Source: Microthyrium microscopicum (Eukaryota). From it: DNA of 64,000 bases. The stretch lies in assembly GCA_010405405.1 (NCBI GenBank), contig MU004231.1:1557784-1621783 (forward strand), in the 5' to 3' direction. This document shows, piece after piece, positions 1 to 64,000 of this stretch (position 1 is the first letter of the stretch; each line of letters starts with the position of its first letter). A program made the translations under genes and the position numbers. The notes beneath the pieces were generated by a model. It saw nothing but the letters and a program-made list of their open reading frames with translations, was not told where the DNA came from and ran no database searches.

Positions 1-558
1 GATTGACATGGAGATGCCCCGGACCCTGAAGGATCAAACCGTGAAACAATTCCCAGGCCACGTTTGCCTATCCACACCTTTGGTTTATTGAAGCTTGAGC
101 ACTGTTCAGTCTGAGGTCTAATTTCCGGTCCGTGAGGCATTATTTCGCGTAGTCAGATCTTAGCTTCCCCACCCTTTGGAGTCTTGATCCTACAGAGTCA
201 CCGCCAGCCTCATAAATTGTGGTCGCGTGTCGCCATGTCCGACTCTCTCCGACCTCATCTCTACCTTGGCGTCTATACTCTATACCAATGACAATTGGTA
301 TTACGCGCTCAAGATCTAAGATGAGATTGTTCCTCACTGCTGTACACTGCAGACTTGCCAGATTTCTTGAGATAGAAAAATCACATGGTTTGTATCCAAG
401 GTGACTGGAGCTGTACACAGTTGAGCTGTCAGCAAGGAAGCAGGCATTGAGTTTTGTCCAATGTCCCTCGAAGGTTCTTTGACTAATTGGATTTACAACG
501 AGATATGCACACACGCGACAAGGCGGCCATCTCCAACCTCGCGGCTCCTTGCCAAGCC

Positions 559-1357
559 GATAAGCTCAACAGTCAACACTATGGGCAGGGACGACACTGG
601 ACCCTTGATTGTCCTGTTAGCTGCCCTTACTACCGTACTTCCAGTTACAATGCTCAATGCTCCATGTCTATTGCCTACAGAGAGTGGATGCTCGCGGTAG
701 TCCGGCAGTGATTCGCAGCCTTGCTCGTTTACAGCTTGATCCTTCCTGCCCGCTTTGTGTGCCCGCGGCCCGTATAAAAGCCACACGATGGAGTTTGACG
801 AAGCTGATGAATGCAAGTGGTTCGCTGCTGTTGAATTGCTGTACATGTAGGTACAGGGCTGAAAGCTCATATCTCCAAAGCCTAAAGGTACTCTATTCAC
901 AATTTCACACGGCCAGACCCTGCATACCGTGCGGTAAACCATAAACCAAGCATGTGCCAGCGTGGGGCGACGGCTGCTAGACCCAACCTAATTCCCTCCG
1001 ATGCATCTTGATTGGCCAATACGGAGGGAGTCGGACAGGCATTCAAACTACTCCATGCTGCACCTCCATATTCCTTATCTCTAACTTCTGTCAGAATCAC
1101 TCTTGACCCTACAGCGACATTTTTCTACGGCGTCTGGGCCCATGCACAACTCCACACTCTTATCTTGTGCCTTTTGTTTGACCAACAGCTTTTGTTATAT
1201 TCCTCACTCACCACACGCTTGCTGCTCAAAATGGGTTCTCGCCAACTAAAAGAAGAAAAACTGTTTGGCGAACGCCCACACTGGGCCGCCCACTTTGTCC
1301 CAAGACCAGTGAAAGTTTTGATAACAAAAGATCTAGATCAGATGCATGTATGATAAG
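559..1357. promoter_or_regulatory. GATA motifs upstream of DUR3 (candidate AreA/Nit2 nitrogen-regulation sites)
   Basis: GATAAG at 559 and 1352, CTTATC at 1074 and 1159, GATAAC at 1320. Fungal urea transporters are known GATA-factor targets. The motifs are short, so function is inferred. Confidence 0.4.
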
Positions 1358-1471
1358 CCACCGACTTCGCTAGAGAAGATATATCAAGGGTAGCCTCGTC
1401 CATCTTTGGCTCTGTACGTTTGCTGTTCCGAGCATCGACAGGATTCAAATCATCCTCGCACATAGTTCAAT

Positions 1472-3670
1472 ATGGTGCAACCTGCATTGACCCAAGGCTT
1501 TGGGTATGGCATTATCCTTGGTTTAGGAGCTGCCTTTGGTGAGCTTTTCGAGTTGAAGTATATGATATTGTTGCTAACCATGGAAACCAGCTCTTGGTAT
1601 GATCTTTACCACATGGGCTCTTAAGAGATACAATGGTGAGCTTCAAACTTCTGAAGCTTTCTCCACTGCCGGTCGAACTGTCAAGTCCGGTCTTGTCGCC
1701 GCAGCCGTTGTTTCCAGTTGGACCTGGGCTGCTACTCTTCTACAATCTTCTGGTGTCGCGTACCGTTATGGTGTGAGCGGTCCTTTCTGGTATGCCTCTG
1801 GAGCTACAGTTCAAGTAAGTTGATTCCGTTTGACCAGTTAACGAAGCATATACCAACGGTTTTGTAGATTCTGCTATTTGCAACAATTGCAATTGAGCTC
1901 AAGCGCCGTGCACCCAACGCCCATACCTTTTTGGAAGTCATCAAAGCTCGTTATGGAGTCTTCACACACGCAGTATTCTTGACCTTTGGCCTTATGACCA
2001 ACATTCTTGTCACTGCCATGTTGTTGTGCGGCGGTTCTGCTGTCGCAAGTGATTTGTCTGGCGTTCCAACAGCCGCAGCATGTTTCCTTCTACCAATTGG
2101 TGTCGTTTTGTACACCATGTTTGGTGGTATCAAGGCAACATTCTTGACTGATTACGTGCACACACTCATCATCTTCGCCATCATCTTGACCTTCGCTTTC
2201 AGCGCTTATGCTGTCAACTCAACCATTGGATCTCCTGGCAAGGTTTACGATTTGCTTGTCAAGGCCGCTGCTCAGCACCCCGTTGAGGGAAATGCTGGTG
2301 GTAGCTACTTGACCATGCAGAGCAGAGAAGGCGCAATCTTTTTCGTCATCAACATTGTAGGAAACTTCGGAACCGTCTTCCTAGGTAAGCTTGCACATAT
2401 AGTTTCTAAAAGGTTTACCTAATAATCTTCAGATAACGGATACTACAACAAGGCCATTGCAGCTAGCCCTGTTGATGCGCTCCCAGGGTATATCATGGGA
2501 GGCCTTGCTTGGTTCGCTATCCCCTGGCTGTGCGCCACCACCATGGGTCTTGCGGCTCTTGCGTTGGAGTTGACTCCAGTCTTCCCAGGCTATCCAAACC
2601 GTATGTCCGACGCCGATGTCTCTGCTGGTCTCGTCTTGCCAAATGCTGCTGTGGCTCTACTTGGTAAAGGCGGCGCTGGTGCATCTTTCTTGCTTGTCTT
2701 CATGGCTGTTACATCAGCCATGTCTGCAGAGTTGATCGCCGTGTCCTCCATCGTAACATACGATATCTACCAGACCTACATCAACCCTGCAGCATCAGGA
2801 CGCTTCCTTATCCGCATGTCCCATGTGTCTTGCATTATCTATTCTATCATTATGGCGGCCTTCTCCACCGGATTGTACTATGCTGGTATCAGCATGGGAT
2901 ACATCTACGTTATGATGGGTGTCATAATCTCCAGCGCTGTCTTGCCAGCCACCCTAACTCTTATGTGGAAGGATATGAACTGGATTGCTGCTGCTTTCTC
3001 CCCAATTCTTGGGTTGATTGTAGCTCTCATCGCCTGGTTGGTTACCGCCAAGACCAACTGCGGTACTCTCGACGTTGCGTGCACTGGATCCAACTACCCC
3101 ATGTTGGCGGGTAATGTTGCCGCACTCCTCTCACCAATGGTCTTTGTGCCAGTCCTCACCTTTGCTTTCGGCAAGCAAAACTATGACTGGGTCAGCATGA
3201 AAGAGATCCGAAAGGGCGATGATCATGACCTCGCCGCCAAGGCTGGCATGGACCTCGAGAACCTTCCAGGCGAGCGCCGTCAATCTGTCATTGAAGCTGA
3301 AGCCGAGAACACTAAGCTCAACAAGGCCTTCAAGATTGCTGCCTCCATGACTGTTGTTATGACATTGGCTCTCTTGATTCTGTGGCCCATGCCAATGTAC
3401 GGCTCCGGCTACATCTTCTCCAAGAAGTTCTTCACTGGTTGGGTTGCAGTTGGAATCTTATGGCTCTTCTGCTCCTCCTTTGCGGTCGGTATCTTTCCCG
3501 TTTTCCAGGGCCGCAAGACCATCGCTCGCACCTTCAAGTACATGTTCTTGGATGCTACGGGCAAGTGGAAGCCACCAGTTCATGGTGAGCCTGTCATGGT
3601 TGAAGGCCATTCTGAGGGCCCAAGTACTCCAATCACCAAGGAGGCTGATGAGAAGATCGCGGCTGCTTAG
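1472..3670 (+). CDS. DUR3: Urea active transporter, sodium:solute symporter family (3 introns)
   Basis: ATG at 1472 ([19 protein letters not shown]), intron 1539-1590, then '[29 protein letters not shown]', '[14 protein letters not shown]', '[16 protein letters not shown]'. Joins ORFs 1599-1823, 1931-2422 and 2495-3670. Confidence 0.95.
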
Positions 3671-4475
3671 TTCTTGACTCCAGTGAAAGCGAGTCTTGAC
3701 TGACATCCTTCTAATTTGCTTCGATTTGACGTTTTCCCTCGTATAAGATACCAATTCAGAATGTTTACGCGTTTTTTGTCGCTGCTGTGATCCCATGAAT
3801 TCCATTGATCAAGAGGGCCACAAATTGTCCAAAGATACACCAAAATACAAAAAGCGATTCGTAGAATATATATTATATTCTACCCGGGAAGTACCTGGTA
3901 GCATGGCCGGATTAGGCAAAACCTGATTTTTCCTTATTGGGCATAGTCATGGAGCCAAAACCTTGCAGTTCTTCCTTTCGCGCAAGGTTTCGCATGATAT
4001 GGCGAACTACTCTATCGAAGAAAATAGGACGTCGACGAAAGATTTCTTGGAAGTCACATATCGGTGGAAGCTTTGAGACAATGAATTTAATGTTGAAAGT
4101 TTATATAACTCTAGAGCCTCATTGCCAAGCCAATACTAATCATTTTCATTCCCCAGCCATCGAAAACAATGATTTGGATGCTTACTGAGCATTTGACATC
4201 GTGACTGCACCCCTGTTGTCTCATCACACCCATGAATATTACTGAACTAGGACGGCGATATCTCAATGGCGCATATGCCAAGAGCCAGCAAGATTCATGG
4301 GTTAGAATTCCAGCGCACTGAGATGCTTATGAATTGTGACAGGTCCCGTTGTGTTGTGATTTAAGTCTTGTACTATTCCCTTGATCTTTGCTCTTGCACT
4401 TCTTTTGTTATTTTGGGGGTGTTTTCATCGACACGCTTTTCATACACCGATTGGTAACGTTTTGATCAAGTAACC

Positions 4476-6430
4476 ATGGATCTTTTGAGAGAGTCGGCCG
4501 TCGGGCAAATTCTTCGCTATATCACCAAAAATCGCATTCTCTTGTATCCCGAGGAAAAAGATGATTTCAGTTGGCCACCGTTGGTACATCAAACCAACTC
4601 CGCCATTTTGCTACCGCTGATTATTCTAGGACGCTGTCTTGGCCTCTGAGAAGAAGCTCCAGGCAATTCAAGAAGATGAGATAACACCAGCGACCGAAAA
4701 GACGGAGCGCCAGATCCCAGAAGACGAAGAATCTGCATCAGAATCAGACGAGCCACGCTTGGAGTCAATCATTACAGCACCAGATCGCGAAGAATACCCG
4801 GGTTCACATGTCGTCACTACAAGAACCGCGACTAGAGCTTATACTCGAGAAAGATTTGAAGTAGAACAGCAGCTGGCGGCAGATAAAACCAAAAGCATTA
4901 CAATTGCTCCGACCAAGACCTCGGATGGAACAATTCTGGTAGATTGGTATACGACTGATGACCCAGCCAATCCACAGAACTGGAAGACGACCAAAAAGTC
5001 TCTTGTTTTAGTACAACTTTGTGCATACTCCTTGGCCATATATGGCTCATCCAGTATGTACGTGCCAGGTGAAGGTGGAGTTATGGCAGAATTTCATGTT
5101 GGCGATACCCCAGCCGCATTAGGCCTTGCGATATTTGTTGTTGGCTACGGCATTGGTCCTCTTCTTTTCGCTCCTTTGAGTGAAATTGCTTCAATAGGCA
5201 GGAACTGGGTCTACGTACCGACGTTTTGCTTGTTTGTTATTCTGTCGTTTCCGACTGCCGTTGTCAAGAACTATGCTGGACTTTTGGTTCTCAGATTTCT
5301 AACTGGATTTTTCGGGAGTCCTTGTCTTGCTAATGGAGGAGCTTCCGTTGGAGATATGGTGAGACCTAAATACCCAAGTCATTCCGATGCTTGTGCTAAT
5401 CTCATCTCTAGTATTCTCTCCTGGAGCTTCCAATTTATCTATCTGCCTGGACCGTTGCTTGCTTCTGGGGCCCTGCAATAGGACCTCTGATTTCTGGCTT
5501 TGCTATCCAAGCAAAAGGTTGGAGATGGGGCCTCTGGGAAATCGTCTGGCTGAGTGGACCAATTCTCATCGTATTCCTCTTTTTCTACCCAGAAACATCT
5601 GCAGACAACATTCTCCGACGTCGAGCCCAGAGATTGCGTAAACGAACTGGAGTTGCCAACATAAAGTCCAAGAGCGAACTCGAACAAGCAAACCTAAAAC
5701 CATCTGCGATCTTGGTGGAGGCTCTTGTCAAACCACTAGAGATTATGATCAAAGATCCTGCGGTCGCTTTCACAAACGTATATGTAAGGGTGGCTACTGA
5801 ACCGTTCGTGATTCTAGCTGACTATTGTAGACTTCGCTTGTCTACGGCATCTATTATTCCTTCTTCGAAGTATTTCCTCTGGTGTATCCACCAATGTATG
5901 GGTTCAACATTGGAGAAGTCGGCCTATGCTTCCTCACCATAGGAATTGGCTGTGTCATTGGAGTGTCTTGCTTCCTGACTTATCAGATTTATTACCTCAT
6001 TCCGGATATCAAAAAGAATGGCCTAAGAGCTCCTGAACATCGTTTGGTGCCAGCACTTCTGGGCGTAATTCTCCTCCCAGTTGGGTACTTCCTGTTCGGT
6101 TGGACAGCTCGGCCCGCGGTCCATTGGATTGTCAGTCTCATCGGAGTCATTATTCTGGTCGCTGCCAACTTCTTCATTTTCCAATGCGTCTTTGTCTACC
6201 TGCCGCTATCTTATCCGAGGTACGCCGCGTCACTATTCGCGGCTAATGACCTCTGTCGATCCATGTTTGCGGCTGCTTGCGTTCTGTTTTCCAGACCAAT
6301 GTTCATCAGCCTCGGAATCGGCGGAGGTGTTTCCTTGCTGGCCGGATTATCAGTCCTTGGAGTGTTTGGCATGTTCTTTCTCTGGAGATATGGTGCTAAG
6401 CTTAGATCAAAGAGCAAGTTTGCTGGATAA
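4476..6430 (+). CDS. MFS drug:H+ antiporter, DHA1 family (Flr1/Caf5/Mdr1-like), spliced
   Basis: ATG at 4476 (MDLLRESAVGQILRYIT...LLYPEE), 'VDWYTTDDPANPQNW', 'GPLLFAPLSE..IGRN', 'RFLTGFFGSPCLANGGAS', 'PEHRL', 'YPRYAASLFAAND', ending 'LRSKSKFAG*'. Confidence 0.93.
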
Positions 6431-6556
6431 TACGGACAAAAGCGGACTTTGACGTAGGCTATTGCTATTATGGAAGCAATGTTCTTATTGCTTTGGAGGT
6501 GGGAGGATTTACGGGTTGGACGAGGGAATTTGCGCAATTCTAAGATATCAATACAT

Positions 6557-7608
6557 CTACATGCCCATTGTGGGTCTCAAATGTCTCCACCAATCTCTCA
6601 TCATCTAGAACACATTAGATTGACCAACTCTCAAATTCCATCATATCACTTACCCAAGCATCAAATTCCGTGATGAACATGGCACTTCCAGCCATCATGA
6701 TGAAGTTGGTCTGTCCAGGGGGCTTCCAGTCGTAGTAATCGTCCAAGCCAAAAGTGTGTCCCTAACTCAAATGAGTAAAAATCCATATGTATGGCTGACT
6801 GATCATACCATTTCGTGCAAAAAGATGTGCAAATCTTTTGTAGTCTTCATTTGTGAAAGGAACATTTCGCTTCCAATTCTCTGACCCCAATCGCCGCCCT
6901 ACAAAAGATTAGCACAGTCACAATTTGCATAGAGGCAATACTCACGGCACCGCCTTTCATTCCATCGGTAAGCCAGAGACTCATGTCATAATGCTTGTCG
7001 GCTCCACCAGGGCACTGCGAGTAGACACCGTTCTGATGAAAGAAACGACCACACTGCTCACTACATTGAGGAATACCATCACGATCCTTGGTGTTGTAGA
7101 ATGTGAATCCCTCAGACGCATTATATCCTGGAAGCAAGTTTTGCGAGCGTGCTGCCCAGCCAGTGACTGTTACAGGAACATTCGTATAAGGCCAGCCATC
7201 GAAGCCTACCAGAATATCCATCCACTTCTTGACCTGGACTTTGAGGACTTTGTCAATGGTGGCACGAATCTCTGGCGTGGCTGTAGTTTTGGAGTCCCAT
7301 CGAACACAGAAGTTGATCTTGCCCTTATTGGCGACGACTTGCTTGTAACCGTAGTTGGGGAACTTGAGAGGATCTGGTCGCGGGCTATACTTCTTCATTT
7401 GGTTGGCCCATACTGCGTTTAGTGCTTGTACGAGATTTGCAGGTGGATTCCACTTGGTTTCTTTCAGTGATGGTGCTGAGTCCGCGCGGACTGGAGCTGC
7501 TGCTGCGGCGGCAATGGCATCGATGTCGGCCTGGACTGGAGATGCACTCGACAGCCCATTGAAGCAGAGAAGCAGTGATGCTAGAATCTGGAGCTTTAGT
7601 GAAGCCAT
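6557..7608 (-). CDS. Secreted putative neutral zinc metallopeptidase (HEMGHTFGLDD), 3 introns
   Basis: Signal peptide MASLKLQILASLLLCFNGLSSA and 'INFCVRWDS'. Downstream exons read GDWGQRIGSE..HIFLHEM | GHTFGLDDYYDWKP..FIMMAGSAMFITEFDAW | MMRDWWRHLRPTMGM* with GT..AG junctions. Confidence 0.85.
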
Positions 7609-8213
7609 TTTCGAGGCAGCTTAGGGAACAGCGAAGACTCGAAAAGGTCGACAAGTTACCTCAGAGCCATTCTGTTCATAGGTACCGATTGAGATAGCTA
7701 CTAATCTGTTTTCTGGGGTAGCTGGCAGAACCGTAATTTGCAGAGATGGCCTGTTCCACGTAAATGCTAGATGTTATTGGGGTCTGGTGAAGAGATAAAT
7801 ACCATTGGTGCGATGTACTATATAAAGCCTGGCTGATTGGTTCCCGGCTCGCATGTCTGTACCGATAGGGTTGAGAGACTCTATATTCACTGGAAGCGAT
7901 CTTCTGAAGTATTTAGTCCGGACGGAAAGCCACTAACGTAGACGCAGCATAGCCTCTCAGGGCTCGGAAAATCATTGACGATAGGTAGTATGAGAGTTGT
8001 GAGTTGCTACGGTTGGACGGATGCTTCCCATCATACGCTACCAGTGCTTCTTTGAGATCCAAAGCCAGTGAACCATTTAAACAATCCTCAATATTTAAAA
8101 TAGTCTAGCATTTGATTGCTCGAGCTTGAATGATTTGGATATGAATCTGCGATCTGCTGCGTAAATTGATGCAACAGTCCGACTAACTCACGGCCTACAA
8201 CCGGCCCAGATGA

Positions 8214-9017
8214 TCAGACTATGAAGACCATATCATCGCTCTGGGCCTCAACCTGCGTTAAGTCAGTCCATCTGGCTAGAATCAAGTGCTGAGATTGATC
8301 TCGCCATACTAGGTGAGATCCTGTGCATACTTTCTGCCGTCCCCAGTGTCTCCGTCCTTTCACGTATCTTAGCCCATCATATATCCCTTCAGAAATTCCA
8401 AACAGCAAGACAAAAGCGGCTATAATCAGCGGGCCAACCCAATACGGCCCAAAACCACCCACGAAAAGCGACCAACTAACAAGAATAGCCCACTTGGCAG
8501 CCACCATCAGCGGCTGAATCCATAATAGGGGGTGTTCGAATATTAGCTGCGAAGCGACATGTGTCATCCCGACCGACCAGGCGATACACGGTATCAGCAC
8601 CAGATATTTCTTCTTTTTGATATAGTCGGAATGGTTAAGATATTCGAGATAGTGGTGATTGATGAATTGTATTCGATGACAAGTGGTTTGAACCCGTTGT
8701 ATCAGATATTGGCCTTCTGTGACAGGTCTTTGCTGATGGATGTCGGCTGGTTGAGCTGTCAGAAGTGTTGCGTCGAAGGTCGACTGATATGGATCGTGGC
8801 GAATGTTGTGGGTAGAGCTTGATGTCGATGATTTATTCGAGCTAGAGAAGGATTCGTCGAAAACTTCAGGTACCTCTTTCCTAGCCCATGTCGCAGTCGG
8901 TTGCGGTACTCGATACAGGAACGGAGAAGACGAGAAGGTGGCCATGGGAAGGACAGAGGGAGGAGAAGGTATCGTGCATTGATTGCGCTGGGGCTTGGAG
9001 GTCATCGTGAAAACCAT
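8214..9017 (-). CDS. Hypothetical membrane protein (267 aa)
   Basis: ATG-started ORF with an S/T/P-rich N-terminus and about three hydrophobic segments. No family recognised. Confidence 0.55.
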   Translation of the reverse strand: MVFTMTSKPQRNQCTIPSPPSVLPMATFSSSPFLYRVPQPTATWARKEVPEVFDESFSSSNKSSTSSSTHNIRHDPYQSTFDATLLTAQPADIHQQRPVTEGQYLIQRVQTTCHRIQFINHHYLEYLNHSDYIKKKKYLVLIPCIAWSVGMTHVASQLIFEHPLLWIQPLMVAAKWAILVSWSLFVGGFGPYWVGPLIIAAFVLLFGISEGIYDGLRYVKGRRHWGRQKVCTGSHLVWRDQSQHLILARWTDLTQVEAQSDDMVFIV

Positions 9018-9450
9018 TCGTGAACTTGTCAGTCTATGCTATTGAAGTTGTAAGGTAAGATGGAGAAAATCCCAACACGTCCAAGGGATGGCTGAGGTTG
9101 TCGTGGTCAATTTCTGCGAATCGATTCCCATGACACTTGATATCATTCAACCTCCGGTGAGAAAATATGGACTAGATGTCGACTAAGGTTCCAGGTAAAA
9201 ATATAAAATCTCCGGTACGGATAGCTAAATAATCGTCGACCGTACCAAAGCAAAGTATTAAATGCAGCTGAAAAGGCATATCGAAAGTGGAAGATTCAGA
9301 AAGTCTTCTAGACTGCGGTACGCTAGCTGCGCCAGTGGAAATGACAAACACACAATCTAGTACAGTCTGTAATGCGATATGTGATGTCAAGTCTGAGATA
9401 GACATATGCGATTAGGTATTTAAATTAGAGAAGCAGGCAGGCGTCAAAAC

Positions 9451-10923
9451 TTAGCGTGTCTTCTTTACCTCCGTCACCCTCATATCAATACCAACGCGAA
9501 ACTGCTTTCCTCGCCATGCGACCGTGACACCACCATACACTGCCCAAGCCCAGATGGGGAACGCAAGAGACTCACGGCCCAGCCAAGCAGCCAGCCATGG
9601 TAGAAACTTGCGGCGCTGCTGGAATCGTGCAAAGCCAGGTGTGTTCTCGTCCATTTGTATAGATGAGCCTGCTTGCATGTGGCAGTATAGAACCCAGTCA
9701 TGAAGTGCCCAAATGCTGACACTGGTCGTGAAGAATAGCAAAAACGTCAGCCACGTCGGTGGAATATTCCATTCGTTAAGAAAATACGGCATGGTAGATA
9801 TGGCGTATGCACCGTATAGGGAGCAAAGAATGCTTTCGGTGCCTGGCTCGACGAGTGTGGCCAGGAGGACAGTGAATTTGCGCACGCGTAGCCAGCGGAC
9901 ACGGCGGTGGAAGAACTCGGAAACTGACATGCCGGCCACGGGCTGGACAGCGAGATCGCCAAAGTCAAGGGCGTGGTTACCCCATGGTTTTCTGGATGCA
10001 GAGGGATCTTGTAATTTAACGACGGAGGGCGGAATTGGTTGTTTCCAGAGAAGGTCTCCTATGAGATGATCTTCACAAATATTGTGGCTGAAAAAGTCGA
10101 TGCCTTGGTCTTTCGTTAAAGCGTTGAGATGCGAGCGTCGGAACATGTTGGATTTGCCAACGATGCAAGGAGCAACGAGGACAGTGTTGATGGCCGTATA
10201 GAATTTGCCATGCGCAGCGGAGAACCAGGCTTCTTCATAGCGACCTCCCAGCGTCTGCCAGAGATATGAGCCTTGGCCGTGACCGGTACCTGATGGGCTT
10301 TGATCGACCACAAGAGGCAGCTGATGAACGAACTTGTTGGGTCGCTTTCCGCCAAATCCGCAGAGAGTGTCTACCATGCGGCCACAAGTGCCTTTGTTCG
10401 TCCAGACGTTGCAGTCCGCTATCCAGACAATGTCGCCCTTTGCCTCCCTGTACGCTCGGCTCATGCTGCGGATCTTGGGGTTTGGACCCATTGGCCATCC
10501 ACGCGTCTCTAGATTGGGATCTTGAGTCTCGATGAACAACTGCACGTCGAACTGCGGATAGTCTTTAAGCAGCTTCCGCAACGTCGGGACGGCCGGATCA
10601 TTTTCACTGTCCACGCAGAAGAAAATGGTGAGTTTGTTTATAGGGTATTGTTGGTGAAAGGTACAGGCGAGGCAATCGTAGAGGCCAGGATCAAGGCCCT
10701 TGACTGGACGTATTATGGTGACATGAGGAGCGTCATCTCCTCGAGTAGAAGAGACTGAAGGATGTGGAGGAGATGAATACCAGCGGTAACTGTCGTAGGA
10801 TTAGCGGAAAGCTCGGAAAAGACTGAAGGGCAGGTATTACAGTTGTGTTGTGCCAATAAGGCATACTATGACAATGAAGCAGTACCAAGAAAGGCAGACG
10901 ACCGCCACGGCCTCGGAGAGCAT
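9451..10923 (-). CDS. GCS1: Ceramide glucosyltransferase (GT21)
   Basis: ATG at 10923 ([24 protein letters not shown]), one intron, then '[13 protein letters not shown]', '[28 protein letters not shown]', '[15 protein letters not shown]', 'ICEDHLIG', '[11 protein letters not shown]'. Confidence 0.93.
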
Positions 10924-11274
10924 TGGAATATCATAGCAAGAAAATCAGGGAGGTTTGTTGTGTTGCAAGTTGAGCCGAGCTTGAAGATCAGAGAGCTTCG
11001 CGAAAAATGAAGAGCGGCAATATTTCGGACTTAAAGCAGCTTGTTAGTGTTAGCCATGCCATCAACCATCATTTCGCACAAGTCAAGTTAATATAACAAT
11101 CGGTTGTAATATTTAGATACTATTTAGGAATAAGACAACCTGGGACCCGAGGACAATTATTCATATCATTAATACGGCGTCATTAGGGGTTGGTATAGTG
11201 TTCCTCCCTTAAGTGTCGCCCAAACCAGTCCTATCAACTATCCCTTCCAACCCATTACTCTATTATGTGTGGCA

Positions 11275-13102
11275 CTATGCGTTGATCGCATGTGCAAGTG
11301 GCGGATATACCGAGAGGAACTGCGCGTAAAGGTCAGGATGATCTCTCTGGAGGACCTCTGGGTCCCAGGCCGCTGCCACAAAGATCGTGTCAACGCCAGT
11401 AGATATAGGTGTGACCATGATGCTGCAAATCTGCGAGCCGATGAGAAAGGCAAATGCGACAATCGCGAAGCTCCATCCATTCGTTCCAAATCCGTCCATG
11501 ATGAACTCTTGATAGGCAAAAGCCAAGATAGCACAAACAAATCCAACAGCAACAGATCCCATGCTAAAGACTGGGCCAAGTAGACATAGATTGATGAGAG
11601 CATCGAATCCACGGTCTTTTATCAACCTGCCAAGATTAGTATAAAGCTTCCTAAATCAAAACACCATGATTGGGGTGTACTTACGACCAAGTCGCTTTTG
11701 CTGCTTCGAAATAGCTTTTTCCGTACAATGCAATGGTAATAAATGCATATCGATTGACAAAGTTCACAACCCAATCGAGGATGGACAGGAGACATCCAAG
11801 AACACAGAGGGCCATTGCGGCCGCCGCGTTGCCTTGACCAGCCTCATTATTCTGAGCTATAGAGCAAAGTTGACGAAGAAGGTTGACAATAGCTGTGATC
11901 AAGCTGCCCAACGAGATGGAACCAAAGCTGTAGGTGATCGTACGCTTGAAGGCACCTCGAGTAGCGCCCTTGGGGAAGTTATTGGAGCAGAAGTACCAGG
12001 AACCATAAACACTAAACAATTAATTAGAATGCTTTCAGTATTGGAGTTGTAGCATCACATACCCAGATATTGTGGCTTGCATGGTTGCCTTTAGCCATTC
12101 GGAGATCCAGAAAGCGGCGAAAGTCATGAACTATAGCAATTAGCTTGGTATACTATCAGAAAGAATATGACTTACGAAAATAAGGCCTGCAACAGTTCCA
12201 CTGCTGCTATTACCCCAATGAACTGAGATGGCGGCAACTGAGGCTGCAAACCATGCGGCGAAAGCAGCGGCCAAAAACCCGCCAATCAAGGAAACAAGGT
12301 ACACATGGCCGTACTTTTTGGAGACATTAATGCTCGTCGTTAACATAAACGCCGAAAATGGAATTCTAGGAATCCAAGTGATAAATGCGAAGACTGAAGC
12401 GCATTAGCATATTGAGCAAGCAAGTATTTGTCAGTGTAACCTTACCAGTAAAGGCCGCGAAGAGCGCAGCGATAATTCCTCCTGCATACTGTTTTCTATT
12501 CGCAAGTCAGCAGGTAGAGCTTAAGAGGGCTTGTATTTCAAATACCTGACAAGCAATAAGATAGCCGTCGCAATGCCCAGAACAATATTCAAGATGCCAG
12601 AGACCCAGATGAATACTTTTGGATAGAGACGAGCCAAGAAGATATAACCCCAGCTGAGGACGAATGCGGCAAGAATGACCAAGATGATCAAATAGCCTGA
12701 CTTGGCGTTGACTGCGTAGGAATTTTTGCTGTTCTTGTTTGTATTGTATCCACGAAAGGCGATCACAGAGACAGCAATGAAGCCAGCGCATACGACTAGA
12801 AATAGAATACCAGCCCAGAGGTCATTCATTTTCGGCTTCTTGACCTGAAAGGTCTGGTCAAAGTGTTGTTTCTCGCCATTGGGATCGTAGTTCGGGGCAG
12901 AGTAGCCATATTGCGGTGGTGGTTGAGAGGGGGCATTGTACTGCTGGCCGCTGTTGTTGTAGTCCTGCTGTTGGTAATTGTTTGGAGGGGGTTGTTGATA
13001 GTTTGTTGGAGGAGGTGGTTGATACTTCATAGTATTGGAAGGCTGTTCAGGGCCATCTTGATAGTAAGCATCGGCGGCGCCGCGCTCTCGTGTGTCAGCC
13101 AT
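11275..13102 (-). CDS. PNS1: Choline-transporter-like protein Pns1, multi-exon
   Basis: P/Q/Y-rich N-terminus, 'FDQTFQVKKPKMNDLWAGILF', 'YGSWYF', 'TYSFGSISLGSLI', 'NRYAFITIALYGKSYFEAAKATW', 'IKDRGFDALIN', 'WDPEVLQRDHP'. Confidence 0.92.
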
Positions 13103-14517
13103 GAACCTTGTGAGAACTACAAGGGCAGCAGAGTCAGTCTGCTATGACCCAAAGTAGAGGTTGACAGGCAACAAGGACGGATGAGCGTTTATGGATGAAA
13201 ATGTTGACAAAGGAGAGAGAGCTGGTGAAGACAACGACGATTGGAGATAGGATTGGGTTTTTCATCAATTGCGGCAGGCGCGTTGGACTGTGGACATGAC
13301 ATGACATCGATCGCAGTTGCTTTGCTTGGCTTGGCTGTTTGGCTCCACAGAGTCCAGACTCGCCTCATACGGTAAGCGCAACCATCCCACTCGATCCCGC
13401 TTGACCCGTTATGCTCTAGCTTGGCAGCCCCTTGCCATCATTGATTAGCATTCAGCCAATAGACTTCTCTCCGCGACATTTCATCTCTCCCCTTCCTAAT
13501 CCGGAAATCAGCCAACCTCATCACCATTGGTGTTCAACTTCCTACCCATTCAAGATCCAACAAGGTCACTTAGGGTCCAGCTGCCTTCAAACTGAACGAC
13601 ATGCGCTGCGCCTTATTAATACGCGTACAGCGCTTTTTACTACAAATAAAGACGGCTCATAACCCTTAGTATTGTTCTCAGGTGCCCATATTCTCCACTG
13701 GCCTCGGTTTTTGGCGTTCGTTGCTAATACCTTTCGCCTCTATGTTATTGATTTATAAAGAGCATCTGTTGGAATAAAAACTTGTCACAAAAGACGATTG
13801 TCTTATAGGGAGGACAAACTCTTTTACAGATTTAAGAGAATCCAATCTGGCTTCCCGAGCAATCAAATTCAATCAAACATAAGGTAGCTTATGATTGATT
13901 AGAGTTTGACCTGTCATAATATCGAAACACAAATTACATTTTGGTTGCATCGTCCTAATCTATTTCGCGAGACAAGGAAACCAGCAGTTGAACGAAAGAA
14001 TTCTTACAATATTGATTACCTTGCTCGCCGCTTTTCTCACCGAATTCTTCTGACCGATTCTCCCCATTCCGCGTGTTATGTTATCCAGTGATCCTGCTCA
14101 CATTATAGTCTATCATTTGCTGGCATCATCATCCTGAAGGCCATGTAAAAGTCAAACCTTCCCTTGTAGGCTTATACAGTTCGTTGGCATACATTGGAAG
14201 TAGACAAAGCTAGCCAAAGCTCTGCCTCGACCAAGCTATTATCGTTCGAACTCTGGAGGCCCCAGCATTCGACAAGCAGGATCGTCCGATGCCACAATCG
14301 TGTTCTGGGGTGAGTAGGCCGGCGGCGGCGTTTCAGTCTCGTCGATGGACATGTGCTCAGAATCTGACTGGCCGTGGAGAACTTTGTATAGACTCTCCCT
14401 TCCGAAACAATACCATCTGGACGCTTTGATGTTGCTGACTTCCTCTCCTTGTTTGGTTCCTAGTTCGATATCCTCGGTCTGCGAGGAGGACGAGTGTTCC
14501 GTTCGCTGCTCGCGAAC

Positions 14518-15180
14518 TTAGTACATGATTTTCTCCCAACAAGACTGATGGATGATACGTACATTTTCGTTAACTTTGCGGATGCCCCTCATAATCAGCA
14601 GAAAGAAGGGAGATATGATCAAGCAAATCAGTAAAGCAACCACTGCAAGAACGCATCCAAGGACGAAGAGCGCGATGCCAGCGACGATTGCGGCCAACCC
14701 CGCTCCCAGTATGATTGCCAAGGGAGTGAGAAATATCCCACCCACTACATCCTCGAGATAGATGAGTATCATCATTAGAGTATTTTCATTAGGACTTGGG
14801 TGTAGATAGCCATCCGGCTTGAAGTACAACACATTGACTGTAATGAAAGCTGTTGTGACCCAGAGGCTAATGAGGCCTGCAAGAATAATTCTTTGGGTTT
14901 GAGTCAGTTCTCTGTCTTCTGCAGGCAAAATGCTTTGCTGTGCGTTATCCGGGTTATCCTCTTCCTGGTTCTCGTCGTGCTGGCTATCGCTGTCTTCGCT
15001 TTCACTGTCCTGACTGTCACTGTCTTCGCTTTCACTGTCCTGGCTTTCATTGTCGTAGTGTACGTTCTGCCGGCTTGAGCTGACTTTGCTACCAGTTGAT
15101 GGCATATTAGCTTTTCTGGGTACAGCTAAAGCCACGGCACTTCGACCTATCTGGCCTTCGCTATTTTCTACTCGCGGCAT
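14518..15180 (-). CDS. Tandem membrane-protein family, member 1 (acidic N-terminal linker)
   Basis: First ATG at 15180 (MPRVENSEG). 'SLWVTTAFITVNVLYFKPDGYLH' followed by a long hydrophobic segment. Internal 30-bp duplication encodes (SQDSESEDSD)2. Confidence 0.7.
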   Translation of the reverse strand: MPRVENSEGQIGRSAVALAVPRKANMPSTGSKVSSSRQNVHYDNESQDSESEDSDSQDSESEDSDSQHDENQEEDNPDNAQQSILPAEDRELTQTQRIILAGLISLWVTTAFITVNVLYFKPDGYLHPSPNENTLMMILIYLEDVVGGIFLTPLAIILGAGLAAIVAGIALFVLGCVLAVVALLICLIISPFFLLIMRGIRKVNENVRIIHQSCWEKIMY

Positions 15181-15902
15181 AGTAGATGACGAAAAGTTGG
15201 AAGCAAGTAGACTCAAGTTGTCGATGCTGAAGATGGATGGAAACTGGAAAGTGGGAAGTCTGACTGGTTAAGTAGGTTGAGACGAAAGTGGCTACTTGTC
15301 AGCTCTCATGTTTGCCATGTGGGCTTTTGGATTCAAGCTCTATCAAACTCGGAAGGAGAACGTCAGGGACCCAAGTTCTGTGTCGGACGGATTTCATCTA
15401 CCCGCCAAGAGCTTTGCCAATCTCTGCAACTTTGGATGGTAGAATTTGTCTCGTCTTATAGAATGCATAAGTATTATCTGTCTTTCCGGTAAACGCCATG
15501 GAGAAAATATCATGTGTTGCGGTGTATCAACGACCGCGATGGCGACCATACTACGTTTACACGAACGTGCTATGGACGATGCACTCAACATCGATAATTT
15601 TGAAGTTCATAAACAAGATATGATTTGCAAAGTATTACAATATTGATCTGTTCATAAGATTTCCAAGCTTCTGCCATGGCATTCGATGATTATGCTCCCT
15701 TCCCAGTCTTCAACGCGTCTATCACTCTCTAGTCGTAACTATCGTGACGATCTTCTCCAAGCAGCGGTTGGTCAATGTTGTTTACAAATGCTAGCGAAGA
15801 ATCAAATTCTGTGTATTCTTCGTCAATACCATGTTCAGGGTCACACTTTATCAGTAGAAATTCCAAGATTCTGTAAGATAGAATCCATATCTAGAGCTCT
15901 GC

Positions 15903-16172
15903 TTACACTGCAAAATTTCCACTTACATGTCTAAGATTAGATATTCTGCGCGACTGGCAACGATTGCACAGCAAACTAGGTAAGCAGAACTCTTGAATAA
16001 ACAACAGAAGTAAGGGGCTGGCGACAATGTGTAACCAAATTTGAAATCTGATGCCGTCGAAGAAAATGCTGAAGACGATCGTATTTGGCCTCGCTAACCA
16101 TGGAGCTATGCTGTCTATCCAGAGCAGCGGGATAGAGAGCGCTATGCTAAAAGGTGCGAGGACATTAAACAT
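15903..16172 (-). CDS. Possible small hydrophobic protein
   Basis: 89-aa ATG ORF with hydrophobic stretches inside the paralogue cluster, but without the family motif. Confidence 0.25.
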   Translation of the reverse strand: MFNVLAPFSIALSIPLLWIDSIAPWLARPNTIVFSIFFDGIRFQIWLHIVASPLLLLFIQEFCLPSLLCNRCQSRRISNLRHVSGNFAV

Positions 16173-17057
16173 CCTCTGGAAAATTTCTCGTTCTTCGGAA
16201 AGTTGATATGGACAGTTGGACTCTTAAGCTTTCTTTACAAAAGGTTGTCCATTCTCTCTGTAAGCTTTCAAATTTCGTCAAATTTCCTTGCCATTTCCAT
16301 GTAGGCTAAAAGAAGGTCGTCCCGATTTTGGAATGGGGAGCCTGTGATGGTGGTAGCCGTAATGCTGTAGGGTGATATGTGGGCTTCGTTGACGTGACCT
16401 TATGTCGGATTATTGAACCTGGGAGGAAGGAAAAGATGCGTTGAGGCCGAATTTTTGTCTGGGAGTGATCAGATGTAAGAAGTGCACAACTCCAAAAAAG
16501 CCGTGTTACGGACTTTTTCTTATATATAGACACTACTGGCTGCAGGCAACAGTATATTGATCTTGGTGTTCTAAATGGGTTTGATACTAGCTACCGGTAA
16601 ACCACTTTTCTCATTGATTGTATCATATACGTCACATTCTGCCAAAGTCGATAGGGAATAGGTATGACCAAAGTATTGGTGTTATTGAAGATATCTATGT
16701 AAGAGTGGTCATCTACGAGCATGGATTGTGTTCTAAAAACCGAGAATAGCACAAAAGCTTGAAGACTGAACATTGCTCTCAATCACGATCCGTCCACTCT
16801 TATCAAAGGACTCGCGAAACCAGGCTATCCTCCTTTCAACCGTTGTACGGTGTGCTGGTGTTGACAAACCCAATTCGATCCGGCTTCAATCAAGCTTTCT
16901 TGACATGATTGCACCAGTGGCGTTGAGATCCTGTCGCCAATGTTAATCGAATCGAAATCGAGTTGTCCATCATCGGTGGTAATCCCAAGTTCGACATCTG
17001 TCAACGATAATGGTTCCTGCGTTCTACATGTCAATATCAAAAAGCTCACACAGTTAC

Positions 17058-17514
17058 TCATAGCTCAGTACTTATATCTTTGTGAGTGGCTTTAGACCCT
17101 TTTCGGCAATACTTGACAGGCAGCCAAAGGACAGTGAATACAGCCCATATAGCGGCCGCAACAGCAGCGACAAATAAGCCAACGATGCAGAGCAACGAAG
17201 CAATGCCAACCGCAGCGAACATTGGCCCAAAAACAATTACGGAGAGCGCAGCCAGCGTATGAGAGAAGATTGGTGACGGACATCAAATTGCCCTCGGGGT
17301 GAAAATAACCGTCAGACTTGAACCACATGAAACCGACAGTGATGATGGCCACAGCTGACCAAAGACCTAGTATTATTGTAACCATCCTACACACTGGATT
17401 TTTCTCGAAGAAGTCATGTTGTTCTGGCATTGAATCTGCCTGTGGTTATTGTTCAGCCTCTGCGAAGACTGGAACAAGGGTGGATGGTGACCGTGGTGTT
17501 GTTGAAGTTTTCAT
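17058..17514 (-). pseudogene. Tandem membrane-protein family, member 2, disrupted
   Basis: MKTSTTPRSP..AEAEQ*PQADSMPEQ has an in-frame TAA at 17446-17448. Motif 'GLWSAVAIITVGFMWFKSDGYFH'. After ~17250 homology continues in another frame (SVIVFGPMFAAVG..AIWAVFTVLWLPVKYCRK..EL*), matching member 3 'LFFGPF..VWSIIYLFYLPVKFYQK'. Confidence 0.75.
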
Positions 17515-18395
17515 GACTGTATTTCTGGGCGAGAAAAATTCTGTGTGAGAATACGAATCCTGTCTGTGTTGTAACGTTACTATATATGCGCCAAGCCTGT
17601 GAGCCCATGAACAGTTTTTCAGATTCACGGGTCCTGCTTGTTGGCCTGCTTGGAGGTCAAAGAATGGATGGAGTGAGGTAATTGAACCACGAGACGCCCA
17701 AGAGAGAACTTCGATTTTGGTACCACTTTCTTGGCTTCGTAATCTGCATTACACTTGACGACCTAATCTAAGACAAAGAGGTGGACTAAGCAAGGAAAAC
17801 TCCAGTGCGTGCTTATTCTCTAAACATGGCTGGCTGTAGAGAAATCTATACCTGTTGTACTTCTTTGAAGTTCTGCCAGATATGATTTTAGTGCGGGCTT
17901 TTCCTCCGGGCCGTTTCATGCTGGGTTAAGACGAAAGAAGCACATGGTTATACGGGATTAAAGAGTGAGATATGTAGTACTGTTCACTACCTAATCATTA
18001 ACAAGCAGGCTACTACACTACGCTCTTTTATCGAGTGCTATATTTGCCATAGAGGGTGTTCAGATTCGAGGAATATATCGAACACACTGGAAATCAAAGC
18101 ACCTGTTGCTTGAGAGCGTTGGTGGCAGCCATCAGAGTTGATGGGAGAACGCCATTTATTTTGCCATGCCGTTGACATTCTAGAACAGCTTTTGACATGA
18201 AGTCAACGAGCACCAGCGATGGCCCAAATTACCCATCCTCCACCCTTTGGATCTCTGAGTTTGATGCCTCTCGTTGTTAGTCGTGCTTCCCACGAGAGTG
18301 ATTTGCAAGTGCTTGGGGGTCCAGATCGTTTACACCGATCAGTTCAAAATCTGATTTGCTATCATCGACTTGACTGGGACGATCCTGATGATTGC

Positions 18396-18818
18396 CTAGT
18401 TAGTATGAAATGGCACGCTTTTGGGTTTAGAACTCACGTTCTCGGGAACTGTCCGCATAGTCTTCTGGTAGAACTTGACTGGCAAGTAAAATAGGTAGAT
18501 AATAGACCAAACTGAGACCACGACGGCTCCAAGGATCAGGCCGACAATCAATATAGGAACTGCAAGCCCAGCCACAATCACGAACGGTCCAAAGAACAAG
18601 GCGAGAATAAGAAAATTCCCACAGGCAAACAGCTGCCATAGAAATCCTTCATCTTTGAAATCATGTAAGAAACTGTGGGGGTCATTCCATTTGCACCAGA
18701 ATGCAACAAAGACCACTGTCATCCAGAATCCAAATGCCATGCAGCCCAGGCGTTCCTCGTCGCTGAATCTCGGCAGGTCGAAGAATGATTTGGTATCCGG
18801 CTTCTGTTGTGGCTCCAT
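18396..18818 (-). CDS. Tandem membrane-protein family, member 3
   Basis: 140 aa. 'GFWMTVVFVAFWCKWNDPHSFLH' followed by a long hydrophobic segment. Confidence 0.7.
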   Translation of the reverse strand: MEPQQKPDTKSFFDLPRFSDEERLGCMAFGFWMTVVFVAFWCKWNDPHSFLHDFKDEGFLWQLFACGNFLILALFFGPFVIVAGLAVPILIVGLILGAVVVSVWSIIYLFYLPVKFYQKTMRTVPENVSSKPKSVPFHTN

Positions 18819-19668
18819 GATTGCTGGAAAAATGTGAGGCTTCCTGAAATTCTGATTTCGAATCGAAGTCTGAGGCGATGGTTCTGTATATATGTTGGTC
18901 GACTAATCGATGCAAAGATGTTGAACGGTTGTGGGAGAAAGACTAAAACAAGAACAAAATGCAGACTTTATTTAACTTGGGAAGAGTACTGTCTGGGAAT
19001 TCGGGGAAACATTAACGCATGTTTGGTAGACACTTTCCTCCCAAACATGGTGTGGAACAAAGGTGTCAACCGTGGATGGTCAGAAACCAGTGTGGGAAAC
19101 TCTCGTGAAGTGCAGTATAATGCTAGTTGGACCAATAACAAGAATTTCGACAGCGCAAGCTGGTTGCGCTAATCATGAACAGCTGCATTTGTGACAAACG
19201 TACCGCAATTGCTGTACCAAGAGTCCTAGAAATGCTTGGAAGTATACCAAGACTAAAATTTTGATAAGCTGGACTTCACGCTGGATGGTCATTAAAATAG
19301 TATAAGGTAGACCACCCTAACGCTTATACAATAGCAACTGCGGTAGTAAAGTGCGATTCAACTTCATCTGATATATACTCCGCGTTTGAACTTCATAGCA
19401 CCGTTGTGGACCTTGCCTCATGCTACCCATATACAGCATATTTCACCAGCTCCATGGCTCACCGAGCCTTGCAACGTTCTTCGCCATTTGAGCCATTACA
19501 CTGAACCGCATTGTTGGGACTTTGAGTGATCCGTGGACTCTGTACATCCCGTGTTCTTTGAGGCTTTAGTGAAAGTACTACTGGTGATCGATCTTAGCTC
19601 AATATCGGCATTTTTGTTGTTTTGCTAGAATGAAATTAGTCTTATATGCTTCCTTGAATGCTCTTGCA

Positions 19669-19989
19669 CTATACCTTTGTTGAAACATCAGATATGAGAC
19701 CCTTGACGAGATGTACAACGCCATTTACAAGGTAGTATATTGACCACCCAGCGAGACCTAGTAGAGCCACACCACCAACGAAAGCCGCAGGAACAGCGAG
19801 AAGTCCGATGAAGAAAGTCGCGAATGCCCAATAACCAACTCTGTCACCATCGTATTGACCAAAGGGGCTGTGATTGTGCCAGAGACCGTTGGGAGAGAAG
19901 GTAAATACGCTGGTGGTGATTATCATCACTATGAAATAGAGCCCAAATAGGGCCACAATAAGCTTTCCTACGGACATTTTGTTGGACAT
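19669..19989 (-). CDS. Tandem membrane-protein family, member 4
   Basis: 106 aa. 'GLYFIVMIITTSVFTFSPNGLWH' and 'LAVPAAFVGGVALLGLAGWSIYYL'. Confidence 0.72.
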   Translation of the reverse strand: MSNKMSVGKLIVALFGLYFIVMIITTSVFTFSPNGLWHNHSPFGQYDGDRVGYWAFATFFIGLLAVPAAFVGGVALLGLAGWSIYYLVNGVVHLVKGLISDVSTKV

Positions 19990-20792
19990 TTCTAGACAGG
20001 CTGGTGGCTCCGGCTATTCTATGAAAGCGAGGATTCGGTTTCGATTCCAGTTCTTCCAAGCTGGATGTTGAGTGCTTTTGGTTGTTGTTCGAGAGGAGGA
20101 TGGTCTACCCAAGAAAGGCAAAGCGAAGAGATATATTTATATTCCAATGGGTTCCGTTGTATAGCTGACTTGGCATGCTTGGCTAGCCCATTCATGGTTG
20201 AGTAGTACCGCACTATGATAAGATACGAATGTGCCAATCTTCTGAAGACAAACAAAGAGGTCATCCTGATGACTTATAATGGTGGTCAGCCTGATCTACG
20301 GGCCGAATGGGATATATACCGACAAGATTCGGGCTTGGATCCTGGCGTAATGGTGTTCCATATTTGTCCTCCAAATTTCTTTTGCGACGAACTAGTTCAC
20401 CTATCCATGTTGAAAAGGAGTGTAAGAAAGAGAAATCTATCATGATCGCATAGTCCAGTGACATGACCTGCATCTTTTGCTTCTCCGCGCATGAAAAGCG
20501 GTACATTATGAGTGTCCTTTATGTCCAACAATCTTTACAATATAGCTCCAAGCCACTAATAAGCCGATCGGAACTATCACTTTCGTGATGTGAACTGACC
20601 TCATGTCGTAAACTCTCTTCCTTATTTCATCATGGTGTCTTCCTTGCGCTCGTCGTCTTTACTCGCGAGGGTTTCGGAGTCCGAGTCGTCGTCTTTAGCT
20701 AGTTGCCCAAGCTCAACATCTGTGTTTGCATCGTCGCCAGTCTATAGAAATGTGTTAGCTAAAACAAAGTTGTCTTGAGATAACCTTCAGGT

Positions 20793-21146
20793 CTACAAAT
20801 AGATAGATCTTACTGTCTTGGTAGGAAATAATTGTCGGATCCCAGAAGCACAATTTTGATATAACTTTGACGCGGCAAAGCCGAGCGCCCAGATGCATAT
20901 CCAACACAAGTAAAGCCCAGCAGCTATCAAAAGACATGCAACAGGAATAGCAAAGCTCAAGACGACAATGCTGCCTACTAGATCCAGAAATCGGTCCCAA
21001 GAATTATCCAGAGGACCAGTGAAAAAGGCTTCATCGTGCCAGAGGCCATGCGGAGCAAAATGCAAAACACCGGATGCAATTATGATTGCCGAAAGATAGA
21101 GACCACAAGCGCACTGCTGCCAGTCATCAGAGGAGCTATTGGGCAT
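20793..21146 (-). CDS. Tandem membrane-protein family, member 5
   Basis: Likely ATG at 21146 (MPNSSSDD). 'GLYLSAIIIASGVLHFAPHGLWH' and 'FAIPVACLLIAAGLYLCWICIWAL'. Confidence 0.7.
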   Translation of the reverse strand: MPNSSSDDWQQCACGLYLSAIIIASGVLHFAPHGLWHDEAFFTGPLDNSWDRFLDLVGSIVVLSFAIPVACLLIAAGLYLCWICIWALGFAASKLYQNCASGIRQLFPTKTVRSIYL

Positions 21147-21767
21147 GATTATTTGGTAGCGATATGAGTAAGTATCTGAAGAAGAAGAAAAAACCGGTGA
21201 AAGGAGGTTACTGGTATAAGCTGGGTGATGATGCTTTGTGAGAAGACAAGATATGCAAACAGTGAGAGTTAGAAGTCCTCCACCTGGGCCTCGAGGTAGG
21301 ATGTGAACGCCGTATAGCCCTGCTCTTGCCTTGAGATCGTTGGCTTCCATGGTGGATTTTGACGGTTGGCGCCTTCCACTGTGGAGACTATTGTGGTAAG
21401 AACCACACATGGAGCTGCGGTGCCATAGATCATGCTTGTAAACGTGCACGCCATAAAGTCCTTGCTCAGAACTGAGGTTTGCAGGTTTTCAAAGCACATG
21501 ATAGATCCACATGCACCATCAGCCTGATTTTCAGCCTGATGGAAAATAAGGTATGATCCAAGCTTCAATATCCAAACCCCTGTTCCTTGCACCCCCTGGT
21601 CCGTGTACAAACCTTCATTTTCGAGGCTCCAGACTTCAATTGACACCGAGTCGCTGCCCTTCCGCTCAACAAGCACTTTGAAGTACTAGCCAAACATCAA
21701 ATTGATAGATATAATACTCAGTAGCTAACATTTCCCTCTTCATCATCAATAATCTGATATCTACGCC

Positions 21768-22943
21768 ATGGCCGTCGCTGGCATCACCCCGTCTCATGCA
21801 GCGGAGACGAACGACACGTTCACTGAAGTTACCTTTGACGAGCTCATTGATTTGGAAGCTGAACATCATGCTGTGGATACCGAAATAATTCGGCAGCACT
21901 GGAAACTTTCCATGCCTTTGTTTGCGCGCCGCAAAGCCTTCATCCCAAAGATCCCCATGTTCTGGTAAGCATCGCTCTATCAACCCAAAGATGAGCCAAG
22001 GATCAATCCATGCTAACCCACTTCAGGGCACTGGTCTTCGATGAAGCTCCCCCCGAGATCGAGAACAATATCCAGCCCACTGACTCTCAGTTTTTCGCCG
22101 ACTACCTCCTCGACTTTGAAGTCGACCGTTTCGAGCTAGACACCGAGCCTCGAAGTTTCAAAATCTCCTTTGAATTCAAGGAGAATCCGCACTTCGAAGA
22201 TCGCATTATCGAGAAAACATTTTGGTGGCGCCATGCACAGGAAGGTTGGACAGGACACGTATCAGAGCCCGTGACAATTACCTGGAAGACCGGAAAGGAC
22301 CTCACTCGTGGACTGACCGACGCTACTGTCGCGTTGTGGACACGATGGAAGGAAATGGATGGTGAAGCACAGCGCCTTGGCTTCTCTATCATGGAAGAGG
22401 AAAAGACATACACTGAATTGAAAAAAAAGCTCGAGGATAGCGACTTTAGTATGCACAGCTTCTTCACATTATTTACCTTTGTCTCAACTCATCGCTGGGT
22501 TTCGGCCGAAGAGAATGAGGAAACCCTCAATCGCGATAAGATGGACCGAGAAGCCAGACAAAGCGGAAAGGAAGTACCAGATCGAAAGGAAGAGGCCGAT
22601 GCTGCCATTGACGACACTCACGTTCTGGCATGTCCCCAAGGAGACGACATAGCGACTGTGCTTGTTGAAGAGCTCTATGCTAATGCCATCAAATACTTCA
22701 GTAAGACCAGCATCGATCTTGTCGCAGAATGAATACCTAACATCGATTGTAGCTGCAGCCCACGAACACGACTCTGCCACTCAGTCTGAGCGCGATTTCG
22801 AAGAAGAGCTTGGTGATGAATTTGATTCTGATGACGAGTCTGGAAATGACGATGAGGCATCATCTCCTGCGCCCAGGAAACGGGCATTGTCTGACGGCGA
22901 TGAACTTAGTGAACCAACTCCAAAATCGTCACGGAAGAAGTGA
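21768..22943 (+). CDS. NAP/SET-family histone chaperone (Vps75-like), 2 introns
   Basis: 'PLFARRKAFIPKIPMFW|ALVF', 'EPRSFKISFEFKENPHFEDRIIEKTFWW', 'SEPVTITWK', 'SFFTLF', 'ELYANAIKYF', acidic tail with a basic NLS-like end. Confidence 0.85.
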
Positions 22944-24012
22944 TCAATTATGAGTACCAACTTATCATTCAGCTTCCCTCGAGTCAACTTCCTGAACAGC
23001 TGACCGCTACATACCACATTGCTTGGCCTCGGCTACTCAGTCCAGCTCAGACTAAACCTGCGCTGTCTGCATTGTTACATATCTCCCCATCCCTCCGAAA
23101 GAGCTGGGAGTACTACGAGTTACCTATATTACAGGCAAGACTTACACGCCTAGTACCCTTTACTGGCCCAGGTGGGTGGACACTTGCGTTATTCGGGTCA
23201 AGTCAGCACTCTTTCTTCTGCACACGATGACTGTGTTCGTCATCTAGAACCGGGGATTGAGGCTTGAAACTCCAGCGCTTCGCAGGAAATTCAAAGGAGA
23301 CTCGGCCAATCTGCACATGAAATGCCAATATGGTGAAAGCACGCAGTTGGTAGATACCCCGATTGCACAATTTCTAGCCCGTCCTGAGTTTCACGGCGAA
23401 AGCAAATCCAGTAACGTCTGACCTGATTTTCATTTCGAAAGGAACTTGCCAGAAGTTCTAGTTGTCCTGGAACTCCTCAAGTCCTGCCAAAATGTGATAA
23501 CACCGGATTTCCATATGAAGACATTTTTGCCGCCTCAAGTAGACAATTTGAATAGCGAATCCATGCAAATCAGGATTTGCTCAGCTACTACAAATCTATC
23601 ATCAGTCAATCGCGCGGGCTAAGGTGACACGGCTTGACAGCTGATAAGAGACATCGCACTCATCACTCTCAAGCAGCATAGATGGATACTACTCTAAGCT
23701 TTAGTTTAAATCATTTTTACCGCTAACATGCCCGCCTCGAACGGGGCTGTCTACCTCCCTATTCACGCTCCAAAATTCTGACCGATATCAATCGATCATG
23801 TGCCGCCTAGCCATAAGAATCGTAAAAGTAGGGGTTTATACACGATGTACTACCGACGAGGGGATACTCTGTGACCATAGGCAGAGAGCGAAGCACATGA
23901 GCATAGAGGTGTCAATTATATTATTATCCTAGATTCATCCAACCGCTATGAAAGCAAATGCCTCTCCCACCAAAACGCCAATGCTGGGTATCTTAATCAT
24001 CAATCAATCATA

Positions 24013-27000
24013 TCAAAGCTCCACGCTATCAAAATCCAGCCATTCTGGCTCAAATCCTTGCGAAACTATGCTCGTAAATTCAATCTTATCTGTGTCCGCA
24101 TCCCATGCTGTATAACCAAGATAGTAGCAATCGTACATTTCCTCTGTCTTTTCAAAGCAGGGAAACGTCGCAGGAACCATTAACTTTTCTGCCAGCTGAG
24201 GAGGCAGTTCTTCGGATGGTCCTCCTACCCAACTGGCAACACAAGGTTCCAAGAACAACATACGCTCTCGAATACCTGCGATTGCAACAATCGATGCCAT
24301 TTTGGTTTGCGATGTGTACATGCACAAGACGAGGAGGTGCTTGTCGGGGTAGGCAGGACTCTCCGGGATCACTGAGGTTGGATACTCAACAGTGAAAGTC
24401 TCCCGAGCCAAAGCTTCCAAGTCATTGACAATAACTGCGCCGTGAAGGCGAAGCGCCAATTGTAGCTCTGCCGTAGCTTGTGAGGGATCTACGTACACCA
24501 CGGAATTGGCTAGTGGGCAGTTTAGAGCGCCAATTTTGCAGAGCTTGCAGTATCCTTCCTCTGGTGACGGTAATGCAGGCCATGTCTTGCGTGGTGAAGC
24601 GACTTTCGTTTGTGCTTTAGCTCGCTTGCGTAACGGAGACTTCTCAGGTGATGCTTGGCTCAGTTTTCGTTTCGATGCGGGTACGGTTTGCGACTTCTGG
24701 CTGTTGGAAGCATTGCTGAGCGGTTTGTTCTCTTTGAGCCCGTTTCGATTTAAATTTGGGCCCTTAGGGGCAGTGGCAGGAGAAATGTTCAGATGCATCA
24801 GTGGAGCAAGCCGGTCGTTAGTATCTTCGCGAACAAGAATGGGCGACTGAGTGAATTTCAGAGGAGATCGCCTTTTTGATTGCGTCGATCCTGGAGGTGT
24901 AGTTGTTGCCACAGAGGTGCGACTAGGCGTATCCTGGGGCGTGCTTGCCGAGATTTGGCTCAATTGCTCCTTCTCCCGTTTCGCATTGTATCGAGACTTG
25001 ATTGTTTGGTATATCCGGTCCATTTCTTGCGATTCGCCTTCCTTGGGACTTGACAAAGCCTCGCGAGCTTGCTCCTGCAACTCTTTAAATGTCACGGCAT
25101 TCTTCCAGGTACGGTCCAGATGTACACGTAAGATACGTGGATGTCGTAACATGTAGAAGGATGCGTTTGAAGGCTTGACAAAGCTGCTCCCGAGAACTTC
25201 AACAACAAATGGATCAGCAAACAAGGATGTCATGCCTGGAAATGCAGAATTGGTGTAGTTGAAGGGAGGTCCATTGTCTTCATCAGCCAAACGGAATTGA
25301 CCCAAACTGTTCAAAGTCTGTAGCTCGTTTTTGGGGATGCATTGATCGCAATTAATGCATCCTACGACTTGGTAGTTTGGAGAAGTGCCAAATCGTAGCT
25401 CATCGGGATTCAGGGTGCAGCCCAGGTAAAATGTTGTCCACTTCAAGCCCTTGACACCCGGCTGATTCGCGAGCTTTGGGTCAAAGCTGGCACCGATAAC
25501 AGCAAAGTCGGCCTCATCTCTCTCTCCATCAACGTCGTTCATGTAGTCCTTCTTGAGTTTTATATAGTAGTTTGGCATAGCTTCGCCAGTTTCCGCTGTA
25601 CTCAACGGGAAGTATGGCGCATCGGTTGGCTTGAGGACAAGGCCCTCCATTCGTCGAGCGACGCTGTCAATGAACTGATAAGCTAGTACCTGTCCTGACT
25701 GGCGAGTGGAAAAATCATGTATTTTCCATTCACTGGTAATTGCTCGGCCAGGTTTCTTTTGGATGAGAGCTTTAAGAGTTTGTCGTCTCTCAGAATGAGG
25801 TCGTGTCATTGTGATATTTTCATCTAGAAGTAAGACATCAAAGAAAATGACCATCAAATGCTCGTCAGCCTCAGGGAAGGAATCTTGATCAACGCCAAGA
25901 CGTCGTCCAGATCGAAAAACATGCTTGCGGATGTGGTGAAATTCGAGGATCTTATTCTTGTCGTCACTGAAGACTACCAGCTCTCCCAACACGATACAAC
26001 GCTTCTTGAATATGCAGTCCGGCTGCCCAAGCCGAAGAGCATCTCGAATAACTAAATGGGCGCTTTGGCGATCTTGTGTCGAGTCCTTTCCGCTTTTCGA
26101 GAAAATCTGGATAGGATTTCCGGAATCTAAGTCGATGTGAATCTCACAGTATTCACCATCATACTTTCGTTCGATACTCCACCGCTTCGCCTTGGTCATC
26201 TTGACGCAATGATCTAGGGATCGAGCTTTGAAGAAATTGGGCCGGCCAACTTTGACGCCAATCTGGGGTTCCAGATGCTTCGCAGCTTCTTGTCTAAACT
26301 TCTTCCGAGCTTCAAAGCTTGGAGCAGCGTCATATGGGGCCAGTGGACCACGTAGAAGGGCCAGTGCCGAAGAAAAGTTATCCTGGAATCGGAGAAGGTC
26401 CGGTAGAAGGAAATGATAATTTCGCAGTATTATATAGTCATTTAGAACGACCGGCGAGAAGTTCTTGAGAATGAGCCGTGTCATCCATTTGGCCTCGGAT
26501 GAACTCAGACGAAGATATATCTGCCCAAGCAACTCATCGGGTTTTTGAGATGGACCAGTCTTGGTTTTTCGAACTTCTGGTGATGAGAACCGACACTGGC
26601 TTGCCAATTGAAGCAGCGTTTGGTCAATGAGCTCAATTGTTACTGGGGGCTTTGCTTTGGGTTCTGCATCAAAGACCTTTAACACGCGCTCAATGCATGC
26701 GCCCAAGTCCCCATTTCCAGGTTTGTTCCAGTCTTGAAGTTCCAATGTCTTTTGGGCGCCAAGGCGTAGACTTCGTGGAAGCACTCGGATCAACCGAGGC
26801 TCTTGAAGACCATATACACGATCTGTTCGTCTCTCTGGGAGAAGGCAAGACAAAAAGGCTTCGCCATTGGTGTCTTGCGCGTTGATGGCTTTTCTATGGC
26901 TTGTGAACCATTTGTCGATCGTGTCGCGTTGTCTTTGCTCTCTATCTTTGGGTAGTAGTGGAGGATCGCGAGTGCAAATGGCCTCTAAAGATGTTAGGAG

Positions 27001-27030
27001 CTCACAAACCAGCTTGAATTGGAATGCCAT
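24013..27030 (-). CDS. ATP-dependent DNA ligase, Lig4-like paralogue, intronless
   Basis: First ATG at 27030 (MAFQFKLVCELL). DNA-binding domain 'LSCLLPERRTDRVYGLQ', motif I 'ERKYDGEYC', 'IFSKSGKDST', 'LGEL', 'FFDVL', 'EGLVLK', 'YIKLKKDY', OB-fold 'LRHPR'. Confidence 0.9.
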   Translation of the reverse strand: MAFQFKLVCELLTSLEAICTRDPPLLPKDREQRQRDTIDKWFTSHRKAINAQDTNGEAFLSCLLPERRTDRVYGLQEPRLIRVLPRSLRLGAQKTLELQDWNKPGNGDLGACIERVLKVFDAEPKAKPPVTIELIDQTLLQLASQCRFSSPEVRKTKTGPSQKPDELLGQIYLRLSSSEAKWMTRLILKNFSPVVLNDYIILRNYHFLLPDLLRFQDNFSSALALLRGPLAPYDAAPSFEARKKFRQEAAKHLEPQIGVKVGRPNFFKARSLDHCVKMTKAKRWSIERKYDGEYCEIHIDLDSGNPIQIFSKSGKDSTQDRQSAHLVIRDALRLGQPDCIFKKRCIVLGELVVFSDDKNKILEFHHIRKHVFRSGRRLGVDQDSFPEADEHLMVIFFDVLLLDENITMTRPHSERRQTLKALIQKKPGRAITSEWKIHDFSTRQSGQVLAYQFIDSVARRMEGLVLKPTDAPYFPLSTAETGEAMPNYYIKLKKDYMNDVDGERDEADFAVIGASFDPKLANQPGVKGLKWTTFYLGCTLNPDELRFGTSPNYQVVGCINCDQCIPKNELQTLNSLGQFRLADEDNGPPFNYTNSAFPGMTSLFADPFVVEVLGSSFVKPSNASFYMLRHPRILRVHLDRTWKNAVTFKELQEQAREALSSPKEGESQEMDRIYQTIKSRYNAKREKEQLSQISASTPQDTPSRTSVATTTPPGSTQSKRRSPLKFTQSPILVREDTNDRLAPLMHLNISPATAPKGPNLNRNGLKENKPLSNASNSQKSQTVPASKRKLSQASPEKSPLRKRAKAQTKVASPRKTWPALPSPEEGYCKLCKIGALNCPLANSVVYVDPSQATAELQLALRLHGAVIVNDLEALARETFTVEYPTSVIPESPAYPDKHLLVLCMYTSQTKMASIVAIAGIRERMLFLEPCVASWVGGPSEELPPQLAEKLMVPATFPCFEKTEEMYDCYYLGYTAWDADTDKIEFTSIVSQGFEPEWLDFDSVEL

Positions 27031-27548
27031 TTTTCGCGTTGGTGAGGAGTTTGCATTGTGTTCCAAGCCATAGTTATGAGAATTGCGAGAAGTTCTTCAT
27101 CGCAGAGCAAAGTGAATAACGATGGAGATCACGCCGTCGCGAGGTGGTGTTTGTCTGTTTGAGGCGCTTTCTTCGTGGTTAGCGCGATGCCCTTTATCCC
27201 TTCCTTCCCCTTTTGGGAAGGATAGCCGAAGTCCTTGCTCACTGCTTCACTGTACGACACCTTGATCTTACCGCACCTCTTCACGCGTTTGGACCGCAAT
27301 TACCGCGCATCAATATATCCGCTTTCAACCAAGCCCGTTTGGAGGCGATGGGAAAGAGCAAGGGGTGAAGAACGATCCTCAAAGCTTGAAGCCGATGGCA
27401 GGGCGAGATACCAGCAAAACAATGCTTTGTACTGATCCTGATAGACAAAGAATTGACTAAAGTATGTATTCAAATTGATCAAAAGACCTCCAGCTCTTTC
27501 TAAATACGTCCAGTACAGCCAATTGTAACGCCTTCGCCATGAGTCTAT

Positions 27549-29738
27549 CTACAGCTTTGCCTTCTCCGTCCGCTCCAACTCCTCAATCTTCGCAAATTGG
27601 TAATAAAAGTCCAGACTCTCAGGATTTGCCAACGTACTGCTCGCTTTGACTTTATGCCCGCTAACAATCTGTTTGACTGGCAGCTCAACCTTCTTTCCAT
27701 TGATTGTCTGAGGAATTCCTTTTGTTTCAAAAACATGCTTTGGGGCGTGTCGTTTACTAAGCTCTCTCCCAATTACTGCCTTGATCTCTTTCACCAGCGA
27801 TTCAGTGAATTTGTGACCAGGAGCCATCTGCAGGAATAGCAACACGGATTCATCATGGTCAGTAGGTCGACGCTGACCAACACAAATGCTATCCGTAACA
27901 TTTGGGAAGAAAGATTCTATGACAGAGTAGATCTCGGCGGATCCAAAACGCACACCAGATGGATTGAGAACACCATCTGCTCGGCCGAGGAAGAAGACTT
28001 GTTTGGTGACAGGATGGAATTGAACGAAATCGCCATGGGTCCAAACATCTGAATGGTGCGTCAGTCACTAAGGAATTCAACGATCTTATCAGTATCTTAC
28101 CGTCAAATCGAGCAAAGTACGAGTTATAGTACTTTTGAGCACCATCCGCGCCCCAAAACATCACTGGCATGTTTGGAAAGCTTTTTGTCGCCACAAGCTC
28201 ACCAGGAGTACCATCTTCAAGCTGTTGTCCTTTGACCCCTTTACCACCCTCAATGAGCTGGTCGTACACTGCTATAGGAGTACCGATGCTTGTTCCCTGA
28301 CAACCACCGACATATAGCGGCGTGATTTGGTTCTCCATGCCGAAACAGCCTGCCAGATCTGTGCCACCAGAAATATTGGCCAACTGAGCATGCTTAGGAA
28401 AGCCCACATCGTAGAACCACTCAAACAACGAGTCTTTGAGCACCATGCCAGTAGAAGTCACTGCCCGCAATGACGACAAATCGAACAGCTCTCGTGGCGA
28501 GACATTGTTCTTTTGTAGCTCGTGGAAGTACCGAGGGGAAACACCCAAGTTTGTGACTTTCTGATCTGCAACAAGTTGAAGAAAGGCTTTGAGATCAGGC
28601 TGGAATGGCGATCCATCGTAAAGCACTGAGCGAGCGCCAAACATCAAGCCCATGATTGCGGAGAGGTACATAATCCAGCCAGTCTATAGTCAGTTAGCGA
28701 AAGCGCCCAAGTGAAAGTCAGTATGATACTTACAGTGGTATATTGCAACCCAACCGTTGTTGGCCCCAAGTCTCTATGAATTCTTCCCTCCTTGAACGCA
28801 CTCGTCAAAACACCACCAGTAGAGTGTACAATGCACTTTGGTACGCCCGTTGTTCCACTCGAATATACCACCAAGAACGGATCCCGGTACTCAACTCTCT
28901 CAAACTTCAACTTCGCATTCCCACCCGCCGCCTTCAAGAACCGCCTCAACGAAATAGTCTTCGGCACCCAAGCAAGATCAACCTCCTGCGCAAATCTCGG
29001 AAGCGCAACAACCCCCTTGAACTCCTCAATACCCGCCATACCATTCACAATATCCACAATCTTCGGCCTCAGATCCGACGTGCGTCCATTATACACCGCC
29101 CAATCATCAATAAACACCCACACCGGATGAATCTGCAACAGACGATCCAGCACACCCTTCGTGCCCATATCCGTACTACTAGAACTAAACAGTCCACCCA
29201 CCGCCGTAATCGCCATAAACACAACAAGCGTATCAAACGAATTGCTAGCCACCACCGCCACGCGATCACCCTTGCGAACCCCATGAGCACGCATCGCATT
29301 ACTCAACAAACCCACCCGTCTACGCAATTCACCCCAAGTATAATCCCTAATCTCCGTCCCCCCCTCCCTCGCCTCCGTAACAGCAATCCTCCCATCCTCC
29401 TTATTCAGCGTCGTCTGCTCTCCAGTCTTCGACCCACGCGTAAAAAGCACATTTTCCGCAAAGTTTAGCCGCACGCCTTCATACCAGCGCGGCACACTGT
29501 CCATGCGCGCAGAAGTATCAACAGGCTGGGTATATGAGCCCTCGTGTATAATGTCCATCTCCTGCCATAGAAAGTCCCAAAAGTCATTGCGAGACTCGCT
29601 GATGGACCAGGCGTATAAGTCCTGGAAGGATTGCAGGTTGAGGGCGTATTTGGCGTTGGCGGACTGGATGAAGCGGTACATGCGTGTTGCTTCTGGGTTT
29701 GGGGGATCCCATAGTTTTCGGGGCATGTCGGTTGCCAT
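27549..29738 (-). CDS. Acetoacetyl-CoA synthetase (AMP-forming), 2 introns
   Basis: MATDMPRKLWDP, 'RLNFAEN', P-loop 'YSSGTTGVPKCIVH', 'NISGGTD', 'RFGSAEIY', 'TINGKKVELPVK', 'LANPESLDFY'. Confidence 0.93.
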
Positions 29739-30424
29739 GGTTGTATTGTATATGCTGAGTTTGTAAGAAGAATAGGGGTTATCGAATGTAAACAATTGGG
29801 ACGGTAGGATCTGTTCCTCGCTCTTTCTCACTCTTCGTATCAAGCAAGTATCAACCAAAACTTTCAAAGAAACAACAAGAAACGAACGATACTAGAATTT
29901 TTGGATCAAGTCCATACAATACAGCCGCCATATCTAAAATCTCCCAAGATCCCGAGGTCCCTGAGCTGCACAATGCAGCGCTAGCCAGCCCAAAAAGCCC
30001 ACAAAAGACGCTGCATGATTCCTCGGAAGCATTCGAGCCACTCACAAGCGGTCGACGGCAGAGAAAAGAGACTATTGCTAGAAACCTGCGGGGTTCGGCT
30101 ATGGTACCTTAGAGTAATGTTTAGAAGGGCATCCATTGTTCAGAGAAAGCTACCCCTACCTGTCAATCCTGCAGGTCGAAGAGGATAGAGTGGAGCTTCG
30201 TTACGCTAATGGAGATAATGGTGTTGAGAAATTGTAGAGCTTGATATCTGCTAGTTTTGTATGCTCATCGCTTGGATTGTTCAGTGCTCACTTCTTCCCA
30301 TGTTAACCATTAACTTCATCGAATCTTCCCAGCAAGAGAAACAGCAGGAGTAGAACAATCAAGCTTTCATGACATACTCCCCTTCCGTGGATCAACACCA
30401 CCCGAGAGGGGTAGTTGACCGTGC

Positions 30425-30730
30425 TTAAGGCGCAATATCAGACATTCCATGACAAGCAAGCTCCAGCCTGTGGTTCATTGCGTGGGCCCTGTCAAGCACC
30501 GTCAAAAAGCGTCTGATATACACCGCCGTTTCCCACATTGTAGTTGTATACGCGAACCAACCCCCACAAACCCATGGTAGCACACATAGCATCACTTTAC
30601 ACAGTCCGATATCGGAGCCAATGGAAATAAAGTAAAATATTAGCGTCATTGTTGCTGGTAAGAGTACGCCAAAAGTGAGTGACAAACTCCACAAACCAGA
30701 AACACCTAAGATTAAGGTAAGAATATACAA
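30425..30730 (-). CDS. Possible small membrane protein, start uncertain
   Basis: Hydrophobic ~100-aa ORF between two conserved genes. No family recognised. Confidence 0.35.
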   Translation of the reverse strand: MYILTLILGVSGLWSLSLTFGVLLPATMTLIFYFISIGSDIGLCKVMLCVLPWVCGGWFAYTTTMWETAVYIRRFLTVLDRAHAMNHRLELACHGMSDIAP

Positions 30731-31046
30731 ACAAGCCCAACTACTATATACAATATCGTCAGAAAGTTCTCGGAAAAAGTCCTCGTGCTAGATGAAAATG
30801 CAATGCAATTTGGTCAAGAACAACAGAAATGGAAACTACATTATCACCGCATCTTTTTCGACTTCGATGCAACACCTCTTCTTCATGATCACCGATACTT
30901 CTGACCCGTGTCGGCGTGGTTCGGCCTAGTCACACATTGCTCAATATCCGTTTTCGTAGAGCCAGAATGCTCATGCATGATGGTAAATTATGGGGTTTTG
31001 TTGTATGGTACCCAGCAAAGATCGTATTGCTTCTTGGCCGATTTCT

Positions 31047-33414
31047 CTATTTTATGCCGTTGGTAGGTGTGTTCAGGCCAGGACTGGAAGGGCCTGATCT
31101 ACCTCCGGCACCTTTCTTGAGTGTGAGAGGGAATGGGAAGTCTTCGGGGTCTTCTTCTTCACTGTGAAATCTGTTAGTAAGCTATCGAACAGCTCGCAGA
31201 ACTAAAACTTACGGAAGTTTCCATGCTATGTAATCTTCCGTGCTCAGACCCTCCATGCCTTCCAGGAGAGATGCGAAATCGCCTGGTGTCATCATTCCAG
31301 CTCGATCGCGTGGTGAACCGGGTTCAGACAGTGGTCTCGATATCTTTGGCTTGTGACCGCCAATTGTTGTGACCTCATCACCTTGGAATGCGCCAGGATA
31401 GGCTATACTTGATTAGCAATTGTCAAACGCGATATCGAAAATGTTCTTACCTCGCCGAAGAGCCAGCAAACGAGCTGTGTCGTACTCCTCATGCATGACC
31501 TTCCAGTCAAGAATGTCACTCAGACGCTCTGTTCGGTTTCGCATGTTGATTCGTTGGCGACGACTCTTTCGCGTAAAGTCAAACATGTAATCGGTTAACT
31601 GATTGACAGACTCATCGACCGACTTCATCCGACGATCCACAACATAGATACCGTAGTCTTCTGCGTTTTGAATCATTTCCTCCATGTAGCATCCAAATCC
31701 AGAAAGATTGGTTGAAATGCTTGGTACACCCATAACAGTACATTCCGCTGGTGTATATCCCCATGGCTCGTAGTATGATGCGAACACACCCATGTGGGTT
31801 CCCCGTACGAAATCATCGTAATCCAGCGGTAAGACAGGGTTGGCAGAATTGAGGAATTCGGGATGGAACACAATCTTGACGCGATCTGAAGGGTGGTTGA
31901 ATAGACCACAACGGCGGATTTGATTGAGAATTGGATCCTCGGCATCGTTGACCATGTTGTGAGTGACAACAGGAGGAAGAGCAGTACGCTTCATGGCAAA
32001 TAGGCGACGACGGAGCATGATCTTGTCAGCTGGGGAAATGAGATCTTTATCCTCAGGAAGATCATCACCCTCATGCCATACTAGAGATCGCTCAAACAGG
32101 CGAGTTGCCACATTGTTTGAGATCATGTTGATGGTGTCGTGCAACGATTTGATGACAGCTTGTCCCTTTAGCGACTCGACAGTCAACGATGATGTTTGTG
32201 CTGGCATGATGATGAAAGCAACTACAGTCATGTTGGAGTTGGTTTCCTTCATTTTGTGATTGAGCCGTGCCAACGACTCAATGTACATGTCGACACCTTT
32301 GTTTCGGTATTCGTATCGTCCAGCTGTGAAAAAATAGAGGGTATTGGCTGGGTCGAAATCATTTTGACCATAGAAATGACCACGGACGAAATCATGAATC
32401 TTGGCCTTGGCTTGCTGATGGAGATTCTGGAATTCGTGAGTTGCTGCGAATTTGGTTACGTTCATGCCGTTGGGAAGAACACCATCCGGTGGACGTTGGA
32501 GAAGATGTTCTGCTTCGTAAGCTGTGACATGAGAGACGGTTGTAAAGACATCAGAGGAATGTGCAGCGGCGCGTTCTATGCAGTACCGATGGTAGATTCC
32601 ACGACGTCCAGCTTCCTTGTCTAAATCGAAATTTTGAAGATTATTGTAGAAATCGACCGAGCCAGCACAAAGATATCGTCCAAGAAGAGTAGCGTGAGTG
32701 GTGAAGATGGTTGTCACATCAATGCGTCGTTTCTTGCAAAGGGGAAGAGCAACACCAGCTAGCCATTCGTGGAAATGGGCAATTACTGCGCGCTTCGTAT
32801 CGTGAACCACATACTACGGAAAGTTAGAAATTGTAAGCTGTGATCTTTGGAGTGGTTTCTTACCTCGCCAAGGAACCAAGCAATGAGGTATCCAAAAATG
32901 ATGGCTTCGTTGGACTCGTGGTCGCTGTCGGGACCAGGAATTCCAGCCACGTTCCACAGATCGGCCTTCCACTCATTTAAGAACCGATATGCAGAACCAG
33001 TGTCGAATAGTAGAACTCGTGGAGCTCCTTCAATAAGCCATCGACCATATAGAGTGGAAATGCCTCGATCATTCATGGACTTTATTGTTGCGGCTAGAGC
33101 CGGGTCTTTTGGCTCGAGTTGTTCAACCTCGACGGACGCCTGCACATCCCGGATTAGCTAAGAAACTCGATTTCGTGAGCATTGCTCATACCGAAGCTTT
33201 GTTCCATGGTCCAAGGAGGGTATAACGGGCTCCATACTGAGCAGTTGTATAGCGTGCCTTGGACTTAATAACCGAGTAAATTCCACCGACTGAAAAGATA
33301 ATTAGATATGAGCGCTAGTCGGTTGAAGGAGTAATTGGGCGTACCTCGATGAGCTACTTCGGTAGAGATTTCGAAGAGGATGTGATTGAAGACATCACGC
33401 TGAGTGGTTGCCAT
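31047..33414 (-). CDS. GSY1: Glycogen synthase (GT3), multi-exon
   Basis: [34 protein letters not shown], '[10 protein letters not shown]', 'TTHATLLGR', '[13 protein letters not shown]', '[17 protein letters not shown]', '[11 protein letters not shown]', final exon '[12 protein letters not shown]'. Confidence 0.97.
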
Positions 33415-33980
33415 AGCTGCAAGGAATGTAGCTTTTGATTGCAGAGCTATCAGCAGGACGCTAGGTAGCGAGCTTGCAAAAAGGGAATTAAGGTGTCCTC
33501 GAGCAAATAGACTCGGGAAAAGACTAGAGAGAGCTCAGGAAGTGGAAGTTGAGGATCTGTAGAAGCGAGCATGTCAGTAAAAGTTGTGTAATAGCGGCAG
33601 CGAACTCGAAAAGCATTGATGACGCACATTGATAGGACAAAGACCATGCACGTGTGCAGAGACAATGGGACTGTGGGACGATGCTTGGAAAGAGCACCCC
33701 ACAGAATAAGCTGTTGAACCAGTGGTGTGATTTCGGTGAGGAAGGAGGTTGAGAAGAGTAGGTTGTAGCAGGCGGCAACCAAGAGGACAGCAGAAGATGA
33801 TGTTTTCGAGGGTGGATTTACCTTGAGGCTTGTGGAGAAGGTTGGGAACTGGAGGCTCTTGTTGTGAAGATTGGCGTGGGAGTCTGGGAGTTGGTGGAGG
33901 TGGAGATGAAGGAAGGCGTGGCCCAAGCTCTTTTTCAACTTTCAAGCGACCTGGAGTCCGTGAGATTTTTAGTCTAGTCT

Positions 33981-33988
33981 GGTCTAGG
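33981..33988. repeat. Left target-site duplication GGTCTAGG
   Basis: The same 8-mer occurs at 63574-63581. Each copy directly abuts a terminal inverted repeat. Confidence 0.85.
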
Positions 33989-34082
33989 TTATCTCAGCCA
34001 ATCAGATCGCGCTAAGTCTCCACTAGCTGCGACGTAGTCACGTCTAAGGACAACTCGGAAAATTTTGCAGCGACTCGCTTCG
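33989..34082 (+). repeat. Left bipartite terminal inverted repeat
   Basis: TTATCTCAG at 33989-33997 and GTCTAAGGACAACTCGGAAAATTTTGCAGCGACTCGCTTCG at 34042-34082. By manual alignment the latter matches the reverse complement of 63477-63517 at 32 of 41 positions. Confidence 0.85.
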
Positions 34083-34549
34083 CAATTTTGTTATTTTTAT
34101 AAATAACTCAACACTATTATAATTATAGCCCCATAGCTTAAATTCGGTACTATTTAATCCCTATAGTTAGAAATCAGCTTTTTAATAAATCTATTTTTAT
34201 TTAGGATTAACGCGAAACCATAATATTTAACTATTCCTCCTAATATACCTAAAGACGTCTAACGTGTTTATATTTTAGTAAGCGCACATTTAACTATTAA
34301 CTACTAAATAACTACTACGGTATATATAATTTTATATATATAGATATACTTAAAACCGTTATCTATTTCAATCTAGTATGTTATTTTTAGGTTATTATTA
34401 TTAGTAGTAGTATATACTTTATTTTTATTCTACTAACTACTATATTATTACCTACCTAGTTAATTATTTCCTTATTATAGGATATATATATAAACTATTA
34501 AAGGGTCGTACTTAATAGATATTAAGAGTCTTCTAGTACTGTATATTAA

Positions 34550-34680
34550 TTAAGGTCTATAAGATATTAGTAAAATCTTTAATAAGCCTAACAAAGTTGT
34601 TACTTCTTATAAGATTTAGATAATGTTAGAAGATCTGTTAAGATATTAGAAGATCTATTAAGATATTAGAAGATCTATAG
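34550..34680 (+). repeat. 20-bp-period tandem array (AGATATTAGAAGATCTATTA)
   Basis: AGATCT at 34631, 34651 and 34671, with degenerate copies upstream. Confidence 0.8.
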
Positions 34681-34742
34681 TAATGTTTAATTGTTTTATC
34701 TATGCCTTACTGCTAATCTATTATACTTATTATATATTCTAG

Positions 34743-37700
34743 GTTAAAACTTTTTTAACTAAGTTAGTAATGCTATCTATAAAGACGAAAAGAATACTAA
34801 AAGCGCCTCTAGGCTTTAAAAGAAAGCCTATAAATAGGCAAACTAATAATAGAGAACGTTTTCCTAATTATTATAAAAGCTAAGAGACATAGTACCCTCC
34901 ATTGCTATACGACCTAAATAAGATAGAGCTAGAAGAACTTAATAAATATACTAGGAGGATACCTAGGATAAAACTAGAAACTATTTATAAGATAATTAAT
35001 ATCTTAACTTAGGGCGAAAGTTATTTAGAGAAATAGCCTAGCGTATTAAGAAGTGCTTTAAAATAATTCTATTTAGACATTAAGCTAAAAGAAGCCTAGA
35101 TTTAAGCCCTTTATATATTAATCTATGGTAGTAGGGATATACTTTTAATAGCTAAAACTAGGTTTAGCAAAAGCCTAATCCTATACGCCTATAGTACTCT
35201 AACTAGCAAGATTATATTCCAAATTATTCTTCTCAATAGACTTAGAGAAGACTAGTGTAATAGCATTAAGAACATAGAAGGATATACTCCTTATCTATTA
35301 ATAGGGAATTCTAAAGAGAAGATTCAACATCTTACTTACAAGATAAGGAGAGGAGACTTTAGTTATATTCTCTTATTACTAAAGCTAGTGTTATTCTTAG
35401 ACTTCTAGAAACTTCTAAAGGACGTAGAGTTTTAGCAAAGAATTAGATGTGTTGCTATTAATAAGTGTTACCTTATCCATTAGTGGCATAACTTTCAAAC
35501 AAAGTTTACTATAATTAGTAAGCTTAAAGCAATACTACTATAGGATGTCGTCTAGTTTAGATATACTAATACATTAAGTTGACTAGCGTAAGAAATAGTT
35601 CTTTAGCTTAGTGGCTTTTAATGGTTAGGTTAATATTAGTAGTAAACTACTCTATTAAGAATGAGCATTAATTGTCTAGATCTATCCATTGTCGTACACT
35701 TTATTAAGAAAGGCAAGCTTACTTCTTTTAATAATCTTTATAATATTCTATAGTACGTATTTTAATAAGTATACAAAACTACTACCTTAGCAAATAAAAA
35801 TTACTATAAAGTAACTGCTAGCTAAGAAGAAGTTTAACGCTAAGATATATAGTCTAACAATAAGTATAGTGCTAGTATAGATATAGTAAGTCCTAGATCT
35901 AATCTTCATTCTATAGAGAATAAGGATAATACTAACGGTGAATATTTAGGCAAAGAAGGTATTAATATTAATAGTTCTAGTTAACATCCTAAACTTAAGT
36001 GTAAGTATATATATAAACGCTCTAACTATAAGATTAAAGTTAAGAGTCCATCCAAGATACTAAAGATAATTATCTTTATTAATAGTATCTTTAGCATCCA
36101 AACTACGCTTATATACCTTTACTGTTTACTAGTTATACTTACTTCTTATCTTCCTAATAGTTACCCTAAGAAGTACTTACGCGATCTAAAGGCTAAAGCA
36201 TTTTACATTAATAGGATTATTAAAAAGTATATATCTTAGTCATCTAAGTATAATTAAAATCGCTACTATACTACTTTCTATAAACCTAACTCTAAGATTT
36301 AAATTATAATAGCAACTACTTATCTTAGGCTTAGCTACTATATTCCTAATATTATACTTATTATTATTTAGAAAATACTAATTAGTTATAATATGCTAGA
36401 TCTCTAGCAGCATACTAATTATAGCGCATAAGGTAAAGATAACTATAGTATAGTTAAAATTTAGCTCCTATATTACTTATATAATAAATATATAAAAGAA
36501 TAACCTATTTAAGATATACCTAAGCCTAGTATAGCTATAATGCGCTAGTAGAAGACTACTACGCGTCATATGCTTTTATTACATCGCGCTATGTAACAAT
36601 AACATTAGTCTTAACTAGCTCTTTTTTAATAAGCTTTATCACATCCTCTATTACAAGTATAGACACTAGGCAATGTATTAAATATTAGCAAAAATAGCCT
36701 TACTAATATAGAATAAGAATCTACTAAACTAGAATCTCTTATAGCTAGTTCATCTTAGGCCAAACCTTTAACCTAGAATATAATAGGAAAGCAAAAAAAG
36801 TTAAAGAAGATAGAGTTCTTTTCTAAACCTAAGACTAAGCAATAAGTAAAAATACCCTAGGAGTTCCATAATTTAGCAAACGCTAATTATATCCACATTA
36901 TAATCTAGAAGTTTCTTAGTAAAGATTAGATACTATCTTTACTAGCTTAGGATCCACTACTTTGCTATAATAGGTATAACCTAGCCCTATTACTTCCAAA
37001 GATTGCTCCTTACAAAGATAAATTAGCCTAACTAAAACCTCCAGCTCTTAATAGTCATAGCTAGTTTACTTTAGAAAAAATTATAGCTTAGGCGCAAAAC
37101 TAGGTATAGAGATTACATCTACCCTCTACTATATCTAAGTATAGTATATTATCTTTTACAGTACTAAGCCGTTATACTTAATAGTAGTTAGCCTATATCT
37201 TCTCTAGTACTACTAAGCTTAGCAACCTATTATCCCTAATAGAATAGGATTAGTTAAAGAGTTAAGCAACTCTTCCTTATAACTAGGATAAATATAATAA
37301 TTATAGTATAGACTTACTTAAAAAGCTTAAGGCGTTAGCTATTCTAGTACCTATAAGGTTTACTAAACTTAAGTAATAAAGGTAGGAACGTAGAAAACAA
37401 AAAGAGGCAATAAGAGGCTAGAGCGCATCTTAATCTACTAATTAATAAGTAATTAAGATTAACTTAGCTAAGGATACCAATAAGGCCATTGCATAGCGGT
37501 AAGAAGCTAACCATACTAACGTTAAGGCTCATTTCAAAGCTACAGCGCGCAAATAGGACAAAAAACAGCGTCGCTAGAGCAGCTTGCTATCTTAGGCAAT
37601 AGGTATATCTAGTACTGCACCAATGTCTAGTTTAGCTCCAAGACTATTAGCCTCTTCTCTAGCTCCCAAGCCTTTTTATTGCTATACGTTACAAGCTATA

Positions 37701-37950
37701 GTTAATACTACAATTCTTAAGAATTCTAAGCTAAGCAGTCCTATATCTCTACTTACTAGTAGAACTATATATCATAGTACTCTTATAGAGTTACTTATTA
37801 GCTTAACCTAGGCTAGAGCTAGTAAGCAAGTAAGAGACACTTTAAGCACACTACTTAGTTATAAAAGAGCTACCTAGTCGCTAAGTATTACTAGTATTAA
37901 ACAAGTAGAGAAGAGAGCTTAATAGGGAACTATTAGGTTAAGCTATATTT
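34743..37950 (+). pseudogene. RIP-inactivated RecQ-like superfamily II helicase (AcademH helicase); outer limits approximate
   Basis: One frame from 35082 to 36435, after reversing C>T/G>A changes, gives Q-motif KPKEAQIQAL, motif I LLIAKTGFGKSLI (35142-35180), motif II VAIDECHLIHQW (35451-35486), IIIFID, motif V ATTxLGLGxxIPD (~36312) and motif VI LWQRAGRGARG (36402). A C..CCxxC Zn site follows near 36880-36980. Many TAA/TAG stops. Confidence 0.88.
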
Positions 37951-38029
37951 AGAAAACGTATATTAGGCGTTTATTAATTTTTACAAAAAAGGGGAGGCAT
38001 AACACTACCTTTCTTAACTAATCATTGCT

Positions 38030-40190
38030 TTAGCTTAGTATATCTTTTAATACTAGTATATAGAGTTCCATGCTCCTAGCGAGCTACCTACTCTATATCT
38101 AATATTAGTAAAATGCTACCCTCTAATTAGTTAATATTAACTAAGATCTTCTAAGATTAAATTAGATTATCCTATAAATTTAAATATATTATAATAATAC
38201 TAAACTTCTGCTATCTAAGTATATATTTCTAGTAGAGTTAGATAGAGTAGCATATAGCTATAGGCTTACTAATAATAGGACTATATTCTATCATTATGCC
38301 ATTAATAGAAGCTATATATACTAACAACCCTTGCTATATTTTTAGTAAAAGCATAATTATAGAATAAGTTATTATATGCTTCTCTCGTTAAAGCTTTTAG
38401 TTAATATACTATCTACCAGTATAGCTATTCCTTAGTATAATGCCATTACCCTATAATATTTAAAGCGCGTAAGAAGATATATTTACTTCTTCTTCTAAAG
38501 GTCTTACCATAATATTAATAGCCTCCTATCTATTATAGTATATTACTCTTAGTATTATATCTCACTACGTCTAAGTAAAGATTAGATTTCTATATAAGGT
38601 AATAGCTTAAGATAGCAAGCTAAGTATAGTCACTACTAGCTCAACTTAATCCTTATAGTACGTAGGAGGAACTAACCACTACGTAGTAACATTATTAACA
38701 TTAGTACTTATAGAAAGGGAGTTAATAAGCTAAAAGGTAAGAAGTGAATATAGCCTACTATAGTACCTACTTAAACTAGTTAAGACTAGAGCCTAATGAG
38801 TATTTAACTATATCTGCTACTCCAGATCCTCTATATCTCTTTATTATATATTTACTCTACATCTAAGCTTTATAAAGCTTTGCCTTATAGAGATATTTAG
38901 TAAGTTTAATATTAATATTAACGTTATATATTACATTGCTTACACGCCTTTCTATATGTAGTTTTAAGTTCCTTTACTTACTTAATAACCTCTAGTTAAT
39001 GCGTATATAAGGCTATTTAGGTCTATTTCTAAGTTTAACTCTTAGACTAATTCTCACACTTCTCTAGGCCTAATTATTATCTTTATAGTGCTAACATTAA
39101 ATCTCTAGTCACTACCTCTAAGTTTATGGCGCTAGATTCAAAATCGCATTTACTACTTCTTAGTAGCTTAGCTGCCTAGGAAATTAAGTCCTTATTTATA
39201 CGTATTTAGTCTAATATCCCTTACTTATTTGTTAAGCCTCATGCTAAGAGAGTTCCTTAGGTTAATCTATATTTACCTAATAAGCCCTAAGCAGACTATT
39301 ATCTTAAATACTGCCTATTCTAAGCCTATTATAGCTTATCTTTATAGGCTTATAAGTAGCTAGTAAGTAGTCAATATTTAATAGACAATACTATATAAAT
39401 CCTACTAACTTACTTATAGACAAGCAATAACATAGTTGCTAATCTTATAGGTTTAATCCTAGTCTTATAGTACAAGATTTTAGTTACTAAATCTAGATAA
39501 CTTTAGTTTATATAGTAAAGACTATCTTCTAAAATTTATGTTACGTGCCATTAGACTAGGTTAGACTTCTCTTATTCTAAAGCCTAGAAGTAGACTATAT
39601 AGTAGCCATTTATCCTATACCTTATAGTAGTAGCATCGTCATAGCTTTTAGTAAGTTAATCTTATTCTATAATATCTAATTCTAAGATTAATAGTAAGTA
39701 CTCCAGATTTTTATAATACCTCTAGTACTTAAAGAATAGACTTATAGACCTCCTATGTCTTTAAGAGATCTATCCCATTATAAGGCCATTATAATTAGGC
39801 TACCTTATAATATCCACTATCTTACGTTATTAATACTCCTATAGTAAATAGGCTCCTACGAAGATATTCTAGTATATAATTAGCTAACATCTTTATAAAA
39901 CTTTGTACAATTTGCTAGAACTTTATACTTTAGGAAAGAATAATAAGATATTATCCTTAGGGATAGCTTTAATAGGGAACAATAGCTTAAACTAACTAGG
40001 CTTTATTTCTATAAGAGTATAGGTTAGATAGGAGTATTGCTATAATAAAACCTCCCCTTGCCCTATATTTTAAAGCTCTTTAACGATATATACATTAGCT
40101 TTATATACCCTTTACAAACGTTAGCTTTCTATTAGACTTTTAAAGATGCCTTAATATTACTAGCCTTTAGTACATTTAGTGCACCATAAT
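38030..40190 (-). pseudogene. RIP-degraded putative cargo gene, unidentified
   Basis: A frame across ~39840-38900 de-RIPs to protein-like text (RKIVDIVG..SLFFEHW..LEYLPSILELD..GHHIVHFWALE..). No family assigned. Limits approximate. Confidence 0.35.
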
Positions 40191-43100
40191 ACGCTATATA
40201 TTTATACTAACCTATTTAAGCATAATTTTAAGAGTAAAAAAAAGATATATAGCCTAAAGGCCTATATAGCGATTGTTAAGGAATCTAGAACAATCTATTA
40301 ATAAGAGATATGTTTACGCTACAATAAACGCGTAGACCTCTTAGACGTTCTTCCCAACGCTAATAAGTATATTCCTTTACTTTTAAATTATAAATAATAA
40401 TGTTAATAATATTATAGTAATAATAATTAAGAAGAATAGGCAGTAGTCTAGGGCTCGCTACCCTTAAATCTACCTACTCCTTCCTTCTCTCCTCTACTAT
40501 TACTACTACTACTATAGCAATCTTCTCGCGCGGTTATACCTCTAAGCGCAATTTAATAACTATTATTATTTAAGCCTAAGCTCTTAAATAAGCGTAGATA
40601 CCTTACTTTGCCTACTTTCTCACGTTCTTCTAGATGAGAGTCCTTAGCGTTACCTACTAATTTTAATAGCAATTTACCTACCTTATAAGAGGAGGATTTA
40701 CTTGCCTTTAAAAAGGCTCCTCCTACTATAAAAAAAGAGGATTTATATATATAGGATAGAGATAAAGATAATACACTAATCTATAACGATAATTATAACA
40801 ACGATAATAGTTGCAATTTATTTATACCTTCTTAATCTCCTTCTCCTCTTTACTCTTAAGAGAGCTCTACTACTCCTTCTACTAAAACGCCTTAGGGCTC
40901 TTCTCCTCTCTCTCTCTCTTCTCCTTAGTTAGCTAGCGTACTATATTTTAACAGAGTTTTTTCTTACGCTATAAACTTCTTTGCCATACATACTATTACA
41001 CCATCTCCTCTTAACCTACTATCTCTTACCGCCCTAATTTCTCTCGCTAGTACTCATAATAATACCACCTATATAGACTTTAACAAAGAAGTTGAAGCTA
41101 TAAAAGCCTTACTTATAGCTCGCGTAGTAGCTACTATTACAAAGGCCTCCTCTTTAGGCCTAGTTAGGTCTTTTAACTTAAAGGCTATAGCTATTACTAA
41201 GGCCTACAATTTAGTTAAGAAAATCTCTTAGTATTTTCACAAGAGTAGCAATGTTTTAAGTTACCCTCTTATACTAAATTATTTCTAGTTAGTAACTATT
41301 AACTAGTAGAAGGCCATATCGCCTAACTAAAAGCGTAAGGTAACTTATATTAGTCGTATAGAAGAGACAGATGCTAGTAAGACTCTAGCTAATAATAACG
41401 TTTATACGTATTACTAAGCTAGGAGTTATATATACTAAGTATATATTTTAGAGGCGAGAAATGTTCTTAAAAAACCTAGGTTCTAATATTTATAATGCTA
41501 TATAGTAGGGCTACTAAAGGGTAGTTATAGTATAGTTAAACCTATAAATATACTAACTAGGAAGAAGAAGGCGTTAGGAAGATTACTAAAGGAACGTAGG
41601 GAGTTCATAGCAATTTTGCTTATTAGTAGAGGTTTAGCTAATACGTTGACTTAAGTAGTAATAAGTATAGTATAGTAAAGGGTAGCGTTTTAACACACTT
41701 TATACGTAATAATAGTAACTACCTAAGTGCATTTTGTTCTTTATAATTAATAGTTTAATCTAGCTCTATAGGTTTATAGAACTCTACTAAATGACTATAG
41801 ATGTCTAGTATAGCTTAATATTATAAGACACGTCTCAATACGCTTCATCTTTGTGAGGTAAGGTTTAACCTAGCCCTACAAGCTTAGTTTAGCTTCTTTT
41901 AAATAGCTATAGGTTTTAGGGCAGCCCTAATTGTAAGACTCTACATCCTACATAATTATAATAAATAAAACTATTATAATTATATAAACTTAGTTCTTAT
42001 TCTTATTGTAATCATTTAACTATAACTATTAGCATTCAATACTATATATAGATTAATTTAGGAGGCAAAGTAGCTATACTTTATTATAGTTAGGAAAGTC
42101 ATTATATACTTAAAGTTAAGGAATATAATACAATTAAAGTACTAACATAAAGATTTAATAAAGTTAATATAAATTTAATAAAATAAAGTTAGAGAAAGGG
42201 GCTATGAATGCTAATTAATTAGATACACGCTTTTCTATTAGTTAATATCTTCTAATATATCTTAAGAAAATTAACTTAGTATTCTTAACTTTAATTATAT
42301 AGCCCCTACTCTTAATAGTTTAGCTTTAGAAAAGCTACTATTATATCTACTATACATCTCTTATAATGCTAATACTACTATTCTTATTTACTAGACTTTA
42401 GCTAAGTCTTTATATTATAGAGATAGCACTTCTAATACTAATTTAGTCTATCTATTACTAGCTACTTATTATTATCGACTAAAAGACTACTAGATAAGCT
42501 CTACGCACTCACTATATATTAATATTAAATTATAGAATTAGATAAGTAAGTTCCTTAATACCCATCAAGTTATTACTTATATTAAATACTTATATTCATT
42601 ATCTTGCCTTCCCTAAAACCCTTACTCTTACTATACCTTACTTTATATTAGTAGAAGGCAACTTCTTCTTATAGAGATTACTGTCTATTAGAACTATAAT
42701 TTCCTTACCTTTTTCTATATATTTAGTCGCTATAATAGCTAATATTAATACTCTAGCCGTAATTACTAACTATTGTTGCTCTTAGCCATTCTAGTCTATA
42801 TCCTTCTATTAATATTACGAGTTCCTAGCTTCTATATACTCTTTTAATATTACTAATGCCTATACTTACTACTATTACTACAAAAAGATAACTATTTTTG
42901 TAGATATCGTTACTATTTATAGTACATTAATTATAAGGTTTTTTTAAAACATTACGCTAGTAAAGGCTATTACGTTATATAATAATAGTTATATAGTTAT
43001 TCATTACTTTAGCTTAGGTTATATTATAATCTATAGCTACGCTAATTACTCTTACTTATCCTTTGCTAAGCAGGTAGCCATTTAATTAGGTTATTGTTTA

Positions 43101-46100
43101 TAAAACCCTTCTACTTATCTATACCTTTATTACTTCTTTACACTACTCTTTAACTCTTTATTAGAGTTCCTTACTCCCTTTAAGAGTAAGGACTTCTTTA
43201 TCTTTATTTGCTTTAATTACTTACGCTACCTACTATATGCTACAATAGTATCTCGTATTTAGCCTTATATTAAAAGACTATAAGTTCTACTATACTATAT
43301 CTATTCAAGAACTAACCTTATTTACCTAGTACTATTAACGTAGACTCTCGTCTACCAACCTTTAAAGTAAAGATCTCTTATCTTTTATAATTTGCTATTA
43401 CCTAGTGCTTCCTCCTACTACTTACGCAAGGAGAGGCAATTCTATTTTAGTCTTTAGCTATCTATTAGCTTAATAACGAGAAAGCTATAAGTTCTATTCT
43501 ATAATTACATTCTAACGACTTATACTTCTATTTAACTCTATAAATATATACTTACACGTATTTATGCTTTTCTAGCTACCTAAACTACCTAATAAATTAG
43601 TCTTTAGTCTTTATAATTTTAGAAGGGAAGCTATTAACATCATTAGTTTGTAGTTATTATTTAATCACACTACCTAGGTGACAATATAAGACCTACTAAG
43701 AACCTTTCGACCTTTAAATCCTAATATAACTCTAAACTATAATAATAACTTTAAGCACTACACCTCTAATAACTAACCCATAATTCTAACTAAGTTTATT
43801 ATTAGCACTATGCCTAGCCTCTACTTCTAGGTTTACTTCTACGCGCCCCTTATCGTTTAGAGTATTTAACAGTTCTATAAGCAAAACTTCTCCCTTTACG
43901 TAGTATAGTCTAAGTCTTAGACTAAAGCCAATTTCGATTAGCGTAGTTTTATTCTTATAGCACTTATATCATACCATTATGCTATCTTTATATTAGGCTA
44001 GGAGAGAAAGCATTAGGAGACACTTACGCATATGCGATATTAAGCTAACATCAACGCGCGACGTCCTTTTGGTCAGATTAGCCTACCCTTTTAGCTCTCT
44101 ACTATAATAGCTATTTATATTACGCTTAGATTAAAGGATAATAGCTTACTCCCTACTTAGCAACAAGTAACAGTACAAAATCTAGGTAGATAGTTAGTTC
44201 GCTAGGGACCAAACAATAGCTAATATACTTAAATTGATTTTCACTACCCTTTAACCTATTATATCTTCTAAGTCTTAGTTTAAATTATAAACGTAAGTAT
44301 ATATTCTTCTAATTGCGAATCATTTCACTAACCTTTAGTTAGGACCTAGGCTTATAGCGACTCTAAGTAGTTCCTCCCTATTTAAATAGTTTTCTTATAA
44401 GAAGCAGTAACTCATTTCGTGTATGTATAATTAGAAAGTCTAGCATCCTACACCTAATAGCAGACTTATTCTCTTAAATCTTTTAGCAGTCTAGTGCTAA
44501 GATCGCTAATGTCTTTATTAAAGCTATAGTCTTATATAGTCGCAGGAAATACTACATAGCTAATTAAAAATGCACTTAATGCCTATCCTATTGCCTAACG
44601 GTAGTTCCTTATTCTTAGTCCTAAATTGACTAGCTAGTAATAATAGAGTGCGTTAACTTTTCTAGATATTAAAATAATTAATGTGCGTACTATATATAGG
44701 ATAGCGTACATTATAGTTTTAAAGACGTCGTTTCTTATTTACCCGCCTTAAGAGACAAAGAATAGGTTTATAGTACCACGCTACTTAGATTAGTTCTAAT
44801 GATTAATACTAGCCTCCCGCCGCCAATATTTTACGCTCCTTTCCTTAATATAGCTAATCTTCTAACTATACTTAACTTATAAGGAAGTATATAGTCGTAA
44901 TTATTAGACGTAATTACAGTCAGATAATATCCGCTAGCTCTAGCTGCTATTAATATCTAGTAGCTCTAGATTTAGCTTTAGTTTAGTCGCTAAGGGTAAT
45001 ATAAGTAGGAGGTAATAACTAACAAGATCCTATATAGTAGTACTTTAAAGGCTTTACTTACTTGTTAGTTATAGCTAAGGAAGATAACACTAGCTTATAA
45101 ACTTAAATCTATCTAACATTATTCTTTATAATCATGACATTATTAAATATATTAAATCTACGTATTATCGTCTAATATGATTATATAGTTTTGGACTTTA
45201 ACAAAGCGCTAGATCTTACATAATAATATAAAGCAGATAGTAATAAAACTATATATAGTTTATATATAAGAACATACTATAGGATATCTTTATCTAAAAA
45301 AAGCTAAGATTTCTATAATCTATAGCTACTAAACTATAAGAAATATTATTGACTTAATAGAGATAAATAATATATTAACTAGAGTAGAGAATAGGCCTTA
45401 CAAATTATACTCTTTAATTCTACTGTCCAGTTATTGTGAACAATTACTAAAAGTAATTTTAACTAATATAGCTCTTTTGCTAAGAAGTGCTACTTAAAAA
45501 GAAATTCTATATAATTACTACTAATATTAGTTGAATGAGATACCCTCTATAGCAGCAATTCTAAATAGCAAGTAATACTAAGTATAGATTCTATATCATT
45601 GTCCTTAATATTTAAAGGTTAATATAGTATATAAACTATAGCTTCCAATGGAAGGTATTATCGCTTTTATATTTTATGTTATCGCCTCTAATATTTAGTA
45701 ACTAATAAAGAATTTAACGATTAGGCTTATAATAGGCACATTACTAGTAGTATATTTTATAAAATCACTACTAGTATTAAGATATTAATAAGATATTTAG
45801 TAAAGAGACTTTACATAGAAGTACTACTAAATATATATTTTATATAATCGTTACTAACTTCTAGAAATTAATAGAATATTTAGCAAGCAGTCCAAAAGGG
45901 GTAATAAGTTAGCTAGTAATTAAACGCGGTTAGTATTAATATAAGAGATAATAGTTAACTTAATAGTTAATCTTATATACAGCTAGTAGCTAGCTAATAG
46001 TTAAGGGTAGCACCTATTATAGATTTATTATTTTACTAATAGAAATATATAAATCGATGCTATAATAGGCTTCTTACGTATAACATAGTAATACCAATTA

Positions 46101-46970
46101 TCTAGATAATAAAGCTCTTATTTTAGGGTATAAAGTATTCCTAGATTAAATATATAGTAGGTCAAAGGAATATATAGTAGGCTAGAGAGAAGAGATAGTT
46201 TATTTCTATTTAATTAATCTATAAAAGGAGTTAGTAGAGCAATCTAGTCCTTTTATAGCAAAGATATTCTACGTTATAATTATACTAATAGTAAATTAGA
46301 TAAGGAGTTATTTGTAATTAAAGGTATTTCTATAAGATAGTAGTTCTATCTAGTAGGCTTGTCTATTATAGTATAATAGCTAATAGAGACATAGTGTATA
46401 AAATAAGTATAGACATTTTATATTATATAAATACTAGTATAAGAATTAAGAAGTAGTGATTACTAGAATTTAAAAGGTTATAGTAAGAGATCTATACGCT
46501 AATATTAATCTTACTAAATCTAGTTAGATAAATAGAGTTATATAATAATCTTTTAAGATCTTAGATAATGTTATTACTTCTAAGCTAATTATTTACCTTA
46601 GTTCTAATCATATAGTCTATATCTTGTCTAGTTCCTAACCCATTAGTTTTTAATACTATATTAACTTCTAATCCTTACTAGTCTTTGTCCCTATATCTCT
46701 TATCCTCTATCTTATAAACTACCTCTCTTATTTCTTACGCTAATATTTAAATTCTATACCCTTACTAGTACTTCTACTATTCTCTTTACGCCCTTAAAAT
46801 ATCTATCTAATTTAAGTACTACTACCCTCTATACCATCTTTTCCTTAGCTAATAGAAACTACTAACTAGCTCACAATAACTATTATAAGTATATCCAGTA
46901 AGCTAATAACTATAATAGTATATCATTATAAAAATACAGACTCTATACAGCTTTAGGAAGAATTATAGGG

Positions 46971-47330
46971 CGTCTTCTACCCTCTAAAATAAGTACATTA
47001 TACTTCTTATCACCTATCCTACCAACAACGCAATGCTCTTTACGTTATAAAAACATTTATTAAATGTTCTACCCTCTAAAATAAGCGCATTATGCTCCTC
47101 ATTACCTATCCCGCTAATAAAGCAATGCTCTTTACGTTATAAAAACATTCATTATATATCCTACCCTCTAAAAGAAGCGCATCGTACTACTCATTACCTA
47201 TCTTACTAATAAAGCAATATTCTTTACGCTTATAAAATATTTACCATACCTCCTATCCTTTATAATAAGTGCATTATCCTTCTTATTACCTATTCTAATA
47301 ATATAATAGTATTCTTTACGCTAACAGTCA
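46971..47330. repeat. 92-bp tandem repeat, 4 copies
   Basis: CTACCCTCTAAAA-like anchors at 46977, 47069, 47161 and 47253. Confidence 0.9.
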
Positions 47331-47799
47331 TAGCACTCATAAAACTAAAACTATGCAATCTAGAAGGGCTTAGACATTATTAGCGCTAGCTACCTAGAAT
47401 ACTATTAGATATTAACTACATAGTTAGGTGTCTTTATTCCTTTGAGATATGTACATTACAACATAATAGTTAGTAATTCACTAATAGAGTAGGTAAGATA
47501 GTAATAATCGTAAGATATGTCTATATATAGTAAGAAAGGACTAGACTAGCTAAGCGCTTTAAAGCTCTAAAGCCTTAAAGGCTAAAGCTTTAGTAATTAA
47601 GTGAAGCAGTAACCTCTTACGATAGAGCAATTTTAGGCTTAATAGTAGAAGCCTATAGTTATAGTCTACTTAATCTCTCAATCCATTAACTTCTCCACTT
47701 CTTCTTCTTCTTTGTACTCCTATATCTAAAGAATACTTCAAATAACTATAAGACACAATTTCTTTTACTAAAACTTATAATAATAGCTCTAAAGCGTGC

Positions 47800-50450
47800 A
47801 TCTATAAGCTCTAACATTAAGCATGCTATAACTGCTTTAAGCACACCAAAAATACCTAAAAGCTCTACTAAAGACCTAATTACCCTAAACTTAGATAAAT
47901 CCTTATCACTAGAATCTACCTAATAAGCTACTCCAATTAAGTAGTCTATAAATCTAAATTAAGCACGTTTAGTAAGCTATTAAACTACTCTAATCTAATT
48001 ACTATAAATATCTCTACCTTCTACCAATTCCTAATTTCGTAACGAAAAACATCCTCGTTAAGAAATGTTGGTATAATTACTACAAACTCCTTAAAAGCCT
48101 AAGTAGGCCTAGCTAGCCATAGTTACTCCTACTAGTAAAACAGTAAATTAACTCGCTGCGTTATCTATACAAAGCGATAGAAACTAGGCTTCTACTTCTA
48201 TTAAATAATTAGTTAAAAAGGATAAGAGCCATTATAATTATAATCATTTATTAATGCTAGTTTGTAGTAAAAAGGATACTACTACGATAGAAAGAGGTTT
48301 TAAATATAGATTTATTCCTCCTCTAAAAGGAGAAGAAGTATAGCCAACCCTAGATCGTGAAGAATCACTAGTAACTATAATAACTCGCCGCTATAATAAT
48401 GTAATACTTCTATATAGCGCCTATAAAGGAAATTCACAGATTTAGTAGAAGAGGTACTATATAGCTAGTAGCGAAGTAGAAATAGCAAAATAGTAAAAAG
48501 AGGCACGCTAAAAACGCTAAGTAAGTAACTTAAAACCTATTGTAGAGGAGGCTACTTATAGTTAAGCATACGTACGTTAAAGCACCTAAGGCGATACAAC
48601 TAATATAGGCTCCATAACTCTATCACGAAATAACATAAAGACTACAACATTACCTAAAAGTCTAATAACTTCTCTAACTTAAGTTATAGTCAAGAAGCCA
48701 TTACTATCCTCTAAATCATCCCTAAGCAAGAAGTCAACACTAAAAGTAGACCTTTAGGTCCTAATTCTACGGTTCTTAGAGAAGTAATATATATTTAGTA
48801 ACATAAAAGTGTCTATCTTTAATAACCGCGCCAAAACTACTAATATCTAAGTTATATAACTACTCTTCTACCTACTCTAAAAATAGATCCCTAATGATAC
48901 TAATCTAATAATACTTTAAGTACTCCTTAAATACTAACCAGTACAAGGTCTATAATAGCATAAACATTCTACTCCTTAGCTTATAAATATTCTAAAGACA
49001 CTACCTTCACTATATGCCGCAATAGTATATTGCCTTACTATAAGTTAGGTTAAATACTCTTATTAGCGTTACTCTAAAATCCAAAGTCTTAGTCTATCCC
49101 AAACAAAGAATAGTAAAGAACCAATATTAGCATATACTACCTATATAATTATAAAAGTTAAGAACAAAAGCATTCTATTTAAGAAAGCCTATATAAATTA
49201 TATTATAGAAGGATATTATAAGACTTACTTATTTTATAAGAATAATAAGCAATTAGCACCTAAGCCACGTCCTAATGTTATAAAGACTAGAAAGGCTAAG
49301 GAAGACTTTAGCGAATTCACATCTTAGCAAATTGCTTGCCTTATTGCTAGTAAGGAAAAATAGAAGTTATAGAAGACTAAACAATATAAGATAGTAATTA
49401 AAGGAGTAGAAACTTAAGATATAGCTATTCAAAAGGGTTTAGTTTAACTAACAACCCTAATAATAATTTCCTACAAGATATGTATTGTTTACCTAAAGAT
49501 AGATAAATAATAATTCTTATTCAATCTTTTAAGACTAGACTTAGAGAATTTCTATCGTCTTTAATACTACGTCGCCACTTACTAGTAGGCTTACATAGCT
49601 ATAAGCCATTACCAAATTCTACAACTCTATAAGTACTCTTAGAGTGCAAGTAATAATGTGCTTCTTAACTATAAACGGGATAGGTAATCTACGACTAACT
49701 ATGCTACGCTTATGAATTTAGATTAGGTAATCCCTATTTTTAGCTTATCTTGTCTTTATCTATAAAGCCTAATTAGCATAGCGGCATATAAGCTATATTA
49801 GTAGATTATATCCTAGTTAAACATTCCTTATTTTAGCTAACTATATCTAGTAGCGATAGAGCTAAGCTATAGATTATGTCTCAAATAACGTAATAAATAT
49901 AAGCTATCTAATGATATAGTAAAGTCCCTTACTAGCTTACTATTAGAATGTCTTAAACTGCTACTAAGTAGTAATGCTTTTAGAAGTTAACGTTACAAAG
50001 TTAAAAGGGATTTCCAAAATCTCTTTCCTTTAGAATAGGATGACAGTGCGTTGTACATCTAAATACTAGCTAGTCTACATTAGTCTATAAGTTGAACTAT
50101 TTTATAAATCTACTCTAATCATAATTACTTAGAGCTCTATACTAGAAACTAGCAGTACTATTACTCTCACTAGCATATTAATAGCTTGCTTTAGCTTAAT
50201 AAGTAACCTAACATTTAAAGATATACTCTAGAGCTTATTATTAACCTTACCTTATAATTATTATATTTATAACGAAAGAGAAGATGATTATAAGTACCTA
50301 TATATTATCTATAGAATGAAACTAGATCATAAAGGCGAGAGGTGTAGCAATAAATTATAAAGCTAGTAGTATTTAAGTAAGGCTAGATTTAAGGTTCTAC
50401 TCTAAATAGGCAGACTAAGATACGCTTAACTACTTTTAGATAATATGGGA
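47800..50450 (+). pseudogene. RIP-degraded putative cargo gene(s) with Cys pairs
   Basis: De-RIPped fragments such as 'TRCVVCAKR' (~48150) and 'YLCIICGMKLDHKGERC' (~50295) suggest Zn-binding motifs. Identity and limits unknown. Confidence 0.3.
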
Positions 50451-51004
50451 CGTTCTTAAATAATATTTTAAGTTATATAAAGATATTAGTCTAATCAAAT
50501 AGCTTATAGCGAGACTTAATTATTAGCGTATAATACCTAACATTGCATCGTAACTTTAAAGTCTTTTCAACTTTATACTAATGCATCTAACTTTAACATT
50601 TATACCTTCTATTACAATACAATTTATCTTAATAACTATAGTTTAAAACTAGGCATAATTAGCGTTACTTATATCTACAGCTTATATATAACTTCCTTAT
50701 CGTCTATACTGCGATCTCTCTAGCCATTAGTATCCCTATATTCTTTACCTTATAAAGCTAGCTAATATTAATATCTTCTACGTCTAAAGTAACAACTAAT
50801 TTATATCGCAACGTATACTTCCACTAATTATAAGATAGCACTAATATTTCCTTAAAAGCTAAAAGCAAAATCGTAAAGCTAATTTCGTTATATAGCAGTG
50901 CGCTAGACTTAAGCACATAGCATAAACCTTTCTAAAGCCTTATACGTACTCAAAAGTCTTATTATAATATTAGCTATTAAGCAGCATCCTTAACTTAGTA
51001 TAAG

Positions 51005-51965
51005 CATTCTCTTTCTTAAAGTCTACCCGCTAGCTTTATTCTAAGAGTATAATTCGCACGCTAAATACTATATATCCCTTCCTAAAGACTATAGCTAGCT
51101 TCATTCTAAGAGCATAATTTATACGCTAAATACCATATATCCCTCCCTAAAGACTATCGCTAGCCTTATTTTAAGAATATAATTCGCTACGCTGAACTCT
51201 ATTATAATCCTCCCTAAAGACTATTACTAAAAATCCGCTTGCTAGCTTTATCTTAAGCGCATAATTTATAGTATTAAACTCTATCATATCCCTCCCTAAA
51301 GACTATTACTAAAAATCCGCTTACTAGCTTCATCCTAAGCGCACAATTTGTAGCGCTAAACTCTATTATATCCCTCCCTAAAGACTATCACCAAAAATCT
51401 GTTTGCTAGCTTTATTCTAAGCGCACGATTTGTAACATTAAACTCTATTATATCCCTCCCTAAAGACTATCACTAAAAATCCGCTTGCCAGCTTTATTTT
51501 AAGCGTACGATTTATAGCGTTAAATACTATTATATTTCTTCCCAAAGACTATCACTAAAAATCCGCTTGCTAGCTTTATTCTAAGCGTACGATTTGTATA
51601 TTAAACACTATTATAACCCTCCCTAAAGACTGCTACTAAAAGTCCACTCGCTAGCCTTCTTCTAATAGCATTATTTATACAATATAAGAATATATCTTAC
51701 TCCCTAAAGACTATCGCTAAAAGTCTACTCGCTAGCCTTCTTCTAATAGCATTATTTATATAATCTAAGACTATATCTTCCTCCTAAAGACTACCGCCAA
51801 AAGTCTACTTGTTAGCCTTCTTCTAATAGCATTATTTATATAATCTAAGACTACATCTTCCTTCTAAAGACTACCGCCAAAAGTCTACTTGCTAGCCTTC
51901 TTCTAACAGCATTATATACACAATATAAGACTATATCTTCCTCCCAAACACTGTTACCAAAACCT
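51005..51965. repeat. Tandem array of ~13 units, period 65-82 bp
   Basis: CCTAAAGACT-like anchors at 51015, 51081, 51146, 51213, 51295, 51377, 51459, 51541, 51622, 51703, 51783, 51863 and 51943. Confidence 0.92.
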
Positions 51966-52169
51966 CCTTAATATCTAATAGTAAACTAACATATTAACTA
52001 TAAATATATACTCCCTAGCGTAGTAAAATTATCTTAAACGAAGCTCTTATTATAGGCTATTAACTAGTATTTTAGTAACTAATAATACGTATATTTCCTA
52101 TTTCTTAGTACCTACTATAAGTTGTTGCTAACTTATTAACTATTAAGAAACACTACATATTATATACTA

Positions 52170-52500
52170 CAACTTATACTCGTTTTTCCTTTAGACTACT
52201 ACTAAATATCTTCCTATTCTTAAATATTAAGAGATACGGCATATTATCTATCCTTACTTGCGCTTATTTTTCTTAGTACTGCCGCTAAATATTTCCTCAT
52301 TATAGACTATTAAGAGATATAGTATACCGCCTATCCTTACTCATGCTCGTTTTTCTTAGTACCGCTACTAAATACTTCCTTATTATAGATTATTAAGAGA
52401 TACGATACACTACCTATTCTTACTTGCGCTCGTTTTTTATAGTACTGCTGCTAAATACTTTCTTATTATAGTCCATTAAGAAATGCGGTAGAGTACCTAA
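52170..52500. repeat. 83-bp tandem repeat, 4 copies
   Basis: ATTAAGA(G/A)AT anchors at 52226, 52309, 52392 and 52475. Confidence 0.9.
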
Positions 52501-54849
52501 CGACAATATAACTCTCTTTTTCTTTAGCGCTATATTTAAAGGTACATCTTTATTAAAGTCTAAGTAATATAGTAAGTAGCCTAGTAGTACGTATTATTTA
52601 TTTCTTTACAAATATCCTTATCCCCTAGAGTCATAATAGCAGATTACGTAGTTAATTATATTGCTATTTACTAGCCCCTTTATTAGCTATATTTCTTTCT
52701 ATTCTAAAAACTTATATTCTAAATTACTTATATAGTTAAATACTTATATACTAAATTTGTCTCTATCTTTTCTTTATATTAAACTATAATACAGAATTCT
52801 TAAAAGCTATATCTTCTTATTTAAGTATTCTTTAACGTAAGATTATAGTACTATCTTATAAAACTAGTAAGCTCTAGTTCTCTAGGAATAGATATCAATG
52901 TTATAATATTTAAGGTTTAGAGTTTAATATAAGTATCATCCTTCTAATATGTTAAATATAGTCTTTCTATATACTAACTCTATTATAATCTAGAGACTTA
53001 GAAATATTAAGTCTCTATACTAAACTAGTACTACTTATAACTTAATAGCTAAAGACAAGATCTTTATAGTTAAATTTAATTACTATAGTATGCCTATTAA
53101 AGCCCTATTTAATCTTATATACTATAAATTAAGCAATAGCTAATAGTACGCTTATCCTTTACTCCTTAATAATTCTAGATATAGTAAAGTAAAGTATATA
53201 TACTATGGCGCATCCCTTAACTCACTAACAATAATTAAAGATACATTTATTATTATTAGTTTATAAGAAGAAGTTCTATAATCTATTATAGAATTAGTTT
53301 TTAGACGCTAGCCCTTTTAGCGCAGCTATTCTTAAAACTATAGCTAATAGTATTACGACGTAGCAAGTACTTTATATATAGATAGAGTCTTAAGATTATA
53401 GCGTCTAGAACGTAATACTATTTATAGTACCTACAAGTAGATTAAGGTATAGAGATATCCTTAGGATGCTCTATAAGTCCTTAGTTCTAATACTAAAATA
53501 ATATAACTAATAGAGACCGCCCCTAGTATTCACGAGATAAAATAATAGGTAGCTTACGCTAATATTCTTACAAGCTTGTTAAATCTAATCGCTATACTAA
53601 TACCTAGTTAAATCCCTAATAAGCTTATAGCCTCTATTAATAACCTTTTAAGCTCGTTAATAGATCTTGTTCCAAGACCTAGCAGAAGCTTTTATAAGAT
53701 AACTATACTACGATTAAGTTCTAAGGGGTTTCTTACAGCACTTAAAGGAGGTACTAAAGCCTAAATACTACTTAAATAACTTATTTAGTAAATACGCGTG
53801 CTTTATGCTAGATTATTATAATAAGTTAATATACTACCCTCTAGCACGTCTTTAAACTTATTATTATAGGTTAAAGAGGGTATAAAGCTTAATATTAAGG
53901 CTAAAAGATATAAGGACGACTTGTCTTATAATATAGAAGTATTTAGTAAAGTATATTAGTTATTTATTAACTCTTCTGCTAATATTCTATATAGACGTAT
54001 ATTAAAGAAGAAGTAGAAGAAGTTAAATATTAAAAAGACTAAGCAGTTAAATACATACGATTTATTAGCTTCCCTCCATTAGATATAGAGTTACTCTAAG
54101 CTTTAATATCACTTCTAATAGTTTAGCCTTTTAAACCTCAAAAGTTTAAATATGTTATCTACTACTCTATTAAGAAATATCTTAGTCTCTACTTAGATAT
54201 ATCTATACCTCTATTAAAAGCAATAGCAGCATATAAACTAAATAAAGTTACATCTACTTAATATAATCTAGCAGACTCTAGTCCTAACGCCTTAATTTAC
54301 TATAACAACCAAGGTCTAAATAAGAGACTTAGAGCTACTTAGATATAGTATACTATATTTAGATAAGGCGCTAATAATTAGAGTAGTAGAGATTAGTACA
54401 TCTAACTTACGTTAAGAAGTTAGAAAAGTACAGTCTAAGAAAGTTATTACTATTTAATTATAAATCTTTTATATTCTAACGAGATATTAGAAGATATTTA
54501 AAAATATAGACTAATAGAATGCCTTTAAACTTAAGAGTTACTATATAAAATAACCTTTATAGATCGCTCTAAACGTTACTTCTAATATTAAAGTTTTAAC
54601 CTCTCTCTATAAGAGAAAGACACCAATTCTATATCACCTCTAGCTCTACTATAACTTATCTAACTATAGGCTTTAAGTAGTTAAAAGTCTTAATATAAGC
54701 AGTACCTCCTTAACTAACTATCTTAGTTTATGACTAACAACATACTAAGCCTTTATTCCTAATAGTATAGCAACGGCCAATATATTCTCACTAACTAGCA
54801 ACTAGTACAAACTTACTATATTTATCCCTTTTAATAGCTTTACAACGCA

Positions 54850-55630
54850 CTTTGACGTAATAGCTATCTATTAAGGCTTTACTAGTAATACAACATTTAA
54901 CTACTAGAGCCTTAATAAACAGACCTAAAACAACTATAGCTATAGTGCTTTAACGTAATAGCCATCTATTAAGGCTTTATTAGCAATACAACGTTTAACC
55001 ATTAGAGTAAGAGTAATAAGCTTAGAATAAACTATAGCTATAGTACTTCAATACGATAGCTATCTATTAAGGCTTTGTTAGCGACGCAACGTCTAACCAC
55101 TAGAGTAAGAGTAATAAGCTTAGAACAAACTATTACTATTATGCTAGCCGCCTAGCCAACTATAATAACTCTACTAGCGACATAGCGAATTAACTACTAG
55201 AAGGAGGATAATAGGCTTAGAATAAATTAGTACTATTATACTAGCCACTTAGCCAACTATAGTAGCTTCACTAGCTATATAACCTTCCACCACTAGGGCA
55301 AGAATAATAGACTTAGAGCAAACTATTCCTAGCCTAGCTAAGTATACTAACTTCACAAGCTTACAACCTTTCACTACTAAAGTAAGAATAATAAGCTTAG
55401 GGCAAACCATTCCTAGCCTAGCTAAGTACACTAACTTTATAAGCTTATAACCTTCTACTACTAGAGCAAGATTAATAAGCTTAGGGCAAACCATTCCTAG
55501 CTTAGCTAAGTATACTAACTTTATAAGCTTATAACCTTCTACTACTAGAGTAAGAATAATAGGCTTAGGGCAAACTATTCTAGCCTAGCCAAGTATACTA
55601 ACTTTGTAAGCTACGCAATGTTTAACTACT
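54850..55630. repeat. Compound tandem array: 98-bp units followed by 84-bp units
   Basis: TCTATTAAGGCTTT at 54867, 54965 and 55063. (A/G)GCAAAC at 55317, 55401, 55485 and 55569. Both unit types share an ACTAGAGTAAGA.TAATAAGCTTAG core. Confidence 0.9.
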
Positions 55631-57599
55631 AAAGCTAGTAAATCAAATATTAGCCTTAATTATCCTAATAAGCTACGCTAGTTGTATAATAATTAATCAC
55701 TAGAATAAAATCAATAGGCTAGAAGTACAGCAAACCTAAACATTATAACGACTAAGTAATATATAAGCATTTATAACTCGTTTAGCTTACGTAAATAAGC
55801 CTAAAACTAAAACCTAAGGAAGAACATACGGCTATAAGATATATATCTACATCCAGTACTAGCTCAATAATATATTCTTTTCTAGTATAATGATAAGTTA
55901 GGTATAAATTAAGGAATAGCTCTAACGCTTTAACTATAAGTTAGGATCTCTCTTATTACTTTATTATTCTCTACTAACTCTAAGCCTTAAATAGCTATAT
56001 ACAAAATAATTATAATAGAATCTCTAATATTATACGTACTAAATTATCTACTAGCTTATACCTACTTATACTTATTCTAGTTATTATTAAGTAGTCCTAC
56101 CTTAGTCAAGTTAATATTCTATAGTAAACTCTATAAGAAAGTAAGTCAAAATCTCTATATTGCGTACTACTAAGGTAAAGAACTATTCCTAGTATTCTAT
56201 TAGCTAAGATCTTCTAACAAGTTCTAACATTAGATTACATTATATTAGACAAAAATAAAACTAACCTTACTACTAACCTAACTAACCAGTAGTCTACTAA
56301 TAACAACAATCTATAATTACTAACAACCTATAATTACAATTCCTATTCATTCTAGACGCTAGGAAACAGCTCCTTAAAGAGCATATTTCCTACTAGGTAA
56401 GACAAACCTAAATTACATACAAAGTCTCTATTATATAATCTTGCTAAGTACTTACTAAAATCCTAAATACCTATTACGTATTTACATTATAACTTATATT
56501 TATTCTATACTTCTCTATAACCTCTATCGCTCTAGCATTAGTTCTTTCTTTATCTATATCTTATACGATATATTAAAACCATCTATAAAAAAGATAGTCA
56601 CTATCTAACATTAGCTCTATTATCTTTTCGCCTAACGTAAAATATACGTTATATAATAATATAGAAGTAGAGTATAGGACATACTTAAACTAGGACTTTA
56701 GCTTTAATTAACGTAATTCGATTAGAGGATAACAACAATATACGTAGGTAGAAAGTAATAGTAGATACTAAAGTAATAGAAGAAGTAAAATATAAGTAAT
56801 ATTAAGAAGCATATAGAATAAGTATAAAAAAACGATAGGATTATACCTACTACTTTAGACAATCTATACTAATTATAGTTTTATAGGGGGTAGATTAACG
56901 TCCTATCTAGGTAGGCTACTACCGTACTTCTTTCTATATAGGGTAAGCTAAAGTGCTTAGCAGTTCTATTATTAATACTCGTACTAGATACGTTGCCTCT
57001 AAGCTTATAGATATATCTTCTACCTCTATCTCTTCTTTAGGAAGTACTTCTAAATAGGCTAAGATAAGGTAGAAGACGCATCTAAGGCTAAAGGTATTCT
57101 TATATAGACTAACCCTCCTAAAGAGACCTATAGAGGTAGATAATATATCTATGTTAGGAGGATTATATACATGTCTTAAGTATAGATCCTTACTACGGCC
57201 CTATCCTTCCTTAACCTCGTCTAAACTATAACTACTATAAGGAGCAAGCAGCAAAGAACATTCTTTATAAATAGCAGTGCAAGAGAATACATAAACTACT
57301 ATAATTACCTCTTCCTTTCCATAGTAAGCATATACTGCCCAATTCCCTAGTAATTATAACAATTAAAGCAGCTAGCAATACTATAACCTTATAACTTACA
57401 AATATCTTATTAGATGTAGAGGAAACTATAGTTATTAAACCCTCCCTAATTCTATACTTATATTACATTACAAAGCGGCATATAAGCTATGGCTACTAGA
57501 TCTAGCATCACTAGAGTTTAAATCTACACAGACATTTACTAGTTAGTTTCCTTCCCTATTTATTAATTAACATAAATAGTTATATTAATAGCCTAGATT

Positions 57600-57808
57600 T
57601 AGACCTACGTACGCTCTTTCTTGCTAATTAATTATAAATATATAAATAGCATGCTTATTAAACTCTACTTTAGTAAAGTTCTCTCTATCTCCTATTATAA
57701 TTATTCATATTAACACTTATAATTAGACCTAAGTATAGTCTTTCTTGCTAATCAACGTAAATATATATAAATAGCATACTTATTAACCTTTACTTTAGTA
57801 AAGTTCTA
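57600..57808. repeat. ~85-bp direct repeat, two copies with starts 124 bp apart
   Basis: AGACCTA..TCTTTCTTGCTAAT..ATATATAAATAGCAT.CTTATTAA..TACTTTAGTAAAGTTCT at 57601 and 57725. Confidence 0.8.
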
Positions 57809-59940
57809 GAGTTATTACCTTACTATATAGGCAATCTTTAAACAAGTGCCTCCATTAGTATATATGCCTTCTAAGTCTATCTATCACAAGAAATAACGAA
57901 CCTTAAAACTACTCATTAGTTATTTAGAGAGAGTAATACCTAAGAGAGCTAGCTAGCATCTTACTTTAATAACGACCTTAGTAAGAAGTAAATATCCAAC
58001 GTCTAATAGGCCTACTAGATCTACTCCGCTATTTACCTATATGCTACCATAGCTCCCTCCCTTAGCAACATATATATATATATAAACGTTACTAATAACT
58101 ATTTAGTAATTAGAGAGAACTATTATTAAGTTAGGAGCAATACGTAGGGCAATTAGTAGTTATAGTCTAGGTTACACTAATACATAGTACTTAAACATTA
58201 GGAAGGTAAAGATCTTACTAAAAGAAAAGGATAAGCAAGCTAGCAAGTACGTTATTTAGTTATAACTTTCTATTTACTTTACTCACATTACTCTTCTTAC
58301 CTATCCTTTTTCCTTCTTAGATAATGCTTAGAACACTCTTAAACTTCACTATATTTACTTCTCTAATAGCACTCTTCTTACTACTTCTAACTGCTATAGC
58401 TTTCTGCTAAATGTTTATATAGCAAGAAGTTAAAAGAATTAACACAGAGGCTAGCAAAACAACTTCAACAATCAATAGAACTAAAGACACTTAATTATGC
58501 TCTTTACCTACTCTACGATGAAGTTAAGATATAGCTAATTAACCCTATAGAACTAGCATTAATAGTTACTATAGCGCGCTAGCCGCGCTATTTACCCACC
58601 CTATAATAAAGCTAATATATAGCTAATTAACTCAATAGAACTAGCATTACTAACTAGCGTAGCATACTAGCTACGCTATCTATAAATTAACGACTTTAAT
58701 ACCTAAGTAATTAATCTTACCAAGTTAGCATTAATAGCTAGCATAAGACACAATATATAGCGCTATTAATACCCACTACGCAATTACTTAGTAGATTATA
58801 TAGAAAGAGCAATAGAAGCACTTCAAAATAATTTAATAAACAAAGAGAGTAATTTAATTACGCTTACAATATTACTAGAGCAAATAAAGCAAATCTACCC
58901 GTTATAAGTCCTAGAGGTCCTAAATATAGTAATAGGCATATACTTCTCAATAGGATTACTAAACTCTAAAAGCTTACTAAACTATTAAGAGTATAATATA
59001 TTATTACTATTTATAGACATATACTACTTCTTCTTCCCCTTCTTTTTCCTTTAAAAACTTTCTAAGACGTTTACTACCGCCTAGTAGTAGTTATGACTAC
59101 TACTAGACTAAATAGTTAATAAACCTCCTACTACACCCTACTAACCTATACTAACATCAACATCCTTATTACCTTAAATGCTATAGCTAACACTAGAGCA
59201 GAAAGTTAAGAACTACCTCCTTAGAATTAGCCTACGCCTCTATTAATTTCCTCGCTACCTTAGACATATATATAGCATATCTTACTATACTATAACCCTA
59301 TTAAACAATATACTAACTTCTTCCTAAGATAAGGCTATATTAAAGCTAAAGAAGGCTGCTACTCTATCTACGGTAGAAGAATCCTAATTACTAACTATTC
59401 TTAGATAAAACTTAAAAGATCATAGAACTAATACGAGATAAAATACGATTATCTATCATTCTATATATTACCTTACGAAGAATCCTATATTATAATAAGT
59501 AAGGCTAAGACGTTAATTTAAACTATCAATATAGATAACATTAGTTTACTTAGCGGCGTAAAATTACCCTTATCTCTATACTTTAAGCTAACCTAGAATG
59601 AGCCTAAATTAACAAACAGACATAACTAATACTTAAATAGGAAATTATAGTGACTCTAAACTCTTCTACATTTAATATATAACGAAGGTCAATATACTAT
59701 CCCATATTTAGGACGCGCTTAGAGTTATCTATTAAATCAATATTACAAAAATAAGAAAGTATTCGTTAGCAAGGCTAAATTAAATAGCGCAATCCTATTA
59801 GCTAACATTATCTTACATTATCTAATATTTTCTAACATTAATTAGATTATATCACAATAGATAAGATCCTATTACATCCTGCTATAATTTTAACCTTATA
59901 CGAATTACGACTAAAGCAGAAACCTTAAATAAATATATAT

Positions 59941-62900
59941 TTATAAATCAACTTCTATGGCTTTGAATGCGCTAGGATCATCTCCGTTAAACAATATATC
60001 GCCTATAGTCTCTTTTATTATAACCTCTTCTTATATATCTAAGTCGTTACTATTAACATCTTAGTTAAGAATGTTAATAGGCCTAGTTATAATATTGTTT
60101 CCTATATAATCTTACCTAATAGTAGTTTTACAATTAAAAGACTTAGCTTTAATATTAAGCTTATTAAGTCCTATCCTCTTTATATCTAGCAAGTTATAAT
60201 ATAGGCCATAGTTCTTAATTGCGAACTAGGGTCGAGACTCTATAAGGCTATCTTTAATTAGATTCTAGCATAATAAGAATATATTATGCTCCACACTAGC
60301 ATTAGTATACTTATTACTAACCTTACGCACAAACGTACACGTAAATACGTCTTATAAATAACGTATGTATGTATTATAGAGGTAGACTCTATTAAATATT
60401 GCCTTAACGTCGTAAGTTAAGTTACTAAATAACTTTATATCTCTACTATAGTTGCTATTTAAATACTCTAGTCCTAGATCCATAGGTTTAAAGAAGTTCT
60501 TATAGCCTTCCTAGTTAACTAAGCTTAAGGCTAAGATAGACCTTTAAAGTTTAGAAGTATTTACATTAGATAAGTTCTACCTAAGCTATAGTATCTTATC
60601 CCTATAGTTGTTCTAACTAGTGCCATAAAAGTAAATAGTTAGGAGATTAACTAAAAGGCGCAAAAGTCTAATATCGCTATACCTAAAGGCATATTACATA
60701 GTTAAGAGCAACTTAATCTCTTATAAGTACTAGCACATAGTTTAGAACTTAATATTATTACTTCTATCTAGGCACCCATCTCATGCTTTTCTTATAAAGG
60801 CTATTTAATAGACATCTTTAATAATCTCATCAAACTATTCTAAAAATAACCTATTAATATAAGATTTAAATAGTTCTAGGATAGCAAAGAATAAATTATC
60901 AATACGCTTAGAATAGTAACCTTTCTAGTCTATACTTCATAAAAACAACGCTAAGACTCTACTACTAAATCCTTATATTAAGATAGGAATAACCTAATAG
61001 GTTTAAGCATTATTACACTTTCTATAGCTTTATCTCTATATACTAACGTCATGCATAATAGAATATAGAGCTAGTATATTAACCTTAGAGGAATCCTAAT
61101 AGGTTTAAACAATATAGAAGAAGTAGTTTATATATATATAGAACCACCTAGAAACTAAATAAAGGAACTTCCTCAAATCGTACGGTTGTGTTTTATTAAA
61201 TGCCTTAGCCTTAATAGAGTAGTTAATCTTTATGCTTAACTAATTATTATAGGTAAGAAATAGCCTCTTTCTAAAGATCTTAATACTTAGATCTAACGCT
61301 TATAAACTATTAGTAGAGTTTTCATTACTAACTATACCTAAGATGCTAGATAACGATACTAGTATAGAATCTACTAAAGGAATACCACGTTTAGGATTAG
61401 GAGACGCACTTATGTTACTAATAGACTCAATGTCTATACTACCTTATTTATTAGACGCCTCTCTAATTTTACTATTATTAAGCTTATTTGCATTATTATC
61501 TTTAACATTAATCTACTTATTATTATAATTATTATCTTTAGGGCTACTACTAGATAAGGATATATCCTTAAATATATCTACATTAGATCCGTTCTAGCTA
61601 GAGATATAATAGACTAATAAACTCCCACTATACGTTTAGGCAGAAGATAAATAGGCTACACTAGATAAAGAGGCATCTAGTCTAAAATTAAGTAAAGAGG
61701 ATAGAACAGACGCTATCATATCTAATAATGAGGCTATATCTCCTATATTATTAATTAGAGGTTTTAGGAAGCTAAAATATTATAAGAAGATTTTATTATA
61801 TATTCTATAAGTACTATCTATTGTTTCCTTATTCTCTATAATAGCGCTGAGCTAATTAAACTCTATCTTATATAGTACAAGTATATTAATATCTAGCATG
61901 CTAAGCTAATATTTATCCTTTTTATACTTTACAATCTAAGGTTTAATAATATTTAAAATATTACGTTTTAAAGCGTCTACAATAAGGCACTAGCTAATAG
62001 TTTTAATATATTTACCTCCTTAGCCATTAGCCTTTACTAATAAGCCTTCCTATATTAATTTCTAGTTAAACTCCTTTGTTAGATCGTACATATCTTATAT
62101 TAGTCCTTCTAAAGGTAAGGATGGATAGATTATAATAATAGCAGTAGTAATAGCCGCTATAGTTATAGTATTACTTACTATCTCATTATGCTTATAAGAT
62201 ATAAAGTTCATATTATCGTAATATAGGACAGCCTAATGGTTTAGTACACGTCGTCTAATATTTCTCTATATCTTAGGCGTTAGCAATACATAAGTTCTTT
62301 CAAGGTTATAAACTTAAGATTTTTAAAGATCTTATAAGATATACAAAGATCTTATAATATATTTAAAGATCTTATAACGTATTTAAAGATCTTATAATAT
62401 ATTTAAAGATCTTATAAGATCTTATATTTAATACTAAGCATAATACCATTACATACTAAGGCTTGTCTCAAAACCTTCTTCATATGCCTTAGTACAGTCT
62501 TATAACTAGTATATACTCTAAGAGCTGCTAGCAAGTCTATAACCTATCTCTTTATACCCAACCTAAGCAAATAGACACTAAGCGTTGCTACTAAATAGTT
62601 ATTTGTCTCTCTACTTCACTAATAAAGAATAATTACTATAATTATATATATAAGCTTCTATCCTAGCTTATCACTCTATTTATATATCTTATAGTCCTAA
62701 TTGCATATAAGTTTATAAAAGAAGGCTATCTAAATAGGTACAGTATTCCTTATCTTCTTAATAGCTTTCTTAAAGTCAATGTTTATACTATCTACTCTAC
62801 TACTAAAGCGATTAAAACCTATAAGTTTTATAAGGGCGTGAAACTCTATCTATAGTCTAGAATTAGTATAATACTCTAGCAAGATCCTATTACTTAATAA

Positions 62901-63357
62901 CTCTTCTATAACGTCCTTTAAAAGCGTACGGCAAGTAGTAACATTAGCATATAGGTTACTATCAAGAACAATATTACTATAATTATCTTTTTAGCTAGCC
63001 TACGATAAAAGAAACGATTTTATAGTTATCTTCTAATCTTAAATACATTTTAGTATTATAGTAAGCTTTTGTTTAGCCAAATTTAGGCTCTACCGTAGTG
63101 TTATCATCGCCGCTAGTTATGAACAACCTAATAGTTCAGCATTATTAGGCTTATATTGAATCCTACTTAAGGTATTCCCAAGATCTATTATGGTTATCAT
63201 ATTGCTAAAGATATATAAATATAGACTCTTTATTATTATAGAGATAAATCTACCTTTACTACTATTATTACCAAAGAAAGGTACGTCTAGCCTATATAGA
63301 AATTGGGTTATCTCTATAAGACCCTCCTCTACAACGCGTACTTCTAATAGGAGGCAT
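59941..63357 (-). pseudogene. RIP-inactivated Academ-type (DUF6589-like) DDE transposase, intron 62272-62456; start tentative
   Basis: De-RIPped exon 1 end: NNYLAATLGVYLLGLGAKRQVIDLLAALGVCTGYKT. Exon 2 stays in one frame from 62271 to 59941: YDNMNF (62220), ITTA..CPSLP.EGLMQDMYDPT, GDQLS (61248), SGWFH..MN (61149), AFRHGDIGLL..YFYGTGQNNYGDEML, LVNWEG..FFKPMDLGLEHLN, NSTHD, SPDI, acidic tail. Intron has a GTATGT donor and a CTAAC..AG acceptor. Confidence 0.88.
62321..62426 (-). repeat. 20-bp-period tandem array inside the transposase intron
   Basis: AGATCT at 62327, 62347, 62367, 62387 and 62407, plus a half unit at 62417. Confidence 0.88.
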
Positions 63358-63476
63358 AATTTATAGAATTAATAGAGAAAAAGACAGTAATTGTAATGAT
63401 AGTAGAATTATTAAAAATATATATATATTAGTAGCGAGGACACAGTTGTAATAATATAGGCATTTACTAACAACCA

Positions 63477-63573
63477 CGAAGCGCGTCGTACTAAAAAGGT
63501 CCGAGTTGGCCTTAGACCCTCCTGCGGAGGGAGCCCGCGGACAGGCAGGGTTAGGGTCTGAGAACTGAGATAA
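63477..63573 (-). repeat. Right bipartite terminal inverted repeat
   Basis: CGAAGCGCGTCGTACTAAAAAGGTCCGAGTTGGCCTTAGAC at 63477-63517 and CTGAGATAA at 63565-63573. Confidence 0.85.
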
Positions 63574-63581
63574 GGTCTAGG
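63574..63581. repeat. Right target-site duplication GGTCTAGG
   Basis: Identical to 33981-33988 and immediately follows CTGAGATAA. Confidence 0.85.
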
Positions 63582-64000
63582 CTAGTTTTGTCTAGTCTCG
63601 TCTTCACTTTTGACTCTGAATTCTCTAAAGACGAGAAAGGAACGGACGACAAAGTGTAGAATAGAGGCAGGTCCAACCAGATGAAAACTGGCAGGTGCAA
63701 TAGACAGCAATTGGCAGGGTCGACTGATGGTTCTTGCCTTGCTTGTTAGACTGGTCGTGACTGCCAGATGGTGATCTCTGAGTATCAATTAATTGCTTCA
63801 CCACTTCCTAGTCGGGATAGCGGCCAAGTAGATTAACTCCCTTGATAGTTGATACAGTATTTTCTCTGAATCTGCATCATTCATCAGTCCCTCTAGCTCT
63901 ATCAGGCTTCGAATAGAGCATGTAAGGAGTACAACTTACCTAACAGCTGTTGACTGTCTTTCCCCAGACTCGACTTGTCAAGTTCTCATGCACTCCAGAA

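Follow-up and report, generated by a model that had tools for sequence, protein, structure and literature searches.

Is the low-GC block in this window (the whole stretch of 64,000 nucleotides analysed here, from the fungus Microthyrium microscopicum) a single mobile element, and what is the DNA that separates its two core genes? The original prediction saw one giant AcademH-like transposon masked by RIP and representing a new class of gene-carrying element. Our analysis indicates that the block is very probably a cut-and-paste DNA transposon 29.6 kb long, a single copy that RIP has inactivated, from a family that combines DUF6589 with a convergent helicase. The marks of this family are a DUF6589 protein, a convergent RecQ-like SF2 helicase, TIRs starting with TTATCTCAG and 8-bp target-site duplications (TSDs).

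The element occupies window positions 33989-63573 (29,585 bp) as a single block bounded by TIR and TSD. It is abutted by two exact copies of the 8-bp TSD GGTCTAGG (33981-33988 on the left and 63574-63581 on the right, both plus strand), a sequence that occurs only twice in the whole 64-kb window, each time adjoining the block; the duplication measures 8 bp, the ninth base being mismatched on either side. The left TIR (33989-34085, plus strand) and the right TIR (63477-63573, minus strand) are free of RIP, with GC contents of 0.49 and 0.59, respectively; they are imperfect, and the two ends can be aligned across ~95 nt. Each end contains one copy of the terminal 9-mer TTATCTCAG (33989-33997, plus strand; 63565-63573, minus strand) and one copy of the subterminal 18-mer GTCTAAGGNCAACTCGGA (34042-34059, plus strand; 63500-63517, minus strand), with no further site for either motif in the window; two matches to the 18-mer arose in 0 of 100 shuffles. 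Both the predicted block with its exact 8-bp TSD and its bipartite inverted termini were thus borne out. The element is flanked by GTCTAG-rich low-complexity DNA, and the left flank carries genes with housekeeping roles, encoding a DNA ligase, an acetyl-CoA synthetase and a glycogen synthase.

Such low-complexity flanks raise the odds of short matches, so that the outer ends of two separate short elements, or of an AT-rich isochore, could mimic one element by chance. We consider this very improbable, because neither the 8-mer of the TSD nor either TIR motif recurs in the window away from the two ends of the block, the block holds one helicase and one DUF6589 remnant, placed and oriented as in its relatives, and the interior is colinear with that of other copies.

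The window copy is dead, inactivated by RIP with CpA-biased mutation. GC content per 1-kb window is 24-33% in the block versus 43-51% in the flank, the TpA/ApT ratio is 1.65 versus 0.67, and the (CpA+TpG)/(ApC+GpT) ratio is 0.42 versus 1.34. The inferred mutations occur in the RIP-type context, with 222 of 252 C>T changes at CpA (88%) and 241 of 297 G>A changes at TpG (81%). The block thus combines high TpA/ApT, a low second index and CpA/TpG transitions, as RIP-mutated repeats do. Comparison with proteins of the same species that are about 61-66% identical to the window genes (P0014, P0015 and P0016) points the same way: C>T or G>A explains 409 of the 422 differences between the helicase and P0015, and 187 of the 189 between an interior gene and P0016, against 12% in a shuffled control.

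Pointing inward from the left end, as predicted, is a RecQ-like SF2 helicase pseudogene (34770-38012, plus strand) with 84 in-frame stops and no frameshift, which aligns to P0015 gap-free across 1081 codons (61% identity). P0015 itself has 1083 aa with DEAD and Helicase_C domains (Pfam), and all 35 solved structures matching it belong to the RecQ family (best E 7.9e-14), with WRN, RECQ5 and RecQ at the top; the RecQ zinc-binding and RQC domains gave no Pfam match on P0015 up to E 10. Judged by sequence, the helicase core (DEAD and Helicase_C) is closest to RecQ proteins. A Pfam search of the stop-as-X translation of the window missed the pseudogene, even at E 10. Upstream of the helicase start lies a 20-bp tandem array containing AGATCT (34626-34678), with a related array at 62315-62420. 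Low-GC subtelomeric RecQ gene families have been described in fungi in the part of the literature consulted (PMC4522978), which might suggest that the gene is of the telomere-linked RecQ helicase (TLH) type and has nothing to do with the transposase. That the helicase lies inside the TIRs, that 12 of the 18 informative metagenome loci show it convergent with DUF6589 (see below) and that the left flank carries housekeeping genes make this explanation barely credible.

The right end carries the second core gene, a DUF6589 (putative DDE transposase) pseudogene with 58 stops (63357-59944, minus strand), again pointing inward. It consists of three blocks on the minus strand (63357-63274, 63206-62457 and 62265-59944), which are 63-75% identical to P0014; the two gaps between them (67 and 191 nt) resemble introns. 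The predicted DUF6589-like remnant was confirmed by Pfam: the minus-strand stop-as-X translation of the window matches DUF6589 (PF20231) at E 4.8e-15 and 55.6 bits, with a gathering cut-off of 27 bits and a score of 209.7 bits for the sibling P0014, and the Pfam match recurs in 67 of 67 aligned relatives. AlphaFold models of DUF6589 (pLDDT 75 and 89) have the P element transposase as their best VIA match (Z 8.0 and 8.7, 'middling' by the tool's own scale), followed by integrases, Tn5, Hermes, ISCth4 and RAG1; for the 605-aa model, all 50 VIA matches listed are RNase H-like in our own classification. Foldseek against the PDB returned nothing at E <= 0.001 for either model, and the DUF6589 profile found no meaningful match among PDB sequences. 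A candidate catalytic triad is conserved across the relatives (D301 in 39 of 41, D629 in 64 of 67 and E888 in 65 of 66 sequences) and is placed in the models on strand 1, after strand 4 and in a later helix of the RNase H-like core; the window copy carries D629N and H664Y. These models suggest that DUF6589 is a putative RNase H-like DDE enzyme with an alpha-helical insertion domain, and at that level the claim of a DDE-based element, resting on the predicted fold and the conserved D-D-E, holds.

The P element and hAT (Hermes) transposases, which are the best or near-best structural neighbours of the models, would share with DUF6589 an RNase H core with a helical insertion domain, but they lack sequence or Pfam similarity to the DUF6589 protein. 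P element and hAT make 8-bp TSDs. To our knowledge, neither family encodes a helicase. DUF6589 probably functions as the DDE transposase that mobilises a TIR element with 8-bp TSDs. DUF6589 comprises over 1,200 sequence clusters and is commonest in Basidiomycota; in the parts of the literature searched, it is mentioned only once, with a possible role in virulence or epigenetics.

Relatives in metagenomes place the window element in a broader family. A DUF6589 relative was found at 43 metagenome loci, 18 of which are informative for the helicase, each with at least 2.5 kb of downstream sequence. A convergent helicase is present in 12 of these 18, across gaps of 117-7196 nt (0.1-7.2 kb). Two relatives are complete: L020 (9,996 bp, 8-bp TSD CCATCCCA) and L029 (10,007 bp, 8-bp TSD TGAACATT), and both have the terminal 9-mer in common with the window element, a motif found at 9 ends across 8 metagenome loci. 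The TSD is 8 bp in all three complete elements (the window element, L020 and L029). Since the two complete relatives measure ~10 kb, the window element is an oversized variant within an existing and little-studied DUF6589/helicase transposon family, and the claim of a new class was overstated.

The AcademH assignment stands in part. AcademH was reportedly described by Kojima in 2020 (Mob DNA 11:15). Like the window element, it is a fungal DNA transposon encoding a DDE-type transposase and a DEAD/Helicase_C helicase, and this combination within one TIR element agrees with the prediction. The label is nevertheless doubtful because that lineage reportedly makes 9-10-bp TSDs, according to the portion of PMC10045372 consulted, whereas the TSD is 8 bp in three of three complete elements here; the window element also differs in its length of 29.6 kb and its six inferred extra genes. 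AcademH is reportedly low-copy in Ascomycota, Basidiomycota and Mucoromycota, in the sections seen of PMC10045372 and PMC10799480. The supplements of PMC10799480 contain no mention of DUF6589, PF20231 or Academ. As of 2017, nothing in Pfam matched the RNase H-like domain of Academ, which was most abundant in Pucciniomycotina (PMC5751038), and an RNase_H_Academ HMM is given in Supplementary File1 of that study.

What, then, fills the 21.9-kb middle between the core genes, which is three times as long as the widest spacing of these genes in 13 relatives? It comprises segment A (38013-47782, 9.8 kb), an orphan pseudogene with 44 stops (47783-49444, plus strand) and segment B (49445-59943, 10.5 kb). 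The pseudogene aligns gap-free with P0016 along 554 codons, at 66% identity. P0016 is itself an orphan protein whose Cys-rich C-terminal domain weakly resembles DUF3716 (E 0.0016, short of the Pfam cut-off; Atlas score 0.88). Parts of the middle are filled by non-coding 65-98-bp tandem arrays, including a 92-bp array in segment A (46977-47303) and non-triplet arrays in segment B (51029-51952, 52172-52499, 54849-55133, 55250-55612 and 58499-58679). Stop-density scans did not pick reading frames reliably, nor did a codon-usage model that had one core gene for training and the other for testing. The sibling genes lie on one 2.5-Mb contig, where the accessions ending in 316 (DUF6589), 320 (P0016) and 323 (helicase) follow the gene order of the window. 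Counted from this accession numbering, the sibling interior would hold six gene models, two of them corresponding to segment A and three to segment B.

Contigs from the window's own sequencing runs are un-mutated, colinear with its interior and of higher depth. Over the compared range (window 36-56 kb, which takes in most of the middle), they cover 36163-46880 on the segment A side, where one record of 6881 nt extends over 37471-44339, and, as un-mutated-type contigs, 47319-50446, 50652-51091 and 52992-54813 on the segment B side. In run X1, 2353 of 2885 differing places are A>G or T>C relative to the window. Word depth at position 42400 is 546.5 of 695.1 in X1 and 1982.2 of 2914.5 in X2, depth not being equivalent to copy number. 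Run X5 (organism B) yielded short, low-depth relatives only, 60 contigs in all. The un-mutated colinear interior in the same runs indicates that the 22-kb middle belongs to the repeated unit; the un-mutated copies may have been duplicated by means other than transposition.

The prediction that ~22 kb of the element is passenger DNA therefore holds in that the middle travels with the repeated unit, but its passenger nature is not borne out, the sole gene identified there being an orphan whose similarity to DUF3716 is weak. Captured host DNA, which would make the family a DDE-based counterpart of Starships mobilising useful genes, is an unlikely though serious explanation. The outsized middle, its movement with the element and the six gene models of the sibling are consistent with true cargo, as are the lack of tblastx similarity between the window interior and the 43 loci, where P0016 has no relative, and the contigs on 42.4-54 kb from run X6, which is merely guessed to be RNA and leaves 36.0-42.0 kb uncovered. 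Against it stand the orphan character of the interior gene, the occurrence of DUF3716 genes in the fungal transposon REP9 in the part of PMC8232023 consulted, a size of 30 kb that is small compared with Starships and the lack of any Pfam domain in the six-frame stop-as-X translation of the middle; the same screen missed the helicase, so this blank result is weak evidence.

Accessory genes of the element itself and/or mobile-DNA remains, accumulated in an ancestor of ~10 kb or less whose composite descendant kept moving with no functional cargo, offer an explanation with about even chances. A third small Cys-rich ORF is conserved in 15 of 43 loci (tblastn, E <= 1e-3) with a weak DUF3716 match (E 0.064), the interior gene of the window is likewise DUF3716-like, and the non-coding tandem arrays fit such an origin. 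It is weakened by a negative hhalign comparison of the third ORF with P0016, by the lack in the block of any LTR pair or inverted repeat of at least 60 nt, including in RIP-insensitive purine/pyrimidine space, and by the failure of Pfam (six-frame stop-as-X, of low sensitivity) to find a reverse transcriptase, integrase or second transposase. No nested LTR or long-TIR element was found. The portion of PMC8232023 consulted describes REP9 of Zymoseptoria tritici as a comparable multi-gene TIR transposon of a Dothideomycete, with DUF3716-domain genes and with RIP-mutated copies in sister species; REP9 differs in its length (7.9 kb), its four genes, its IS3EU-type integrase-like transposase and its 6-bp TSDs, and it lacks a helicase.

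Under the mechanism that we propose, the transposase would bind the terminal 9-mer and the subterminal motif, cut the ends and integrate with an 8-bp stagger. The helicase might assist transposition, for example by unwinding ends or in donor- or target-site repair, and such assistance may permit long elements. Between its core genes, the lineage would have gained ~15-20 kb of additional DNA with six gene models, after which the whole enlarged unit transposed and the window copy was later destroyed by CpA-biased RIP. Judging from its sequence features, the family is able to transport about 30 kb in a single unit. Like Starships, in the sections seen of PMC9156397 and PMC11162782, the window element is a large fungal mobile element with several genes beyond the mobilisation gene; Starships, however, rely on a tyrosine recombinase (DUF3435) and can be hundreds of kilobases long, whereas the window element, at 30 kb, is bounded by TIRs and 8-bp TSDs and encodes a DDE-like enzyme and a helicase. 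A DUF3435 captain gave no Pfam match in the six-frame stop-as-X translation, the screen that also missed the helicase, and both ends hold other genes.

With core genes 22 kb apart yet moving as one, helicase-encoding DDE transposons become candidates for gene carriage beside Starships in ascomycetes. A currently active ~30-kb DDE/RecQ-helicase transposon that captures and mobilises host genes in Pezizomycotina is a tentative and rather unlikely proposition. If correct, it would represent a second route by which fungal genes move, one that needs no tyrosine recombinase, and the helicase would be what lets a cut-and-paste element grow this long; DUF6589 would gain a function, possibly, in view of the 8-bp TSD, as a lineage separate from AcademH. 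With its un-mutated copies, defined ends and dead reference copy, the element offers a tractable system for the role of a transposon RecQ-like helicase. In a published annotation of a fungus, eight consecutive "genes" seem to make up a single mobile element.

The 29,585-bp block at 33989-63573 is one dead element of 29.6 kb, belonging to a transposon family that is real and widespread, and our analysis both confirms and extends its anatomy. The exact 8-bp target-site duplication (TSD) and bipartite inverted termini of the original prediction are real, because an 8-mer (GGTCTAGG) occurring only twice in the 64-kb window borders the AT-rich block on each side (33981-33988 and 63574-63581), a 9-mer (TTATCTCAG) confined in the window to the two block ends opens the block and, as its reverse complement, closes it directly inside the TSD copies, a second inverted motif, GTCTAAGG(A/C)CAACTCGGA, lies 53 and 56 nt from the block ends and nowhere else in the window (0 of 100 shuffles held two matches), and the ends align as an imperfect inverted repeat of ~95 nt. 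The duplication is exactly 8 bp, since extending it by one base in either direction breaks the match. Related 20-bp tandem arrays with AGATCT lie near both ends (34626-34678 and 62315-62420, the latter inside the intron-like interval of 191 nt in the DUF6589 gene) and could be subterminal binding sites or plain minisatellites.

The block is RIP-mutated. GC content in 1-kb windows is 43-51% up to 34.0 kb versus 24-33% over 34.0-63.0 kb, TpA/ApT is 1.65 in the block versus 0.67 in the flank, and (CpA+TpG)/(ApC+GpT) is 0.42 versus 1.34. Among mutations inferred from protein alignments, 222 of 252 C>T changes fall at CpA and 241 of 297 G>A changes at TpG. The outermost ~95 nt (33989-34085 and 63477-63573) were spared, with GC contents of 0.49 and 0.59 and many intact CpA dinucleotides; between these ends mutation is heavy throughout, and the flanks are unmutated right up to the TSD. 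The neighbourhood consists of housekeeping genes, including DNA ligase (24013-27030) and acetyl-CoA synthetase (27889-29738), and the element is estimated to lie 0.6-0.7 kb upstream of a minus-strand glycogen synthase gene in the stretch 31413-33988 (Pfam E 3.8e-184 for the C-terminal ORF).

The core genes were sought in six-frame translations of 33989-63690, in which stops were written as X, searched against Pfam and a large protein collection. Pfam recognized one family on the minus strand of the block, DUF6589 (E 4.8e-15), and matched neither the plus-strand X-translations nor, at E 10, an 800-residue segment at the putative helicase. In the protein collection, each query had a single match: P0014 (1062 aa, DUF6589, 63% identity) for the DUF6589 translation and P0015 (1083 aa, 61% identity across 95% of the query length), which carries DEAD and Helicase_C domains, for the helicase. 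Both are annotated in Microthyrium microscopicum, on a 2,506,003-bp contig, and represent a sibling copy. By tblastn, the helicase occupies 34770-38012 (+) in a single frame without gaps, and the DUF6589 gene comprises three minus-strand blocks (63357-63274, 63206-62457 and 62265-59944) separated by 67 and 191 nt that look like introns of a gene model. Both remnants therefore point inward as predicted, and the helicase is RecQ-like: all 35 solved sequence relatives of P0015 belong to the RecQ family (WRN, RECQ5, RecQ, RECQ1 and BLM; best E 7.9e-14). The Pfam check of the two genes thus succeeded for DUF6589 on the window copy and for the helicase on P0015 rather than the window copy, with RecQ zinc-binding and RQC domains not found by Pfam in P0015. 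The helicase copy contains 84 in-frame stops, and the DUF6589 copy 58 together with D629N and H664Y. Across 1081 helicase codons, 659 are identical to P0015, 409 are explainable by C>T or G>A alone and 13 are unexplained; before RIP, the window copy was therefore nearly identical to the annotated sibling at the protein level.

The middle also belongs to the element. A third protein query, 47669-49468 (+), picked because contigs of sequencing run X6 matched there, retrieved P0016 (554 aa, 66% identity) from the same contig as P0014 and P0015; its gap-free match spans 47783-49444 (+), and 187 of 189 differences are RIP-explainable versus 12% in a shuffled control. Map positions and accessions (...323, ...320 and ...316 for P0015, P0016 and P0014) give the gene order helicase-P0016-transposase in both window and sibling; the core-gene accessions are seven apart, which, taking submission order as a guide, suggests six annotated genes between them. 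In public annotation, all three appear as ordinary hypothetical or helicase proteins without a mobile-element label.

Four DNA runs from a single sample (organism A) contain the window interior, and these runs also contain siblings that are un-mutated and colinear with it, as compared over 36000-55999. At 80% likeness, some contigs of runs X1 and X2 match the window exactly (record 2, for instance, has 0 differences), and others are 80-83% alike and colinear with it, the listed pieces covering 37471-44339 (record 1, 6881 nt), 36163-37919, 44680-46880, 48310-50446 and 53844-54813. Of the 2885 places at which X1 differs from the window, 2353 are A>G or T>C, which means that the un-mutated letters are those of the other copies. 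Word depth of the un-mutated form at 42400 (546.5/695.1 in X1 and 1982.2/2914.5 in X2), which does not equate to copy number, is compatible with several un-mutated copies. Un-mutated-type contigs also occur in X6, guessed to be RNA, at 42367-43031, 43690-46215, 47319-49458, 50652-51091 and 52992-53945; within 36000-55999, this run covers 42-56 kb and leaves 36-42 kb bare, with a depth peak around 50.7-52.7 kb, a region with tandem arrays. In X5, from a second organism, interior relatives over 36000-55999 are short and of low depth, with transitions in both directions; one 236-nt contig is identical to window 54240-54475.

Could the interior instead consist of nested transposons? When the block was recoded to purines and pyrimidines, hiding RIP changes, neither dispersed direct repeats (tandem arrays at 51.0-51.9 kb excepted) nor inverted repeats of at least 60 nt were found, and no second DUF6589 or helicase fragment was found elsewhere in the window. 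In the six-frame X-translations of the block, Pfam detected neither a reverse transcriptase or integrase nor any other transposase; this screen was insensitive, since it kept only roughly one quarter of the DUF6589 score (55.6 versus 209.7 bits) and missed the helicase, and is therefore blind to domains scoring less than roughly 100 bits intact. The repeat search thus speaks against nesting, and the domain search does so at low sensitivity. The spaces between interior genes hold six regions of tandem repeats (46977-47303, 51029-51952, 52172-52499, 54849-55133, 55250-55612 and 58499-58679), whose units measure 65-98 bp and in nearly every case are not a multiple of three. P0016 is rich in serine and proline, and its C-terminal part in cysteine; it matches Pfam DUF3716 under the cut-off (E 0.0016, 18.8 bits versus 22), and DUF3716 clusters rank top in a protein atlas (0.86-0.88, a lead only). 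REP9 of Zymoseptoria tritici is a 7.9-kb four-gene IS3EU-type transposon that includes DUF3716 genes (PMC8232023), a likeness suggesting that P0016 may be an accessory protein tied to the element and not a gene captured from the host.

The family extends into metagenomes, where a scan with a 15-sequence DUF6589 alignment yielded 43 loci encoding a relative of that protein. A P0015-like helicase is present in 12 of the 18 informative loci (those extending 2.5 kb or more past the DUF6589 match on its downstream side), always on the opposite strand and 117-7196 nt away, versus a core-gene gap of 21.9 kb in the window; including one locus with a shorter flank, 13 of 43 bear the helicase. The 9-mer TTATCTCAG recurs at nine ends in eight loci, each time outside the gene pair and pointing inward (by our own arithmetic, about 1.6 occurrences are expected by chance in 210 kb), and CTCAGAC and GTCT(A/G)AG...CAA(C/T)TCGGA motifs are common to several ends. 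Two loci hold complete copies of one relative, L020 (651-10646, 9,996 bp, TSD CCATCCCA) and L029 (3950-13956, 10,007 bp, TSD TGAACATT), which are 88% identical, with 227-bp terminal inverted repeats and different insertion sites; the TSD is thus 8 bp in all three complete elements. Both have low GC (0.41-0.43) and no ORF of at least 110 aa between the core genes, and may themselves be mutated copies. On the strand opposite the transposase gene, and directly downstream of it, a small third ORF is conserved in 15 of the 43 loci (L008:3073-3699 (-) and 14 others), with a Cys-rich core of ~130 residues (GH(V/I)GRIMETELG ... CxAC ... ECW ... CARC ... C) and only weak matches, to DUF3716 (E 0.064) and Zn-cluster. 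A profile of this ORF did not match P0016, and none of the relatives' other interior ORFs reached a Pfam cut-off.

An exhaustive HMMER search with P0014 returned 1254 cluster representatives at E <= 0.001 (97 at E <= 1e-30), and DUF6589 was the sole domain in all 67 aligned relatives. AlphaFold2 models of P0014 (pLDDT 75) and of P0017, a compact 605-aa relative (pLDDT 89), contain a pair of long beta strands with a shorter third one, then helices, two more strand-helix units, a long all-helical insertion and another helix. Against about 48,000 solved chains, the top match of the two models was the P element transposase, at middling Z scores of 8.0 (356 residues aligned) and 8.7 (282 aligned), followed by Tn5, Hermes, ISCth4, retroviral integrases and RAG1; all 50 rows listed for the 605-aa model are RNase H-like enzymes by our own classification, and Foldseek alone gave no significant match for either model. 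Three conserved acidic residues occupy the positions expected: D301 on the first strand (39 of 41 sequences having the column), D629 after the fourth strand (64 of 67) and E888 on the helix after the insertion (65 of 66). The models support an RNase H-like fold, and with these residues we read DUF6589 as a putative DDE transposase of predicted catalytic activity.

The original reading of a giant, DDE-based, gene-carrying element is right in part, and its further labels, AcademH included, are not established. Complete relatives here measure ~10 kb (two elements), with core-gene gaps of 0.1-7.2 kb in relatives, and membership of this widespread family leaves a 'new class' unproven, as P0016 does 'passenger DNA'; among the papers listed in literature searches, none describes a giant cargo DDE or RecQ-helicase TIR transposon in fungi. 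AcademH is described as a helicase-bearing lineage of Academ that occurs in low copy number in Basidiomycota, Ascomycota and Mucoromycota (PMC10799480), and it is reported to make TSDs of 9 or 10 bp (PMC10045372): the transposase-helicase pair fits, whereas the 8-bp TSD of the window family differs. In full-text searches, a single relevant paper came up for DUF6589 (PF20231), which it treats as a possible virulence or epigenetic factor. As of 2017, Pfam had no match for the RNase H-like domain of Academ, whose abundance is highest in Pucciniomycotina (PMC5751038); Basidiomycota contribute the most DUF6589 clusters, and DUF6589 is mentioned for a rust fungus; the agreement between DUF6589 and the Academ transposase is circumstantial.

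Follow-up and report, generated by a model that had tools for sequence, protein, structure and literature searches.

What fills the roughly 22 kb (37950-59940) that separate a RecQ-like helicase gene relic from a DUF6589 gene relic in the genome of Microthyrium microscopicum? The preliminary description of this locus, which lies in the 64,000-nucleotide stretch of DNA that we call the window, tentatively saw cargo rather than nested transposable elements and picked out five stretches as decayed protein-coding DNA. As we discuss below, the interval is probably the inner part of one dead, very large DNA transposon of the cut-and-paste type (33989-63573; Table 1), rather than a string of genes captured from the host.

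Table 1. Positions of the proposed element, its termini, gene relics and repeats in window coordinates.
Feature	Position	Strand	Basis or remark
RIP-killed giant DNA transposon copy (probable)	33989-63573		29,585 bp; TIR alignment, X2 contig departures, GC and RIP-index shifts near both ends
Left target-site duplication, GGTCTAGG	33981-33988		Same 8-mer at 63574-63581, directly outside both termini
Right target-site duplication, GGTCTAGG	63574-63581		Identical to left 8-mer
Left terminal inverted repeat, imperfect	33989-34100	+	First 9 nt are the reverse complement of the right end
Right terminal inverted repeat	63465-63573	-	TIR alignment
Sub-terminal 20-nt repeats containing AGATCT, left	34626-34678		Repeat detection
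Sub-terminal 20-nt AGATCT repeats, right	62315-62420		In the interval separating exons 2 and 3 of the transposase relic
RecQ-like helicase gene relic (left bookend, outside the 22-kb interval)	34662-37919	+	One open-ish frame
DUF6589 gene relic, putative transposase, three exons (right bookend)	59944-63357	-	Pfam; tblastn to P0005
Candidate second interior gene, orphan, unconfirmed	40050-41774	+	Periodicity; codon model
RIP-killed gene, 554-aa DUF3716-like Cys-rich protein	47783-49444	+	Word search, tblastn, codon differences
Tandem array, 92-bp unit, 3.6 copies	46977-47303		Unrelated to other arrays
Compound tandem array, related 65-, 82- and 80-bp units	51029-51952		Purine/pyrimidine space, z 9.6-12.1
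Tandem array, 83-bp unit	52172-52499		Repeat detection
Two adjoining related arrays, 98- and 84-bp units	54849-55612		Related at z 6.6
Tandem array, 88-bp unit, 2.1 copies	58499-58679		Repeat detection

Ends, bookend genes and mutated state of the element

Several observations support treating 33989-63573 as one unit. First, its two ends are inverted repeats of one another, with nine identical terminal nucleotides and 56 identities in the first 90 alignment columns, including conserved blocks. The target-site duplication that flanks them is perfect at 8 bp, and reading it as 9 or 10 bp introduces a mismatch and puts the inverted ends out of register. Second, three contigs of sequencing run X2, which derive from other copies, diverge from the window immediately ahead of 33989 and have flanks unlike one another. 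Third, the island between 34.0 and 63.5 kb is heavily RIP-mutated DNA. Its GC content is 0.24-0.33, compared with 0.43-0.51 at 1-34 kb; in 2-kb bins from 34001, TpA/ApT is 1.41-1.94 and (CpA+TpG)/(ApC+GpT) is 0.28-0.70, compared with 0.54-0.79 and 1.21-1.55, respectively, elsewhere in the window; and none of the 47 open reading frames of at least 100 amino acids in the whole window lies beyond 33,945.

Finally, contigs of public sequencing runs, compared with the window over 33501-53500, contain an unmutated version of the family that is colinear with the window at 34.0-50.4 kb. The colinear pieces correspond to 34009-37674, 34955-41483 (a single 9550-nt contig), 41910-44339, 44680-46880, 47319-49458, and 48310-50446; most differ from the window at 17-24% of positions, and gaps between pieces that have record coordinates are as long in the contigs as they are in the window. 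Because the differences are mostly window-A/contig-G or window-T/contig-C (2581 of 3099 differing places in run X1 and 2140 of 2208 in run X5), we take these contigs to represent the unmutated parent state. At least 34.0-50.4 kb is therefore family DNA rather than a set of local insertions, as an unmutated version in the same organism keeps both order and lengths. X5 is an RNA run by the tool's guess only, contig depths were not taken as copy number or expression level, and the stretches that X5 leaves uncovered (41505-42171 and 49509-50175) were not counted as evidence. One X5 contig lacks 33557-33627, a segment bounded by CT..AC, as for a spliced intron of a minus-strand flanking gene.

The inverted repeats, the target duplication, and the colinearity with the unmutated version thus bear out the earlier proposal that the 22-kb interval is carried inside one element, and the entire interior probably moved along with it. 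RIP afterwards wrecked this copy, in which the DUF3716-like gene described below alone contains 44 stop codons.

Helicase motifs I and II are readable by eye in the translation of the left bookend relic, and all 12 matches in a PDB sequence search were to the WRN RecQ helicase at weak scores (E 0.067-0.17; query residues 131-313); a Pfam search of this relic at E≤1 returned no family. For the right bookend, translation with stops read through as X matched Pfam DUF6589 (PF20231) with 57.9 bits (E 9.5e-16), above the 27-bit curated cut-off, and the intact M. microscopicum protein P0005 (BT63DRAFT_440007) matched with 209.7 bits (E 8e-62). The relic is 63% identical to P0005 over 100% of the query, in tblastn pieces at 63357-63274, 63206-62457, and 62265-59944. 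The DUF6589 protein is presumably the transposase of the element, and the RecQ-like helicase may assist it; none of the papers searched, the one that names DUF6589 among them, connects this Pfam family with the Academ transposase.

Starships of the Pezizomycotina are tens of kilobases long, carry extra genes, live in ascomycete hosts, are often degraded by RIP, and are led by a DUF3435 tyrosine recombinase. The size of the island (~30 kb) and its extra gene would fit a Starship-like or otherwise new giant cargo mobilizer in which the helicase and DUF6589 genes are mere passengers. We regard this explanation as very improbable, because inverted repeats and a short target duplication mark the ends and because the two enzyme genes lie at the two ends and both read inward, as expected if they serve the element. 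Moreover, six frames of 33001-64000 gave no Pfam match to the DUF3435 captain and no other tyrosine recombinase was found in any frame, a weak test given its low sensitivity on RIP-mutated DNA.

Coding sequence within the interior

The stretch at ~47.8-50.4 kb (+), originally noted for pairs of cysteines, proved to contain a real gene in its first part. A word search matched 47783-49444 to P0007 (BT63DRAFT_258548), an intact 554-residue protein annotated in M. microscopicum, with E 2.7e-120, and tblastn aligned residues 1-554 of P0007 to this segment without gaps at 65.9% identity, showing that the copy is unspliced and full length. Of 189 codons that differ from P0007, 187 are reachable by C>T/G>A changes alone, and 44 are stops. 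The segment is thus confirmed as a RIP-killed copy of the P0007 gene. C..C motifs occur 16 times across six frames, and we judged them uninformative because RIP turns Cys codons into Tyr codons.

P0007 has a disordered N-terminal part, one long helix, and a cluster of cysteines like that of DUF3716. Residues 421-485 match positions 8-59 of the 59-position Pfam DUF3716 profile (PF12511) with 18.8 bits (E 0.0016); this score is under the 22-bit curated cut-off, and we therefore call the protein DUF3716-like. As leads only, an Atlas comparison by language-model features ranks DUF3716 clusters in the top three places (0.93, 0.90, and 0.90), 19 of 30 Atlas matches are DUF3716, and the predicted fold reaches TM 0.50 to a DUF3716 cluster. 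AlphaFold2 without an alignment gave a mean pLDDT of 43.5, with helix 196-265 alone confident and the Cys domain unmodelled. P0007 had no match among PDB sequences at E≤10 and no likeness to P0001 (best E 0.22); six pattern matches for P0007 in viral contigs and six for P0005 in metagenome contigs yielded none that could be confirmed.

A second stretch, proposed at ~40.4-41.7 kb (+), is a plausible gene on statistical grounds, but relatives were not found. Its period-3 chi2 of 26-52 is the highest of the island, a codon model gave 0.137 bits per codon over 40050-41774, whereas 20 simulated interiors reached at most 0.053, and the candidate has 26 stops in 430 codons, a rate similar to that of true genes. 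A word search with 40410-41700 (+) found no relative among 4716 candidates, phmmer with 40410-43550 (+) found no match among 1.84 billion representatives, and a purine/pyrimidine-degenerate pattern of 41106-41168 had no match in metagenome contigs.

The other three proposed coding stretches lack support. At ~38.0-40.2 kb (-), the minus frames contain 8.3-14.7 stops per 100 codons (windows starting at 38101-39601), period-3 chi2 is 2-17 and mostly below 10, and the codon model gave no match. At ~56.9-57.3 kb (-), a run of 139 codons with one stop scores 9.44, within the null range (mean maximum 8.86, 95th percentile 11.65), and shows no periodicity, codon-model, or Pfam signal. The stretch at 59178-59900 (+) has 21 stops in 241 codons and a period-3 chi2 of 2-9. 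It lies immediately downstream of the transposase gene, whose stop is at 59944.

Non-coding DNA, tandem arrays, and alternative origins

Most of the interval appears to be non-coding. Approximately 74% of it is featureless, with ~16 kb devoid of coding signal by periodicity or codon model, and a further 11% (2.4 kb) consists of five mutually unrelated families of 65-98-bp tandem arrays, which are probably non-coding as well. The median period-3 chi2 of the interior is 6.2, the null expectation, whereas the bookend genes have values of 16.1 and 17.9. The codon model, which ranked the true frame first in seven of seven held-out gene segments, clearly flagged only the candidate at 40050-41774 and the P0007 gene.

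How many genes could such tests overlook? The P0007 copy has 7.5% stops and modest periodicity (period-3 chi2 7-21), and a codon model trained without this gene flagged only its 48941-49540 part. Because a confirmed gene gave statistics this weak, further genes may be hidden, for instance in the many windows with ~7% stops. True multi-gene cargo, with three to six more real genes masked by RIP damage to ~18% of bases, therefore keeps an appreciable, if minor, share of the probability. Many 900-nt windows do have a frame with at most 7.5% stops (e.g., 38401, 42301-42601, 56401-57001, and 58801-59701), marginal codon-model matches occur at 52952-54151 and 54977-56101, and X5 contigs, which may be RNA, cover much of 34.0-53.5 kb. 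Against these points stand the null periodicity of the interior and the tally of its low-stop segments: four score at least 8, of which one lies on an array, one coincides with the candidate of the codon model, and the remaining two lack codon support, compared with ~1.07 expected by chance for the whole island. In addition, 40410-43550 (+) matched no annotated protein, even though the intact family proteins that we queried, P0005 and P0007, are both in the protein collection.

The interior might instead be a mosaic in which satellites and old transposons, non-autonomous or fragmentary, nested in the master copy ahead of its multiplication, with the DUF3716-like gene a leftover, for example an antisense gene of an LTR retrotransposon. 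The five unrelated arrays and the ~16 kb of unexplained origin would fit such a history, and the accessible text of one report describes brtn, an extra antisense gene of BcGypsy1 (PMC8365987). We nevertheless consider a mosaic unlikely. Six-frame Pfam searches found no reverse transcriptase, RNase H, integrase (rve), or other transposase domain, and no long-range direct or inverted repeat resembling an LTR or TIR pair was found in the interior in purine/pyrimidine space, where RIP differences vanish (k=26). The DUF3716-like gene is unspliced and full length, and minus-strand frames beside it show no coding signal by stop counts or codon model.

These searches agree with the first reading of the locus by eye, in which neither a reverse transcriptase nor an integrase, a further transposase, or a DUF3435 motif was recognized. 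The accompanying phrase "cargo rather than nested TEs" holds insofar as no nested transposon was found, but it overstates the cargo, which is mostly tandem arrays and non-coding DNA with one named gene. Read-through translation of 37501-60502 in six frames and 4000-aa pieces gave no Pfam family at E≤0.01. Smaller pieces from five candidate stretches, searched at E≤10, gave a single match, to CNNM (E 0.15), that we took as chance. Rfam at its gathering threshold and ARAGORN found no RNA family and no tRNA in 33.5-64 kb. The sensitivity of Pfam read-through was poor: of three genes present it saw one, while the helicase went undetected with a threshold of E≤1 and the DUF3716-like copy with one of E≤10. 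Real genes in RIP-mutated DNA can thus escape profile searches, whereas comparing a stop-tolerant translation with the intact paralogue recovers them.

Possible roles and comparison with known elements

To our knowledge, few cut-and-paste DNA transposons reach 30 kb, and their contents bear on how much DNA can be mobilized by a DDE-type enzyme together with a helicase. In this case, non-coding DNA with minisatellite arrays makes up most of the contents, to which is added one gene of DUF3716 type, a domain family shared with the unrelated element REP9. The P0007 gene seems likelier to be an accessory gene of the element than one captured from the host, and the DUF3716-like protein may be an accessory factor of the element, possibly one that binds DNA. 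We know of no established function for the DUF3716 domain; one DUF3716 protein is reportedly orthologous to a protein that binds double-stranded telomere repeats directly, which provides a testable idea for what the domain does. A bolder proposal, which we offer as speculation and think improbable as it stands, is that DUF3716-type Cys-cluster proteins are general accessory factors gained separately by unrelated fungal mobile elements (Academ-like here, IS3EU-like REP9, and perhaps LTR retrotransposons), and that the protein in this element binds its own 65-98-bp arrays or sub-terminal repeats. If so, a self-encoded DNA-binding module could aid folding, excision, or escape from silencing of a 30-kb element.

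Its inverted ends, 8-bp duplication, and DUF6589 gene set the element apart from Starships, and no DUF3435 was found. AcademH reportedly is, following Kojima in 2020, the helicase-encoding lineage of the Academ DNA transposons. In the accessible portions of two reports, AcademH is a fungal DNA transposon with inverted ends, a target duplication, a transposase, and a superfamily-2 helicase of the DEAD/Helicase_C type (PMC10045372, PMC10799480). To the extent of those descriptions, the 33989-63573 element shares inverted ends and a target duplication, and may share genes for a transposase and a superfamily-2 helicase. It differs in its length of 29.6 kb with ~22 kb between the bookend genes, in having a third, DUF3716-like gene and five array families, and in its perfect 8-bp target duplication, as compared with 9-10 bp given for AcademH in the accessible text of one report (PMC10045372).

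REP9 of Zymoseptoria tritici, as presented in the available parts of its description, is a 7.9-kb IS3EU-like class II transposon that carries the DUF3716-domain genes REP9-1 and REP9-2, is multi-copy, and is RIP-affected in relatives (PMC8232023). It resembles the present element in being a cut-and-paste transposon with TIRs and TSDs in which DUF3716-domain genes lie next to the transposase. By contrast, its transposase is of the integrase (rve/IS3EU) type rather than DUF6589, its TIRs are 43 bp and its TSD 6 bp, REP9-1 has 193 residues compared with 554 for the DUF3716-like protein here, and the same parts of the paper give it no helicase and describe no arrays (PMC8232023). A looser parallel is brtn, which the accessible text of PMC8365987, citing Zhao et al. 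(2011), describes as an additional gene of Boty-like (BcGypsy1) LTR retrotransposons, antisense to pol. Both are extra genes beside a fungal transposable element's own enzymes, but brtn sits in an LTR retrotransposon, whereas the DUF3716-like gene stands alone in what is probably a DNA transposon.

Ends and bounding genes of the element

The GC content was 43-51% in bases 1-34,000 of the window, which also contain long ORFs, and 24-33% from about 34.1 to 63.46 kb, where none of the 47 window ORFs of 100 aa or longer is found. In 2-kb bins from 34001, TpA/ApT was 1.41-1.94 (0.54-0.79 in the left half) and (CpA+TpG)/(ApC+GpT) was 0.28-0.70 (1.21-1.55 in the left half), the hallmark of repeat-induced point mutation (RIP). 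GC content, ORF absence, and both indices thus bear out the premise of the preliminary description that the interval 37950-59940 is RIP-mutated. The terminal ~110 bp at each end of the element (33989-34100 and 63465-63573) had normal GC and many CpA dinucleotides, with heavy RIP mutation everywhere between them, and the composition switches at about 34.10 and 63.46 kb fall inside the element, not at its ends. An ORF of 1017 aa at 24013-27066 (minus strand), in the unmutated half, is the longest intact one in the window.

Transition-tolerant and strict alignments of the two edges both revealed inverted ends: the outermost 9 nt agree fully, 56 of the first 90 columns are identical, and two blocks are well conserved. 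A perfect 8-bp direct repeat, GGTCTAGG, lies directly outside these ends (33981-33988 and 63574-63581). Just before 33989, three contigs from public sequencing run X2 diverge from the window into dissimilar flanks (agreement 0.53; contigs compared with 33501-53500), as expected of copies inserted elsewhere. Based upon the inverted ends, the direct repeat, and these breakpoints, we place the element at 33989-63573 (29,585 bp). GTCTAG/CTAG motifs are abundant on either side of the duplication (33965-33988 and 63574-63603), making the target site partly palindromic, and may reflect a target preference. AGATCT-containing repeats near both ends are possible sub-terminal sites at which the transposase binds. 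A glycogen synthase gene at 33002-33293 (-) (Pfam PF05693, E 5.4e-11 and 3.3e-07 in two frames) begins some 700 bp to the left of the insertion, and one contig from run X5 lacks 33557-33627, whose CT..AC ends would fit an intron spliced from the 5' region of this gene; the element thus lies in or near the glycogen synthase upstream region.

Gene relics bound the interior on both sides. About 60442-61296 on the minus strand matched Pfam DUF6589 (E 9.5e-16, stops read as X), and a word search with 59944-62232 (-) returned one intact protein, P0005 (1062 aa, 63% identity over 100% of the query), which is annotated as a hypothetical DUF6589 protein of Microthyrium microscopicum and which tblastn aligned as three segments between 63357 and 59944. 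At the left end, RecQ-type motifs were legible in a single frame, 34662-37919 (+), for which 12 of 12 matches among PDB sequences were the WRN RecQ helicase, albeit weak (E 0.067-0.17). Pfam gave no match to this frame in 300-400-aa pieces even at E≤1, a blindness that bears on all later negatives for the interior.

Features of the element and balance of the flagged interval (21,991 bp)
Feature	Position	Detail
Period-3 peak, interior	40351-41550	chi2 26-52
Period-3 peak, interior	42451-43200	chi2 19-22
Period-3 peak, interior	47701-48750	chi2 17-21
Period-3 peaks, interior	two array regions	
Tandem array	46977-47303	92-bp unit
Tandem array	51029-51952	65-, 82- and 80-bp units
Tandem array	52172-52499	83-bp unit
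Tandem array	54849-55612	98- and 84-bp units
Tandem array	58499-58679	88-bp unit
20-nt AGATCT-containing repeats, left	34626-34678	about 640 bp inside end, upstream of helicase frame
20-nt AGATCT-containing repeats, right	within 62266-62456	gap between transposase exons 2 and 3
Balance: confirmed gene		1,662 bp, 7.6%
Balance: candidate ORF		1,725 bp, 7.8%
Balance: arrays		2,408 bp, 10.9%
Balance: without detected feature		about 16.2 kb, 74%

Colinear copies of the interior

Runs X1 and X2, which share one sample, and X5, under another label, supplied contigs colinear with the RIP-mutated island. These contigs covered 34009-37674, 34955-41483 (a single 9550-nt contig), 41910-44339, 44680-46880, 47319-49458, and 48310-50446, and gaps between neighbouring pieces were equal in contig and window wherever record coordinates were given. 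The window differed from most contig pieces at 17-24% of bases, with window A/T against contig G/C at 2581 of 3099 differing places for X1 and 2140 of 2208 for X5. Loose contig ends at the drop-outs were still window sequence, differing by such transitions only. These one-directional differences and the colinearity indicate that an unmutated version of the element DNA exists, interior included, at least to 50.4 kb, a bound set by comparing contigs with 33501-53500; judged from these alignments, the window is a RIP derivative of that version. At 429 further places in X1 the direction is reversed, and thus other RIP-mutated copies exist too. Run X6, labelled as a third organism, yielded short contigs (248-350 nt) of low depth that map to the island, including 35250-35516 and other short pieces, and one 267-nt contig was identical to the RIP-mutated window; these contigs could be cross-contamination or come from a very close relative.

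Coding content of the interior

We applied three coding statistics, each calibrated on the known genes of the element: stops per frame, period-3 composition, and a codon model. After RIP, the stop rate offers a small contrast (about 5-7.5% in true genes vs 10-14% in other frames). In the helicase and transposase genes, median period-3 chi2 was 16.1 and 17.9, respectively, and the interior value of 6.2 equalled the null expectation at 6 degrees of freedom. The codon model, trained on RIP-mutated genes and tested leaving out one gene in turn, put the true frame first of six in 7/7 held-out segments. When 250-codon windows were scanned against 20 simulated interiors (simulated maximum 0.053), only 40050-41774 (+), at 0.137, and the gene region described next stood out, with marginal values at 52952-54151 (0.020) and at 54977-56101 (0.039), the latter on arrays. 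Pfam on read-through translations detected one of the three genes known in the element.

Multiple results support a gene at 47783-49444 (+), within a stretch (47.8-50.4 kb) previously flagged as coding for its Cys pairs. First, a word search with 48497-49798 (+) returned P0007 (554 aa; E 2.7e-120), which is annotated as hypothetical in M. microscopicum; because the longest contig of each has a length of 2,506,003, P0007 and P0005 probably lie on the same contig. Second, tblastn aligned P0007 residues 1-554 ungapped with 47783-49444 at 65.9% identity, confirming the gene. Third, C>T or G>A changes suffice to explain 187 of the 189 differing codons, including 44 stops. The C-terminal region of P0007 contains nine cysteines, of which three belong to CxxC pairs. 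Most of the nine now read as Tyr in the window copy, and the Cys pairs were therefore a correct de-RIP inference. The N-terminal half is rich in S/T/P/Q; helix 196-265 is the only stretch predicted with confidence in the single-sequence model, which is poor overall (pLDDT 43.5). Pfam DUF3716 matched P0007 at E 0.0016 and 18.8 bits, under the cut-off of 22; the three closest ESM Atlas clusters were DUF3716 (0.93, 0.90, and 0.90), as were 19 of 30 matches, and a fold search gave TM 0.50 to a DUF3716 cluster. We call P0007 DUF3716-like. Pfam on the RIP-mutated copy gave no match even at E≤10, and no retroelement body was seen beside the gene.

By all three statistics, 40.4-41.7 kb (+) was the best remaining candidate. 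No relative was found by word search (0 of 4716 candidates) or, for 40410-43550, among 1.84 billion representatives. As the word-search protein collection contains P0005 and P0007, an annotated counterpart would probably have surfaced. The stretch is therefore an orphan ORF that lacks annotation, or else no gene at all. At 40860-40930, inside the candidate ORF (40.05-41.77 kb), lies a pyrimidine-rich tract that includes a run of CT dinucleotides; a promoter-type CT box is an equally possible reading of this tract and would weaken the coding interpretation of that part. Periodicity, codon model, and Pfam lent no support to 38.0-40.2 kb (-), 56.9-57.3 kb (-), or 59178-59900 (+); the second (139 codons, one stop) scored 9.44, within the range of simulated islands (mean maximum 8.86). 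Overall, the preliminary description is partly confirmed: its RIP-mutated interval and Cys-pair gene hold, its 40.4-41.7 kb stretch is a candidate, and these three stretches are unsupported.

Arrays, nested elements, and known systems

TRF and a repeat finder called the tandem arrays concordantly, and few of the unit lengths are divisible by three. When the units were compared as purines and pyrimidines only, which removes RIP differences, the 65/82/80 units were mutually related, as were the 98/84 units, and all other pairs were unrelated, giving five unrelated array families. Pfam, whose sensitivity on RIP DNA is low, found no reverse transcriptase, integrase, transposase, or recombinase domain in the interior, in agreement with the earlier by-eye reading, in which no reverse transcriptase, integrase, second transposase, or DUF3435 motif was recognised. 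Searches for long-range direct or inverted repeat pairs in purine/pyrimidine space and for RNA families or tRNAs were likewise negative. Given the low sensitivity, these results rule out a recent complete LTR element only and are compatible with old fragments. One accessory-type gene and the absence of detected nested-element domains or repeats partly support the proposal of cargo rather than nested transposons, but the interior is mostly non-coding. The flagged interval forms the extended central part, largely without coding content, of an unusually large form of a known element kind, and it carries one accessory-type gene.

Fungal AcademH elements are reported to combine inverted ends, a transposase, and an SF2 helicase (PMC10045372, PMC10799480), the architecture seen here with a putative RecQ-like helicase, but have target-site duplications of 9-10 bp (PMC10045372) compared with the perfect 8 bp here. 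Because of this difference, and because the link between DUF6589 and Academ transposases is putative, we do not file the element as an AcademH member. In the accessible literature on DUF6589, DUF3716/PF12511, and AcademH, no Academ-type element was described as carrying a DUF3716 gene. A DUF3716-type gene within a class II transposon does have a parallel in REP9 of Zymoseptoria tritici, a 7.9-kb IS3EU-like transposon of which REP9-1 and REP9-2 carry DUF3716 (PMC8232023). The DUF3716 protein PSC58 of Fusarium graminearum is reported to be the orthologue of Neurospora NCU05718 (PMC10776026), which is described as directly binding double-stranded TTAGGG repeats while having no annotated DNA-binding domain (PMC4650311). 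By analogy with this orthologue, the interior DUF3716-like gene is weakly predicted to encode a DNA-binding accessory protein.
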